From: Glaucostegus cemiculus
Lineage: Eukaryota
Direction of reading: 5' to 3'
DNA length: 64,000 bases
Assembly (NCBI GenBank): GCA_976551045.1
Contig: CDPCPM010000274.1
Location: 372,001-436,000, forward strand
Under the pieces are notes generated by a model. It made no database searches. It was not told the origin of the DNA and was given only the letters and a program-made list of their open reading frames with translations. The position numbers and the translations under genes were made by a program. The stretch's first letter is position 1. Each line of letters opens with the position of its first letter. Of the stretch, positions 1-64,000 are shown one piece after another.

Positions 1-720
1 ACAGACTTTAAAAAGGGATAAAAACCTCTTGACACCTTGAGTTTAAATAATTAATTTTGCAGTGACAATGTGGCGTGGTTCTGCTGCTAGATCAGATGAA
101 CTATTATATATTAATATACTCTCCGCCATTTTCACCTTTCAAAAATAGAAACATTAATTCTCTCTAAGTCTAATACAGGGCACCTAGTTTGCTAAGGTTC
201 GCAGCAAGTACGATGGAAAATTTGAAGTATCTGCAACCATATACAAGTCACGTGTTGTATATGATCGTCGGAAGTCAAATTTTCCTCAACATATCTTCTG
301 AGAATTAAATAGTTTGGTTTCCTTCACAGCCCTCTACCCCCACTCCACCCACATAATTCATAAAAATATCTTACCGACATCTTTGCGAATTGCTTCTATT
401 TGTTCCATTTCTAAAATCAAATATATCGCAATGGTTATAATACTTCCCATGGTAATTTAGTCATGAGATGTTTGAACTAAGACTGAGACGATTCATTGCG
501 TGGTACGTAGTTTGACTGCTACTTTCTGAGTGCTTTACGTGTGTTGGCAGGTAGTTGGCAGGAATACTTCACATGTATTGCAGAAAATAATTATTTGGAG
601 TTGTGCAAGTTGTGAGACATTATTTAGTTCCAACGCTGAACCAATATCGAGAGAGAATGATATACTCGTGTTTCTTTGACAAAGTATTTTCTCATCCACA
701 GAACTTTATGTTGAATCACA
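1..720 (+). pseudogene. Decayed class A GPCR (peptide-receptor-like), ECL1-TM7; 5' part probably outside window
   Basis: In-frame WRGSAARSDELLYINILSAIFTF* (71-148; ECL1/TM3), IILPMVI (~437-457; TM5), VCW (539-547; TM6), MIYSCFFDKVF (657-689; TM7/H8), in order, with stops and frameshifts. Confidence 0.55.
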
Positions 721-1639
721 ACACTAACGTTTTGCTCCAGGTCCTCTCAGCTAACTATAATCTTCCACTGGCAATTAAAATTAAAATTTCCTAGTTATGT
801 AAGTATGATTTAAGGAAATAAGGAAACCCATATTTCCTTCTGGAGAATTCAAATGACTGATGTTCGAAATTTTATCGCCGTAAGATATTACATTTCCCAT
901 GACCCCATAGACTCCTTCCATTTATGACCTGCCCAGAGAGTGATCTTTAGACTGCGTCGACTTTTTGCACAGAATCCTTCTGTCATTCTGTTTGATAGCG
1001 TGTTGTTATAGAAGCTAGCCTTTTAAAATTAACCAGGCAGAACCAGCGAAAAAAACTTTCCTACATCATATTGTTTAACTTTATTTCACATTATTTAGCT
1101 ACAACCGTGAGCTGAAGGCCATAATTACGATTGGTCGTTCCTATCAACCCGAGAGGGTGTTAAATCCGGTTTTTATACATAATAGACTGCATATTGATCA
1201 CTCCGGTTTACAATAATAAAAGGTGAGGAAAGTCTCTTCTTTAGTTCTTCAGGAATGCTATTGCAACTCTTTCCTGATAAAGCGATTTCCTCGTGACTGC
1301 CCGAACGATGCTATTGACGTAAAAGAAAAACAAACCTGTTCTAGTTTCACGTAACTTTTCTTCTGTGATTTAAATATAAGCAAATTCAGTTAGTATTTCC
1401 CCGAACTTGGCATGGCTCAAATAATCGCTTATCGCTTCCTTATAAGCAAAATCGTTCGGAATGTCGTAAAAATTAAATAATAAGGAATAAATCTTTCAAA
1501 CAAAGTCCGTGAGAATGCTTCGTTTGTGAAACGTTTTGCTGATATTTATTTTAACCATTGTGAATTTATGGAATTATTGGTGATGTATTGAAACGCAATC
1601 ACACTCATTTCCTTTCCTCGCCGTCCATTGTTCTTCAGT

Positions 1640-2700
1640 CCTGCTGTTGCTTATGGAATACATTACGCTTCGTAATTCTATCAGCAGGATGTACGACACA
1701 GTAGCATTAAACCCAATGTTTTCGCAAGAACAATCAGCAATCCTCAAATATATTCCATTTCATTATCACGTGCTATTTAGCTGTTTCTGTTGTGCTGAGG
1801 TATTGCCTTTGAAAAGTAAAATAAATTAACACATGTTAATGAAATTTCCTCGATTATTTACTGAAACATTGATCTAATTTTTATTCTGGTTTGTTTCCGG
1901 TCAGACGTGCTATTAAATCACAACTCTGCTGAACTAAATATTGCATTCATTCCTTTCACGCTACCAACGCCTTTCACGTTCCTCCCGTACTTCCAACCGT
2001 CGATCGCTAGTTTTCGACTACATTATTTTCTTTTGCCATAGAATTTCGAAACTTCTTGCAGTTAGAAAATATTATCGACTTCAAAATGTAATTTTTGGTT
2101 CTGTGCACGGGCTACCTGATCGCTGACGACCGAATCAAGATTTTTTCTGCCATGTCTTCATACTTTTCTTGTGATATCTTGTTTGATCATTTGTACACCT
2201 GTAGGTTAAGGTACCTCACTATATCTAACTTCCCAGATAGTTTTCTTTATATTAACGATTTTACGTTGTCTTTTGTATTGCCAATATTATTCCATTGTTG
2301 ATTATCCTTTGCATAGAAAACGTGACTGGCATTAATGTTAGAACCTGGAAAACGAAATGCAATACAAAAGTCATATTTTTAAACAAGTGGATCCATCTAA
2401 GATTAAAACACTCTTTTGATTCAAGAACATTGGATAACTTCCAGTACAAACAATGTACAAGGTAAAATTTCTTACCGTCGTCCTTCAAGTGAGCTATAAT
2501 GATATCAATAATTAATGTGATTAGAATTTTTACAATAATAGTGGTAGGAATCAAAATCAAAGACGTTATGGCAGTACACAATGCAAAAATATAAATAAAT
2601 ATAAATTAAATCATTATTGGAATACTACTCTAATAAGTGGAATAAACATCAATGTGTACCTGACTCTTTATCAACTGTAAACAGGAGGAAAACGGGTATA
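1640..2700 (+). pseudogene. Decayed class A GPCR (delta-group-like)
   Basis: LAVS..LPLK (~1777-1813; TM2), TVDR* with TAG at the Y position (1996-2010), IIPLLIILC (~2286-2312; TM5), weak TM7 near 2630-2680. Confidence 0.45.
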
Positions 2701-2759
2701 GAATTATTAAACGAAAGTAAATGTGGACTAAGTTATTTCAAGAGATCTACTCATAACGG

Positions 2760-3830
2760 AACCTATATGTAAATAGGAAAGAATCATGCGGTTTTCCCAA
2801 GTATGAAGCATTATGTCCAGTGGAATTGAATGTAAGACGAGCAGATAGTTTCTGCTGGTTTACTATTTTCACCAAAATCTGATAGTCAAGATCAATTATA
2901 AGAGCATAACCAGATATCACCTGAAGTTTATAAACGGTTCTTCGTATAAGCAAAATAGAAAGCCAAAATAAAGCGAGCATAGTTGTCCTTGAGTTAACAT
3001 TTAATTTTTAAAGTTTCATTTGATTGTGTTTATACTCACTTTGTTCCTTCAACCGTCTGTTGAGATCATCAACTTCTGTATCATCAAAAATATTATGTAT
3101 TTTGTCAGTTACATTATAAACAACCCATAGCTTCAATCATGTTGTTTTATTCCTTCACTTTTGGAACATTCCAGCATCAGAGATCACAATTGCAATTATA
3201 TTCCGCACAAAATCTTTCGTTTCATCTTCATCAATTCAGCTAAACAATGGAAAGCAAATAAAACTTCACATGCCGGAATCAAAAACCAAAAGTAAGAGCG
3301 GAAATCCTGCAATAACTCAACCTGTTAGGCAGAATCTGCGGAAGGTGCTTTCTCACTTTCTCAGTTACCACAGGTCCTCGACTTGAAACGTTGACAAGTT
3401 TCTCTTTACACAGAATATGCTTAACTGGGTGAGTACTTCAAACATTCCTGTTTGTGATTCTACTGAGCATGTGTACCACCCTCTGGGGAAAGATGTCAAT
3501 AAATTATTACTGTAATGGATGACTGAAGATGTGGCTTGGCCCTGCCATGAATGCAGTCAACATGTGTCCGGCAAAAGGCAATCAGTGGAAGGCTTTCAGA
3601 TGTGTGTTTATCTACGTGTGTGTAGAAATAAATGATACAAATATGGTTTCCACTCGTCTAAATCGATCAACTAATAAAGATGCACACTGTGGATTAAAAA
3701 ATATGCATTCGATCAAAATAAAGTGGCCAGTTCAGTTCATATGTCAGAATATACTGATATAAAATTTGAAAGGCTAACCATCGTGGGAAATAAAACGATA
3801 CATCTGTGTTGCACTTTGGACTGTGACTTC
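2760..3830 (-). pseudogene. Decayed P2Y1-like GPCR, interrupted by a repeat at ~3285-3455
   Basis: Minus strand: MYRFI..G*PF (TM1), IFFNPQCASLL (TM2), IIYFY..AFCR (ECL1/TM3), RVVH (end of TM3), then ORF 2747-2980 MLALFWLS..VYKLQVISG..LD (TM6-TM7). Confidence 0.5.
3285..3455. repeat. Short elasmobranch interspersed repeat with inverted ends (ctggaaatactcagc...gcagcatctg family), degenerate
   Basis: Diverged inverted arms. Similar arms recur at ~4395-4450, 5430-5520, 27712-27800, 30855-31060, 36383-36520, 53630-53770 and 55025-55100. Confidence 0.5.
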
Positions 3831-4029
3831 ATTTTTCTCACAATTTACAGACTATAATGTTTTATTTCACTAAAGAACTCTTGGGGGTGGGAGCAATGTT
3901 AACAAAAGACAATTCCCAGGGAAGAGTTCATGTCATAAGCCGGAAACTGATTCATAATTTAGTGGAAGTAACTGAAACGGAGAATTACATTGGATCTTAT
4001 TACCAACAGAATAATCAAAGATGTGGTGT

Positions 4030-4900
4030 ACGAAATAAAACTGAAAAAAATGAACAAAAAATAAATAGACCAAGCAACATCTGCAGTGACAGAAAAAAAA
4101 TCAATTTTTCGCGGCGACGTCATTTAATCAGAACAGGATAAAACAATTTGGATATGATTTATTTTACAAATGAAAGGTGGCGTGGAAGAAAATAACTAAT
4201 ATCTGTGATAAGGTGAAGGCGAAGAGAGACTGAGTGACAAAAATATTAGTGATGCTTGGTAAGAGGATCGTGAAGGCTTGTTTAAAGCAATTGATCTAAC
4301 TAGAGGAGATCTAAGCACATGACAGATGTTAGAACAGAGAACAGTGAAAACATGTGGAACAGTGAGATAATTAAAATGTATTTTTTTGCGAATCTGACAG
4401 AAAATAGAATGCTGGAAATACTTAATACATCAGAGTGCATCTGCGGAGCAAGTCCCTTCATCAGCTATGCCCAGTTCCGCAAGAAGGTCAAAGGCTGACC
4501 ATCTGAAATTGTTGAATTCATTTGCTCAGTCCTTGAGTTGTTGCACGCCTATTCATTGACTGATTTTTTCCTTCGACTTTCCGCCGGGCTTCATTGAAAC
4601 AGTTCAAGAAGCCGAAAATAGAGGTGAAAATACAGAATTTACAGGTAATTTGCAACTGAATGACTTGGTTGAAGGAAAGAGGAAACAATCCTCAAACTTT
4701 ATTTCAAGAAGCCCCTCTGATCCGGTCAAATTCGCCCTCTGTAGAGGGCTCAGCTTCGTCCTTATTCATCCCCATCACAAGGAACTGCATGCCCAATATG
4801 ATATTGAGCTCCTTTACTGATAACTTCGTCTTTGTGCCAGGTTTGTTGACGGAGAATCCTCACGGAAAGCTTGGTTAGTTTCTCCTCTCTTCTGACTTGC
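4030..4900 (-). mobile_element. Degenerate Penelope-like or other old retroelement fragment
   Basis: Resembles from memory the 3' region of shark Penelope-like repeats and carries the short inverted-arm motif. No ORF. Confidence 0.35.
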
Positions 4901-4934
4901 CTATCTACGTGGAATTCCACCACCACCTTCTAAC

Positions 4935-5360
4935 ACGAACTTTTGTCCTAAACCAACAATTATCACCAGCTTTAAGAAGACAAATACCATCCCAGTACCT
5001 AAGAAAAACAAGGTAACATGCCTTAAGGACTACCGCCCCGTGGCTCTGTCATCACGATCATGAAGAGCTTCGAGGGTCTGGTCATGGCATGCATTAATTC
5101 AAGGCTCCCAGTAAACCTCGACCCACTGAAATTCTCCTACCGCTGGAACAGGTGTACGGCGGACAGCATCTCCCTGGCCGTACACTCATCTCTGGAGCAT
5201 CCTGCAGTAAAGACGCTGACATTAGACTAGTGCTTACTGATATACATCTCTCCCTTCAATATGGCAATTCCAAGCAAACTCTTCTGCAAACCCGAGACGT
5301 TGTTTAGTCCTTGAACACCTCCCTTTGCAATTGTTTCTTTGACTTCCTGATCAACAGTCC
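4935..5360 (+). mobile_element. Rex1/Babar-type LINE reverse transcriptase fragment (defective)
   Basis: Translates across frameshifts to TIPVPKKNKVTCLKDYRPVAL..IMKSFEGLV..LDPLKFSYR.NR.TADSISL..SLEH..DFLI. Confidence 0.85.
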
Positions 5361-6199
5361 TCGGGAGGTGTGTTGTGATTTGTAAGAATAAGCAATGAGT
5401 TCCGGACCGATTAATTCTGGTGAAAGTTTACCGTCTGCTGCTTTAACTCTTCTTTTATCCTCTATTCACAGAAGCTCTCCGAGATCTGCTGAGAATTCCA
5501 GAGACTGCCGTACTTTGCATCGCAGAGTTTCAACATGTAGAGAATCAATGATGCATGTTCATCATGCTTCTCCAACTGAGTAATATTGCTATCATCGACC
5601 GTTGTTATCTACTGATCTCCTTGAAAATACGCCTTGATTCACTGTCCACAACCTCTCCGTATCCGTAAGTGTCTGTATTGCTCGAGAAATAGAAACTGGA
5701 CCCTATCCGTTCTGTCAAATCTGCTAAGTAATCACACACCTTTGAAACGTGCCTAATCTTCAATACATTCACTATCTGTCAGAATATATCAAATAATTGG
5801 CAATAATCGTTCAGAAAGATACTTTCTGAGACAGGAGTTGTTCTGACACAAGAGTTACCAACTATCAGGCTTTCTCATTGCCACTGGATAATTATCGTCC
5901 CGAATTCTATCTTAGGTGGTTAAAAAAAAAAGGAATTGGAAGATAAGCTATCCTGGAAAAAAAGTTGTTTTCAATTGTTTTATGTTTACATTAAAAAAAA
6001 ACATGCAAATAAATAAATTACCAAGTTCTTTTCTGCGTAGATTGTTCTCTGAAAAATAAACATTTCAATATAATAATTTTCGGCATGTTTCCAAAAACAT
6101 TTGGATACATTCACCTTTGCTTTTCTATTTCCGACTAGGTTCCATTTTTAAAAATTAATGAAGCCGGGAATGAAAAGTGGGATGAATGCAAAATGGACC

Positions 6200-7080
6200 A
6201 TGGATTCCTATTCCCTGCTGCATTGAGTATCAGTGCAAATTGTGACCAGAGATATTATTTGTTGACTGATCTGACGAGATGAATTGACCATACCACATAC
6301 TTGTGCAGATATTTTATTGACTCCAAAGTTTCTTCAACTGTTTTAATGTCTTTGTTGAATACTGGGATTAATTTCCTAAATGTGATATTTTTAATATGCA
6401 ATGACGCATGAATATATTGAGGATTATTTCCGTTTCTAAATGTCCACCGAATATCCGGCTGTAATTTTTCCTGGTTCTATGTGGAGTGACTCTCGAATAC
6501 GAAGCTCATCCGCAGTAGTTTTAAAGAAAGAAACATGTTCCCAAACTAGTCGATTAAAACTGTATTGAACTGAAATGGACAGGCGGCTTTCAGCATTAAA
6601 ATATGGCTACATAACTGCGTTCACTGTAAATTGAAAGAACTGCCAGTTAAGACAGAATAAAGGAAAACAATTCCCCGCTATGCCCACCGAGTACTATTTT
6701 ATCTAATTGAACCTGTTTCTGCTAAGTATTGTTGCTTGTTTCTTTACTTCGAGCTTTAAGCATTTCCAGATGCATTTTCTCACCAGAATCTTGCAAGTTT
6801 GCCTTCAATGTATCTATTTCTGAAAAATAAAAAAATAAAAAAAAACAACACATAAATGATTTATGTTCACTTCACGTACAAATTAACTGAATACTCCGCT
6901 TTCCTGACATAAATCGCGATGACCTGATATTTTTCACAACGTCTTTCTTTATGAACCCAGGTCAAAAAACGAATGTCTTGATGTTTTCTTTTGTCTTTTC
7001 GTCTTTTATTGTCTTTAATATGAGTTGCACTTTTTCTTGTGAAGTACGGTATTTCGCCTCCATGCATGCTGAATGTATGT
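6200..7080 (+). pseudogene. Decayed P2Y2/4/6-like GPCR
   Basis: GFLFPAALSISAN (TM1), CADILL (TM2), VHR/YPAVIFP (~6442-6472; TM3), RKKH (~6525), LSIVACFF (TM5), VRYFASMH (~7043-7066; TM7 RPLASxN-like). Confidence 0.55.
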
Positions 7081-7289
7081 ATGGAAGTGACAATAAAATT
7101 GATTGATTCAGACTCTGATTCGGATTCTGAATAAATAAAGCGTAGTGATCCGTTTCAACTGGTCGTATATGTTGAACAAAACATTAAAAATTTAGGACAG
7201 CTTTCCTTGAAAATTGACATTGGAACGGACTTGCAACCCCCCCCCCCCGCCTCTTAAACCCTCTTCTTCGTACTGTTCCCTGAACCTAT

Positions 7290-7850
7290 TTCCACATTTT
7301 TACCCATATGTCCACTGACCTTCTTTTCACATATTAGGATATGAATTGAAAATATATTTTGTTTTCTAAAGTTCATCTTTATAAGCCTATCCATGGACCG
7401 CGTCCTGCTGACTGTTCCTGGTGGTGTGGAACAATAAAACCATCTATACCAACGGAAATATGTCCTCAACTTACACAGACCTGTGTTAAGTGCAGTTTGC
7501 ATGAGTGCCAGATAATGCTTAAACTAATTCTCTGTTCTAATGGTGTACTGGACGTCGAATGCAAAGACACACAACAGTGTTGATGGGATTTCCAAAACCT
7601 ACAATGGGTACATTGTCTATCTGATCACATGAAGCTCAGAGGTGAGTATGATATTTTTACAACCATTTTCCCTGGAGATTTAAGTGAATAAACGATAATT
7701 TAAACCTTACACCTTTTACTCATGTGGTTGTTGTGTTCGATTATTTCATATCTTAATTTTCAACATTTAAAAGTGTATATTTAACTATCTGAATCAATTA
7801 ATATTTTAAAGTATGTGGCAGCTTAAACCTACTGTTAATCATCCCGGACT
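7290..7850 (+). pseudogene. Decayed class A GPCR, TM3-TM7
   Basis: In-frame CPLTFF..FIFISLSMDRVLLTVP (DR at 7396-7401), FSVLMVYWTS (TM4/ECL2), IFLQPFSLEI*VN (TM5), VVVVF (TM6). Confidence 0.5.
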
Positions 7851-8819
7851 TGAACGAAGTGAAATGTCAGTTACCGGCTTTGACCCTCTCAAAAGGTGTT
7901 CAATAGCAAGTCCTCGATGCTGGGCTGTTTGAATCCTATCTGCCCTTGAGTTAAGGCAATGCAATTCCTCGCCAGTTGCCTCCTAAGTGTGAAAGACCAG
8001 AATAATCGCCCCGTTTAATCTGCTCCCGGTAAATGTGGGCTGCTGGGACAGTAGGTATGTAGCAGAATACAACTCTAGTCAGCCTTAAAATAGTAACTTG
8101 AAGCTAATGTCATTTTTGTTGACTTATGTGCCATTTCACTTTGTCGGTGACTGTGAAAGACGACAGCCGACGTGAAAGAATAAACCGAAAGAACCAAATA
8201 AATTCGCTGGACAAAGAACATATCAAGTTATCACTTGAGTCGGAAAGAGTTTTACGACTGAACTGTAATGTTAGGAAATGACAGCAGTGAAATTGAGAGA
8301 CTATTTCAGCTGCAGGTATCTCGAAAACTGAGAGACAACTCAATACTACTTGAGCAAAGCAGACTTACGTTTAAATGTTATGACCTCTGCATAAAACGAA
8401 TAAATAACGTGCCAATTCTGTGGAAATTCTGAGTGGAAGCGTCCGATGGGAGTTTAATCGGGTTGGGCTGTTTTCCATCTCCAACACGCTATTATCATTG
8501 AATCAACATTATTGGACAAACGGTCATGGCAACGGTCCAACGAGTTCTAACTTTGAGCACGCTGACTGTTCGACTGAACTGTTTGGGGCGACGAGAATGT
8601 GAAGGAATAATGGAGAAATTGCGGGAGTGATCAATTGTTGGAGTAATTCTAACGAAATGCCTCATCTTTAATTTATGGAAATAACTACAATATTAATTGT
8701 TTAGATTGAACCTCCAACATTTTTTCTAAATAGCAGTTCTTCATTTGAGGCCAGTTTACAGAGTGAAAATGAAAAGGACGTAGAATTATTATGTTCCAGA
8801 AAATAAGAAATAACCAGAA

Positions 8820-9650
8820 TTGCTCTCAGGTGTCTTTTATGGGATGCCAAATTCTCCCAAGATAACGACATGCAGAATATATCTTCAGACTGGCGCCCTG
8901 TACTTTTCGCACTGTTTTCATTGCCAGCTTAATTACATTATAATAAAGAATGCTGGAAAACTGTGAATCTATATCCATTACAGTATTAAACTGTGTGCAT
9001 CTTGTCGTGAAGAATTTCAACTGTGGAATTATGGGGGAAATTATCTGCCGGTGTTTACCTTTATCTTTTAGAAGAAGTTGCCTCACTGTTAGGGAAAAAA
9101 AGAACAATTTAATTGCAAAAATATTGTCAAAACAATGCAATACTTCTCAATAATTATATCCAGAATTACTTCAATATCTGCATTTAGTATGAGGAGTGAA
9201 GAAATGATTTGCACACCGGCACACTGGAACGTCATTTCAAAACCTTGTTTGTTGAAGGATTTTAGCTCGGTAAATACAAGTTGGGTTGTGAGTCATGCAT
9301 GACTGACAGCATGAAAATAAATATTTTTACCTGGGCAACAAAGATATAATGACCAAAAATTGGCGGATGGGGTGTCATGTGCGATCACTCAACGTTTGCG
9401 GTACTGGGCAGTCCCGGCCACTCAGCGATCCAGATAGCCAATATTTTTTTTCAGTTAAGTTACATCTCTAATTGGGAAGAAGCTGGTAGCAGGGCGAAAT
9501 CCTTGCCTTCCAATAGTCACTACCGCAGTCTGCAGCTCCTGAGTTAGATACCGTAGATGGTGAGGGTGAAGAGGCGACAAATTAATTTGCCCATGTAATT
9601 GCTGCCCAACTTGCAGCTGACACGTAGGTTGGTCCCAGGCGATCAGCTGG
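8820..9650 (+). pseudogene. Possible decayed GPR139/GPR142-like GPCR
   Basis: IYLQ/LA (TM2), VFTFIF..C..KYCQNNA (compare shark GPR139-like WFTVTFTFDRFVAICCQKLKTKYCTEKTA), LQL near 9610. Many frameshifts. Confidence 0.3.
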
Positions 9651-9949
9651 TCATTAACACCCCCGGAAAATTGGAAATGCCGCTGTCATTTATCAGAAGT
9701 GGGATAGACTCACTCAACAGCCCAAAAAGGGACACGACCGCGATACATCGCCAAGGACCCTTAACAAAGGCATACACAAACGAAATCTTATGCTCCCTGT
9801 AAGTTTACCAGTCCATGTCTCTGTGAAGTCTCCTACCACCACCATTTGGCGCTGTTTCATACATCCATTTTTTTCCCTTCTGCAGCTTTCATCTCTCTCG
9901 GTCAAACTGTGATAATCGCTCAAGCGCCTTTCAGGTGCTGTGTTTTCTG

Positions 9950-10300
9950 ACGTTAGTTTCTACATTTAGAAGTATTATCTTTTCATTAGCATTCGTAATA
10001 TTTCAACCTTGATATCATGGTCTTTTAGCTTAATTCCACTAAGCAGTTTGGAATGCCTTAATGCAATCTGAAACCATGCATGACCCTGCATGGTTTCAGA
10101 TTAATTGTAACCAGTGTCTAATGCCCTACATTTCACTGCCAGTGCACACTAAGCATCTCATTAGATATCTGTCATAGACATTGCTTCATGAAAAATTCAA
10201 GTAAATATTTTGGATTGAACTTTTAGCATCAACAGCAGTGATATTGATTTCCAAACAGATGTAAACTACTGAATTTATTGTATATAGTGGGAATATCGTT
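9950..10300 (+). pseudogene. Possible decayed GPCR fragment, TM1-TM3
   Basis: YISLPVH (TM2 end, ~10127-10147), IFWIELLASTAVILIS (TM3-like). Confidence 0.3.
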
Positions 10301-10529
10301 ATTCAGTTCGAAATATCACAAACAGTGGTTACGTTTTAGAGCCACTGATCCTAATTTTCTCAAAGGCCGTGCGAAAGCGCATGTTCTTGGGCAAATCTTC
10401 CAGTCAGTTGCAGGAAAAAATGTGTGTCTTGGATTGACCATTTATCAAACATGCAGCTAGGAATTTAGAGGTCGTGTTCCTGGCTCCAAATTCTACAGAA
10501 GGTTTTTGGTTTCAGCAGGTTGAGTCCTG

Positions 10530-11330
10530 CTTATGAGAACGACAGGTGAAAGTGAAGAAAGCGGGCAGAGTTTTAAGGTGCAGAGGATGAAGACGAAGGA
10601 GAAAAGGAATTTCAGTATGATAATCGAATGTAACCAGTGGCCTCAATAAAGATACTTTCATTGCTAAAGTGGGAAACTAAAAGTATAAAAAGATTTTGTA
10701 GATATATTGAATAATTTTCAATTGTGCCTGTTCACTTGGGAACTAAAAGCGAAGCTGATTGACTAGCAGTTTAATATAAATGTGACTAAAGGCGAGCGGC
10801 TCAATTGCAGCAGCAAGAGGAGTGCGATCAGAAAACTAATTCTGAAGGAACTGAGAACAAATGTTGCAGTACCAGGCGAGTTAGCTTGCTTTCAAATGAC
10901 GTGGAGTGTGAAACATGCTTTCTTAAAACGCAAGATGGGCATGGAAAACCGTAAGCCCTGTTCCTTTCTATTTTAAGGAGCTCTTCTGCGAGCTCTTTAC
11001 CCTATACCACCTGCCACTCCTCTGTCGTATACCTCGACTATTGACAGGATTTTACAACTACAATTTGAGAATATATATTTGCAGCAGTACGAGGAAAATT
11101 CAAGATTAAATTCGATACAGATAAAATACCATGCAAATTAAATTACACCATGATATGACGTCTGCGATATTATTGTTCAATCTTTTGATAAATCACTGAC
11201 GTCGTATCGTGGTGAGCTATTTGTTACTGCTATCACATATAATTTCAATATATTATTGATTGCTTACTGGTATCTTGAAGAAGGATTTTGAATTCTGTAT
11301 GATATAATCGTAAAAGAATTATTTGTATAC
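10530..11330 (-). pseudogene. Decayed chemoattractant-receptor-like GPCR
   Basis: TTSVIY../IADV (TM2), CCKYIFS (TM3 start), FSMPILRF (TM4), FRISFLIALLL (TM5), NSARFL (TM7-like). Confidence 0.4.
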
Positions 11331-11339
11331 ATATGTATT

Positions 11340-11730
11340 TGCAGTTGGTTGTGCTTGTAGTCCACTATACTGGCAGCCTTGAATTTAAACACCACATGTT
11401 ATCGCAGACATTCGCAGGTGCAGACACACACTCATACACAGAATTTAGCTGTAGACAACGATCAACGCCTTATCGTTCATTCTGGCCGTTATCATATTGA
11501 AACATAAATAGTTAGGCATTGAAGTAATTTTACGTATAAGCTCTTGTCATTAAATACATGAATCAGTTCAGAGAAATATAACTTCAGCTCCAATAATTGT
11601 TGTGCTGATTGTGCTGTTCCTCCTCGACGTCAGCTCCGCAATTCAAGAAATAATTAACCCTAGCCTTAATTGACTCTCTGTGCTTAATTCCAGTTTCGCC
11701 AAGCCACTCGAATGTAGTTTGCAATAGCTT
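11340..11730 (+). pseudogene. Decayed GPCR, TM4-TM7
   Basis: A single frame 11461-11727 reads LSFILAVIIL (TM5), IIVVLIVLFLL (TM6), LSVLNSSFAKP (TM7), with three internal stops. Confidence 0.45.
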
Positions 11731-12569
11731 TTATCCTTAATATTGACAAAAAAACTATCTTTGCATTGAAGCTAGGATGACCTGTCGGCATATCTCGAAG
11801 TCTTTATCACGGGAATGGGACAAAATATGGCTGCATTAGCTGACGCAGATGCTCTCAAAACGCATCAGTATTGAGAAAGAATCACTTTATGAAGAACGTA
11901 GGTATTTGTTGCAAGGTTCTAGGATCTCGTGAACAATGCTTCCTTAAAAATTGAAGACTCCGGTTCTGTTCATGTTATTAACCAATAATCTGTCAATCTG
12001 ATGTAAATAGGAAAGGGCATATCAAAGAGTCTGAAAAATACCCCTTAAAATAAGATGGAGTGACCGATTTCACGGTCTGGTTTGTTGCTCCACGTTGAAT
12101 GTAATATTGAAAACAATGTAAACACAAATTTCACAGTCTCGTAAATGAGGAAAATATCCCTCAGACTACTTCGGTGGCAACCAGGAACAACCGTATTTAT
12201 GGAATCGTAACATTCATTCACATCTTTTCATGATGACCCATCAACTTGGCGCAAACATAAATGTCGTAACTACAGTAGTATTCAGTCAAGAGAGCTGAAG
12301 ATAATATTCTGAAAATTGGCGATGGGCACCACACAGCATTATGGGCAAAGTGAATCAAAGACAATTAAGTATTCTCCGGGCGTTCTCAGTTGCTAAATCA
12401 TTGGACCTTACTTTTTTTAAAAAAAAGAGTGCATGGTCTGCAAAGGATTAAAATTAGTCTTCCCTCACTAACAAAGGATCTATAATCTTTCCTCATGAGC
12501 CATATAATGAAGAAGTAACAAAAATAGAGTTGACACCAAAATAGTCAAATTGCCGCAACGCTTTATGGA

Positions 12570-12980
12570 ACAATTCTCTCAGCCACATTCCCCATTCGCT
12601 TGTTCTTTATCTCTCGCCTTGATACTCACTCCACAACAATTGCGTGTTTGGTTCTCCTTTACGCGTTCTTCCACGAACTAACAAGAGTTCCAGATCATAT
12701 CTGCTCTTCCTATAAAAATCCAGCACACATCTTTTGCCACCGTTAAACTACATTTCGTGGGCTGCGTGGTTTTCATGTCTACACGAACAACTTCTCATCA
12801 GTTACTCTTCTAAAGCCACCGTGATTCTGTGAACTTTTTTCAAATTTCAGCCTTTTAATCTCTTGTTCTTTGTACCAGGAGGTAAAACGATAGCTGCTCC
12901 AGAAGCTGGAATTCCTAGTCACTGGAACAACTGTATTCTGGGACCTTCACGTCCTGTATTCTGTAGTACCTATGATTCCA
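12570..12980 (+). pseudogene. Decayed delta-group GPCR (LPAR6/PAR/GPR183-like), TM1-TM4, truncated by CR1
   Basis: PHSLV (TM1), ALPIKIQH (TM2), GFHVYTNNFSSVTLL (TM3), VFWDL..VVP (TM4). Confidence 0.5.
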
Positions 12981-12984
12981 ATTG

Positions 12985-13620
12985 GTGTTCAATGTAAACT
13001 CGATAAAGTGCCACATCAAATCACACAGGGAAAAATAAAAGCTGATGGTGCAAAGGGGGCATATTGGCGTCGATAGGCGATTGCATCGCTGACTTAACTC
13101 CCCCCCCCCAAGAGAATAGCCATAATGGGCTCTTTATTTTTTTTGCAGCAGTTGTAATGAGTGGTGCCACTGGATTGGGTGACATTTGTGACAACTGATA
13201 TAAACGGCTTATATGAAGGTAACAAATGTATAGTTGCTAAATGTCCTAATTATACAAGCATAATTTGGAAAGTAAGTAACTTAGGCAGAGGATATATGTA
13301 TGCCATATCGAGTTAGCGAGCGGCCAAAACTCTGGCAGTAGAGGAGAAATGTTATAACATAGAAATGTTATAACTACTCTGGCAGAGCAAACCGAAATGG
13401 TGAGAAGCATGGCGCAGAGCAACCTGGGTGTCCTCATGCATATCACAAATAGACTGATATTCAGGTGCAGCAAGTTCATGTGGTTTTATGAACGCATGTG
13501 GTTCCACGACGCTCAGTTGAGTCCACTATATTTAGGACAAAGAAGACTTTCAGTTGGTGACACGTGTGCAGCTCTGATATTCGTTTCCTTCACCGTCCCT
13601 GCACAACCGTTGTAGGTTTG
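12985..13620 (+). mobile_element. Old CR1 LINE RT fragment
   Basis: Degenerate DKVPH..GKIKA.G..V.SG..I..L..K motifs, and similarity to the CR1 copies at 28-29 kb and 33-34 kb. Confidence 0.7.
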
Positions 13621-13900
13621 CCTTGACGGATGCACTAAGTCATCTCACCGAGGCTTCTTCAGCAACAATCCATGCCTACTGCCTGAAAATTCAAGCTGGA
13701 CAGGAGAACACCATCTAGAAGTTCATTAACAAATTAAAACAAATTCTGTCATGGAAAACAATCCAATTCCTTCACAACTGATGGCTCAAAACCACGAAAC
13801 TCCACGATGAAAAGTAAATTTAGGAAATTATCCTCACAAAAATTTCACGATGCTGGAAGGTGACTCTCTTTTTGTGTGGACAGTGAATGCCGAGGCCACT

Positions 13901-14064
13901 CATTTCTCTGCATGAATGAAAGCGAGTCATTCCTATTGTTCTTGTTCATAAATATATAATTCAATAATAATGATATAAAACTGACCCATTTCTCTGCATG
14001 AATGAAAACGAGGTATTTCTGTTTTTGTTTATAAATATATAATTCAATAATAATGATATAAAAC
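13901..14064. repeat. ~86-bp tandem duplication (2 copies)
   Basis: catttctctgcatgaatgaaa...aaatatataattcaataataatgatataaaac begins at 13901 and again at 13987. Confidence 0.9.
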
Positions 14065-14379
14065 AAAATAGAATATACCTTTATAGCTTTGGAACAGTTT
14101 ATCTATTGGAAAGCAAGGAATACGATTAAAATCGGGCAAATATCATATGTGTAAAAATGACAGCTTCGTAACAGTTATAACTGTCCAAATTATAGAGCTT
14201 ATTGATGTTTTAAAGGCACGTTTGTCGTGGATTTTCATGTGAAATAGTCAAAAATGATTTTAGTCCAATACTTTAAGTGCTCCCTATTTCCAAGGTTTCC
14301 GGTTTCCTTCGGAGGTTCTGTGCTCAAATGAACAGCTGAAAATAGCCAATTCCATTCTCCCACAGCAGGAATGTCTACG

Positions 14380-14690
14380 ATAAAATTTTATGCCTATTGC
14401 CGTCGGAAATGCTCTACGCGGGATTTAGTCTATTGTTGGTTTCAGCCTGCACTGAATACTTCCATGACTAACACGTCTGTTATCACCTCTTCATCAGATT
14501 TTTTCTTTCTCTGTCGAATTGAATGTTGTTTGAGGGTAACGTTAAAGGTGTCCACCCAAGTTCTAAGTGCTAATTCATGCACGGGTGTTTTCCTTTTGTG
14601 ACAGAGACCAGAGCTTCGGCTCCATGTCTTTACACTGGCGGCTACGTGAAAAACTGAGATATTTCATACAATTAATTTCCATAAATCCAC
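14380..14690 (+). pseudogene. Decayed peptide-receptor-like GPCR, TM1-TM3
   Basis: IAVGNAL (TM1), LNTSMTN..SSDFFF (TM2), VFTLAA../RYFI...P (TM3). Confidence 0.5.
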
Positions 14691-14699
14691 AGCAAATGT

Positions 14700-15090
14700 T
14701 GAAATTTTTCAACAGCTTAGAACATGTTTGTAGCGAGGGAAACATAGTTAATGCTTTGGACAGGTCAATGACCAGGACTCGAAAAAATGATACGTTTTGT
14801 GAATCTATCAGAAAACTGTAGATTAAGGAACAGAAGCAAATGTAGTGATACGCGAAATGCAGAAATGACTAAACGGAAAGGGATCCCATCATACAGGCAA
14901 AAAGAAACGTTATACCAGAAAGGAAATGAATCTCCCATTACAACGGGACACGTAAGAGTTATGTTGCATAGAAGTGAGATGTAAAACGTAATTGGAAGGG
15001 AAGAGAAAGTTCATGATGTGTAAGTAATGTCAGAGGCCATTGGAAACTCTAAACTGAATGGAGACTGTATGGCAACGAAGAGAAACAGTT
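14700..15090 (-). pseudogene. Decayed GPCR, TM1-TM3, convergent with the previous remnant
   Basis: SNGL (TM1), TFYISLL..FPFW (TM2), FASV../SDRF (~14800-14840; TM3). Confidence 0.45.
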
Positions 15091-15169
15091 TTAATTTATT
15101 TGCCCTCACCACTAATGAAAAAATATATGCCGCCATCAATGCCATTTGTGAAATATTCTTTAAATATTT

Positions 15170-15650
15170 ACAATTCTATAACCCTTAGTTTTATAATTGT
15201 TCTTCGTGTATGACAAACATATTTGCTTTATCGATACATGCAACGGCAATGAAAGTTTCATTCTAATGTAACAGTGTGACAGTATGGATAAGGGGTTCAC
15301 CGATATTTTGTATAATTAAGCTCAGAAGGACAGCTGAGTTCTAGCCGGCTAGCTGCCATTGTCACTCCTCATTTGATTGATAATAATGTGAAAATTGCAT
15401 GCATATGCTGCTTGTTGACGTTAGCCATTGACTTCTGTTGTAAGCATCACTTTAATGCTGGTTGTAAACAGGATGCCACCTTAATGAAACTTAGATAGAA
15501 ATAAGTTATCTGTGTGCCCAGATAAATTTATTTTATAGCAATGGCATGAAATACATTAACTCTATTCACTCTCCACTTGAAGCAGAATTATAAAGAGATA
15601 CCTCAGCTTTCCTCTTCGTTCATGTGAAAATGATCCCAATGGATTTACCA
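15170..15650 (+). pseudogene. Decayed GPR183/EBI2-like GPCR, TM1-TM4
   Basis: FIIV..NIFAL (TM1), NSVTVW..TDILY (TM2), FD* (FDW with TGA), NAG..LDR..VCP (TM3). Confidence 0.45.
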
Positions 15651-17119
15651 AGGTAAAAGACTTGATCACGGCCGTGAAAATTTAACATCCTGTCTACGCA
15701 GATGATGCCCTGACCTACTAAACATTTTCGTCACTATCTGCTGTGTTTGGTAACAGTGGTCTATCTTCGCTTAATAGTTTAAATTGCAGCATATAGCTGA
15801 TAATGGGAGATCTCTTACAATAATTGAACATGATCTTTCTCATTCGATATTTTATTGAACAGATGAAGCGTGTAAATTCAATGTATGTCTACTACACTAT
15901 GAATAAGCTTTAAAATTTCTACAATCCTAATCAAATTGGACTCTTATTTTCTATTTAACGATCCAAAAAGAATTTTGATGTTTACTGCGACTTATGGCTG
16001 TTTGAAATTCTGACTGATACGTCAGTTTGAAGCGAAATTAATTGAAACCTTAGTTTGACTGTTTTTTAGCTGATTATTTTCTTCCACAAGCACCATTAAC
16101 TTTCCTTCATGTACAATGTAAAATAATGGCGACCTGTCACTGACATGATTAATGTGGTTATGAACTTCCGTTTTATAAGGGATTTCCTTCCTTTGATGGA
16201 ATACATGGCTCTCGACAGTACACCCGAGGAAGCTAACTGTTACTCCTTCTGAACAGCTATCGAATAATGTAATGATAAGCAATCTCGAAATTACCTGACA
16301 CGTTTGTACAAAATTTATTTTCCCAGAACCCACAATTCGATAGAAATTCAAAGGGGGGCAGTGGTAGACAATAGCTTTGCTACCTTGACCTGTGGTGTTG
16401 CACTTTGCACAGATTTTTGCTGATTTTGTCTATGCATTTCAAAACCAAACGGTCGTATAATAATGTGAAACTACTCAGTTTTAAGAACAATGAGAAAATA
16501 TATTTCTGAGTCGGCTTCACTGCATTGTCTTCAGAATTAGAAAATTCTTACTTCGCCTGAACATCCGAAGTCACAATTCGCTTGAACGTGAATGTATGTT
16601 CTGCATTTCAACATGCTGCGAAGACAATATTTCCTCTTGCTAAAACCCAAGAGAAAATAGTCCCTTGAAAGCTAATCTTGGTGGGCTACATATTAATGTT
16701 CCGATTTTCTTCAATTCCTACCTCTGTTCTTATCACCCATTTTTTCCTCTGTTGTGGAAAATAAAAGTATGTTTGAAGTATATTGTCACTTAATTGTTCT
16801 GGTTCAGCATAAGCAATCGGTATAGGATTTGATTTACCCTTTTTGATGGGAAGAGGTTTGACTCAATTTTTTGAAATTAAACTAGCAGGTGGAAATTGGC
16901 AGCTGTAGAGCATAATATCATTGCGTTTTTGTGATATTCACAACCCATTCCTTTTGCCGTTAAGGCAAAACATCTCAAAAATACTGAAACCATGCAGAGA
17001 TAGTTTGTGTGCACAAATACCAACATACATACACACATACGCATATGTTCACACATTTACACACATACACAAAAGGAAATACATACAATCAGCCATGTAA
17101 GCATGTGTACGTACGCGAG

Positions 17120-17144
17120 CACGTGTGTATGTGCCTGCGCGCGC

Positions 17145-17226
<82 letters not shown>

Positions 17227-17232
17227 GTGTGT
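17120..17232. repeat. (TG)n microsatellite preceded by a CA-rich tract
   Basis: Direct observation. Confidence 0.95.
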
Positions 17233-17309
17233 GATCCCAAACAGTTCCCTCGCCAACTGCTACTTCATGAAGAGAATACATGACGGGAAATGCAGAAGAC
17301 AAGCAAAAC

Positions 17310-18000
17310 GTTCATTTAAAAACAGTCAGATAAGCTATAAATGTCACTAATATAGAGAAAAAGAATGATAATGAAGATTGGGTACTTAAATGTGTTATGA
17401 GATTAATGGGAAAAGAATGCTTTGGAGGGCATAATACTGATATCCTTTTCGACTGCACAGTGGAAACTATGATGAAAATAAAATGGGGAACCAAGTCATT
17501 GACTACTTTTAAAATTATCATGCTATGTAGCTTTTCTGCATATTTGATGGAGCGAAAATAATTGAACTTTTGAAAATATGAGTTTGTTGCGACTCTACAG
17601 GCGTCAAAACTCTACGTGACACAACTATTTTAAAGGAAATCATAACTTTATATTGACAGTGGATGATACGTGTGGCCAGTCGGCAATAGCAAAGAACCAC
17701 AATTATAATTCATACAATGAGCAGCTGATTTGGGGGGGGGGGGAGGGTGGTAATAATTCCGCCGAGGCAAACCGATGAAACTACCATAAAATATACCAAG
17801 TATGAATCCTCAGGTGACTGTAACTTGCTTAAAGGCTGTAGGGACAGGTTTTCTGTACATCGTTAAAATACACCTATGAGGGGAACAGGCCTTTTCTTTT
17901 GAGCTCAATCTGACTGTCAAACTATGGTAACGCACGTGATCGTATATGTAGAAACTGATTAAGTAAAATGAATGACTATTTCATTTTACTTAATATCAAC
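17310..18000 (-). pseudogene. Decayed chemokine-receptor-like GPCR
   Basis: MY../NLSL (TM2), MNYNCGSLLL (17684-17713; compare CXCR NFYCGSLLL), HPL, LVPHFIFII (TM5), LSFFFSILVTF (TM6). Confidence 0.45.
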
Positions 18001-18199
18001 GCAGATCATGCTTCAATTTAATGGGAGTACAAATCTGGATGTGATTATAATCTCTGCACGGCCTTGGGAGAGTTAATGGATCAATATTTTAATTTTTAGA
18101 TTTCACCCACACGATAATTTCCAAGAAGTTTGTAATTGTATGGAGGAAAGGCATATATACATGTTAATATTTTTTATGCGTTAATTACAGGCACATTCC

Positions 18200-18950
18200 A
18201 CAACTTAATGCTCCAAAGTATCTTCAGTTGAAAGCACCTACATTTTCATCTTCAATATATTATCTCGATATGAAGTAATCACATGCTTATTGAAAGGAAA
18301 TAAGAATCGCTGATTAGCGAAAACACCTGCGGTTTTCAGACTATCCCTCAGTTTTTCGATTTCTGTAAAAGACAGAAAATTGTTTAATTCTATTAATTAG
18401 TTACCGTTCTCTAATGTCACTGTTGAAGAACATAGTGTCATAACGTTTTGAAATTGACGATACCTTCAGCATGATCATCAACAGTGATTTAACATGCATT
18501 AAAATATTGTGCATTTCATCACTAAATACCGCACAAAAGTAATTACGTATCATTCTCAATTTTCTCTTCTTCTAAATATATTCAATGTTCTCTGTTTTTA
18601 CAAATTTTGAATGGGAACTAAAAGTAATATTTGAATTATGCATAGGATTAGAGCTTGGTCTTCTGGGTTTAATATTATCAGAAGCATGAGAAACAATAGA
18701 ACTTCTACAAGGAGAGGGCATTTTGGGGTATTCGTTGTGAGTACCTCTGTCTTTATTTCTGAGCTCATCTTCGGCTGTAATGAAATATGATATATATTAG
18801 TTACGTTCAGAAGTTGATTCAGTGGGAAAAAACAATAATGAAGCAATCAATATTGTGAAACATTTTTGGTCACAGAAAATTCACGAGTTAAGCTACATTC
18901 GCATAGCTTTGCCATAGTACCGAGCAATGCGTCCGTATTTTGACAGGATG
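18200..18950 (-). pseudogene. Decayed class A GPCR
   Basis: NIDCFIIV (TM1), VTNIYHISL (TM2), LCII, VITFVRYLV (~18520-18546; TM3). Confidence 0.4.
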
Positions 18951-19219
18951 TTATATTTGTACTCGAGAACAAAATAATTTCATTTGCAGGAAAGGAAAAG
19001 TTTGTTGATGCGCACTTAGTAAAAAAAAGCTTCATTTAGCATTTACTAAAGTAATGTAGTTGAGGTGAGAATTTACTTTGCATCCTATGAATGCACTATC
19101 TCTGTTTTGAACTGTTTGGGTAAGTGTTTCTATATTTCAGTTGATATTCTTGGTCAGTTTGGCCTGTTTTTCTCTATTCCTTTTAAATTGTTTTTTCGAC
19201 CTGTTTTCCAATATTCCCT

Positions 19220-20040
19220 TCTTATTTTTGTCACCATTTACGTTATTATCTGCACGCTTAGTTTAAAAATCATTCAAATTCCTCCTCCCGCAGTGCTAAT
19301 GCGACTTGTATTCCTTTTTTTTCCACTTGCTACAATGAAACGGAATTCATTTTATCTCATCATCAGTACAGATATTTGACCAAATTTGGTATAGCAATAT
19401 CATGGCTGGAGTTAGATTGTAAACATTGCCACGCTGAATGTCGTGTTTATTATATTGGAGGTGTTCTCTTCAATTCCTGGGCCATGGCGGTCTCGATATT
19501 CTTTCATGTTTCATGAATTTTACACATCAGTCATATAATCGTCATTATTCTAGTCACTTCACAAGCACATTTGCGCTGCTAAAACTTAACAAGTACAATT
19601 GTACCCAGTGGGGGAAAAAAAAAGTTTCTGTTTATTCTTTAGATTCGACTGCAATCTGCGCCAGACTATCGTTGTTCGTATTCTAGTGTTTTTCTCAGAA
19701 TCTTTCTCAATCATCACTGAAAAATATCAGTTCACACTCTACCTGCAGATTTCAAATATTGCCTGCATCCCTTTCTGCTTCCTTTATATCCCCCCCCCCC
19801 CCCCACCCGATCTGCAATGGACACAAACTCTCCCTTGCATTATGAGAATCTACAAATTTTTTGCAACTGTAAAAGGCTTAAGTTATATCAGTTTATTTTT
19901 TGCCGACTGCATTTTCTGGGGGTGCCTATGGACGGAATGAGAATAACTTCCGAATAATGCTGCTCGCGTACCTCCCTTTGTCGTGTCTGAATATTTTACA
20001 ACAAAGGTTTTCGAAAGAAATGGGAAGGGTTACATTCATC
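19220..20040 (+). pseudogene. Decayed chemokine/peptide-receptor-like GPCR, near full length
   Basis: TIYVIICTLSL (TM1), YLT..IA..TLP (TM2), YW, FMNF/YTSV with a 1-nt deletion (~19510-19532; TM3), AICA (TM4), LLAYLPLSCLN (~19960-19992; TM7). Confidence 0.65.
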
Positions 20041-20329
20041 AACGTGCAAAAATGGTATATTTGCTCTACATATAATCTGTCATCGTTTTTACTGAAACAT
20101 GATCATTTTGATATGTTCATTCAGATATGATTCACTAAAATTAAATGTCTATGGGATATGTGTATGGCCTTGGAGCACTCGCATAAACTCTATATTAATG
20201 GGCTGGAATGTGAAATCGCAGCGAGTTTAAAGAATAAAGCTCTCGATTAATATTTAGCCGCATCGGAAGCTGGAACATGACTATTTCCTTCCTTTGCTGC
20301 TTTCGTGTCAATTCGAGGGATTCTCTGGC

Positions 20330-21080
20330 ATACATTTTATGGAAAGTAATAAAAATGGTCTGCCGCCAGTCAGATTAAAGAACTCAAGTATCTAGAATCA
20401 GAAGAAGCAGTAATTTTGTCAACAGCTTAAAACTTGAGTTGCTCATATAATAATAATTAAGAAAAATGAATTATCACCATTATATCATAAAGAAAAATAA
20501 ATCTCATTATGAATAATTAATGTGAATAGCATTTACCAGTCGCCAGATTCTGTGATTAGAGTAATACACCATAATGAACTGTCATAAGGTCAAGTTACCT
20601 GGTTGCTGTAAATATGCAGTTGTGTATCAGTATAAACTATTCCAGTTTTTGTACGAGCAAGGTTTTAAGGATAGCAGGATAATATAAGATATTACATTTT
20701 TTGCTATTTCGAATCAATCCCAATGAGAATGTTGCAAACAACAGCTATGAAAGGTGTGAAATTTTTGAAAGCCTTGCCTTTGTCACTGCTAAAGAACAAA
20801 CAAAACCTACTGAGCTGCACTAAACGGAGTTGCACGAAATATAGTCGTATACCGAAGAAAACGTGGATGGAAGGTAACGATCGATTGGTCACGAGGATAT
20901 CCGTCTAAATTTAATCCTTCAGTGCATGCATGGGATATTTAAATGTTAAAACTCATTCAGAATGAGATGAGTTGCTGCAAGAGATCGTATTATTATTTGC
21001 AGTTTGAAGCTGATAAGCACATTAAAAATCATTCGAAATTAAGGGTGGCAGGAAATTATTGGAATTATGTTCCAAATACA
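20330..21080 (-). pseudogene. Decayed peptide-receptor-like GPCR with intact DRY
   Basis: IIRSLAATHL..IP (TM2), IDRYL (20871-20885), NVISYIILL...CSY (TM5), MLFTLII (TM6), YMSNSS../YCFF (TM7). Confidence 0.65.
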
Positions 21081-21129
21081 CAAATTGTTGCTCAGTTCAT
21101 AACTTTCTTGAATTAATACCTTTGCTTGC

Positions 21130-21700
21130 AGAACGTAGTTTGTCTTCTGTTGTTGATAAAACAGCAAAGTTTTGAAATATGTTGTGAGCTATTTGTTATG
21201 ACATTGGAAATAAATTTACAATTGGCAGTTTATTTTCAATTCCTTGAAATGCAAATGTTTTCTTTCACCATTTATATTCTCTTTCTTTCAAACAATTTGG
21301 AAATATGAGAGACATTACCACAGCCAAAAGATAATCTTCATAATAAAAGATTAAAAAGAAAGCAGTCGAGATTTGTCGAAACATCCCGAGCAGTTTGTGA
21401 TGACTTGCGGGAAATTAGAAGGTTAATCTCGCGGAATTATGATTCAACAGCAGATCTGTTATAGATAATATTGTGGTTTAAATGTTCACAGATGGGCAGC
21501 TGCAGAGAAGAATGATTAAGAGCGGTGAAAATGGGATACCATGTCAGGCGAAGTAACTACACTGGACGGCAGCTGTGAGCTTTGTGGGCTGGCGAGTGAA
21601 AGGAATGTGGATCATGACATTAGCGCTTGAGGGCAAGAAATAGGCTGTGTCCGGCTGGTCCGAGCTGAGAATTGTCCAAGGCCGATGAGAAGCTTTGCAT
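21130..21700 (-). pseudogene. Decayed PAR/P2Y8-like GPCR, TM1-TM4
   Basis: LGPAGHSL (TM1), LQLPI (TM2), TNLDC..LL../LAVV (TM3), KW*KKTFA (ICL2/TM4). Confidence 0.5.
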
Positions 21701-21799
21701 GATAAAATCTTGTCACCTCAACGATTGTTTTCTACAAATCTTAATACATTGTATTTACTTCTCCTTTATCCATTCCGCTTATTTTAATGTTCAAAAATA

Positions 21800-22480
21800 T
21801 TCGTATAACTTAGTCACACATGATTGCATTTTGTAAAACCACGATAGTTCTCTAGATGTTATTAGGATATTCCAAATATGTTTGTTATTACTTCCTTGGG
21901 ATTCCATTATTTTCCTCAAGTAGATCTCGGTCTAACTGAGTTGTTGCTTCTGTCACTCTCATTTCTTCACGGGCCTATTCCCTCGCATGCAAATGATCCT
22001 TAATTAAATAAGCATGGTCTTCAATATTAGGCTTGGTCTGATCAAGAAAAAATCAGAGAGACAATTTCACAAAACTTTGCGGAGAAAATCCGGAAAGAGC
22101 GGTCCAACCACCAAAAGTAGTAACAGGTAGAGCGAGCGGACCCCGTAGGCCCAATTTTCCTTTCCCGTAAGGATTGAACCTTGGCGATTCCCTCTGCAGA
22201 TAGTTAGTGGTTACTGTCAGGAGGACTTATCGCTTAGGCATTATAAAGTATCCACGTGCTTGGCTACCCAGAGGATAATAAAATTCATGGTGGAAGGAAC
22301 AGAAAGACCACTTGAATGTAGCGTAACGGCAATAGATTAAAATATGGTGATGTAGGCGAAATACTAGTGTCATAAAGGTTTGGAATGTGAAAGAAGATGT
22401 AAACACGAAGCAACGCTTAACAGGAGATAGGTAAAGATCAAGCAATAGAATGAACTGAATATGTGAACTTTAGTGAAAGC
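21800..22480 (-). pseudogene. Decayed class A GPCR
   Basis: DLYL (TM2), KWSFCSF (ECL1), VLLTV (TM3), RGPLA...GWTAL..FSP (TM4). Confidence 0.4.
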
Positions 22481-22639
22481 CTGGAGAATTTAATGTTTTG
22501 TACGTCGAATAAATTGGGTTGGTTTCAATTGAAGTAACTGTACGTTGTCATTGACTTTAAAGAAAATAGAAATTCATAGATATGGAAGTGCGCTGCCCAA
22601 CCATATCTAATATTTTTATGGCATCACAGTAAGATAACT

Positions 22640-23732
22640 TTTACTTTCTTAGTTGAATAAGATAAGTGCGAATTGCTTATAACTAGAGTTAAGCAATTTT
22701 AGCTGCGTTCTTGCTAATCCACCTGCGTATTTCGCCCTGTCGTTTGCTCTTTCTATTTCTGTAATAGAGAAAAAAACAAAACACTCACATCGAGTTCGAA
22801 TCGCTATGTCCCAAATTTCCTTATGAGCTAAGGCCAAGTGTTGCAGGCCACTGTCGTGTCAGTGTATTGCTACGCCGACTTTAAAAACACAATTAGAGAA
22901 ATATAAGTAGCCTTATCATGCTCTATTAATTCAATGCCATCTTTGTTGAGCGATTACGAAGGTGCACAATGGTATGGAATTGTTTCATGTATAGCTGGTA
23001 CTTGTTTAGCACTGTAATATAAAGTCCATATTTCCTGCTGGTGCGGGGTAACAGGATATAACAATAAAAACTAATGTTCCATGTCCTACTTATTCACTTG
23101 TCTCAAAATGGAGGACATTTCCGATATGCTTCTGTTATTGGCGTTGAGTTGAACACACATTATCGGCCAGGTATTACATTTTAAATTTATTTTTTTTAAT
23201 TTTATTGTCAGCGTGGTAACAGGCCCTTTCGGCCCAATGAGTCCGCGCCGCCCATTTTAAATCCCCCAAATTAACCTACCCGTACGTCTTTTAGAATGTG
23301 GGGGGAAACCGGAGCACCCGGAGGAAACCCACGCAGACACGGGAGAACGTACAAACTCCTTACGGTCAGCGACGGGAATCGAACCCCGAACGCTGGCGCT
23401 GTAACAGCGTCGCGTTAACCGTTACGCTATCGTGCCGCCCTAAACCCAACTACATTCATTTGTCCTTGGTTCAATTTTAGGAAGCCTGCGATGCGTCGCC
23501 ATAACATAGTTATTATTTAATGTGCTTATTCTGCACTTTAAGTTGTAATATTTGCATTTATCCATTTCGTTCCTGGAATTGACTGACGTAGTTGTGGCAA
23601 CTTGGGGGTTCCCATGCAGGAATGAAAGTCTGAAGATTGTGGCACCTGTTGCTTTCCTGACTGTGCTTCAACATTGTACTGATCACAGACACAGTAAGTG
23701 AACAGGAAGTTGTAGTAATCATCATCAAACAT
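22640..23732 (-). pseudogene. Decayed GPCR with chemokine-receptor-like N-terminus, split by a SINE
   Basis: MFDDDYYN...C..YNV (acidic/Tyr N-terminus), TIFRLSFLHG (TM1), IAGFL (TM2), SSIL..MEH*FLLLYPV (TM3), LKLLNSS (TM7). Confidence 0.5.
23190..23440 (-). mobile_element. tRNA-derived SINE, HE1/V-SINE type
   Basis: Minus strand gggcggcacgatagcgtaacggtta..ggttcgattccc (A/B boxes), V-domain-like gtgggtttcctccgggtgctccggtttcc, CR1-like tail gggccgaaagggcctgt and an A-rich end. Confidence 0.9.
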
Positions 23733-23779
23733 ACTTAGTTTGTTAGGTTATTAATAACGGTGCAGTTTTAGACGTTTTG

Positions 23780-24760
23780 AATATTTTGAACATTTCTAAC
23801 TGTCCAGTGCATTGAACGTTTCCGTTTTGACAGTTAGGAAAACTAGGACCTGAAGATGCGCTTAGCTTCAATTATTTGTTTCTCTTTTTTGACGATTTAA
23901 GCTTAGCCACGCGAGTCACAACGATCTTTCGAACGCGAGCTCCATTTGGAGAAACGACGTTGGATATATTCAAACCTCGCATTTCAGCATCCAACACTAG
24001 CAAATCGCCGCCAAGTCAGCACATAATTACCTCTGTCTTTCTCTCTCACTTCGTCTTCTGTTGTGACATAGAACAGGAATTGCATTATGATTTGTGGATT
24101 GGATTTCGTTTTCCAGATAGGAAAATATTAACTGGAATAACTGGTGAATGTGGTTTTATAACAGGAAAAAGTAAATGTATTTAGCGTGTTGATACTTGCA
24201 GAAATATATAAATGTTCGACCTTCAGAATCAAAGAAAACAGTTACAAAGAATATTTAAGAATAAACTGCTCTGGGCGAAACCTCGAAGGCCATCAATTCA
24301 GTTTATATAGGAGAAGCTAAAGAAGATGCCAGTGAATAGATTACGTGATGAATGCACCAAAAAAAAAGTAAGAGCAGGCTTTGCGTTTCAAGTCTGTTCC
24401 TTGCGACTGCAGGAGCCTGTTGCAAACCATCAGAAATTGTGTTTTCGTCTACTCTGTGCAGAGTATTTACAAAGTTGATGTGCATCCGAAAGGAGTTGAT
24501 CAGAGAAAAAAAAATCCAAATTGGAAGCCGCTGTGAATGCACTAAGAGGGAAATACAGAATCAGGTGAATTGCAAATAAATCGAATGGTTCAACGTACAT
24601 ATTTAGTGATAATAATAACGAGGCGGAAAGAAACTAAATGTTAAATGCATAAAACAACCGACATCAGCAAGGATATATTTTAATGCGCCGGATTGATTAA
24701 TATATACGTGAATAGTTAGTTTAAATGCTGCTCAGCTGCCATTTGTTTATGAAAAATCAT
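23780..24760 (+). pseudogene. Decayed LPAR6/HCAR-like GPCR
   Basis: ALNV..VRK (TM1), LSLATRV....APFGE (TM2/ECL1), MICG (TM4), KKSK..LF..ACCKPSEI (TM6), SLNAAQLPFVY (~24718-24750; TM7). Confidence 0.55.
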
Positions 24761-25019
24761 AGGGTTTCTCAAGCCTTACATTTTAGAACGATGCCGTTGA
24801 CCATGGAGGGCCAACAGGGATATGTACCATTCTTGCATGGAATGTTCTTGGGGGATGGTCACACGGCTGTTACTGAACGTTTGAAACGATACTGAAACAA
24901 TCAATTAACGTTGTGAACAGGTCTTGCAGTCTAACCTATGCAACAGTTTTTAAAAGATATCGAGCTGCACATGTATGCCACCATTTTGCAATCGGTTATT
25001 TCATGCGCGCGTTCATGTG

Positions 25020-25620
25020 TGTGTGTAGATTACGCAGAGGACAGAAAAGGGATATAGAATCGTAAATGTCCGATTCAGTACAATGCAGAAGAGGATATGA
25101 ATTGATTGGATAGTTCCATACGTCACAGGGAGTGTGAATGGAAAACATTACTGAATGGCAAGAAACCTGTACTGTGCATCAGAAAAGTAATGAGCCAAAC
25201 ATGACGACGATTAAATCGAACAAAGCTGAAAAATTAGGAATAGCGTGAAAATGAGTAAGTAAAGAGTTCAAAACTATAATGAACCTGGGTTCGTGTGAAT
25301 TTGCACAAATATAAGAATTAACACAAAGTTAGCTGAGCAGCTGGGACAGCGTATAATACTGTACTAACAGGAAAATTACAAAATTGGGAAGAAACGATTG
25401 TTCATTCCATTGCAATAAATGCAAATTTAATGTCAGTTGTACCGGAAGTGAGCAAACTACGGTGCTAATTCACAGACACCGAGGTAGAAAGTAATTTGGT
25501 CATATTTTATATCACCACAAAGTCTGGTTAAATAAGAAGTACGTGCGTCTCTATTAACATTGCATGTGTAAAGTTGCTGTGAGGTTTCCATTAAATCCTT
25601 ACTGGCTCTTTGTAGATCAT
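25020..25620 (-). pseudogene. Decayed delta-group GPCR, internally deleted
   Basis: GFNGNLTA (TM1), YLTRLCGD (TM2), FIAME*/NRFFPI (TM3), LITF..GFLPF (TM6), VLN..ILYPF (TM7). Confidence 0.55.
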
Positions 25621-25749
25621 TTCTCAAATTCTCTATTTCTAAAAGTTAGTATAAAATATTGCATCAGTTAAAGACAAAAAAAGTGACATATGTGAATTTC
25701 AAATAAACCACCATCTCATTCTCTTTCTCTCTATCTCCGTTCTCTCTCT

Positions 25750-25909
25750 NNNNNNNNNNNNNNNNNNNNNNNNNNNNNNNNNNNNNNNNNNNNNNNNNNN
25801 NNNNNNNNNNNNNNNNNNNNNNNNNNNNNNNNNNNNNNNNNNNNNNNNNNNNNNNNNNNNNNNNNNNNNNNNNNNNNNNNNNNNNNNNNNNNNNNNNNNN
25901 NNNNNNNNN
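25750..25909. other. Assembly gap (N run) after a (CT)n tract
   Basis: Ns in the sequence. Confidence 1.
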
Positions 25910-25979
25910 GTGAATAAATTTCGATCTCAGCAAATCATCAGTGAGGTTGCGTTTTCACTGTTCAACAGAATTGTATCCA

Positions 25980-26720
25980 CAGACTGATATCGTATAAGTA
26001 TCTTACTGACGTACATAGCTGGTAATTCAAACAACTATGCCAGGATAAAAACGCTGACTTTGCTGATGATTGACCTGCATTCTTTCTAATCAAATCTTTC
26101 CCTGTAATGTAATTGCAAATCATGTTCCAATAACATTTATATCCCTCTATTTGCATTATATACAACTTAAAAACTCGATAAGAATAATCTAATATTATCC
26201 TGTCAGAAGATAACTTGGTGATATAAGACATATAGATTCCAAATGTTGACGGCAAACGATGCCACTTGTTCTGAGCAATATGAAGACATCCCGCACTGAA
26301 TTACTCCGCAAAAGGTTTAATATTTCTGTTTGGTGTTGGAATCACACGGAATGTCAAATGTAGAAAAACGTTTCTGTAAATGATGCATTAAAATATAAAT
26401 CCCTTCTGTATTTTCATAAATAAATGTGTCTGTATGTGCGCGCTGTAATATAAATAGTGAGCAAATGCTTTTCATCTGCACGCCCCTGTCAAATACTTAA
26501 TGATTCCTAATTTATAGTCAGCGTTATAATAAAAAATAAATCCGATGACCTTGATAAAAACTTCAGACAAGCATGAGGTTACCTCCTTTATGGGAATATT
26601 GTTATGAAGGATATGTGAACGGGACCTCAGGTGTCCATTAGCAGCGATGTGATCAAGCAAGCTAAGCAGTTAAGCACGTTCAAAATAAATATTGCCATTT
26701 TCAATTAAGTTTTAACTATT
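25980..26720 (-). pseudogene. Decayed chemokine-receptor-like GPCR
   Basis: FIKVIGFIFYYN../LSI/DR (TM3), KCYW..CN (TM6), AFLSWHSCLN (~26025-26055; chemokine-receptor HSCLNP motif). Confidence 0.6.
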
Positions 26721-27804
26721 TGCCAAGAAAGAAATAATTTTAGTACATATCCTCGAGATTATGATGGAAAAATAACGACTTATGAGGAGACTTTAGGAAA
26801 TAAGAAGTCAGAACATTCGAAAGTATTTTTAGAATGTTCACTAATTGAATTAATATATAAGAAATGGAGCTCTCCCCGCCATTTGATATGATCATGCATC
26901 CAACCCGCACAGCCCTCAGAAGTGGATGTCCAAAGGATTGACAGCCTCAGCGTGAAGAACTTCCCCCGCACGTCAGTTTTATATGATAACCACCCAATAT
27001 TGTAAGTAATGTCCCCTCATTCTAGATTCCCCACAAGTAGAAACATCTCGACGTCGATAATTTCACCCTCCTCCCGAAGATATGATATGTTTCAAAAAAA
27101 CATTTATTTTATCGAGGCACAGAGCTGCTTAAGCAGGAATTGAGGCATGGTATGCCATAAAACCGCGTTTCCATTTCAGTGATTCTTTCTATAGTTCGTT
27201 TATAAACAGACGGAATAGAATTTCGTATAAAACCACTGACTATACCAAACAATGTTGAGACAGTGCACCATGGCGCGTGGAATCAATAACACTTTCATAA
27301 ACTGAGCTTTTAACTGCGCAGAGTCAGCAAGTTGCTGGCTGGCTTCCTGCGTTATCTTACTGAAATACTACACTTTATCATTTCCATGTGAAATAGTGGT
27401 GTTCATAAAAGCTAGTTTTGCAATTAAACAAGTTAAGATTGCGCATATTGATAAATAATTGTGAGGCAATAATTGAAGGAACAAATAGCAATTACAGTTG
27501 TATCTCTGTTTCGATATTATATAATATTACCTGTGTCCATTGTTCCTTTTTTCATTCAAGGTAACAAACAGAGATCAGATATCAATATCACAATCAACAT
27601 TTTCCAACAACCCAAATATTTCATTCAAATTAAGAAAACCCGGTTCAGGTAAAACAATATCTGAATGGTAATAATGGGGCATTTAGCAGATCGAAAGAAA
27701 GATGGCGCAGCACACAAAATGCTGCAGGGACTCAGCTAGTCAGACAGCATCTATGGAAGGAATTGGGCAGTCGAAATTTTGCGTTGGGACCCTTCATCCA
27801 ATCC

Positions 27805-29830
27805 AGTGTGTTATGCCTAAGCAAGGGAGACTATAACTGGATGACGGAGGAGTACGTTCCAGTTAAAAGCAAGGACAGTAAGGGCGGGATGAATCAGTCT
27901 CAGATAACTCAAGAAATAAAAGAAGGCATAAAGCTAAAACCTCATGCATACAAAGTCGCTAAGAGTTGTGGTCAACTGGAAGACTGCGAAAACTGTAAAA
28001 CGCAAAAAGGAACCACAAAACAAACAAAAAGGGAATGGAAGATAGATTATGACAGTAAATTAGTACAATATATTAAAAACAGATAATAAAACTTTAATAA
28101 TTATATAAAGCTGAAAAGGGAGGCTGAAGTGAACAGAGTTTCCTTGGAAGATGAAAAGGAAGAATTAATATTGGGTAATGTGGAAATTTCCGAGGCCTTT
28201 AACGACTAATTTCTGTCGTTCTTCATGGAGGGGGCCACATCTAACATGCCAAAGAGAGATGAGCTGCGAGGTGAGGACCTCGATACAATCGCTGTCACTA
28301 AAGAGGTAGTGATGAACAAACTGGTAGGACAAAAGGTAGACAGGTCCCCTGATCATGATGGGATGCATCTCAGGTACTTAAGGAAATTGAAGACGTTACA
28401 GTAAAGGCATTTTTAAAAAATAATTTACCAAAATCTGTGGACTCTGGGCAGGTCCCGGTGGATTGGAAGACAGTGAACGCCACGCCACCGTTTAAAAAGC
28501 GGATGTAGGCAAAAGGAAGGTAAGTAGAGGGCAGTTAGCTGAACGTCTGTAGTCGGGACAATGCTTGAAGCTATCATTAAGGAAGTAATAGCAAGACATC
28601 TGGTCAGAAGTGGTTCTATTAGGCAGACACAGCGTGGATTCAGGAAGGGCAGGTCCTGTTTGACAAATTTACTGGAGTTCCTTGAGGATATATAGTGATT
28701 GCAGTGGCTAGAGGTGGATGTTGTATACTTAGATTTCTGGAAGACATTCGACAAGGTGCCATATATAAGACTTGTCCAGAAGATAAGGATACATGGAGCC
28801 GGAGGTAATGTATTAGCATGGATAGACGATTGGTTAACTAATAGAAGGCAGAGAGTTGGTATAAATAGATAATTCTCTGGTTGGTAATCAGTGGCGAGCG
28901 GGGTGTCGCAGTGGTCGGTGTTGGGCCCGCAACTGTTTCCGATATACATTAACGGTTAGGAAGAGGGTACCAAGTGTATCATGTCTAAATTTGCTGTTGA
29001 CACTGAATTGAGTGGAAAAGCAAATTGCACAAAGGAAGCATAAAGACTGTAGGAAGATAGAGATAGGTTAAGTGAGTGGGCAATGGTCTGCCAGATGGAG
29101 GACATGCTGGTAAATGTGAGTTCATCCACTTTGGAAGGAAAATAGAAGTTTTGATTATTATTTAAATGGTGAAAGATTACACCATGTGTTGTGCAGAGAG
29201 ACTTGGGAGTGCTTGTGAATGAATCGCAAATGGTTGGTTTGCAGGTGTACAGGTTATCAAGAAGGCAAGTTGAATGTTAGCCTTCATTGCTAGAGGGATG
29301 GAATGTAAGAGCTGGACGGTTATGCTGTAACTGTACAGGATTCTGGTGAGGCCGCAGATGGATTGCTGCGTGCAGTTCTGGCCTCCTTACTTGAAGAAAG
29401 TTGGAGCTGGTGAAGAGGTTGTTCACCATGCTGATTCTGGAAATGAGCGGGTTAGGCTTTGAGGAGAGGTTGAGTCGCCTGAAACTATACTTGCTGTAGT
29501 TCAGAAGAATGAGAGGAGATCTTACAGAAACATATAGAATTATGAAAGGGATAGATAAGATAAAGCAGGGAAGTTGCTTCCACTGGTAACTTGAGAGTAG
29601 AACCAAGGGACAGAGCCTCAATATTCTGGCGAGCAGATTTAGGATGGAGATGAGAGGGGACTGCTTTTCCCAGAGAATAGAGATTTTTTGCATTGTAGTG
29701 GAATCAAAGGTACAGGGAAAAGGCAGGTGGGTAGAGATGAGCCCACGGCCAGATTAGCCTTAATCTTATTGAATGGGGGAACAGGCTCGACGGCTCTACT
29801 CCTGCTCCTATTTCTTATGTTCTGATGTTA
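27805..29830 (+). mobile_element. 5'-truncated CR1 LINE, defective RT and 3' UTR
   Basis: PLFK..VSxTSVVG.MLE..QRGFRKGRSCLTNLLEF..VDVVYLDF.K.FDKVP..SKFA.DT, ending in a cctgctcctatttcttatgttct tail. Confidence 0.95.
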
Positions 29831-30399
29831 TCAGGACTCATCAGGTTGATTGCTTTTCACTAATGCAACATGAAATGAAATAAAAGATGATGATGCAAAT
29901 CTGAAATTTATAAAAGAGATAAATGCTGTAATGACCCAGAAGATTAAGCAACATCAGTGGAAAGATAAACTGCTAACGCTTAAAATCTAACGTCTCTCCC
30001 TGTTCATTGTGTTGTTGACAAATCCATGTCGTTGTAAGTTAAGTAAGAGAAAGCAAACAACGAAGGAAATGTTGCTAGATCTGATTGTTGGGAATGAGGC
30101 CGATCAACAGCATGCACTTCCAATTCAGGAGGACTTAGTAAGTGGTAATCAGAGGGTAATAAAATGTAATCTCAATGTAACATTATTTTGTTTAACAGTT
30201 GGATTGAAGAAGATTAAAGTGGTATCAGATTGACTTTAATGGAAAGGCCTGCAAGCAATGTCGACTTCGAAGACAAGTTATTTCGCTGACTACAATCTTC
30301 GTATTTACGAATACAGATGCAGGTGCAAATGGAGTGAATTGCATAGAAAATGGCGACGACAAGTTTGTACTCCTTGATAACTGCCTACTCTGAAATGAT

Positions 30400-31450
30400 T
30401 TGTTTTTCGGAGCACAACGTTACAGCATTCTTAGTAAATGATCCCACAGACGTCCTGATTGTTGATGCCCTGACAAATACTCTCACAAAGCTTCTTTTTA
30501 GTATTTTCAGTGAAATTGTTATCAAATAAATGGGGTGCTTCACTTTACAGTCCATCCATCTGCAGCCTTGTTCAATACGTTCTTGCATCTTACCTGAGTC
30601 GGTTCTGCTTTCTGTGAAATATAAACAATTGAAGAAGAATGAAATGGAGCATAGGATATATTCGACTACATAAAATTAAATCTACATGTTGGTATTTTTC
30701 CATTGTGATATTGTAAGATAATTCAGGGAGAGCGAGATCAGAATAACATACCAAAACAATATAAAAAAAAGCGAAATGCGAAGCATTTAGACATATTAAA
30801 TGGAAACAGTGCTTTCTTGAATATAAACGACTAAAAACAACGTTGTACAACACTATGATGCTGGAGGAACTCGGAAAACCAGGTCGCATCCGTGGACAGA
30901 CGCAGGTGGTCAACGTTTCGGGTCAGGACCTTTCTTCAAGACAAATCTTTGATGCTGGAGGAACTTGGAAGGCTAACGCTATGTTGCTTTAGGAACTCAG
31001 CCGGTTACCACCTAGATTCTAGCATCTGGAGTCACTTGGTTCTCCAAAAACAACGTTGCTTTTATCTTGTTTCCCAAAATAAATGCGTATTCCTTAGTTA
31101 TCAAACAACGACCAACACATCTTTCCAATTTCGATGGACACTTGACTAATAAAGATATTTTATCTTAGTTGATATTATCCACCTATTTCATAATCTGCGT
31201 TATTACAGCCAGTGTAATGCAGAAAGCGAATTTATTAATTCGAACGAAATAAACCAGATGCCAATAATTCGATGCTTTGGCTCTCACAATGAATTGATGC
31301 ACATGAAGTGTAAGAAATGGTAATTCTGATGAATGTGAAATAAATTTCCATGGCCCATAGACAAGGCAATTATAAAAAAAGAACACTGGCTGCTATTAGC
31401 TGAAATGAAATATACTTTTATCCTGAAATTTTAATGCATATGTTCTGCAT
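30400..31450 (-). pseudogene. Decayed P2Y-like GPCR, interrupted by a repeat at ~30855-31060
   Basis: FFFYN..YGPWKF (ECL1), FFYIVLVCYSDLA (TM5), CKVKHPIYL..S...RSF (TM7/H8), in ORFs 31183-31386, 30590-30913 and 30385-30588. Confidence 0.55.
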
Positions 31451-31699
31451 AAGTTCATCACTATTTCCCCTCAGGAAAACCATGTGAAATTAGCTTGTCT
31501 TAATACTTGATAATCAGCCACAAGAAACAATAGAAAATACATCAAGAAGAACATTATGCAATCAATTTTTTTCTGTTTTAATGGATGTGATACTGACGCA
31601 TAATTTTAATTCAATGGAATGGATCAATGTCTTACCACCATTTGAAACCTTTAACTTCAGGATTTCAATCTCTGATGAAAAAAAAACATGACATCAGAT

Positions 31700-32570
31700 C
31701 ATTCCATTGATGTCGCTAGAATACGTACGACGTACACTTTTGTAGGGTTAGTATTTAAATTCTCAGTAAAGGAGCTTTGAGCTTCGAGAAAACTAATCAT
31801 TGCATGGGCCATCCGTTATACACACATTTTCCAAGAGCCATTTCCCACCGTTTAAGACCATGCACATGGAATCAAGCAGAAACTTCAACAACAGACATAT
31901 GGAAATTAATTCTACTTCTTGGACAATCACTTGGTTTCAACAAGCATGTAATTCTAATGCAAGTGTTATGGATCAGTTAACTATGTCAAAAAGCACAATA
32001 ATGTTTTCGTCATACTGAATACTATTATCAAAATAAACTAGAATGCGTTCTCATGCGACCCTATAAATTTTGGCAAACTTTTATGTGTCTTATACAATGT
32101 ATTTTGCTAATCTGAGACTTATGTCGACTGGCTATTTAATCAAATAAATTATTTAGTTTCTATTACGGTATTATATGTTTACTCTCCATTGCACAGCTAT
32201 TAAAATTCTGTACTTCCTGAAATAAAATGTCGTTTAGAATATTATGACATTTATTATCAGATCAATTTGTCAAAATTACCAATATCTTTTGCCAGCATCT
32301 GTTTCACTGTAGGAATGACAAAATATCGATATCAATGCTCCATTACCACATAGACAATCGAAATAATTGATTGTGTCAGGACAGGGAATTTATTCTCGAT
32401 ATGAAAAATTTTGAAGTTATTTTAACATCTGCGGAAAGGAATGAATAAAGACAATAATGTTCTTCAAAAATATCTGAACTATTGTTGGACACTCTGATTA
32501 AAACTGAGAATGAACCCAATAAAGTAGACGCGATTAAGCAGCCAGCACCGGTGGCATTATAACTGCCTTT
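31700..32570 (-). pseudogene. Decayed class A GPCR
   Basis: FSVLIRVSN (TM1), FFI..INSLS (TM2), SVV../FCLIP (TM6), NTNP..VY (TM7). Confidence 0.4.
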
Positions 32571-32674
32571 CACTTAGCCATAAATTTTAGACGATATTTT
32601 TAAACAAACGATGCTACAAGGAACAAAGATTTCTGAATGGGACAATAAGGGCAATTGACAGTAGGGCGTTTCAA

Positions 32675-34272
32675 ATAGACAATAGACAATAGACAATAGA
32701 AGCAGAGGTAGACCATTCTGCCCTTCGAGTCTGCTCCGCCATTTTGAGATCATGGCTGATCCTCAACACTCAGTATCCCGTTCCTGCCTTGTCCCCATAT
32801 CCCTTGATTACCCTATCTATAAGAAACCTATCTAGCTCCTTCTTGAAAGTGCCCAGAGAATTGACCTCCACTGCTCTCTGAGGCAGTGCATTCCACAAAC
32901 TCACAACCCTCTGGGAGAAGAAGTTTTTCCTCACCTCTGTCGAAAATGGCCTACCCCTTATTCTTAAATCATGCCCTCTGGTCCTGGACTTCCCCAACAT
33001 CTGGAACATATTTCCTGTCTCTATCCTGTCCAATCCCTTAACAATCTTGTATGTTTCAATCTGATCCCCTCTCAATCTTCTCAATTCCAGCGTGTACAAT
33101 CCCAGTCTATCCAACCTCTCCGCATAAGATAGTCCCGACATCCCCAGAATTAACCTCGTAAACCTACGCTGCACGCCCTCTATAGTCAGGATATCCTTCC
33201 TTAACCCCGGAGACCAAAACTGTACACAATACTCCAGGAGAGGTCTCACTAGGGCCCTGTACAAATGCAAAAGAATCTCTTTGCTCTTGTACTCAATTCC
33301 CCTCGTAATGAAGGCCAACATTCCATTAGCCTTCATCACCGCCTGCTGCACTTGCTCATTCACTTTCAGCGACTGATGAACAAGGACTCCTAGATCCCTT
33401 TGTACCTCCCTGTTACCTAACTCCACACTATTCAGATAATAATCCGCCTTCCTGTTCCTGCACCCAAAGTGGATCACCTCACGCTTATCCACATTAAACT
33501 TCATCTGCCAAGTATCTGCCCACTCCCCAACCAAGCCAAGCCAAGTCACCTTGAATCCTCCTAACTTCCTCTACACATGTCGCACTGCCACCCAACTTTG
33601 TATCATCAGCAAACTTGCTAATGTTATTCTCAATGCCTTCATCTAAATCATTAACATAGATCGTAAACAGCTGCGGCCCCAGCACCGAGCCCTGCGGCAC
33701 CCCACTAGTCACGGCCTGCCATTCCGAGAAACATCCATTCACCCCTACACTTTGTTTCCTATCTACCAACCATTTTTCTATCCAAGTTAATACCCTTCCC
33801 CCAATTCCATGAGCCCTAATTTTACCCACCAATCTCCTGTGCGGCACCTTATCAAATGCCTTCTGAAAGTCGAGGTACACAACATCCACCGAATCTCCCT
33901 CGTCTATTTTCCTGGTTACATCCTCAAAAAACTCCAGTAGATTAGTCAAGCACGATTTGCCATTGGTAAATCCTTGTTGACTCGACCTAATCCTATCATT
34001 GCTATCCAAATATGCCGCTATTTCATCCTTAATAATGGACTCTAGCATCTTCCCCACCACAGACGTCAGGCTAACCGGACGATAGTTCCCCGTTTTCTCC
34101 CTCCCTCCTTTCTTAAAAAGTGGGATAACATTGGCCACTCTCCAATCCTCAGGAACTGACCCAGACTCTATGGAACATCGGAAACTGATCACCAATGCAT
34201 CCACAATTTCCAGAGCCACCTCCTTCAGCACCATGGGATGCAGACCATCCGGACCTGGGGATTTGTCAGCCT
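32675..34272 (-). mobile_element. Young 5'-truncated CR1 LINE; RT ORF with one frameshift and (TCTATTG)n tail
   Basis: ORFs 33494-34234 (NYRPVSLTSVVGK..GVPQGSVLGP..FADDTK) and 32770-33549 (C-terminal domain); caataga repeats at ~32675-32700. Confidence 0.97.
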
Positions 34273-34599
34273 AATAAGAGTTTTGAGTATTCACTGAAAG
34301 ATTGAGGAGTTAGATGTGGAATCATCAGGCAAAGCATTGCAATCTACACTACAAATTACACAAATTAAAGCAAAAAATAATTACCGACATTGAGGGTGCC
34401 ATCACAAAAGACTAATGTATGATTTGCCCACATTTTAGTCTGAGTCAGTACTCCTGTGCACCGGTGAAGTTAACGCTTATGGGCAGAAAATCTATATTAC
34501 TATCCACGCTACAGTGAGGAGGAAATTCGAGTCCATCCCCACCCACCACCACGTTGAGTGTACATTGAACAAACACGTGAAGCAGATGAGTTTAAGAAC

Positions 34600-35650
34600 A
34601 CGAATTACTGTTAAGATGAACCACCTATCAATTTGCCATTGGGCTGACTACTCAAACTGGAAGCTGACAATTTATTCTTCGGTGTGATTTTATTACCCGA
34701 GAAAGGTTTAATTTACGCCCCTTGCCATTTCACTGTATTTAAATAACTTTCCTCCAATATTCTGGACACACATGCATCGTTCTATTAGTCGGGTAACTTA
34801 ATTGCTCTAAAGTGCGCTTCAATACGGATAAATCGGAATATGGTTTACGTCAGCCAGGTTGGACAAATTTGGATTGTTTTCTCTGGAGCATCGGAGGCTG
34901 AGAGACGACCCGATTGAAGTATTTCAAGCGATGAGTCGCATAGTTGTGGGAGATTCTGGGAGTTTTTCTCCAAAGGTGGAAAGTCACAAGTTCGAGGACA
35001 CAGCTTTAAGATGACAGGGGTAAGGTTTAAAGGCGATTGGAGGGCACATTTTATTTTTACACAGAGGTAGATGCCCGGAATGCGCTGCGTTTTGAGGTGG
35101 TGGAAGCAGTTACGATAGTAATATTTTGGAGGCATTTAGACAGCCATGTGAGCAGGCGGGGCATGGGGGAATACAAACGATGTGCAAGCAGATGACATTT
35201 GTTTAAATTGCCATTGACACAGACATTGTCGGTCGAAGGGCCTGTTCATGTTCGGTACTGCTCCATGTTGTTTGTTCTATGACACATAAAACCATTGACT
35301 GGAAGAGACTTTAGACTTACCGGCGATATTTCTTACGCTCTTATGTCGTTGAATCGCCCGTATTTTATCGCGATTTAATGTAGTGAGAACACTACGGGCT
35401 ATTGTAAAATATTTACTTCATTACGGTTTCATTTAACATGACTTCTGGGAAAGAAGAATGTTTTGCTTTTCTTAATTATTTTGACCATGATTATGACAAT
35501 CAAGTAATCATAAACATTGGGTACAATATCAAAGTAAAGCAGCCTGCTGGAAACACACGAAAATGTATTGCAAATTATCATTTCCTGGACATGTCAATTC
35601 TTATTTTTATGAACACTAATCTCGAAATAAATGCGTTTATATGATAAATT
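34600..35650 (+). pseudogene. Decayed GPCR split by a CR1 fragment
   Basis: LLKLEADNLFF..LLP (TM2), HAS..LIAL (TM3); after the CR1: YCKIF.SLR (TM5), LFLIILT (TM6), LIFMN...INAFI (TM7). Confidence 0.45.
34850..35280 (+). mobile_element. CR1 LINE 3' fragment
   Basis: LDK.GLFSLEHRRLR..LIEVFK..RGHSFK..FFTQR, plus a gaagggcctgt 3' UTR. Confidence 0.85.
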
Positions 35651-35779
35651 CAGTACTCACTACTCTCCGCAATAAGTTTTTCCAGATCTAAAAATGATTA
35701 GTGAAAATAAACAAATTAAAGTCGAGTTACCTGACAGATCAAGAAGCATGTTAGGGATGCACAATGACAGCTTAATACT

Positions 35780-36340
35780 TAGGAAGGAAAGCAGCATTTT
35801 TATGGGTACTTACACACACAATGAACTTTTGTTTATTTACAACACATACAGGTATTAGGATGATAATGCTCAAATTAAGTAGACAGGTTTTTCCAATATA
35901 TTTTGGACTTCACAGTTAGAGAGAAATGGAGAACTACTGGGTTGTGAGTCAGGAGTGGTTCAGACCATACACGCTCCAACCACAATGTAATTCTGCTGAA
36001 AGTCGGGATGTCATGTATCTGGATTGCCAGCGGGTACACCTATTTTATTCCAGTTATTAGTTATCAGTTACAGTACATTTAAGTTTAATAAGCGTGCATA
36101 ATTTAGATTCAGGAGAATGATTATTGTTTATTTTATGTTTCCAGAAAGCAGGAAATTATCGGGACATCTGTGGACATATTTAAGTCAATATGTGCAAAAG
36201 ATTCTGGGAAAATTATTTACGTGACAAAATAAAATGCATACAGTGTTTTAAAATAGACAAAGATTTTGACGGGATGGTGCTGCAAATGGTGTGGAAGAAA
36301 TTTTACGTGTATCGACGCTTGCTGCTATCAAGAATTATAA
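35780..36340 (+). pseudogene. Decayed GPR183-like GPCR, TM3-TM7
   Basis: LFIYNTY..LS/VDRFF (35879-35893), VVQT (TM4), TYFIPV/VISYS (TM5), NFTCIDACCY (TM7; compare MNFNCCMDPFIY). Confidence 0.55.
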
Positions 36341-36559
36341 TCGTTTCTACCCCGTATCAGCCAAGCATAAGTCTAAAATAAGAACACAAGTCTCTTGAAA
36401 CACGCAGAAGTCCGGAACGAATCTATGGAGAAAGAAGCAGAGTCAAGTTTCATGTCAGTGCGACTTCCTCAGCTTTCAGCATTTCTTGGTTCCTTTTTCA
36501 GAATTCAAGCATCTGATGTTTTGTGCATAAATTGCCAAAAAAAAAGATTGATCAGTCGA

Positions 36560-37190
36560 CCATGTTCAAATTATTCTCGAACAAACAAAAGGGAAGATTT
36601 TACAAGTCGGAATTGCAAAACATCACCAGACTTTGTTTGGAATCATATATTTGAAACAGATTAGGAGAGGAGCCATGCTTAACATTAGCTAATTGACAAC
36701 ACTCTCAAGGGCCTTCCACTACAACTGAGAAGGAAAATCACAATCTTTTTCTCACAGAGGTACCGGAGTTTCCAAAACGTGTTAAGAATCACTTCAACCC
36801 AAAATGCAATTCAATGCTTAAGACATTGCAAGGGGTCATACGCTGAAAATACTAACGCTGGGTCAATGTGCAACTCTCTCATCGTGAAAAATTGTGTGCT
36901 CCGACAGGGCACAACCCAAATTCATAGTAGCACTCGTGCTCTGTGGAAACCGCAAATTTACGCAAAGAAAACGGGTTTGCAGTTCTCAGAGCAGAAAAAA
37001 ATATAATCATCATGCCTCAACTATAGAGGCATGGGGTACGGTAGCCGACAGCACAGGCGACCAGCATGAAGATGTACTGAGTTTGAAATCGATCCTCAGG
37101 TCAACAATTGGCGTCTGGGCCACAAAGAAATGCCACTGGAAGCGCACTTCGAAGATAAATCCCATTTATCTCCAATAACATTCACTATAT
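36560..37190 (-). pseudogene. Decayed CC-chemokine-receptor-like GPCR
   Basis: VIG (TM1), YIFMLVAC..TP (TM2), CKPVFFA*ICGFH (TM3), LVMFCNSDL (TM7). Confidence 0.55.
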
Positions 37191-37559
37191 TTTAAATTGC
37201 CTTTTCGATGTTTTAGAAACGTGAAACAATAAAAAGAAACGAATTAGAATTAAAAGTTGAAGGGAAACCAATTTGTACTTTTTACTATCCCAACTGCCTG
37301 TCTTTTCCATCACAATGTCTTGATCGGCTAGACTGTACTCAACTTGATTATGTCCACCTCCTTTCTAACAAGCTCCCTAACGTATTAAGCAGATAATATC
37401 ACCAAATGCCCCCTTTTTCCATGATCACGAAGGTTCTCATTTCTGAGCAGAAGCAAGGAAAATATTACCCACAGCAGCAGAACTTTCGAGACTTTTGCAT
37501 CATTGAAACAAAATTTGAAATGAAGCAACAGAATTAAGGATTCCCTTAAACGACATGTT

Positions 37560-37990
37560 CATAGTTCATCATCCTTTAAGCTTGCAACAATAAATAATAG
37601 TACGATTGATTTTCTTTACCTGCATTTTTTTCCATCAGCGCATCTTTATGGGGGGGGGGGGAAGCGCAGTTGTTAGTACATGGGAAATGGAAATAGTTAA
37701 TCTGTAAAAATCGGACCACATGCACCCAAAGAAATTTTAAACTAATATTGATTCTGAACATCTCTGTTTTGGGTAGCTCTTTCGTATTCCAGAACCATAT
37801 CTGTTGCCAGAGACTTCTTGGCATAGTGACACAACTCAAGTTGTCTGTTTCATTAACGAACTAAGTATAACGCTGAAAATGGGCGCTTTAGTTGTTCAAA
37901 TAATGCACTGTGGAGCAAAATATATTCATCGCCAAGATATTAAAAAAAGGAGAGAATATTGTGTTCCTTAGGAACATGGCGCTGAGAGGA
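37560..37990 (-). pseudogene. Decayed P2Y12/CysLT-like GPCR, TM1-TM3
   Basis: FFNILAMNIFC (TM1), TDNLSCVTMP (TM2), IWFW, FRINISLKFLWVHVVRFLQI (TM3). Confidence 0.55.
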
Positions 37991-38399
37991 TCAGGCACGC
38001 CGACCCAACTAATATATTTTCTTTTGTTCTCGTGTATATTTACGCCAATTATTTTGGAGTGTGAAGTGAACAATGCAGCAAACAATCATAAGAAACGGGC
38101 AAATATTATACCCTGACTATTTCCAAAGTACCTAAAGTCGCACTTCAGGATTTTTGTAGCTTAATGGTGATGTAAAATTCGTACAATGTACTTGCCAACT
38201 AATTTCAAATTTGTTTTGTTTGCGAATTACTTTAATAATTAATGTATTTTTTATCATTCCGTAGAGACCAAGCAACTGCCTGCATACACAGGCTAAAGAG
38301 CACTTCGGAAAATCCCATCACTAACGTAGGTCTTATTCAATGCACCTGTGAAAAGTGCACTTACTCGATGTTTAGCTTGGGCGTTTTAATGTGGCAAGA

Positions 38400-39060
38400 C
38401 CACTTTTAAGAAATTAAATTTTGCATCACCAATTGTAATCTCACCGAATCTTATTTTCACTCAACTTCACAATCCCTCGTTATGCAGCATGGTTTGAACC
38501 CTGCTGCACAGGAAGATTGTATGCTTATGTTCTAACAGCTTCGTACATGCAGAACCCATAGTTCCTCGTTTTTCTATTGATATATCGACTCTCTGGAGCA
38601 TACATCCAGTGTGGAAGCCGATTTGTGTTTGTTTATTGCACGTTGATGGGCCGGTTTTAGTTACACCTGACATCTGAGATATTCACGATCAGTTCGCAAA
38701 CATCTTCTTGATATTTCATGGCACGCCGCTTTCAGCTCTTTTGTACGGTGGGACTAACGGAGGCTTGGAGCGCCTGGGTATGGTTCTTGGCATATTATAC
38801 ATCGACGCTTTATAAAATATGAAACTATATTGTACACCGTATTCTGTCCAACCATTTAGACCAAAACGTAACATAAAATTTTCATGAAATAGAAAGCAAG
38901 AATATCACGTTCTAAAATACTTCAAAACATTTCAAGAAGCTTTGACAAATGTTCTCAGAGTTGATAGAACTCTTTGCTCAAAAGGCCTGTACAAGTCGAA
39001 TCAGTGTCTCACCATTATCAGCAAGTGCTTTTTTCAGCCTTTCGCTGTCTATTTCAAAGA
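38400..39060 (+). pseudogene. Decayed FPR/CMKLR1-like chemoattractant GPCR
   Basis: FTIP (TM2), FSID...IHPVW (~38570-38614; HPVW motif), ICVCL..VTP (TM4), CFFQPF (TM6). Confidence 0.5.
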
Positions 39061-39729
39061 AAGAAGCATCAGACGCATGAGTATAAAAGGTAAATATTTT
39101 TCCCAAGGGACAAAGCTCGTTCATTAATGTTCGGTAAATAGATTCCGTGAGAACTACAATCAATGGAGTATTTGGACGGAACAAATGTGCTGGTGAATAT
39201 TTAAGAGAAAGAGTAGTGCTCAGGTCCGAGGTATGTACTACTACTACGTTGGAGGGCTAGGATGCCTGCATTGAAAATATTTTATGAGCAATGAACTGTA
39301 AGACATTCCTGTAGTTTCCGAATATGTTTGCACAACATAAATACTACTTAAATTTACCCACATGGAATTTATCCCTCGTCCTATTGATTTCAATACTATT
39401 CTCTGCGATCTAGCCCACTTCGTGAAAGGAAATGTCTATAGAATGTGTTGAACTTAGACGATGGAGAGTCACAAATAGGAATGATTTTCATCTGGACCTG
39501 CAGTCAAATGAAGAAGTGCGTCACACGCGAATAGTTTAACAGAGTTCGCAGAATGTGTCGCAAAAGAAGAACGGGGGCGAAAGAGAAATTTGAGAGGGGA
39601 GGATCGAAAAAAATCAGCAGCCTAAAAATGTGACTTCGTGAGTGTGCGCATGAAAATTCAAGTGATTTTGTTATGGATAACAGGAACTGCACAGACAAAT
39701 CACTAAATTAAGTTTCCTGCGCAAGTGTC

Positions 39730-40070
39730 CAATGAAAATTTGCAACAGGGCACGGTATTAGGGGTTGCCTTTGTGCACAACTTGCACAAAATCGAAGCTA
39801 ACTCCGTTGTGAACAGGCATATCCCGCATGAGACCAGGCAACTGAGCAGTAATATTCAACATCAGCACTCAAGTCTAGCTTCCCCTTTTAAACTCCGGTA
39901 TCGTTCCAACATTAACGCAAACAAAAATATATGGAGAGTTACCCCGAATGTGCTTTCACCACAGTATATTCATGTTATCCATTCAGCAAAACAAACCCGA
40001 TGAATGCATTGCTCCCTAATTTGTCTAATTTCATACTGTGTATCTTCTGATCAATTCCACAGGACATGGA
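39730..40070 (+). pseudogene. Decayed PAR/P2Y8-like GPCR, TM1-TM3
   Basis: LASPFKLRY (TM2), MHCSLI..CVSSDQF (compare NMYCSILL.CIS.DRF). Confidence 0.4.
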
Positions 40071-42059
40071 ATAAACTTCAAAGCCAGCATTCCACTCAGA
40101 AATAATTATATCCCTTTCACCCCATCCCACTCCTACCCCATAAATGTAGGATGGCTCTTTGCGGGGTAAAATGTGTAACATGTGACATGACATTAGCTAT
40201 ATTTAATCGAAAACAAAGGTAACAAAATTGTAGAAGAGAGTAAAATGGTCATTTCTTCGATAAGCCATCATTTCATTTGAGAAAAATGAATAAAAATTCA
40301 TGCTCACATGAGTACGAGTCTTTCTGTAGGGGTTGCCAATAAGACTTTCCACTGTTGAGGTTCTAACTCTGAATTAACTGCCAAAGATGAGTCAGCCACG
40401 AGATTTCCCCGCAACCTTTTATTCTCATCGTTAACATGCCGTTTATAATCTACCCGTTAAATCCGCGCTGTTAGTGCATCCGGACGAGAGTTGCTGTCTG
40501 CTTAAGCATATGTAAAACACCTTTGAATCCTTTACCAATAATAGGCAATACGTGGAAGTAAATGGTGTGGGTATTTTCTGATTTCAAATTAAGTTCACAG
40601 ATATGAAAATTATAACTTTTCTTGTTCGTTGGCTAATTAAAGTGCAACCTGCATATTCAGATCAAGATCTGAAATCATTCGCCAGGTTTTGTAAACATTT
40701 TGAGATGGCAGATGTTCCTCCGTGTTATTCTGCTGGGAAAGAGGCTTTTACAGCTTACTTTAGATCATGTTCAATTGAGTTTTTGACTCATGTTCTTTCT
40801 GATCAGGATTGTGGAGCCTTCCACAAAGCAAAGTATCTATTTTCTCGCCCGAAATTGAAATACTTTACAGTCAAAGATATGCCATTTGTTCCGAACGACT
40901 TATACAGAACTACCATTTTTTTTTTCAAGACCTACCTCTGGAATCACCCATTCCTATAAAGCAAGCAAACACACATATTGGTGATTGTTCTAACTTCTGA
41001 AAATAATTTTAACGCTGTGATGCTATGACTGACGTTGAGCAGCACCTCCGAATTTCGTCTCTTTGAGAAAGATCATTGGGTTAGATTTAAGACGAACTGG
41101 CAATTGTTCCGGAACGATTGTTCACACTGTTAATGCTCAATTTTGCTTCCCCTTCCTACCATCACCATTATATATACAGTGATCTGCCGACGGTAATCGG
41201 ATGTTTTATGCACTTTATGGTTTACTTAATATTGATATGAGTTCAATGGAATCTGCTGGCTAAGACTGATCTTTGAGCATTCGCACAAAATGTGCACGTG
41301 AATTGTCATCCCAAACAGTTTTCCTTGCAGTGATGGAAACAATATGGATGTTAAGTTTACTCTTGCTCATCGAATTTAACCAGGAAAAAAATGGTTAAAG
41401 CGGATGTGAAAAGAAGCAAACACGTGAATCAACCTTCTGTAATCATGTAAACAATCTTATGCTGTATGCCGAAAACAGAAGAAATAGTAAGAGATGGAAA
41501 ACATTCGGAAATCGATAGCTAAATTTCTTCTCTTGTATTCTGGCAGAATAAACAAATCTGGAACACGGACGATTTTAACTCAAGTGTCGAAGTTCTTTTT
41601 TTTAATAATTGTTCTTGCCTTTCGAAGGCCGGCATAAATACACTAACTAATATTCACCAGTCTCTGGCATTTGTATTTGAGTAATTATAGAATCCGTTGC
41701 TGGCATGATCTTATAACTTATTGAAGTCGTCAAAACAGCAGGTCACAGTTTCTGATGAAATAAAGGTCCACCGTAAGCGGCGAAGAGAGGAAAAGTTTTT
41801 AAAAATCCACGTTTAATAGACTTTACATTCAGCATTTGTCCCAGCATCAGCACTTGTCGAAGTTTACACTGAAGCCAACATTTCTCTACTATATTTTTTG
41901 GCTTCATTTCCAGCCTTGTAATTCCCAGGCTGCAGTATTAACCAAGCTGGATTTCCAAATAAATCAACAATCCGACAGACATAGTTAATACTTGGTAAAA
42001 TTTAAGATTCTATTAATTTGGCAATATGAAAGCAAAGTTCGCAACGTTCCTACATCGAA

Positions 42060-43030
42060 CTGTCGTATTTTATTCTCTTTACCTTTATTTATTCTGTACT
42101 TCCCAGCTAAAACATTAGAATTCGTATGGCAACTGCTGTATTGTGATCGAAAACAATGAGTTCAAGTACACTGACCTATTACGAGATGCTTCCTCTGAGG
42201 ACATATAATTTATTGCTGCTTATCTACTTTCGTCCCAACTGCCAATGTTTTGCTCTGTGTTAGTTGTGCAAGGACAATCGACCGTGCACGTAAGAATGAC
42301 AAGGATCGGCTGCAAAATATACAATTAGTAACAGGACGTGGAACATCTGATCATGTGAGTTTTTTGGCAACAATAACTCATCTTAGCTGATGTATTTCAT
42401 ATTCAACAATGTCTTATTGTTCAACAGCTTTGGTAGTTGCACCCACTGCAATCAAAACAATTTTTGAGATATGCAAAATAATTGTCAGGAAACAAGCGGC
42501 CAATGATCTATGATTTGATACTTCCAATTACGTGAAATATAAACGATGCCCTTGCAAAATTATATTTTGATAATAAACGCACAATACTATCTGTCATTCA
42601 AAAATAAGTGTTTCTTTGTCTTTGAACGGTGACATCTTAGTTGCAAAATGTAAGTTTTGTTTATCCCATAAGAACGATTCATGCAGTGGAAATGGACATC
42701 TGTTTAACCAAAATCTGGATGAATAATCTCCTTTTAAACCAAGTGGTTTCGTAATTACACGAATTATTTCTTTGATTAAAATGCAAAGGTCTCGGTATAG
42801 TTTAAGTTCTTAAATCATAAAGGGCAATGGTTTTGGCTGATCGATTTCCCGATACGTAGTAGTGAGGAAACGGTCGCCGCTAACAACATCGACCGTCAAA
42901 ACTTCTCAATTTCGTTATTGTTTAAAATAAAGGTCGAATTTAAATTATCATTATCTCCTCAACTCCAATTGCATAAACAAATTCGCCTTCCTATATATTC
43001 CCTGGATTGATACACATTTGAGGAGAAAAA
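42060..43030 (+). pseudogene. Decayed apelin/angiotensin/GPR15-like GPCR, near full length
   Basis: FIYSVL../GNCCIV (TM1), CLIV...LHPLQS (TM3/ICL2), GFVI (TM5), RKRS (TM6), LNSNCIN..FLY..IDTHLRR (TM7/H8). Confidence 0.6.
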
Positions 43031-43749
43031 AAAGTAGAAACAAAGAAAATCAATTTATATTCCCTAAAGTCAGAAAAAGAACAAGTACATTTCTAGCCTA
43101 TTGTTCTTTTTGTACACTTGAAGATTATATATAATTATATATCATTTGATGGTATATATTATACGTAATATTACAAAAAATGAGTAAAAGGCATAGATTC
43201 TAACTGGTTTGATTTTATAAGAAGGTATTCCACTTTCCACTCTCAGTAAGAGTGCAGAAAATAATTTTAAAAAGAGTGCAGAATGTGTTCCACTTTCAGT
43301 AAGAGTGCAGAAAATAATTGTCCTGTTCCATCTCATGGAAAAATCGCAAAGATAGAACCACTTTTTAACAAAACAATTTTTAGAAAAAGAAACAGAACAA
43401 CTTAAACTGTTCATAGCAGCTTCTAATATCATGCCTCAAGACGCTTGCAAAGAGACTTGATACTGGAGAAGGGCAACCAAGTGGTTTCTGGATATGCAGA
43501 TTTTAAGCAGCACATTAAAGAAAGAAAACTGTTTCCACAAAAGCTCAGGAAGTTAGTTCCAAGATGTGTGGCCTTAGGAGAAGAAGGGATGAGGACAGAT
43601 CCCCTCGCTTTACATCCAGAAAATGTAATAAGACATCTTTTTCCGAAGAATAAGATGGATAAAATTATAAAGAGTAAGGGTTGTTTAGCCATGTAGTGTC
43701 TCTAGTCTGTACCACAACTCAATACAACTCAATTCAATACTCTCTAAGG

Positions 43750-44450
43750 TCAAGACAGAACTTTTGTCTCAACCCTATTTTCCTTGCGGATCTATGCAGC
43801 TTTTAATTTGTATGTTCTCCGAATTGTATATTTCCATGACTTGAATATACTTAATGGCTCATCAGCAAAAGTTCTCGGGGGCTGGAATTTCGGACAGTCA
43901 CATGCCACTGAGAGAAGTTTCTAATCATCACCGACTTGCTACACGAACAGTTATCCTGAGACTGCTCCCGTTAGTTCTACATTCCCCTCAGGAGAAGCAA
44001 TTTATTCGGTCCCTGATCATCGGCCTGTAGCTTTCTGGCGTATATCTACTGTCCTTTTAAAAGAGGGAAAGAACATTTGCTATCCCAGTCCCCAGTATGT
44101 CATCCGAGGATAACGAAGATGCAAAAATCTTCGTAGGAGCCGCAGCAATTTCTTCTTTTGCTTCCCACAACATCCTGGAAGAGACCCCGTCAGGCCCTTG
44201 AGGTTTACCCACTTTGATGAGTGTCATTATCTTTAAAACGTCCTCCTTCTCGACAGAAATATGCTGTAGAATATCAGCGTACCTTTCCCCTAACACTCCT
44301 TCCTCCGCATACTTTCCCCTGCTTCTCTCTGGTAAATAGTGAGGAGACATATTCATTTTGGACTCTAATCATTATCCCTGGCTGTTCACATGGATTTCCC
44401 CGTTGGCCCCTGGGGGATGATACTCATTCCCTCGCTACTCTCTTGATTCT
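43750..44450 (-). mobile_element. Old CR1 LINE fragments
   Basis: ORF 44057-44356 (IKVGKPQGPDGV..RMLWEAKEEIA..KIFASSL...ANV..LF) is the CR1 pre-RT region; 3' pieces lie below it. Confidence 0.85.
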
Positions 44451-44459
44451 AATATACAT

Positions 44460-45450
44460 TTAAAGTTGAAAAAAATGTAAGTCTCGAGGCAATGAAGAAT
44501 TCTTAAGTGATTCAGCAGCAGGCAAACCGAGATGTTGGTGGAATTAGTGGCGGCTTCGATGTGAAAAATAGTCAGCAAAAGCATTGCTACAGATGTGCCC
44601 TCGATCTCGTGGTAAAACATGTTACCAAGGTCTCTTTATTTCCAAATGGTTGTTTCACACATTGCACCAAGGAAGGCAATATTGACGTCGATTAAAACAA
44701 AACAGAAACTAACTGTAAATACCAATCAAGTTTCTTCTATTGTGGATGGTGTTAGAAATAACCTGCTCGTTCAAACAACTGAAGCATAGCATTTAAGCTT
44801 GATTTCCTGATATTAGATATAATGTTTCATAGATGATTTGATTCTACCGAAATATTCTCAACCGTGAACCATATTTATTTCAATCGATTACTGCACAAGC
44901 ACGTCTGAAAATAAAAATTACAGCTAAAATAACACGGTCTGAAAAACTTAAATATTTACAATTATGTTCAGCACTGACAATGGGGTTGCAATGATAAATT
45001 TGATTCACAGATTACCGAAATGAAATGTGTGATTGCTTCAATGTTAAATTGAATAGAGGGGAAAAAAGCCTATCAGCAGAGATAGTCAAACACAACTAGA
45101 TCTTTATTATCACCTACCTGGTAATTTCAAATAACTTTTTATGTAATCGATTTCTGAAAATAAACATTGTCAGAATTAAACATAAATGTTAACAATAATA
45201 ACATCAAACAGATTCTTTGCCATTCGGAAAAAAAGCTGTCTGTTTTATCATGGTTCTCCTGTGTACATAAAACATGTTCATTGTCGGAGCCAAAGTTCCA
45301 AGAATCACACGGCATATTCCACTTTTGGCAATTTAGGCAACACAAAATTATTCAAATTCCAAATTCGATACGAACGGTGTTCTTCAATTAAATGCTGTGA
45401 AAGATTAGATATTCAGAAGGAACATCAATGTTATAAGATCAAAGCGAGAA
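44460..45450 (-). pseudogene. Decayed delta-group GPCR
   Basis: ISNLS (TM2), DSWNFGS (ECL1, ~45286-45306), LLLLTFM..D (TM3), FLFCF (TM6), NISVCLL..YIFF (TM7). Confidence 0.6.
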
Positions 45451-48400
45451 CACGTACCTTTTTCGTTCGCCATATTGGTGAAAGAAACGGATGATGTGGC
45501 GATTTGCTAATGGTTTACTATAAACCCATTCAACGTGTAATTACGATGTGATTCCACATTGCAGCAATGCGGAAGTTCACTTCCTTTATCACATCTTGGT
45601 ATCAATCCTTTACGATTTAATTTGATGTTAAGATTGAAACTAAGGCCAAACCAGTTAGCTTTGATATCTTATTTTTCAACCTCCCCATCTCTGCCGCACC
45701 CCACCCGCAAACCGTATGGCAAATGAAAGAATCTATTTCAGCAATGCTGTAAAAATATTCATGTAGTGAATCAAGATGTTCTGCAACAAAAATTCAAGTT
45801 GGCATTTTAAAATTATTCATGCGCTGCATTTGAAAGCCCGTGTTTCTTTATTTAATTACGATATCTATTAGCATTTCGGGGGTTGGAAAAGGAAGTAGAG
45901 AGACATCGCACTCTACAGAAGTGTCATTTATTAAAAGCTTCTCCGGTGAAATTAAACTCAGAACGTTGAAACATTTCATCTAATGAGTAGCCACGGAATC
46001 ACCACTGGTCACATATTCGTGCTCTTCCAAAGAAAATGTTTTATTACATCAGTTGCTCAACGTTGTGACCTCATTCCTGTCATTCAGAATGAAATACGAT
46101 TCAAGGAGATGCTTAGCTGAATATCCTTATCAATAAACTGGAAGCAATTGACAATCACACCTAGCTCTGAACGAACCTCGCTACTACTCGTCGGAATTTG
46201 ATTTCTGATTTAGGAAAACATCGGTAACAATTGTTTTACACGACCTCCAATAAGTCCATCATACGACTCTTCCCCAACTGACTAAGCTCCTGCAGCTTTA
46301 AATCAGCGACACATCTACTAACTCCAACAACTTTTAGAGTCCCAAATTAATCTCGGAATCATTGGAGCTGCCCAAGTTTTCTGTAATGCCCTCTAATACG
46401 TCTCTTCCTCACTATGCACTGTGCTTTTTCAAAATCAGCTGGCCTTATGTTTTGTTTATAAGTGGTCCTGTAAAGCTTATTGGGACATGTACAGAAATGC
46501 CTGACTATCGGAATTTGTTATAGATCACGTTCGAACATAAGCATTTTCCTGCAGCTTCGAAGCACGGATTAAGCAAACATATCCAGCTGCCCTTTATTTT
46601 TTTCAAAAGGTAGTGCAGAACAAGCTGCACCAGGCAGTGGAAAATGTGTTCTAACTAAAATTTGTCTGAGAATGTTATCATATTTCATGTGACAAGAACG
46701 AATTTGGAAAATATCTAACATTTTATCTGCAAGGCTGGCGAGAGACTTAATTGATGTATCGCACTTATCCCGAGATGAATAGTGTTAGTGGCGAGTAGGA
46801 CTGCAGGAAAACAGGGGGGGGGGGGGGGGCCTCACTGTGCACGTTGATATTGGATTTTGTATGAAAGTACTACAGTTTCCAATAAAGCAGCATTGACGGC
46901 ACAGGAGATTCTTATTGAAGAGCGACGACCAGATAATGGCATCAAAGCTGATGGTTTGTACCATGCCGTATAGTTTCTCGAAAATAAATACTCGAACTAT
47001 TTCCGGTAAAGGATTAATTAGAACAGCATTGAACTATCAGCAATTTTTGCACTGAGAAGTATTGAGTTGTGTGTAACGAGATATATGTTACCTTTCTTTG
47101 TTATCTTGAACCTTTCGTCTGCAGGCAATCATATTAATGTCAGATAAAACATGTCCATCAGTACTTGAAACGTAAGATAATCACGAGAAAGCAAACAATT
47201 TAAAGCTCAGTCAACAAATATGGTCGATCTTTTATTTCCCAAAGTACAAAATAGTAACACCTTCCCTAAGTACCATTGTAACTACATTTGCGTTAAATTT
47301 TCTGAATGTCTTGCGTATTATTGAATGATAATTTTCCTTGTTTTATTGGAGACAGATACAGTAACTCAGATATGAACATATCTTTTCTAAATGCCAAAGA
47401 GAACTATCCTAGTAACTTAAGTACTTCAACTGGCTTTTAGAGATAGATACAATCAAATAGGTAATACATTTTAATTGTAACTCTCGCTTACTAATACTAT
47501 GAAATTCAGCAAACCGGTAAATTGACGTATTTTCATTAATTCTAAAATATATTGTTATCCAAAGGGTTTTAAAATTATTCATGCGCTGCAGTTGAAAGCC
47601 CGTGTTTCTTTATCTAATTACGATATCTATTAGCATTTATTAAATAAATTGTGGATTTGCATGATGGAATGCGACTGACATAAGGCACGGCTAGGACCGC
47701 GACACTAGTCAATTATTATGTCATACCTGAGTACAAAAGACATTTATTTCATCCGCCAGAGTAATTATCGAACACGTTATGTTGTGAACGTCTCAATTTT
47801 ATAACTTAAAGAAAATTTAATTTTATTTTCACTGTAGTATGGCAATCTTACCGACATCAGTTTGGAGAGCTTTTATTTCTGAAACAGGATGAAAATCCAT
47901 AGTGTATTGCATTTATATTACGAACGAGATAATACAGGCGCACATTGTTGTTGCACGCAGGTCCAGAACATACACCAACCCATAAATGTCACTTAGAAGC
48001 CTCTGTGGTTCCAAGAAAATGAATAAAAAGTATGAATTTAATGCTTTTATTAAATAATTAAAAAACATTGGGCTATGAAAACATTTTTTTTCGTCCTAAA
48101 TGTCTGTTTATGAGTTTTCTGTGCATTCAGTCATCGTTTGTATCCATATAAGTTATCAAAGTGCCTGTGTAACATTATGAGATTCCATATACGTTGTCCC
48201 TTTATCTTCTCGAGTTTTAGTCAATGAGAATACTTTCGATACCCTGCCTCGGTTGTCTGTTTAATAGCAAACCTGATGGTACCTACGAAGCGTCTCCTTG
48301 AATTGACGATATTAGATGTTGTAAAGAGGCAGGGTTTTGATATGGGAATGGCTGGATCATTATGAGGATGCTTATAAGGAGATTTCATTTAGATCCTTTG

Positions 48401-48779
48401 CTTTTTCGTCAACAATAAATTCGGTGTCATTCATATTGAATACCATCTACATGTTGAAAAAATCTGAAAATAAATGTTAAAATCACTGCAAAAATTAACC
48501 TTAACGTGTATGTTTTCCCCTCAACTGACGCCATTATTCACCCCCCTTGATAATGATACATGTTGGAAAATCAGCATATTTAGATGCCCAATAAGCATCA
48601 GCCAGCATGTCACACACGTTTGCTCTGAAGCATGCTAGACTCTTGTCGTAGGTTCAAAGGAAGCTGTCACAAAATACTTGGATAGCTCAAAGGGGAAGAT
48701 AGGGAGAATATCTAACCGAGGAGAGGGAATCCAAAACTAAATGCCTGCAATGAATTCACTGGATATTCATGACGCCCCT

Positions 48780-49000
48780 TATTTCTTTTACTGCAATGGG
48801 AGTTCACAGTATTGCCACCATTTCTTATCCGTCCCATGTTGTGCGTTTGGCATTTTAGTGGACAGCTGTGCCTGAGGACAATTTGTATCAGAATTCACAA
48901 ATATTCCTCAGAAACATGGTTGAACCACGTGTGGATAAATGACAATTCTGTCGAATCGTTTTCATCGTCGCTGATAGTAGCTCTCCAGACGGAAATTCCG
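48780..49000 (+). pseudogene. Decayed GPCR, TM2-TM3 fragment
   Basis: LPPFLI..VWHFSGQLC....IHKYSS..WL in ORF 48812-49081. Confidence 0.5.
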
Positions 49001-49589
49001 AATCTTCTTCTCGAATCTTGCGTTCCAGCTATTAACTCAATGACCCAACCATTAGGCCAGGTAATGATTGCCTTAAAATAGCTTTAATGAAGTGGCGATG
49101 CACGAAACATTTGATATGAGACCAAAAGCGAATAAGAACACAAGTAAATTAAAATAAAATGCATGAATGCACCCCTTCGTAAAAGCAGCGATTCCCTGTT
49201 GATTTTCAATCGTTTGATCGTCGAAAGTTCCTGTCAGCATTATCGTGTGGAACAGAAGGGCATGTTGTCAACTTAACGGCTTGAATAGTACTTGATAAGC
49301 AGTTCTGAGGTCTGCCACAAGAAATTTCCATCGGAATAGCCAAGTTCACTTGGAATGAACTGCCAAAAATTGATTGAAGTGGGGAAATTTGGAATAATTG
49401 AATGAAAGTGAAAGGGTACAACAATCCAACATAATTTCTGTCTTAAGGCATGAAACTACGATCCCAAAGACTTTTTTTTTTAATTTCAGAGCATCATTTG
49501 CAAATAATTAATTTGGTTCAAACATCTAAAAAAAATCAAGCGTCAATATTGATAGCATTTTTTTAATATTTGATTTTCACGAGACCCGT

Positions 49590-50430
49590 GTGTCAATGGC
49601 AATATTATCAGTGGTACTCTATTCTTCATTGTGCTCGCGCTTATGCTGTAAACCTCTTCCTGAAGCTCTCCGTCACGACAGCTACTTGCTTTAAAACGTT
49701 ACTTACATCCTACTTCTTTGTGAACTGTCTGTAAACATTATTTCGTCCAATTTTGCAAACTTTTACGTTGATTTTACGACTGGTAATGCGTTTCTTGACA
49801 TGTATTGTTAAATTAACAGCGCTCTGTAAATGCAAGTCCCTTGTTTTGTTCGTCTTTGTTAAGCACCATATTGGTATGTATGACTGCTGGATTATTTAAC
49901 TCAGGTGCATGCAGTTTGCAAAATAAAAGCAGAAAACCAAGATTATTGCTACAACCGACCAGCAACAAACTATTCGTCCTTTTCTTGGCTTCTCAACATA
50001 TTCTGCGATAGCTTAATTCCTTGTGGATTAAGCTTTGGAAAATCTCTAACTGATCATAATTAACCAATGCAAAAGAAAACGTTTTGACGAATGGAGACGG
50101 CTTGGAATATTCCACTATTGATCTCATCAGTGACTGAATTAAAGTTCCTCTCAGTGACAGTGTTCTTTGCAACTTTTCATGAAGTTCTTTTGATGGATTA
50201 CCACAATTAGGACCAGTGATAAGGCAAATCCCGGATAATTCCAAGGGATTTACGTGTGACGTTAACTTTACTAAGGAAGTTATAATTTATCTACGTGAGC
50301 GACATGTGACAATAATCCTCCATAACTGTATTGAATCAGGACGAACGAAACTGTTAACCATTACATGCTGCCTTATACGGCTGACAGATTATCGGGCAGA
50401 CCATCTCATCCATGGAGCTTCTATTTGTCG
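49590..50430 (+). pseudogene. Decayed P2Y-like GPCR
   Basis: GNII (TM1), FLKLSVT (TM2), FCKLLR../FLTCI (49792-49806; TM3), ITCCL..ADHLIH (TM7). Confidence 0.6.
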
Positions 50431-51614
50431 AATGGGGCTAAATTGCAAAATAGAAGAAAATCTTACAAGGAAAAACCTCATATTTAAGGATAAATATTAG
50501 ATGCATAGGTTACATGTTGTAGACAGGTTTAATTCTGTTTTCAGGAAATTCAATGAATACGTTTATTCTGCTTCTCAAAATTGAAGGTTGAACATGGGAA
50601 ATGACATAAATATATTGAGTGATATTAATGAGATGAGAATAAATTTACCAGCACGTATGAATTTCATTTCATGTCAACGACATTTTCTTTACCTGCCTTC
50701 ACGTCCTTTGCTGCGAAAAAAGGAAACTGTAAGATGAGCCGGCTGAAATATACATTCATTATATGTGCAAGAGTGAGTATTTGACACAATTCAATTAAAA
50801 GTGAATAGGTACTGTACATATTTCTCAGTGAAAGCCACAAAGGGGTGATTCGAGTTGACTAATAGTGTTTGTTCCCACACTGAACGATTGACTGTCATGA
50901 ATTGGTGCTTTAGCACGTAACAGATAGCCACAGATGCGGATCAAGGGACACGTTCAATCTGAATTGCAGATTAGATGCCGGTGCACTTGAACTCGAACTC
51001 TGATGCTGAAATCCAATTGAGCTCAATAATGAAGTACTGACATAATAAGGAGAAAGTCCAAATACACATTACGCCTTTCCCCTCAGCTTTGCCCAGTGGT
51101 AGCTAACGTAGGAAAGACGGGCCTGTTCAGTCGAAAGGGATCGCCAATATTGTGATAAACTAGAATAAGTGCTTGAATTATTTGAACGCATTTGTTTTAA
51201 GTTGCTTTCGAATATTTATTATTGCTTTATGGTGATCTAATTTTGTTTATTTAGTTTTGTAGCCTACAATTTCATGCAATCAATAATATTGCTGATAACA
51301 TAAAGAAAGAAATCACTATTACGGTGTAGTAAATCAATGCCTGCACTGGTACTCTGTGGCTGTAATAAGGAGAAAGTCCAACTGCACATTACGCCTTCCC
51401 CCTCAGCTTTGGTAAGATGGAAAGTTCAGAGGAACTTGCTTAAAATAAAAGCTATAAACACCCTTTCTTAGTTTGCGCTGACATAAACTGAGGTGGTTAC
51501 TCGGAAATGAAACATGGAATGCTGGTGCTCTTGATTAAGAAGTAGCTTTGGATCTAATCATGCCCAAAACTAGCAGCAATTGTAATCATAATTATTTCGT
51601 AAAATCATTCTGAG

Positions 51615-51646
<32 letters not shown>

Positions 51647-51649
51647 CGT

Positions 51650-52410
51650 TCACATTGTCCAAAAGCAGACAGCGTCGCTGACTTAATTAATGCAAAACTA
51701 TGTATGTAAAATAATTATATTCATCTTTTATGTATTCAAAATGACGAGAAGAATTATAGTGGCTCACTGATGTCATTTAGAGTCTTCTTCAAGGAATCCA
51801 CTTCTAAAATATAAAATACAGTATATGGCATAATGTTGTTTAAAGCATATCATAATGGTTTTCTCAATTGATTCTTTGCATGTTCATCCAGTATTTTTGG
51901 TATTCTTAATGCTGCTTGCATACATTAGTATGAAACGCATTTCCTTATGTTATTACCAAAGTACAACTTTTCGGATTTTAAATTATTTCGTAATCATTTA
52001 ATCAAATGGAATTAAAGTAAAATTACAAAGAAATGATCTCGGATTTTTGTATTTTTCTACTTCCGTTTATATGTTGAGGGAATTTAAAAAATGATCCGAA
52101 AAGGAGTATTTCTTCATTTAAAAACGCAAGTTATCCAATCAATTGTCCAACGGCATTACTCCAAAACCCATTTTAAATCGGCTTTATTTTATTCGTAATA
52201 AGCTTATACTAATCCTATAAGGAGGGCAATTGGGTTTCTTTAAGAAAAGGCTCTATATTCTGCAAATACAATAAAAAGGGTGTCTTTCGTCTAAACATCT
52301 GTGCAGTTATTTAATTTCGATCTTTGAGATCCGGCCCAGTTAAAGTAAAAGTTATCTTTATGATCTGGTGGTCAGCCGGTTGATCCAATATACCCATTTT
52401 ATAGTTCTTG
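51650..52410 (+). pseudogene. Decayed class A GPCR
   Basis: SVADLI (TM2), SSIF../AYISMKR (TM3), IGFILF (TM5), VDPIY (~52379-52393; TM7). Confidence 0.5.
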
Positions 52411-52549
52411 GAAGAAGCTGCAATGAAAGTTATCCCGATGACTCACAAGCCACACATACTGCGTCGCATATTGAAACAGCATGTAATTATATGCTGACCA
52501 GTTGAAATGGTTATCTGTTCAGAGTTACATCCCGAGATCACGCGACCTG

Positions 52550-53290
52550 ATTAGTGCAATGTGCCCATCTCATTACCTCTTGTGCCGTCTGCGTGCTCTG
52601 CTTAAAGTTCTGATCAAAGTTAAACCTCGTGATGTGTTTCCCAAGTAGGGCTGGTGGAAGTCGGTAATGGTAATTCCAAGAAATTATAAGTATTGTTGTT
52701 GATTGACGTTGGTAACGGCGGTTTCCTGGCAAGTGCGTGAAAGGAAATACCACTTGCTACTTTGAAGCCCATGCCTTCTTTTTTTTTATTCTTGATACTT
52801 CGGCACGCATGTTCATTTTCTTGGTCCTGTGAACTACTTTGATCAATCATTAACAGTCATCAGTGAACCTCCTCGATTCTGACATTAAGATAAATGGTGA
52901 ATTAGCTGGAAGTGATGAGCCAAGGACTTTGCCTTAGGAACGCCTGCAACCATGCACTTGAGGAAGAGATATTGATAAAAAATGCGAAGAGTAAGCAGTG
53001 ATCAGAGCTATGTTCAGTTGATTCTTTTTGGTTTTTACGTCTTTTGTACTTGTTAATGTCAAGGGAAATCAATCATGCGTTAATTCTGGAATTCAGCAAT
53101 ATCGTATTTTTCTTGCGTGAATGCCGTGATGGATTTCAATACTGAGTGGTCTTGAAGAGGCCATCCTGGAGGAACAGCTACATACTGGGAGTTCTTTTGA
53201 CGACGGTACAAATTACTTTGGGGAAGTTTTGGCTGATCGTCAAACTGAAACATTTCTCGTTGACCCGCTGTTATTGAAGAATGCATTATT
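52550..53290 (+). pseudogene. Decayed class A GPCR
   Basis: AVCVLCL (TM1), FG, SLTVIS (TM3), LFGF (TM5), FLA*MP (TM6 W to TGA), LVDPLL (TM7). Confidence 0.5.
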
Positions 53291-53479
53291 TCCATTGGTT
53301 ATTTTGAATTGTGTACGAAATCAAACATAAAATGGTTTATATTGCTCACCTTGTGATTTATCTATCAGCTTTTTCTCTACAAAGCAAAGTTATTTAATTG
53401 TTTTTTAATCATTCGTTCATTGAGCCATCTGAGATAAAGAATTAAAATAAAAACAGGAAAAGCCTGCGATACTCCGAAG

Positions 53480-54000
53480 GATAATCTTGATATTGAACTT
53501 GCCACAAATATTCCCTTTGTTCACCCTGTATCTATAGGCAACCTACAACTCTGTAACTTATTTTCTTATTTTGCTTATTCATAATAAACTCTTCCTATTC
53601 TTATTTTCTTACTACGACACACACACACATAAGAACTGGAAAGTGAGAAAACACGTTGAAAAATTTTAATTTGCACCGAGTCGTTAACATGAAACATCAG
53701 CTCTGTTTCTCTTTCCATAGATATACCTGACTTTCACAGATTCTCCAGTACTTCAGCATTTTCTGTTTTTGCTTCACCTGTTAATTAGTTGTGATTTTTG
53801 CGGGTTTCTTCTTTGCTTTTCAGATTGTGGTTGATACTGCACTTACAGCGTAAAGCAGGACGATTGGGACCGTATTTGCTGTATGTTTTACTGCAGCCGG
53901 TTTTTACTAATATTAATATTTATTCTTCCAATAAGAAAATATTGAAGTTTAGAGCAGATTAGATTAGTCTAAGGCTTGCTGAATGGATATTATTCGCGGC
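53480..54000 (+). pseudogene. Decayed PAR/P2Y-like GPCR, split by a short repeat
   Basis: ILNL (TM2), LCNLFSYFAY (TM3), FAGFFF (TM5), VFAVCFT (TM6). Confidence 0.45.
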
Positions 54001-54349
54001 GAGAACATTTTCAACGCTTTCGATAATTTTTGTTCAACAAAAAGTAATGTGCAAAGGTCATTTTGGAGGGAAACATCCTTAAGAAGCTTAAGTATTCGTA
54101 AGCACTTAAATAATCAAATCATTAAAGGATATGGGTCAAGTGCTGGCAAATTGGTGTAGTATGGATGAGGTCCCCTGATGGTCGTATTTACGTAGTATAC
54201 CGAAGTGCGTTTCCCAGCTATAAGGCTAGGATTTGATTATCCTCTGAAAATAGAAATACTGCTTACCCACTGCTTTCAGAGCCTTTTCCAGTTCGTCATA
54301 TTCTGAAAATTAAAAATACTCATGTTATTTTGCCAACTGATATTAATAA

Positions 54350-54830
54350 CATTTTGGATCCAAATATTACGCATCGACATTACAAATTAAACTAAGGGAA
54401 TAATATCCTTGAGATGTGTTCCTTGAGTAGTACATTGGCTCTCCGGTATGTTATACACTAATTTTCCAGAAAACAATAGACGCAAGATAAAGCGACATTT
54501 ATCAGAAGCAAAGCTGAAAACCAATCGATCTTTTTAATGCTGCATCTTTATGCATTTCCTGTGGAATTAACCCGACATTCCATTTCTTTCTAAACAATTT
54601 TGCCATTGAATCCGTGGAGAACTTCCAGCAACTTCCTATTCGGTTGTCGTTTCCTTTGCAACATCCGTCACTCCATGTTGAGATTGTTTTTCCCTCCGGT
54701 GATCTCACCAGTACGTCCAATGGCAAAACTGACCTGAGGGATGTAATGAATTGTACGTCATCCTCAGCATTACAACTGCCAGCGGTCGCATAGACCCTGT
54801 TCTTTTGAATTATGTTATGCCCAGCTGTAA
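54350..54830 (+). pseudogene. Decayed GPCR, TM3-TM7
   Basis: YAST (TM3), YAFPV (TM5), SVVVSFA..TP (TM6), IDPVL (54790-54804; TM7). Confidence 0.45.
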
Positions 54831-55207
54831 GTACACAGATTCCCTGCATGTCCCGTGCAAAATCGTGCGTGAGGCTTTCGAAATGTCTTGGATGCCCATT
54901 GTCAACCTTTGACTGGCCTTATGCGTAAGGGTAAAAGTACCTCATTTGAATGAAAAGAGGTAAAAATCAAGCATTATCAGCAATATTTTTGTCTTGCAGG
55001 CACAATACACTTCAGGTGTTGGAATCTGGAGCAACAGTCTGCTAGAAGAACTCAGCGGCTCAAGGAGCATCTGTGAGGAGAAAAGGAGAGTGAATGTTTA
55101 CAGATTTCGATCTTAGTAAACTACTGAAGAAAGGTGAATCTATAGCCAAGCAACATACTAGCAAAAGAATTAGAGACATTGGATGTGGTCTCAGTGACTT
55201 GGGAAAG

Positions 55208-55530
55208 GGGCGGCACAGAGATGCAGGTAGTGGATCTGCTGCCTCACAGCTCCAACGACCTGGATCCAATCTAGTCCAATGCTGGCTGTGCAGAGCGTCC
55301 ACGTTCTCACTGTGCCCACGGATCTTTGCCCCAGGTTTCTAGTGCATCCCAAAAACGTGCAGGCTGATAGCTTAACTGGCCGCTTTTAGTGCTTGAGTGA
55401 ATGTTACAATCTGGGGAGGTGATGAAGATTGATGAGAACTTGAGGCGAATACAATGGAATAAATGTGGAATCACTGGAACTAACTGCGTGACGAACGGTG
55501 CTTGGATAGAGGGGTCTGCTTCCGTATTCA
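55208..55530 (+). mobile_element. Degenerate tRNA-derived SINE (HE1-like)
   Basis: gggcggcacag..gctgcctcacagctcca..gacctggatccaatc head followed by a V-domain-like body. Confidence 0.8.
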
Positions 55531-57269
55531 ATAAAAGTACCTGATAAATAGAATAACTAAATTTCTAAATATATTTGTAGGCTAGTAAATAATAAAGAGC
55601 CGCACGAAAGCGCTAACATGCATCAAATTCTGGGTGGGAATTGTGGTCCTGTTAATTGTGACATTGTGTCGAAAAGACTAATTTGACTTCGGAGCAGAGA
55701 CTAAGTCATTAACAGCACATTTAATCGCTGAAGAAAATAGACCCCAAATATCTGGATAAATGAAAGTGTAAAACAGAGTGCACAGATGGGTGTGCGAAAA
55801 GACAGGAGGAAGAGCAGAAAGAAGTATAGAAATAGACAAACTTACGGATAGATAGAAAAATGGAGGTTGGGGAGATAGAGATAGAGATAGAGGGAGAGAT
55901 GGGAGGCAGCACAACGTGATGTAAACATCCAGTAAGCGGTCTGTCTGTGGCGTGAAGGCTTTCTGATCAAATGACTTCTCATTCAACCATTCTTTGAGAA
56001 TATACTAATTAAATATGATTGATAAACATTACCTTTTCTCCTAACTGGTTGACCTGTGGATATTATTTAGAAAATTCAGGGTGAAAATACTTCCGCAATG
56101 TACATAAAGAACATGCATGCGTGATATTTAACGCTGTATGTCTCTTGCTACTATATATTTTAGTACTTGTGAAACCAAAGAAAATTATTTTCTTTTCCAA
56201 TTATCCTAATCTGCTGATAGTTTGAGCAGAGCAGTGTCTTTATTCATTTATCTTTCTGCACGTATATCACTGCAAGCACTCGGATTGAATTTGTTTCTTC
56301 AACTTTTTTCACTTTCTAAAGAATAATCATTTCATTTGAAACAAAGGAGCTGCGTTTTCCATAATGTGACAGAGCAGCATGGGGTAATGTGTCCCTGTAA
56401 ATTGTAAGAAAGTTAACAAGTGGTTGATTAAAACATACACTTTAATAGCCGCGTATTGCGTGATTTCTGGCAATTTCATTTCTGAATCATTAGGAATGGA
56501 TATGATTATAGTGAAGTGCTCGAGGGACACGAGATCCTGCATATCAAATGTCTGCTCCCAAAAAAATTGCCATAACATCCAGGGCGAAGGAGACGCAGCA
56601 AATGGTCAGATGCGGACTCAGGTACCGAACGCTTCCAGTGCCAGGGAATGGCCGAAAGCATTACGCCAACAAGGGTGCCCCTCTGACCCGAAACTTAGTG
56701 CTCATCTGTGGATCTGTGGAATCTGTTCATCTTTCCCGACAAACAGCAGTCTTTACGTAAAATCGCTACACATTCCCAAAGTATTTACTCCATACCTAGC
56801 TGTGTGGCAATAAGACTAACAGTTCATTGCTGCGTAATTACCAGCAGATGGCAAGTGTGTACAGTACAGCCAGAGTTTATCTCTGTTTAGGCGGGTACAA
56901 ACAGGGAAATGTTTGTGTGACGCTCTGAAGAATATCGCTTACGGCGTACCGGACTATTAATCCTCCAACAGAATGTTTTTTTTTGTCTGCAGTAATTAAC
57001 ACTTTGCATGGAGCCTAATTCGCCTTTTCTTTCAGTTATTTGATTCACAATTCTTATCGGTTTCTGTACTATGGACTGGTGAATTAGAAAGAGCATACGA
57101 ATAGCTTTGAAAGTCTGTGAAGAAGCACGTTAGGTAAAATTCATGCTTTGATCCAAAGAGTTGAACAAATGCCAATTTCACAACTTTTCGTTATATTCTC
57201 AGCCCTCTCTCTGGATTTCTTTGAAATCGATTGATATGAATCGAAAAGTGCACAAAGTTGAAATCAGGA

Positions 57270-58310
57270 CTAGTTTAGCACTGGTTCCATGCTGCTAACC
57301 ATTGACTCTTACTTTAGTACTCTTCAAGTTACTTCCTAATAGATATGGACTACGAAAAATAAGTGCAGGGCAGAGCACTCTCTCGGAAGTCATCAGACCA
57401 AACATTTTCATGTTTATTTTGAGCACCCGTTTAAGGATCTACAATTGATTCGCATTTTTACTCTACCATAGCAAGGCAATGAAATAGATACGACGTTAGG
57501 CATTAAGGGATGGAATACACATCTTCGCCCCTGAACTGATCCATAATTTAATAAGTTGATGGGTGATCAGATTGCACTATCAATTCTGCACTCCTGTCTA
57601 TCCACGGTAACTTTTCAACACAGCATCCTTCCCTTTTCCTGTTCGAATGTCCATTCACATATACTGTAGACAAAGTGTTGTTTTCATAGGTTTTGGAATG
57701 ACACCAGATTGTTTTCACTTTTCCACGACTCAGTGATGTTGATGTTTAACGAACGATAGTACCAGTGTCCTGTAAACAGTGCAGGTGAAATATTAAGTGT
57801 GATACATCAATATCTACTACGATACCAAATCGTCTACAAAACTTAATTTTCAGGTGTAAGATACATTTGCTCACCAGTGTCTCCAATTGTTTGTCTCAAG
57901 GTTTCTAATTCTAATCAGAAAAGTGGGAAATAACAATTTAAGTTTCAAGTGGGTTTCAAGTGAAAGTGAGATACTTAAGGATTGTATAACTAATTTGTAA
58001 CAAAAACTAGGAGCTATTTTCAGTCGACCAGATTAATTTACTTGTCAGCGCCATTGACTTGTATTGGATTGCAGACTGCTGGGTAAAAACTCTGTGCAAC
58101 CAAGCGAAGTAAGCTTCAATATATGAATTGGTGTTTCTGCGGTATTTACCATTTGTCTTTTGAGACAGTGCTCTCTCTATTAGAAAGACAAAAAATACCA
58201 GTCAGAAATGAATGCTGACTCCAACATACATTGAAAGAGGTGCAACAATGATTCTATTTTATGTCTTACTTATTACTTAAAAATTCTCTTATTTCCGTGT
58301 TTGGAAGAAA
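57270..58310 (+). pseudogene. Decayed HCAR/P2Y-like GPCR
   Basis: PNIFMF (TM2), VSAVFTICLL (TM6), ILCLTYY (TM7); probable repeat at ~57500-57640. Confidence 0.45.
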
Positions 58311-58575
58311 CCCGTTTTGTAACTGCATTGTTTTCACTACCTGAATTTTACATTTGCTCAATGATTCAACGTAGACCACAATCCTCAAACGGAGTTTGTT
58401 TATGGACCATCAATATCCTCTTCATGGTTAAAGTAATGGAGATAAAATAAAGAAAAATGTTCAATGATTCGAATAGTGCATTTTGCATGAGATTCTTTGT
58501 GGAATTCTAAATTCAACATAATCATGCTATATACCGTGCAATTTTTGTTATTTTACGGGCTGCTGTTCCGAAATG

Positions 58576-59065
58576 TGTCATCATGTTGATTAAAGAGCAA
58601 GCTCACAGAGAACCAAGTGTGGCACGAAGGTACAAGACTGGAGTCAGGATACTTCCTCAGGACTGGACACAGGCAGCAACTGGAAGGAATCTTGCCTCGG
58701 AGATCTGAGTAGTAATCCCAACACAGTCAGGATACTTCCTCAGGACTGGACACAGGCAGCAACTGGAAGGAATCTTGCCTCGGAGATCTGAGTAGTAATC
58801 CCAACACAACCTGAATCTTCAAGCAGGACTAGAGAACGCAGGACTGCTCTAGAGTTGACCACTCTAAGCAGCAAGGAGCCAAAATATACCCGAAGGTTGA
58901 CCAATCCTCTGACCACTAGTGCTAGAGAAACCCAGGTACTTATGCTAGGCTCCTGATGGGGCTCAGGTGTGTGTCATTATGCAATCAGTCCAGCATGGAA
59001 TCCATGTGCAGTACAACGAGGCATCTAAGGAACCAAATCAATGGCCAGTACTCAGAATCATGACA
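58576..59065. mobile_element. Solo LTR (TG...CA) with 5-bp target-site duplication and an internal 83-bp tandem duplication
   Basis: Starts tgtcat and ends atgaca; flanks aaatg/agatg; identical 83-bp units begin at 58642 and 58725. Confidence 0.75.
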
Positions 59066-60433
59066 AGATGGGCCACGGCACAGTCTTTGGACGACCTTAT
59101 TTTTTGAAGGCGTTATTGTGCCATGGTGTAAGGGGGTGAGGGGGGGGGGGGTGGGGGGAGAAACAACTCACAACAATCTGAAGAACATAAACGCTGGTAA
59201 AAATTGCAGAGCACAAACTGTCAGAAGGAAATTGGGATGTGGAATTGGCCGCACATGTCCTTTATAATCCCTTACCTGCTTTGTCTAAATCTGGACAAAA
59301 TAAACGATTCGTTATCAGTCACATTTCAACAAATTGCACGTAACTTAATATTTGAACAACATTTTATCTTCTTGTCTATGAATAGAAATGCACGTGAACT
59401 GACGAAACGTGATGTCTAGAAATGGCTTAGTGCCGTACCAAACTGAAATCTGCCGACTAGGAGTGAAGTCTCATTGCTAGCATCTTCCTCACAATAGGCT
59501 GTTGGCAATCGACTAGCAACTTTTGTGAGGAGTGAAGGAGGTTGAGATTATGGTATATGGAGACCCAAGAGATTACAGATGCGCGAAACCTGGAGCCTTT
59601 TACTTTAAGTGGGAAATGGGAAAATCCCGTGTGGAAGATTCATACATTCAGGCAGAATGGGTAATGTCATTGAATACCCTATTGCTTGCACAAAGATATT
59701 TTATTTAACTGAATGTTTAAAATCCCCTCCAATGCTTGTTCGACTTAACGGACTTGAACAATAATGGACACAGCATTGTCGGAAAGACTTTAGAGCTTAA
59801 CTACAACATTCTTAATAAGTGACAGAACCCCAAATAACATTAAGTAAAGCTTACATTAACCATATGACAGGAAATGATATAAAGGCACAAGTAGCCTTAG
59901 TTTAGGTATAGTTTCATTTTGCTTTCTAAAAATGGTGCCATTTCACGCATTGAAATGTCCTCAAAAAATAAACTGCTTTAAACGCTTAGTTGGTCCTATA
60001 TAATCTGTGAATTTATATTTGTTTAGAACTTCACCTAATGTTGTTCTGAGCATTTACAAACAGTTTGAGGGAGAGTAAACAGATTTCAATTAACTGAATG
60101 AAATACACAACCGGTTGATTTCAGATCTGGAGTAAAACCCCTTTGAAATGCGGATATGCTGATTGAGAACAAATTGAGAACTGTTCGAATAAATTTCAAG
60201 AATAAAACGTTGAGATAAACATTTGAGAAATATGCGGTATGATTGTTTAAGAAAGGTAACAGAGAATGGATTGTGCAATCTACTTACAAGTCAATAGCCG
60301 GAATGACGTTCAAGACAGAAAATTGGCAAGGTCGTGGTTGATTGAACACTCTACTCGGTCCGCTTTGCTTCTATTTATTCGCATATGCTTGCGAATTTGG
60401 AAATAACCCGATGAAAATGCGACTTTAATAACG

Positions 60434-60562
60434 NNNNNNNNNNNNNNNNNNNNNNNNNNNNNNNNNNNNNNNNNNNNNNNNNNNNNNNNNNNNNNNNNNN
60501 NNNNNNNNNNNNNNNNNNNNNNNNNNNNNNNNNNNNNNNNNNNNNNNNNNNNNNNNNNNNNN
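60434..60562. other. Assembly gap (N run)
   Basis: Ns in the sequence. Confidence 1.
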
Positions 60563-61379
60563 TATTCCTTTACCTGTTTGTTTCTGTCTCAATTTTTCTT
60601 CTGTTAATATGAATTGCGAATTGAAATAATCAATCTCTGAAGTATCTCGTGGCAAAATAAATATGAAACACATTATAATATAAGTTGATTTTCCTTTCCG
60701 ATGATTCACTGTTTTGCAAATTAGATACACTCCGAAAACATTTCGTTAACATTGTTTAATTATAAACGATCTACGAAAACTTACCTGTATCCTTAAGATT
60801 TCGAGCGCAGTCGCCAATTCCTGCAAAGTAAAAGGAAAACTACTGAACTCTCATGCATTAAAACATTGTAGCAACCTCAAGTTCTCATTCTTTCTTTTTT
60901 TGCGATGGTTACTGAATTAATCCTCAAATATTCTGCAACTGAAGAAGTAACCTACATGTCGAAAGGGTATTGCGCAGAATTACTTGTCAACTGCTTTGCT
61001 GAACAATGCAGGAGTGATATTTCCGAATGCACACTGACAACGCAACCTGCACTCGATTTATTTAATGTGATTCAATTCCAAACACGAGGGTTTTAAAGAA
61101 ACAGTTGCTTTGTATTCGGAAGGGCAAAGAAAAATTAAGTTAAGTAGGAAAGAATTGTGTCTGCGGTTCATAACAGACGCAATAGAAATACTCAATTCAA
61201 TGCACAATGGTAATTACGATAATATTTCCAGAACTATTATTTTAATGGTGTTGTCTTTTATATTTCTTATGTTTACCTTTTAATTCGTCAGTTTTTTCCT
61301 CTGATGAAAGAAGTAAGTTCAACCAAGTGAGTAATGGGGAAGACGTTGAAACTTTTCCTGAATTTATTCACAAGAGTCG

Positions 61380-62340
61380 TGGAATTGCATTTATTTTCCC
61401 GTATATATGTTTGGTTTCACGACTTCTACTTGAAATTAAACCAATATTGATGACCGATTCCCTGCTGTGAGAACCATTCTATTGTGATAAAATAAGCTCA
61501 ATTAAAATAGGCATTGCTCCCAGCCAAATTTCTCATAACAGTAAAGAACAGTAAAGAACAATTCCCTGTTGTTCAGTGAACGCAATATTTTACGTAATCG
61601 CCGATGTTTTGATTTCATGACCACATTTATTGCCACTAACTCATAGCGATGGCCTTTATCCCACAATTGCAACGATCAAGTACTGTTTCGGTGTTAATAC
61701 CAACGTAGTTTTGCTTGCTAAATGATTCTGTGAACCAGAACGATTACATTTGTTTGCGAAATTATTGTGTGATACTTAACATGATTTGTTTCAAATAAAA
61801 TTTAAAATAATTATGCAAATTCCGACAGATTTCACTCCTGAGCTTTTCCTTAAAAATTGAAAGATTCGGTAGAAATTAATGACGAACTCTGATACTTTGG
61901 TTAAACAAAGAATAAATGCAAATCCACAGTAACTAATGTTTATATTTCTCACATCGGACACAATTGTTGACTTTCAATTGTTGCATCATTAAATGGAGGG
62001 TCAGTGGAAACAGAGGTACCTTGCCAATCACGATGTTAAAATTGCAATCAAAATGGGAAATAAGAGACAATGAGGAATAACTACTCTGAATCACTCCTTA
62101 CAGTGTAGAGTGTAGGTTGAACGTTGCAAATCCACATATTTTGTTGTGAATAGCGAGTGTTTCTGATTCTCCAACACAAACGGAAGCAAAATAACAGCAA
62201 TGAGGAAAATAATGACATTAAAAAGTTTAATCAATAGTATCACGTGGGTTTCCCTCCCAAATATCAATACAAGTTTTTTTAAATATATGGTGTATGTCCT
62301 GACCAAAGTGTTTCCACTTAATGTCTTCACGTGGATGCGG
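61380..62340 (-). pseudogene. Decayed class A GPCR, near full length
   Basis: ORF 62091-62330 LSGNTLV (TM1)..IFLIAVILLPFV (TM2); FLTS*LARYL..P (TM3), LLWICI (TM4), VVKPNIY (TM7). Confidence 0.6.
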
Positions 62341-62739
62341 AATATGCGTATTTTATTATTACAATCTGCATGGAAGATCTCTTACTGGAGATTTCAAAGA
62401 TTTTAAGATAATTGGAAAGAACCATCATGTAATTTCCACTGCTACGCAATTGACAAAGTAGATTAGATTTTAAAATCGTCTTTAAGAAAATGGAAAGTGA
62501 AGTAATTATGGATTCTATTTCAGACATTCAGATATAAAGCTGATTTCCATGGATTTGTAGAACATTCAAGAAGTATATCGAACGAGAAGATCGAACGACA
62601 CCATAACTCAAAAGCCTGAAGAAATTACTAAGATATCGCTGAGATGCCGGAATTAATCATAGATTTTGGTGAGGCTCAACCATGAATGAGACACTCTTCT
62701 TCCAGTTTTCCCTTTCATAAACGGCGTAACCAATGCATT

Positions 62740-63077
62740 TTACCTCAAACAAACCATCCCCTATCCAGCATCTCTCACTTAGAGCGGCGCTTTCGATGTC
62801 AAAGTATCTAACTTCCCGACCTTTTTCCAGTCGTTGGAGTTCAGGGCATTCACGGCTGCGATTGTCCATGTGTGTCCTGACAACCAGGCAACATCTACCC
62901 CACAATCAGAATTTACTATTGTGGGGTAGATGTTGCCTGGGCACCAGTAAATGAATGGTGTTCCACACGGACTTTACAGGAAAAGGTAGAGATGCAATGA
63001 CAAACGTGATGGAAACAACTGGAGAGCATATTTTGCTGTTTGATCACTGGCACAACTGCTGACGCGCACGCGCTGAG

Positions 63078-63108
<31 letters not shown>

Positions 63109-63370
63109 TACGAGTGCTGTACCATCGAAACTTTCAATTTTCTTAAAGATTTTTCTCACTCCTTCAATCACTCGCTGCTCATCCTCCCGGCTACGTCCGA
63201 GTCTCTAACTCCCAAGTCTAACAACTTACCTACACAGTTCCTGGTCCTGGCTCTAGACTCGCACCCAGCCCATGCTGCCTGCCTCTGACTTCCGTAAAAC
63301 GATTTTCCAGTCCCCGAATTCAGCCTCATACTTAACTCATTCTCCTACTTAAAAATAGTGCTGGAATTTA
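62740..63370 (+). pseudogene. Possible decayed GPCR
   Basis: RWSSG (ECL1), CCLI (TM4), FLV...PAH (TM6), FSYL/NSA (TM7). A hairpin replaces part of TM3. Confidence 0.35.
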
Positions 63371-63736
63371 AACAGTAAAGAATACCCCAGCTTAAACCCA
63401 GCTCCATCACGCATAGTTTATTGTGGGCACGTTCCTGTATGTTTGTGTTTTTTTATTATTGTACTGTTACTGATAAATTACAAAAACAATACCTTCACTT
63501 AACTGGCTCAATTAATAACAGTGGGCACGCACACTCGGAGTGATACGTGGAACTCCATAAACAGATCGAGAATTTGACTGAGGTCTTCACGACAGTAAAG
63601 ATAATAACTATTATTGTTGCTCGGAGATTTAGGAAATCTGTTGAAGGAGCTTGAATTACACCTTGATTGGAGAAACAAGCCTCGGAAGAATTCTCTTTCT
63701 CCCGTGTTTATTTTTACCCTCGTGGTATTGTCTAGT

Positions 63737-63740
63737 TCTC

Positions 63741-63781
<41 letters not shown>

Positions 63782-63900
63782 TTATCTATCTATCTATCTA
63801 TCTATCTATTTATCTATCTATCAGAGATAGATAGATAGAGATATCTATCTTTCTCTATCTCCTAGTTGTATATTCTCTCTCTCTCTCTCTCACACACACA
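63737..63900. repeat. Compound (CT)n/(ATCT)n/(GATA)n/(CA)n microsatellite
   Basis: Direct observation. Other microsatellites: (TA)n at 51618-51646 and (CA)n at 63078-63106. Confidence 0.95.
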
Positions 63901-64000
63901 GAAAATTAATCACAAGCACACACGTACATCGATGTATATACGTAAATGTAGGACGTGTCCATATTTTAGCTCTGCACAGAATAAACCCACATTCAATTAT

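Follow-up and report, generated by a model that had tools for sequence, protein, structure and literature searches.

The CHEDs of ape genomes, described in a preprint (PMC13308097), are large non-satellite domains with duplicated genes, in which low germline methylation preserves CpG dinucleotides. Extended stretches in which germline methylation is low or intermediate are also described for lamprey, as PMDs (PMC10912607), and for mouse oocytes, where hypomethylated domains correspond to inactive regions (PMC5066131). The window analysed here, 64,000 nt of Glaucostegus cemiculus DNA (C274:372,001-436,000), lies in the middle of a block of about 510 kb (C274, ~94,000-604,000) that is AT-rich, repeat-poor and CpG-retaining, so that the retention extends well beyond the window. 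CHEDs adjoin centromeric satellites and comprise recent duplications (PMC13308097), whereas the block is old and lies between ordinary genes, the nurim gene on one side and a CpG-depleted spliced gene on the other; its introns are unique, its internal similarity is low and its right edge is sharp to 300 bp. It further differs from the CHEDs, the PMDs and the oocyte domains in that its state is read from CpG decay. The ordinary AT-rich DNA of this genome is as depleted as that of mammals (observed/expected CpG, o/e, about 0.17).

The window has a GC content of 37.8% and an o/e of 0.74 (1675 CpG where 2276 are expected; z -12.6), with an excess of TpG and CpA (1.23/1.16). The original prediction, that CpG stands at the random expectation without depletion, is therefore wrong, although its hand counts prove exact, both for two rich samples (16 CpG in 1201-1560 and 14 in 41461-41820) and for the CpG-poor patch and supposed solo LTR listed in Table 1. 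The rich samples (o/e 1.45 and 1.20) are atypical: when the window is cut into 360-bp tiles the median o/e is 0.74, and just 10 of 174 tiles reach 1.2 or more. The CpG excess is nonetheless real, if overstated, as the comparison with the genome confirms. In unique DNA the o/e is 0.75 in the block versus 0.20 in the pooled background of AT-rich loci (10 kb, <42% GC, on contigs other than C274), with GC of 37.7 vs 38.1%; thus, the block holds nearly four times the CpG of equally AT-rich DNA elsewhere in the genome. Among 29 such loci, 27 have a unique-sequence o/e of 0.09-0.26 and the other two of 0.60 and 0.66. Excluded from the unique-sequence counts were 5 of 51 loci, namely L009, L098, L113 and L114, which are CpG-high and fully repetitive (likely satellite), together with L120; a further control locus, L001, is mostly LINE. 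The fraction of bases matching other sampled loci is 0.22 in the block and 0.50 in the background, GpC o/e is slightly up (1.08 vs 0.96), and TpG/CpA in the block is about 1.2.

Every 5-kb bin between 95 and 605 kb of C274 has an o/e of 0.51-0.90, after which the value falls to 0.21; GC in these bins is at most 0.455, and neither CpG islands nor a GC-rich core are present in the block. On the left the transition is gradual and runs into the promoter of nurim, where the block starts. At the right edge, at 604.0 kb, the count of CpG per 500 bp drops from 17 to 1 to 0, the switch being completed within about 300 bp.

Copies of dispersed repeats allow the decay of CpG to be compared at matched age inside and outside the block. 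CpG columns of a SINE now read TG/CA at 51/262 sites inside, 149/394 in the C274 flanks and 181/364 on other contigs, while non-CpG divergence is 0.075, 0.081 and 0.095 respectively; the per-copy median loss is 0.18 inside (n=16) vs 0.42 outside (n=49; p=5e-4). Likewise, the reverse-transcriptase (RT) region of CR1 elements has lost 19/59 CpG inside vs 63/101 outside, with equal loss of the GpC control (41/162 vs 73/307). A short CR1 3' seed with only four columns, and hence few sites, gave the same CpG loss on both sides (13/22 vs 32/54). A two-copy inverted duplicate of 315 bp, 85% identical, spans the right edge: its inner arm has 8 CpG, of which the outer arm keeps 0/8, seven of them having become TG/CA. 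The ratio of CpG to non-CpG transition rates is 2.2 in the block and 4.1 outside; both figures are approximate, since subfamily differences may account for some of the TG/CA sites counted as lost. Transitions at C/G sites that are not in CpG are much alike (0.048 inside vs 0.057 outside). CpG-specific decay is thus lower in the block while other substitutions are alike, and it is halved, not abolished. The earlier proposal of a germline state long free of methylation finds indirect support as regards low methylation, from the halved repeat decay and the edge duplicate, but 'unmethylated' is too strong a word, since CpG inside still mutate about 2.2 times as fast as other C/G sites. The LTR-like repeat of the window is 90-92% identical to copies at other loci, and was therefore likely CpG-poor on arrival.

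The same DNA had been regarded as dead sequence, which its gene content does not support. On its minus strand the block carries ~220 in-frame coiled-coil micro-exons, mainly of 27 or 36 nt (112 and 66 of 245 exons, respectively), and an intact SPRY exon; the micro-exons have counterparts in RefSeq proteins of Narcine and Scyliorhinus. They belong to two or more coiled-coil transcription units adjoining nurim. Unit A ends in a SPRY (B30.2) exon at C274:546,030-546,548 (Pfam E=5e-14); unit B comprises ~214 candidate micro-exons running from ~534 to 102 kb of C274, and its middle is the array of the window (Table 1), whose peptides are of the coiled-coil type. No SPRY exon for unit B was found in the stop-free segments that the Pfam scans covered. 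The stop-codon comparison (1 vs 125 and 107 of 223) carries some circularity, because phase-1 open exons were the training material of the scanner and are favoured by its score; the frame-blind count gives 69/71.

Table 1. Features of the window (positions in the 64,000-nt window).
Feature	Position	Strand	Remarks
Micro-exon array	375-61300	-	phase 1; length divisible by 3 in 32 of 33 candidates
Micro-exon, 36 nt	375-410	-	8/11 residues as in Scyliorhinus P0020
Micro-exon, 27 nt	1336-1362	-	score 20.0; within the rich sample 1201-1560
Micro-exon candidate, 15 nt	2660-2674	-	score 16.6
Micro-exon, 36 nt	3040-3075	-	score 20.6
Micro-exon, 36 nt	6784-6819	-	score 35.2; 7/11 residues as in Narcine P0019
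Micro-exon candidate, 18 nt	8369-8386	-	weak
Micro-exon, 27 nt	9059-9085	-	7/8 residues as in a repeat of Scyliorhinus P0018/P0020
Micro-exon, 27 nt	16722-16748	-	score 27.0
Micro-exon, 36 nt	18327-18362	-	score 27.3
Micro-exon candidate, 27 nt	21120-21146	-	score 16.5
Micro-exon, 36 nt	22723-22758	-	score 29.6
SINE-type repeat	23176-23445	+	26 CpG, o/e 1.49; decay-test seed, left out of counts
Micro-exon, 27 nt	24031-24057	-	score 21.1
Micro-exon, 36 nt	25603-25638	-	score 18.1
Micro-exon, 27 nt	26075-26101	-	score 18.3
CR1-type LINE fragment, decayed	27946-29750	+	o/e 0.50
Micro-exon, 18 nt	30594-30611	-	score 21.7
Micro-exon, 36 nt	31636-31671	-	score 26.9
Micro-exon candidate	32280-32306	-	score 16.2
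CR1-type LINE fragment, younger	32673-34272	-	RVT_1; o/e 0.48
Micro-exon candidate	35661-35687	-	score 16.0
Micro-exon candidate	37620-37643	-	score 18.8
Micro-exon, 36 nt	39013-39048	-	score 23.0
Micro-exon candidate, weaker	40936-40953	-	score 16.3
CpG-poor patch	43040-43700	.	5 CpG, unexplained; single match in assembly, without Pfam match
Micro-exon candidate, weaker	47092-47118	-	score 15.1
Micro-exon, 27 nt	47852-47878	-	score 21.9
Micro-exon, 18 nt	50693-50710	-	score 25.2
Micro-exon, 27 nt	53350-53376	-	score 24.9
Micro-exon, 36 nt	54267-54302	-	score 24.0
Micro-exon, 36 nt	57875-57910	-	score 22.8
Micro-exon, 27 nt	58150-58176	-	score 20.5
Young interspersed repeat, LTR-like (supposed solo LTR)	58576-59066	.	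6 CpG, o/e 0.21
Micro-exon, 15 nt	59276-59290	-	score 25.5
Micro-exon, 27 nt	60574-60600	-	score 21.8
Micro-exon, 36 nt	60785-60820	-	score 29.9
Micro-exon, 24 nt	61277-61300	-	score 27.3

Proteins of Narcine bancroftii, annotated as 'zinc-binding protein A33-like' (XP_069775384-90) and 'golgin subfamily A member 6-like protein 22' X7 (XP_069775425.1), are collinear with unit A as well as with unit B in its 3' part, and their isoforms vary by entire 18- and 27-nt exons. Related to the block exons are also Scyliorhinus XP_072329362.1 and XP_038671246.1, and related modules occur in Narcine P0019 and Scyliorhinus P0018/P0020. All these database models fall well short of the exon array of the block in length. 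A comparison with 7998 scored candidates (987-2815 aa) gave no protein at E<=1e-5 that is collinear with the exons of the window itself, which is weak evidence. Besides nurim, C274 carries a PBC-domain gene and a TRIM cluster, and all three may be MHC markers. Chicken BG genes and butyrophilins are described as building a coiled coil from many small split-codon exons (PMC5938342, PMC8813856, PMC12841164), and butyrophilins share with the block a B30.2 domain at the end, as in unit A; MHC-type neighbours may be a further common feature. However, the chicken BG exons described there are of 21 nt, a length seen in just 2 of the 245 exons of the block, and number 27-37, against about 220 over 500 kb here. 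No Ig domain was matched by Pfam in 221 window, 168 minus-strand and 126 plus-strand block segments, nor did the block scan recover a transmembrane exon with a donor site, both being searches that short or locus-edge exons may escape. A TRIM-type RING or B-box likewise had no Pfam match in the block or in P0016, P0018 and P0019; SPRY is the only Pfam domain of Narcine P0016.

Other identities of the locus were considered and rejected. A tandem or dispersed DNA array is contradicted by self-BLAST of the window, which recovers CR1 pairs and two short duplicates only. An antigen-receptor V/J array was likewise set aside: weak RSS-like sites number 15 in 520 kb vs 9 in a 230-kb control, no J motif was found in the 520-kb scan, and the one IgV-like motif, at C274:314,127 (+), belongs to a class no more frequent than chance predicts, with 20 occurrences over 520 kb and 10 over 230 kb. 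Rfam gave 0 structured-RNA matches in the window. No publication on CpG-retaining domains or on these micro-exon genes in sharks or rays was found in a search that covered the subscription literature thinly.

The CpG signature is shared by further contigs, where it spans megabases over a paralogous micro-exon locus, GPCR clusters and Ig clusters. Unique o/e values of 0.53-0.84 are seen on C125 (50-1715 kb), C196 (2.2-3.9 Mb, with 7tm_1 matches) and C160 (with Ig matches). On C125 the CpG level falls within about 1.5 kb past a SPRY exon, and about 1.2 Mb of signature-bearing DNA on this contig yielded no clear micro-exon array. CpG retention is accordingly not specific to the micro-exon genes.

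On balance, we consider it probable that partial germline methylation is what brings CpG loss in the block down to about half the rate of the remaining genome, with the chromatin of silent gene clusters as its putative setting. Tandem gene clusters would be transcriptionally quiet in germ cells, and the extended repressive chromatin in which they lie would be methylated incompletely by de novo methyltransferases. Neighbours transcribed in the germline would recruit full gene-body methylation, guided by H3K36 in the manner of mouse oocytes, and this would make the edges sharp. Less deamination of 5mC, acting for tens to hundreds of Myr, may then have kept CpG o/e at about 0.75 with no rise in GC. 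Strand skew is nearly nil in the block (TA -0.005, GC +0.003 over 378 kb), with a median per-10-kb skew of 0.043 vs 0.074 in 32 low-CpG loci (p=1e-4), and the right flank reaches a TA skew of +0.13. In apes, sperm methylation is reported to correlate negatively with CpG o/e (PMC13308097), and methylation in mouse oocytes is reported to track transcription units (PMC5066131). Against this account stand the near-even methylation described for mouse sperm DNA (PMC5066131) and the pervasive methylation of the elephant shark liver methylome (PMC5437953). Furthermore, since 27 of the 29 ordinary AT-rich loci are depleted, germline silence alone is insufficient and something must single out the clusters.

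Germline expression could instead be at work: giant micro-exon genes active in the testis, possibly with small RNA, might form a broad open or H3K4-methylated domain that excludes methylation. TSBP1, in the mammalian MHC, is a testis-specific micro-exon gene and may offer a parallel. The block and the micro-exon units cover nearly the same stretch of C274, and the CpG drop on C125 closely follows the SPRY exon. H3K4 methylation is described as shielding germ-cell DNA (PMC5066131). We nevertheless hold this rather unlikely, as the block has neither strand skew nor a CR1 orientation bias, the signature also covers GPCR and Ig clusters and the C125 DNA that yielded no clear array, and decay is only halved. 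piRNA clusters give rise to abundant germline RNA of 24-32 nt and are marked by a strand-biased transcription signature or by dense, oriented transposon fragments. Such sequence hallmarks are missing from the block, where skew is near zero, CR1 copies stand at 8:7 and 9:9 and SINEs at 6:12 by strand, and the repeat share is below background, so a germline-transcribed small-RNA cluster, as originally suggested, appears disfavoured. The methylation valley put forward alongside it is not supported. DNA methylation valleys, or canyons, have near-zero methylation and contain CpG islands and developmental regulator genes. A Polycomb-type valley, i.e. an H3K27me3 domain methylation-free in all tissues, would fit a repeat-poor, sharply bounded, CpG-retaining block, features that valleys share, but it is unlikely here: the block is far bigger than such valleys, has no CpG island inside, yielded no developmental regulator in a Pfam scan of 515 stop-free segments (221 + 150 + 144), and retains CpG decay at about 2.2 times the baseline.

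All of these measurements are outcomes of mutation, which leaves room for normal methylation combined with a local difference in deamination or repair (such as chromatin in which deamination is slower, or better G:T repair) or with GC-biased conversion regenerating CpG, and the slightly raised GpC would agree with this. Yet GC is not raised, CR1 GpC loss is equal and non-CpG C/G transitions are similar inside and outside, and the switch occurs inside about 300 bp, making this quite improbable. Young duplicated regions of apes are reported to be CpG-rich (PMC13308097), and the inverted duplication at the right edge is a possible rearrangement junction; a young or foreign block still too recent to have lost its CpG, whether newly duplicated, acquired from a virus or by horizontal transfer, or a contaminant, is, however, highly improbable, being contradicted by exons collinear with Narcine and related to Scyliorhinus proteins, unique introns with low internal similarity, host CR1 copies about 25% diverged inside the block, and contiguity with nurim.

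Returning to partial germline methylation as the preferred account, a wider possibility, which we advance tentatively, is that cartilaginous fishes keep a separate compartment of megabase blocks over tandem immune and sensory gene clusters, giant micro-exon coiled-coil/B30.2 genes among them, shielded from germline methylation for hundreds of Myr and with edges of a few hundred bases. If true, it would be a retained mosaic element, readable from sequence alone, in an otherwise fully vertebrate-type methylome, and it would halve CpG mutability exactly at expanding gene families, with consequences for dating and for estimates of mutation rate in these clusters. The shark and ray methylomes described as pervasively methylated come from somatic tissue, and the compartment makes a direct prediction for nanopore gonad data and for the public methylomes of skate, elephant shark and zebra shark. 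A seemingly empty 0.5-Mb stretch beside nurim is occupied by under-annotated giant micro-exon genes, and the compartment would inform the layout of the germline methylome of vertebrates before bony fishes.

The window lies in the middle of a CpG-retaining block of ~510 kb (~94-604 kb of contig CDPCPM010000274.1, here C274). We fetched C274 in full from 90 to 650 kb and found CpG observed/expected ratios (o/e) of 0.51-0.90 in all 5-kb bins between 95 and 605 kb, the following bins giving 0.21 and 0.19. The CpG counts behind the original prediction were reproduced (16 in 1201-1560 of the window, 14 in 41461-41820, 5 in 43040-43700 and 6 in the LTR-like repeat at 58576-59066). The two CpG-rich samples are nevertheless atypical, with o/e of 1.45 and 1.20 vs a median of 0.74 in 360-bp tiles, of which 10 out of 174 attain at least 1.2. 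At an o/e of 0.74, 37.8% GC and an excess of TpG/CpA, the window falls below random expectation (z = -12.6); hence CpG depletion is not lacking, as had been proposed, but is far milder than the genome norm.

As background we used 51 10-kb loci on other contigs of the 2.85-Gb source assembly, picked by contig number and unweighted by length, 46 of which had at least 1500 non-repeat bases and served for unique-sequence o/e. Among the AT-rich loci, 27 of 29 show o/e of 0.09-0.26, the remaining two reaching 0.60 and 0.66. The predicted departure from background was thus borne out, with a unique-sequence o/e of 0.75 for the block (37.7% GC) vs a pooled 0.20 for AT-rich background (38.1% GC). Bases matching other fetched loci make up 0.22 of the block vs 0.50 elsewhere. 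The CpG-retaining state is a minority but not unique, because 7 of the 46 background loci have o/e of at least 0.6. Four wholly repetitive, AT-rich loci (L009, L098, L113 and L114; 35-36% GC, o/e 0.61-0.73) are likely satellite arrays. Within the window, the CpG-poor patch at 43040-43700 has a single match in the genome and an 89-codon open stretch (43427-43693, plus strand), with no Pfam match to the patch; short direct duplicates occur in introns (45805-45876/47567-47638, 97%; 51043-51091/51363-51411, 94%).

Repeat copies record how CpGs have decayed inside and outside the block. For one SINE family, leaving out the seed copy, matches below 100 bp and copies more than 20% diverged, CpG had become TG/CA in 51 of 262 columns inside (16 copies, non-CpG divergence 0.075). 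The C274 flanks gave 149 of 394 (25 copies, divergence 0.081), and the remaining contigs sampled gave 181 of 364 (24 copies, divergence 0.095); loss per copy differs between inside and outside at p=5e-4. In the CR1 reverse transcriptase (RT) region, copies inside had lost 19 of 59 CpGs and equally diverged copies on other contigs 63 of 101, the GpC controls giving 0.25 and 0.24 respectively. A CR1 3' seed, with too few CpG columns, showed no difference. C-to-T/G-to-A change amounts to 0.101 inside vs 0.217 outside for CpG, and to 0.048 vs 0.057 for other C/G sites. Decay is therefore halved, not absent, since the ratio of CpG to other C/G sites is 2.2 inside vs 4.1 outside. This upholds the direction of the claim that the array was long unmethylated in the germline, although not its full extent; the block was very probably partly methylated there.

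Genes adjoin the block on both sides. On the left it runs into the promoter of nurim (~92.9 kb), an exon of which is 94% identical to a sawfish protein; together with the CR1/SINE-type repeats, this fits a ray-like cartilaginous fish. C274 further carries a cluster of TRIM genes and a gene with a PBC domain; along with nurim, these may mark the MHC region. On the right, CpG per 500 bp falls at 604.0 kb from 17 to 1, 0, 2 and 3, and a CpG-depleted spliced gene follows on the minus strand. At ~610 kb (L069:3-410, minus) we also noted a zinc-knuckle match with apparently spliced 3' untranslated exons. A 315-bp inverted duplicate, with only two copies in the assembly, straddles this edge (inner arm 603,722-604,035, outer arm 604,343-604,644). 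None of the 8 CpGs of the inner arm is kept in the outer arm, where 7 are TG/CA, making the pair a natural control for CpG loss across the edge. The duplicate occupies the edge exactly (C274:603,722-604,644); the edge itself possibly marks an ancient junction left by a fold-back or a rearrangement.

The array had been considered dead sequence; this is contradicted by minus-strand, in-frame micro-exons, part of them in an order shared with Narcine proteins, and an intact SPRY exon. Splice-donor words are in excess, and a generic splice-site scan, blind to reading frame, recovered 100 minus-strand candidates of 12-60 nt (31 with 27 nt, 29 with 36 nt and 11 with 24 nt) vs 32 on the plus strand (one with 27 nt, none with 36 nt). 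The 27/36-nt size peak was absent from control loci in the same scan. Candidates with a length of 24, 27 or 36 nt total 71, and 69 of them are open in phase 1. A scanner trained on these frame-blind candidates, for which the stop-codon comparison is partly circular, gave 245 candidate exons, 223 with lengths that are multiples of three; the window holds 33 candidates, 32 of them such multiples. The encoded peptides are K-, L- and E-rich. Block scans found no IgV, transmembrane, RING or B-box exons; an IgV-like motif stands alone at C274:314,127 on the plus strand, opposite to the micro-exons, at chance frequency. For BG and butyrophilin structure, our comparison drew on excerpts of PMC8813856, PMC12841164 and PMC5938342.

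Terminal SPRY exon of the block and its best paralogue
Feature	Location	Strand	Context
Terminal SPRY exon, unit A	C274:546,030-546,548	minus	gene combining a coiled coil with B30.2, lacking RING/B-box and Ig
Best SPRY paralogue, second giant micro-exon locus	C125 ~1.25-1.71 Mb, SPRY 1,713,900-1,714,391	plus	27/36-nt exons upstream

Two units can be distinguished. Unit A (C274 ~597 to 546 kb) ends in the intact phase-1 SPRY exon, which is 74% identical to Narcine P0007, the second-best match in the assembly being 37%. Its micro-exon order is that of the Narcine protein, which carries the label 'zinc-binding protein A33-like' and has isoforms that differ from one another by entire 18- and 27-nt exons. 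Unit B, a candidate exon array (C274 ~534 to 102 kb) that includes the window, comprises 214 candidates (195 multiples of three, ~1870 codons). Thirty-one of its exons (206,766-109,351) match Narcine P0019 at no less than 62% identity, 30 in order, although four of them tie for a single repeat. The full count of exons matching P0019 is 54, vs 8-15 in shuffles. Scyliorhinus proteins likewise match unit B, and the window's exons match proteins of both genera as repeated modules, not collinearly. Two candidate exons (191.6 and 189.8 kb) contain stops. Modules recur at C274 381-370, 350-349, 338-336, 178-170 and 147-146 kb, suggesting ancient internal duplication of multi-exon blocks. Near the 3' end of unit B, at ~98.0 kb (L032:8001-8006, minus), strong splice sites flank what may be a micro-exon of 6 nt.

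CpG retention is a property of a genome compartment, not of one gene. On contig C125, unique-sequence o/e is 0.55-0.79 upstream of the paralogous SPRY exon and 0.17-0.49 downstream, falling ~1.5 kb past it, and on the upstream side high values persist to position 50 kb of C125, ~1.2 Mb past any clear micro-exon array. Retroviral-type integrase and env fragments occur in this region at ~704-705 kb (L156:3664-5540, minus). Contig C196 (2.2-3.9 Mb) has o/e of 0.66-0.84, with rhodopsin-family GPCR (7tm_1) fragments in two of seven loci; C160 (0.6-1.2 Mb) has 0.61-0.70 with Ig-domain exon matches, and a locus on C3 (L002) 0.66 with 7tm_1 fragments. Several high-CpG loci (L008, L116, much of C125) gave no gene matches, and a locus in the TRIM cluster of C172 reaches just 0.42.

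Strand skew is a mark of germline transcription. Across the unique DNA of the block (378 kb), skew is -0.005 for TA and +0.003 for GC; measured by locus, it is below that of 32 low-CpG loci (p=1e-4), and TA skew in the right flank is as high as +0.13. Repeat copies by strand number 8:7 and 9:9 for CR1 and 6:12 for SINEs. Germline transcription of the block thus looks low. We lean, with moderate confidence, towards a reading in which germline-silent gene clusters would acquire broad repressive chromatin and hence partial germline methylation, the edges being set by transcription-coupled methylation of neighbouring genes. In its favour we count, from excerpts of the sources, that CpG o/e in apes is predictable from sperm methylation (PMC13308097), that methylation in oocytes tracks transcription units (PMC5066131), and that large domains of partial methylation occur in the germ cells of lamprey (PMC10912607). 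Against it stand the pervasive methylation of elephant shark soma, with a spread broader than in mouse or zebrafish (PMC5437953, likewise an excerpt), and the full CpG depletion of most AT-rich DNA in the present assembly. Skate methylomes exist (PMC10115646). Germline-hypomethylated domains as such are already known; our literature search found no report of a CpG-retaining compartment of this kind in cartilaginous fish. Here we show that CpG-specific decay is reduced by position, with neighbouring genes as bounds, over old gene arrays.
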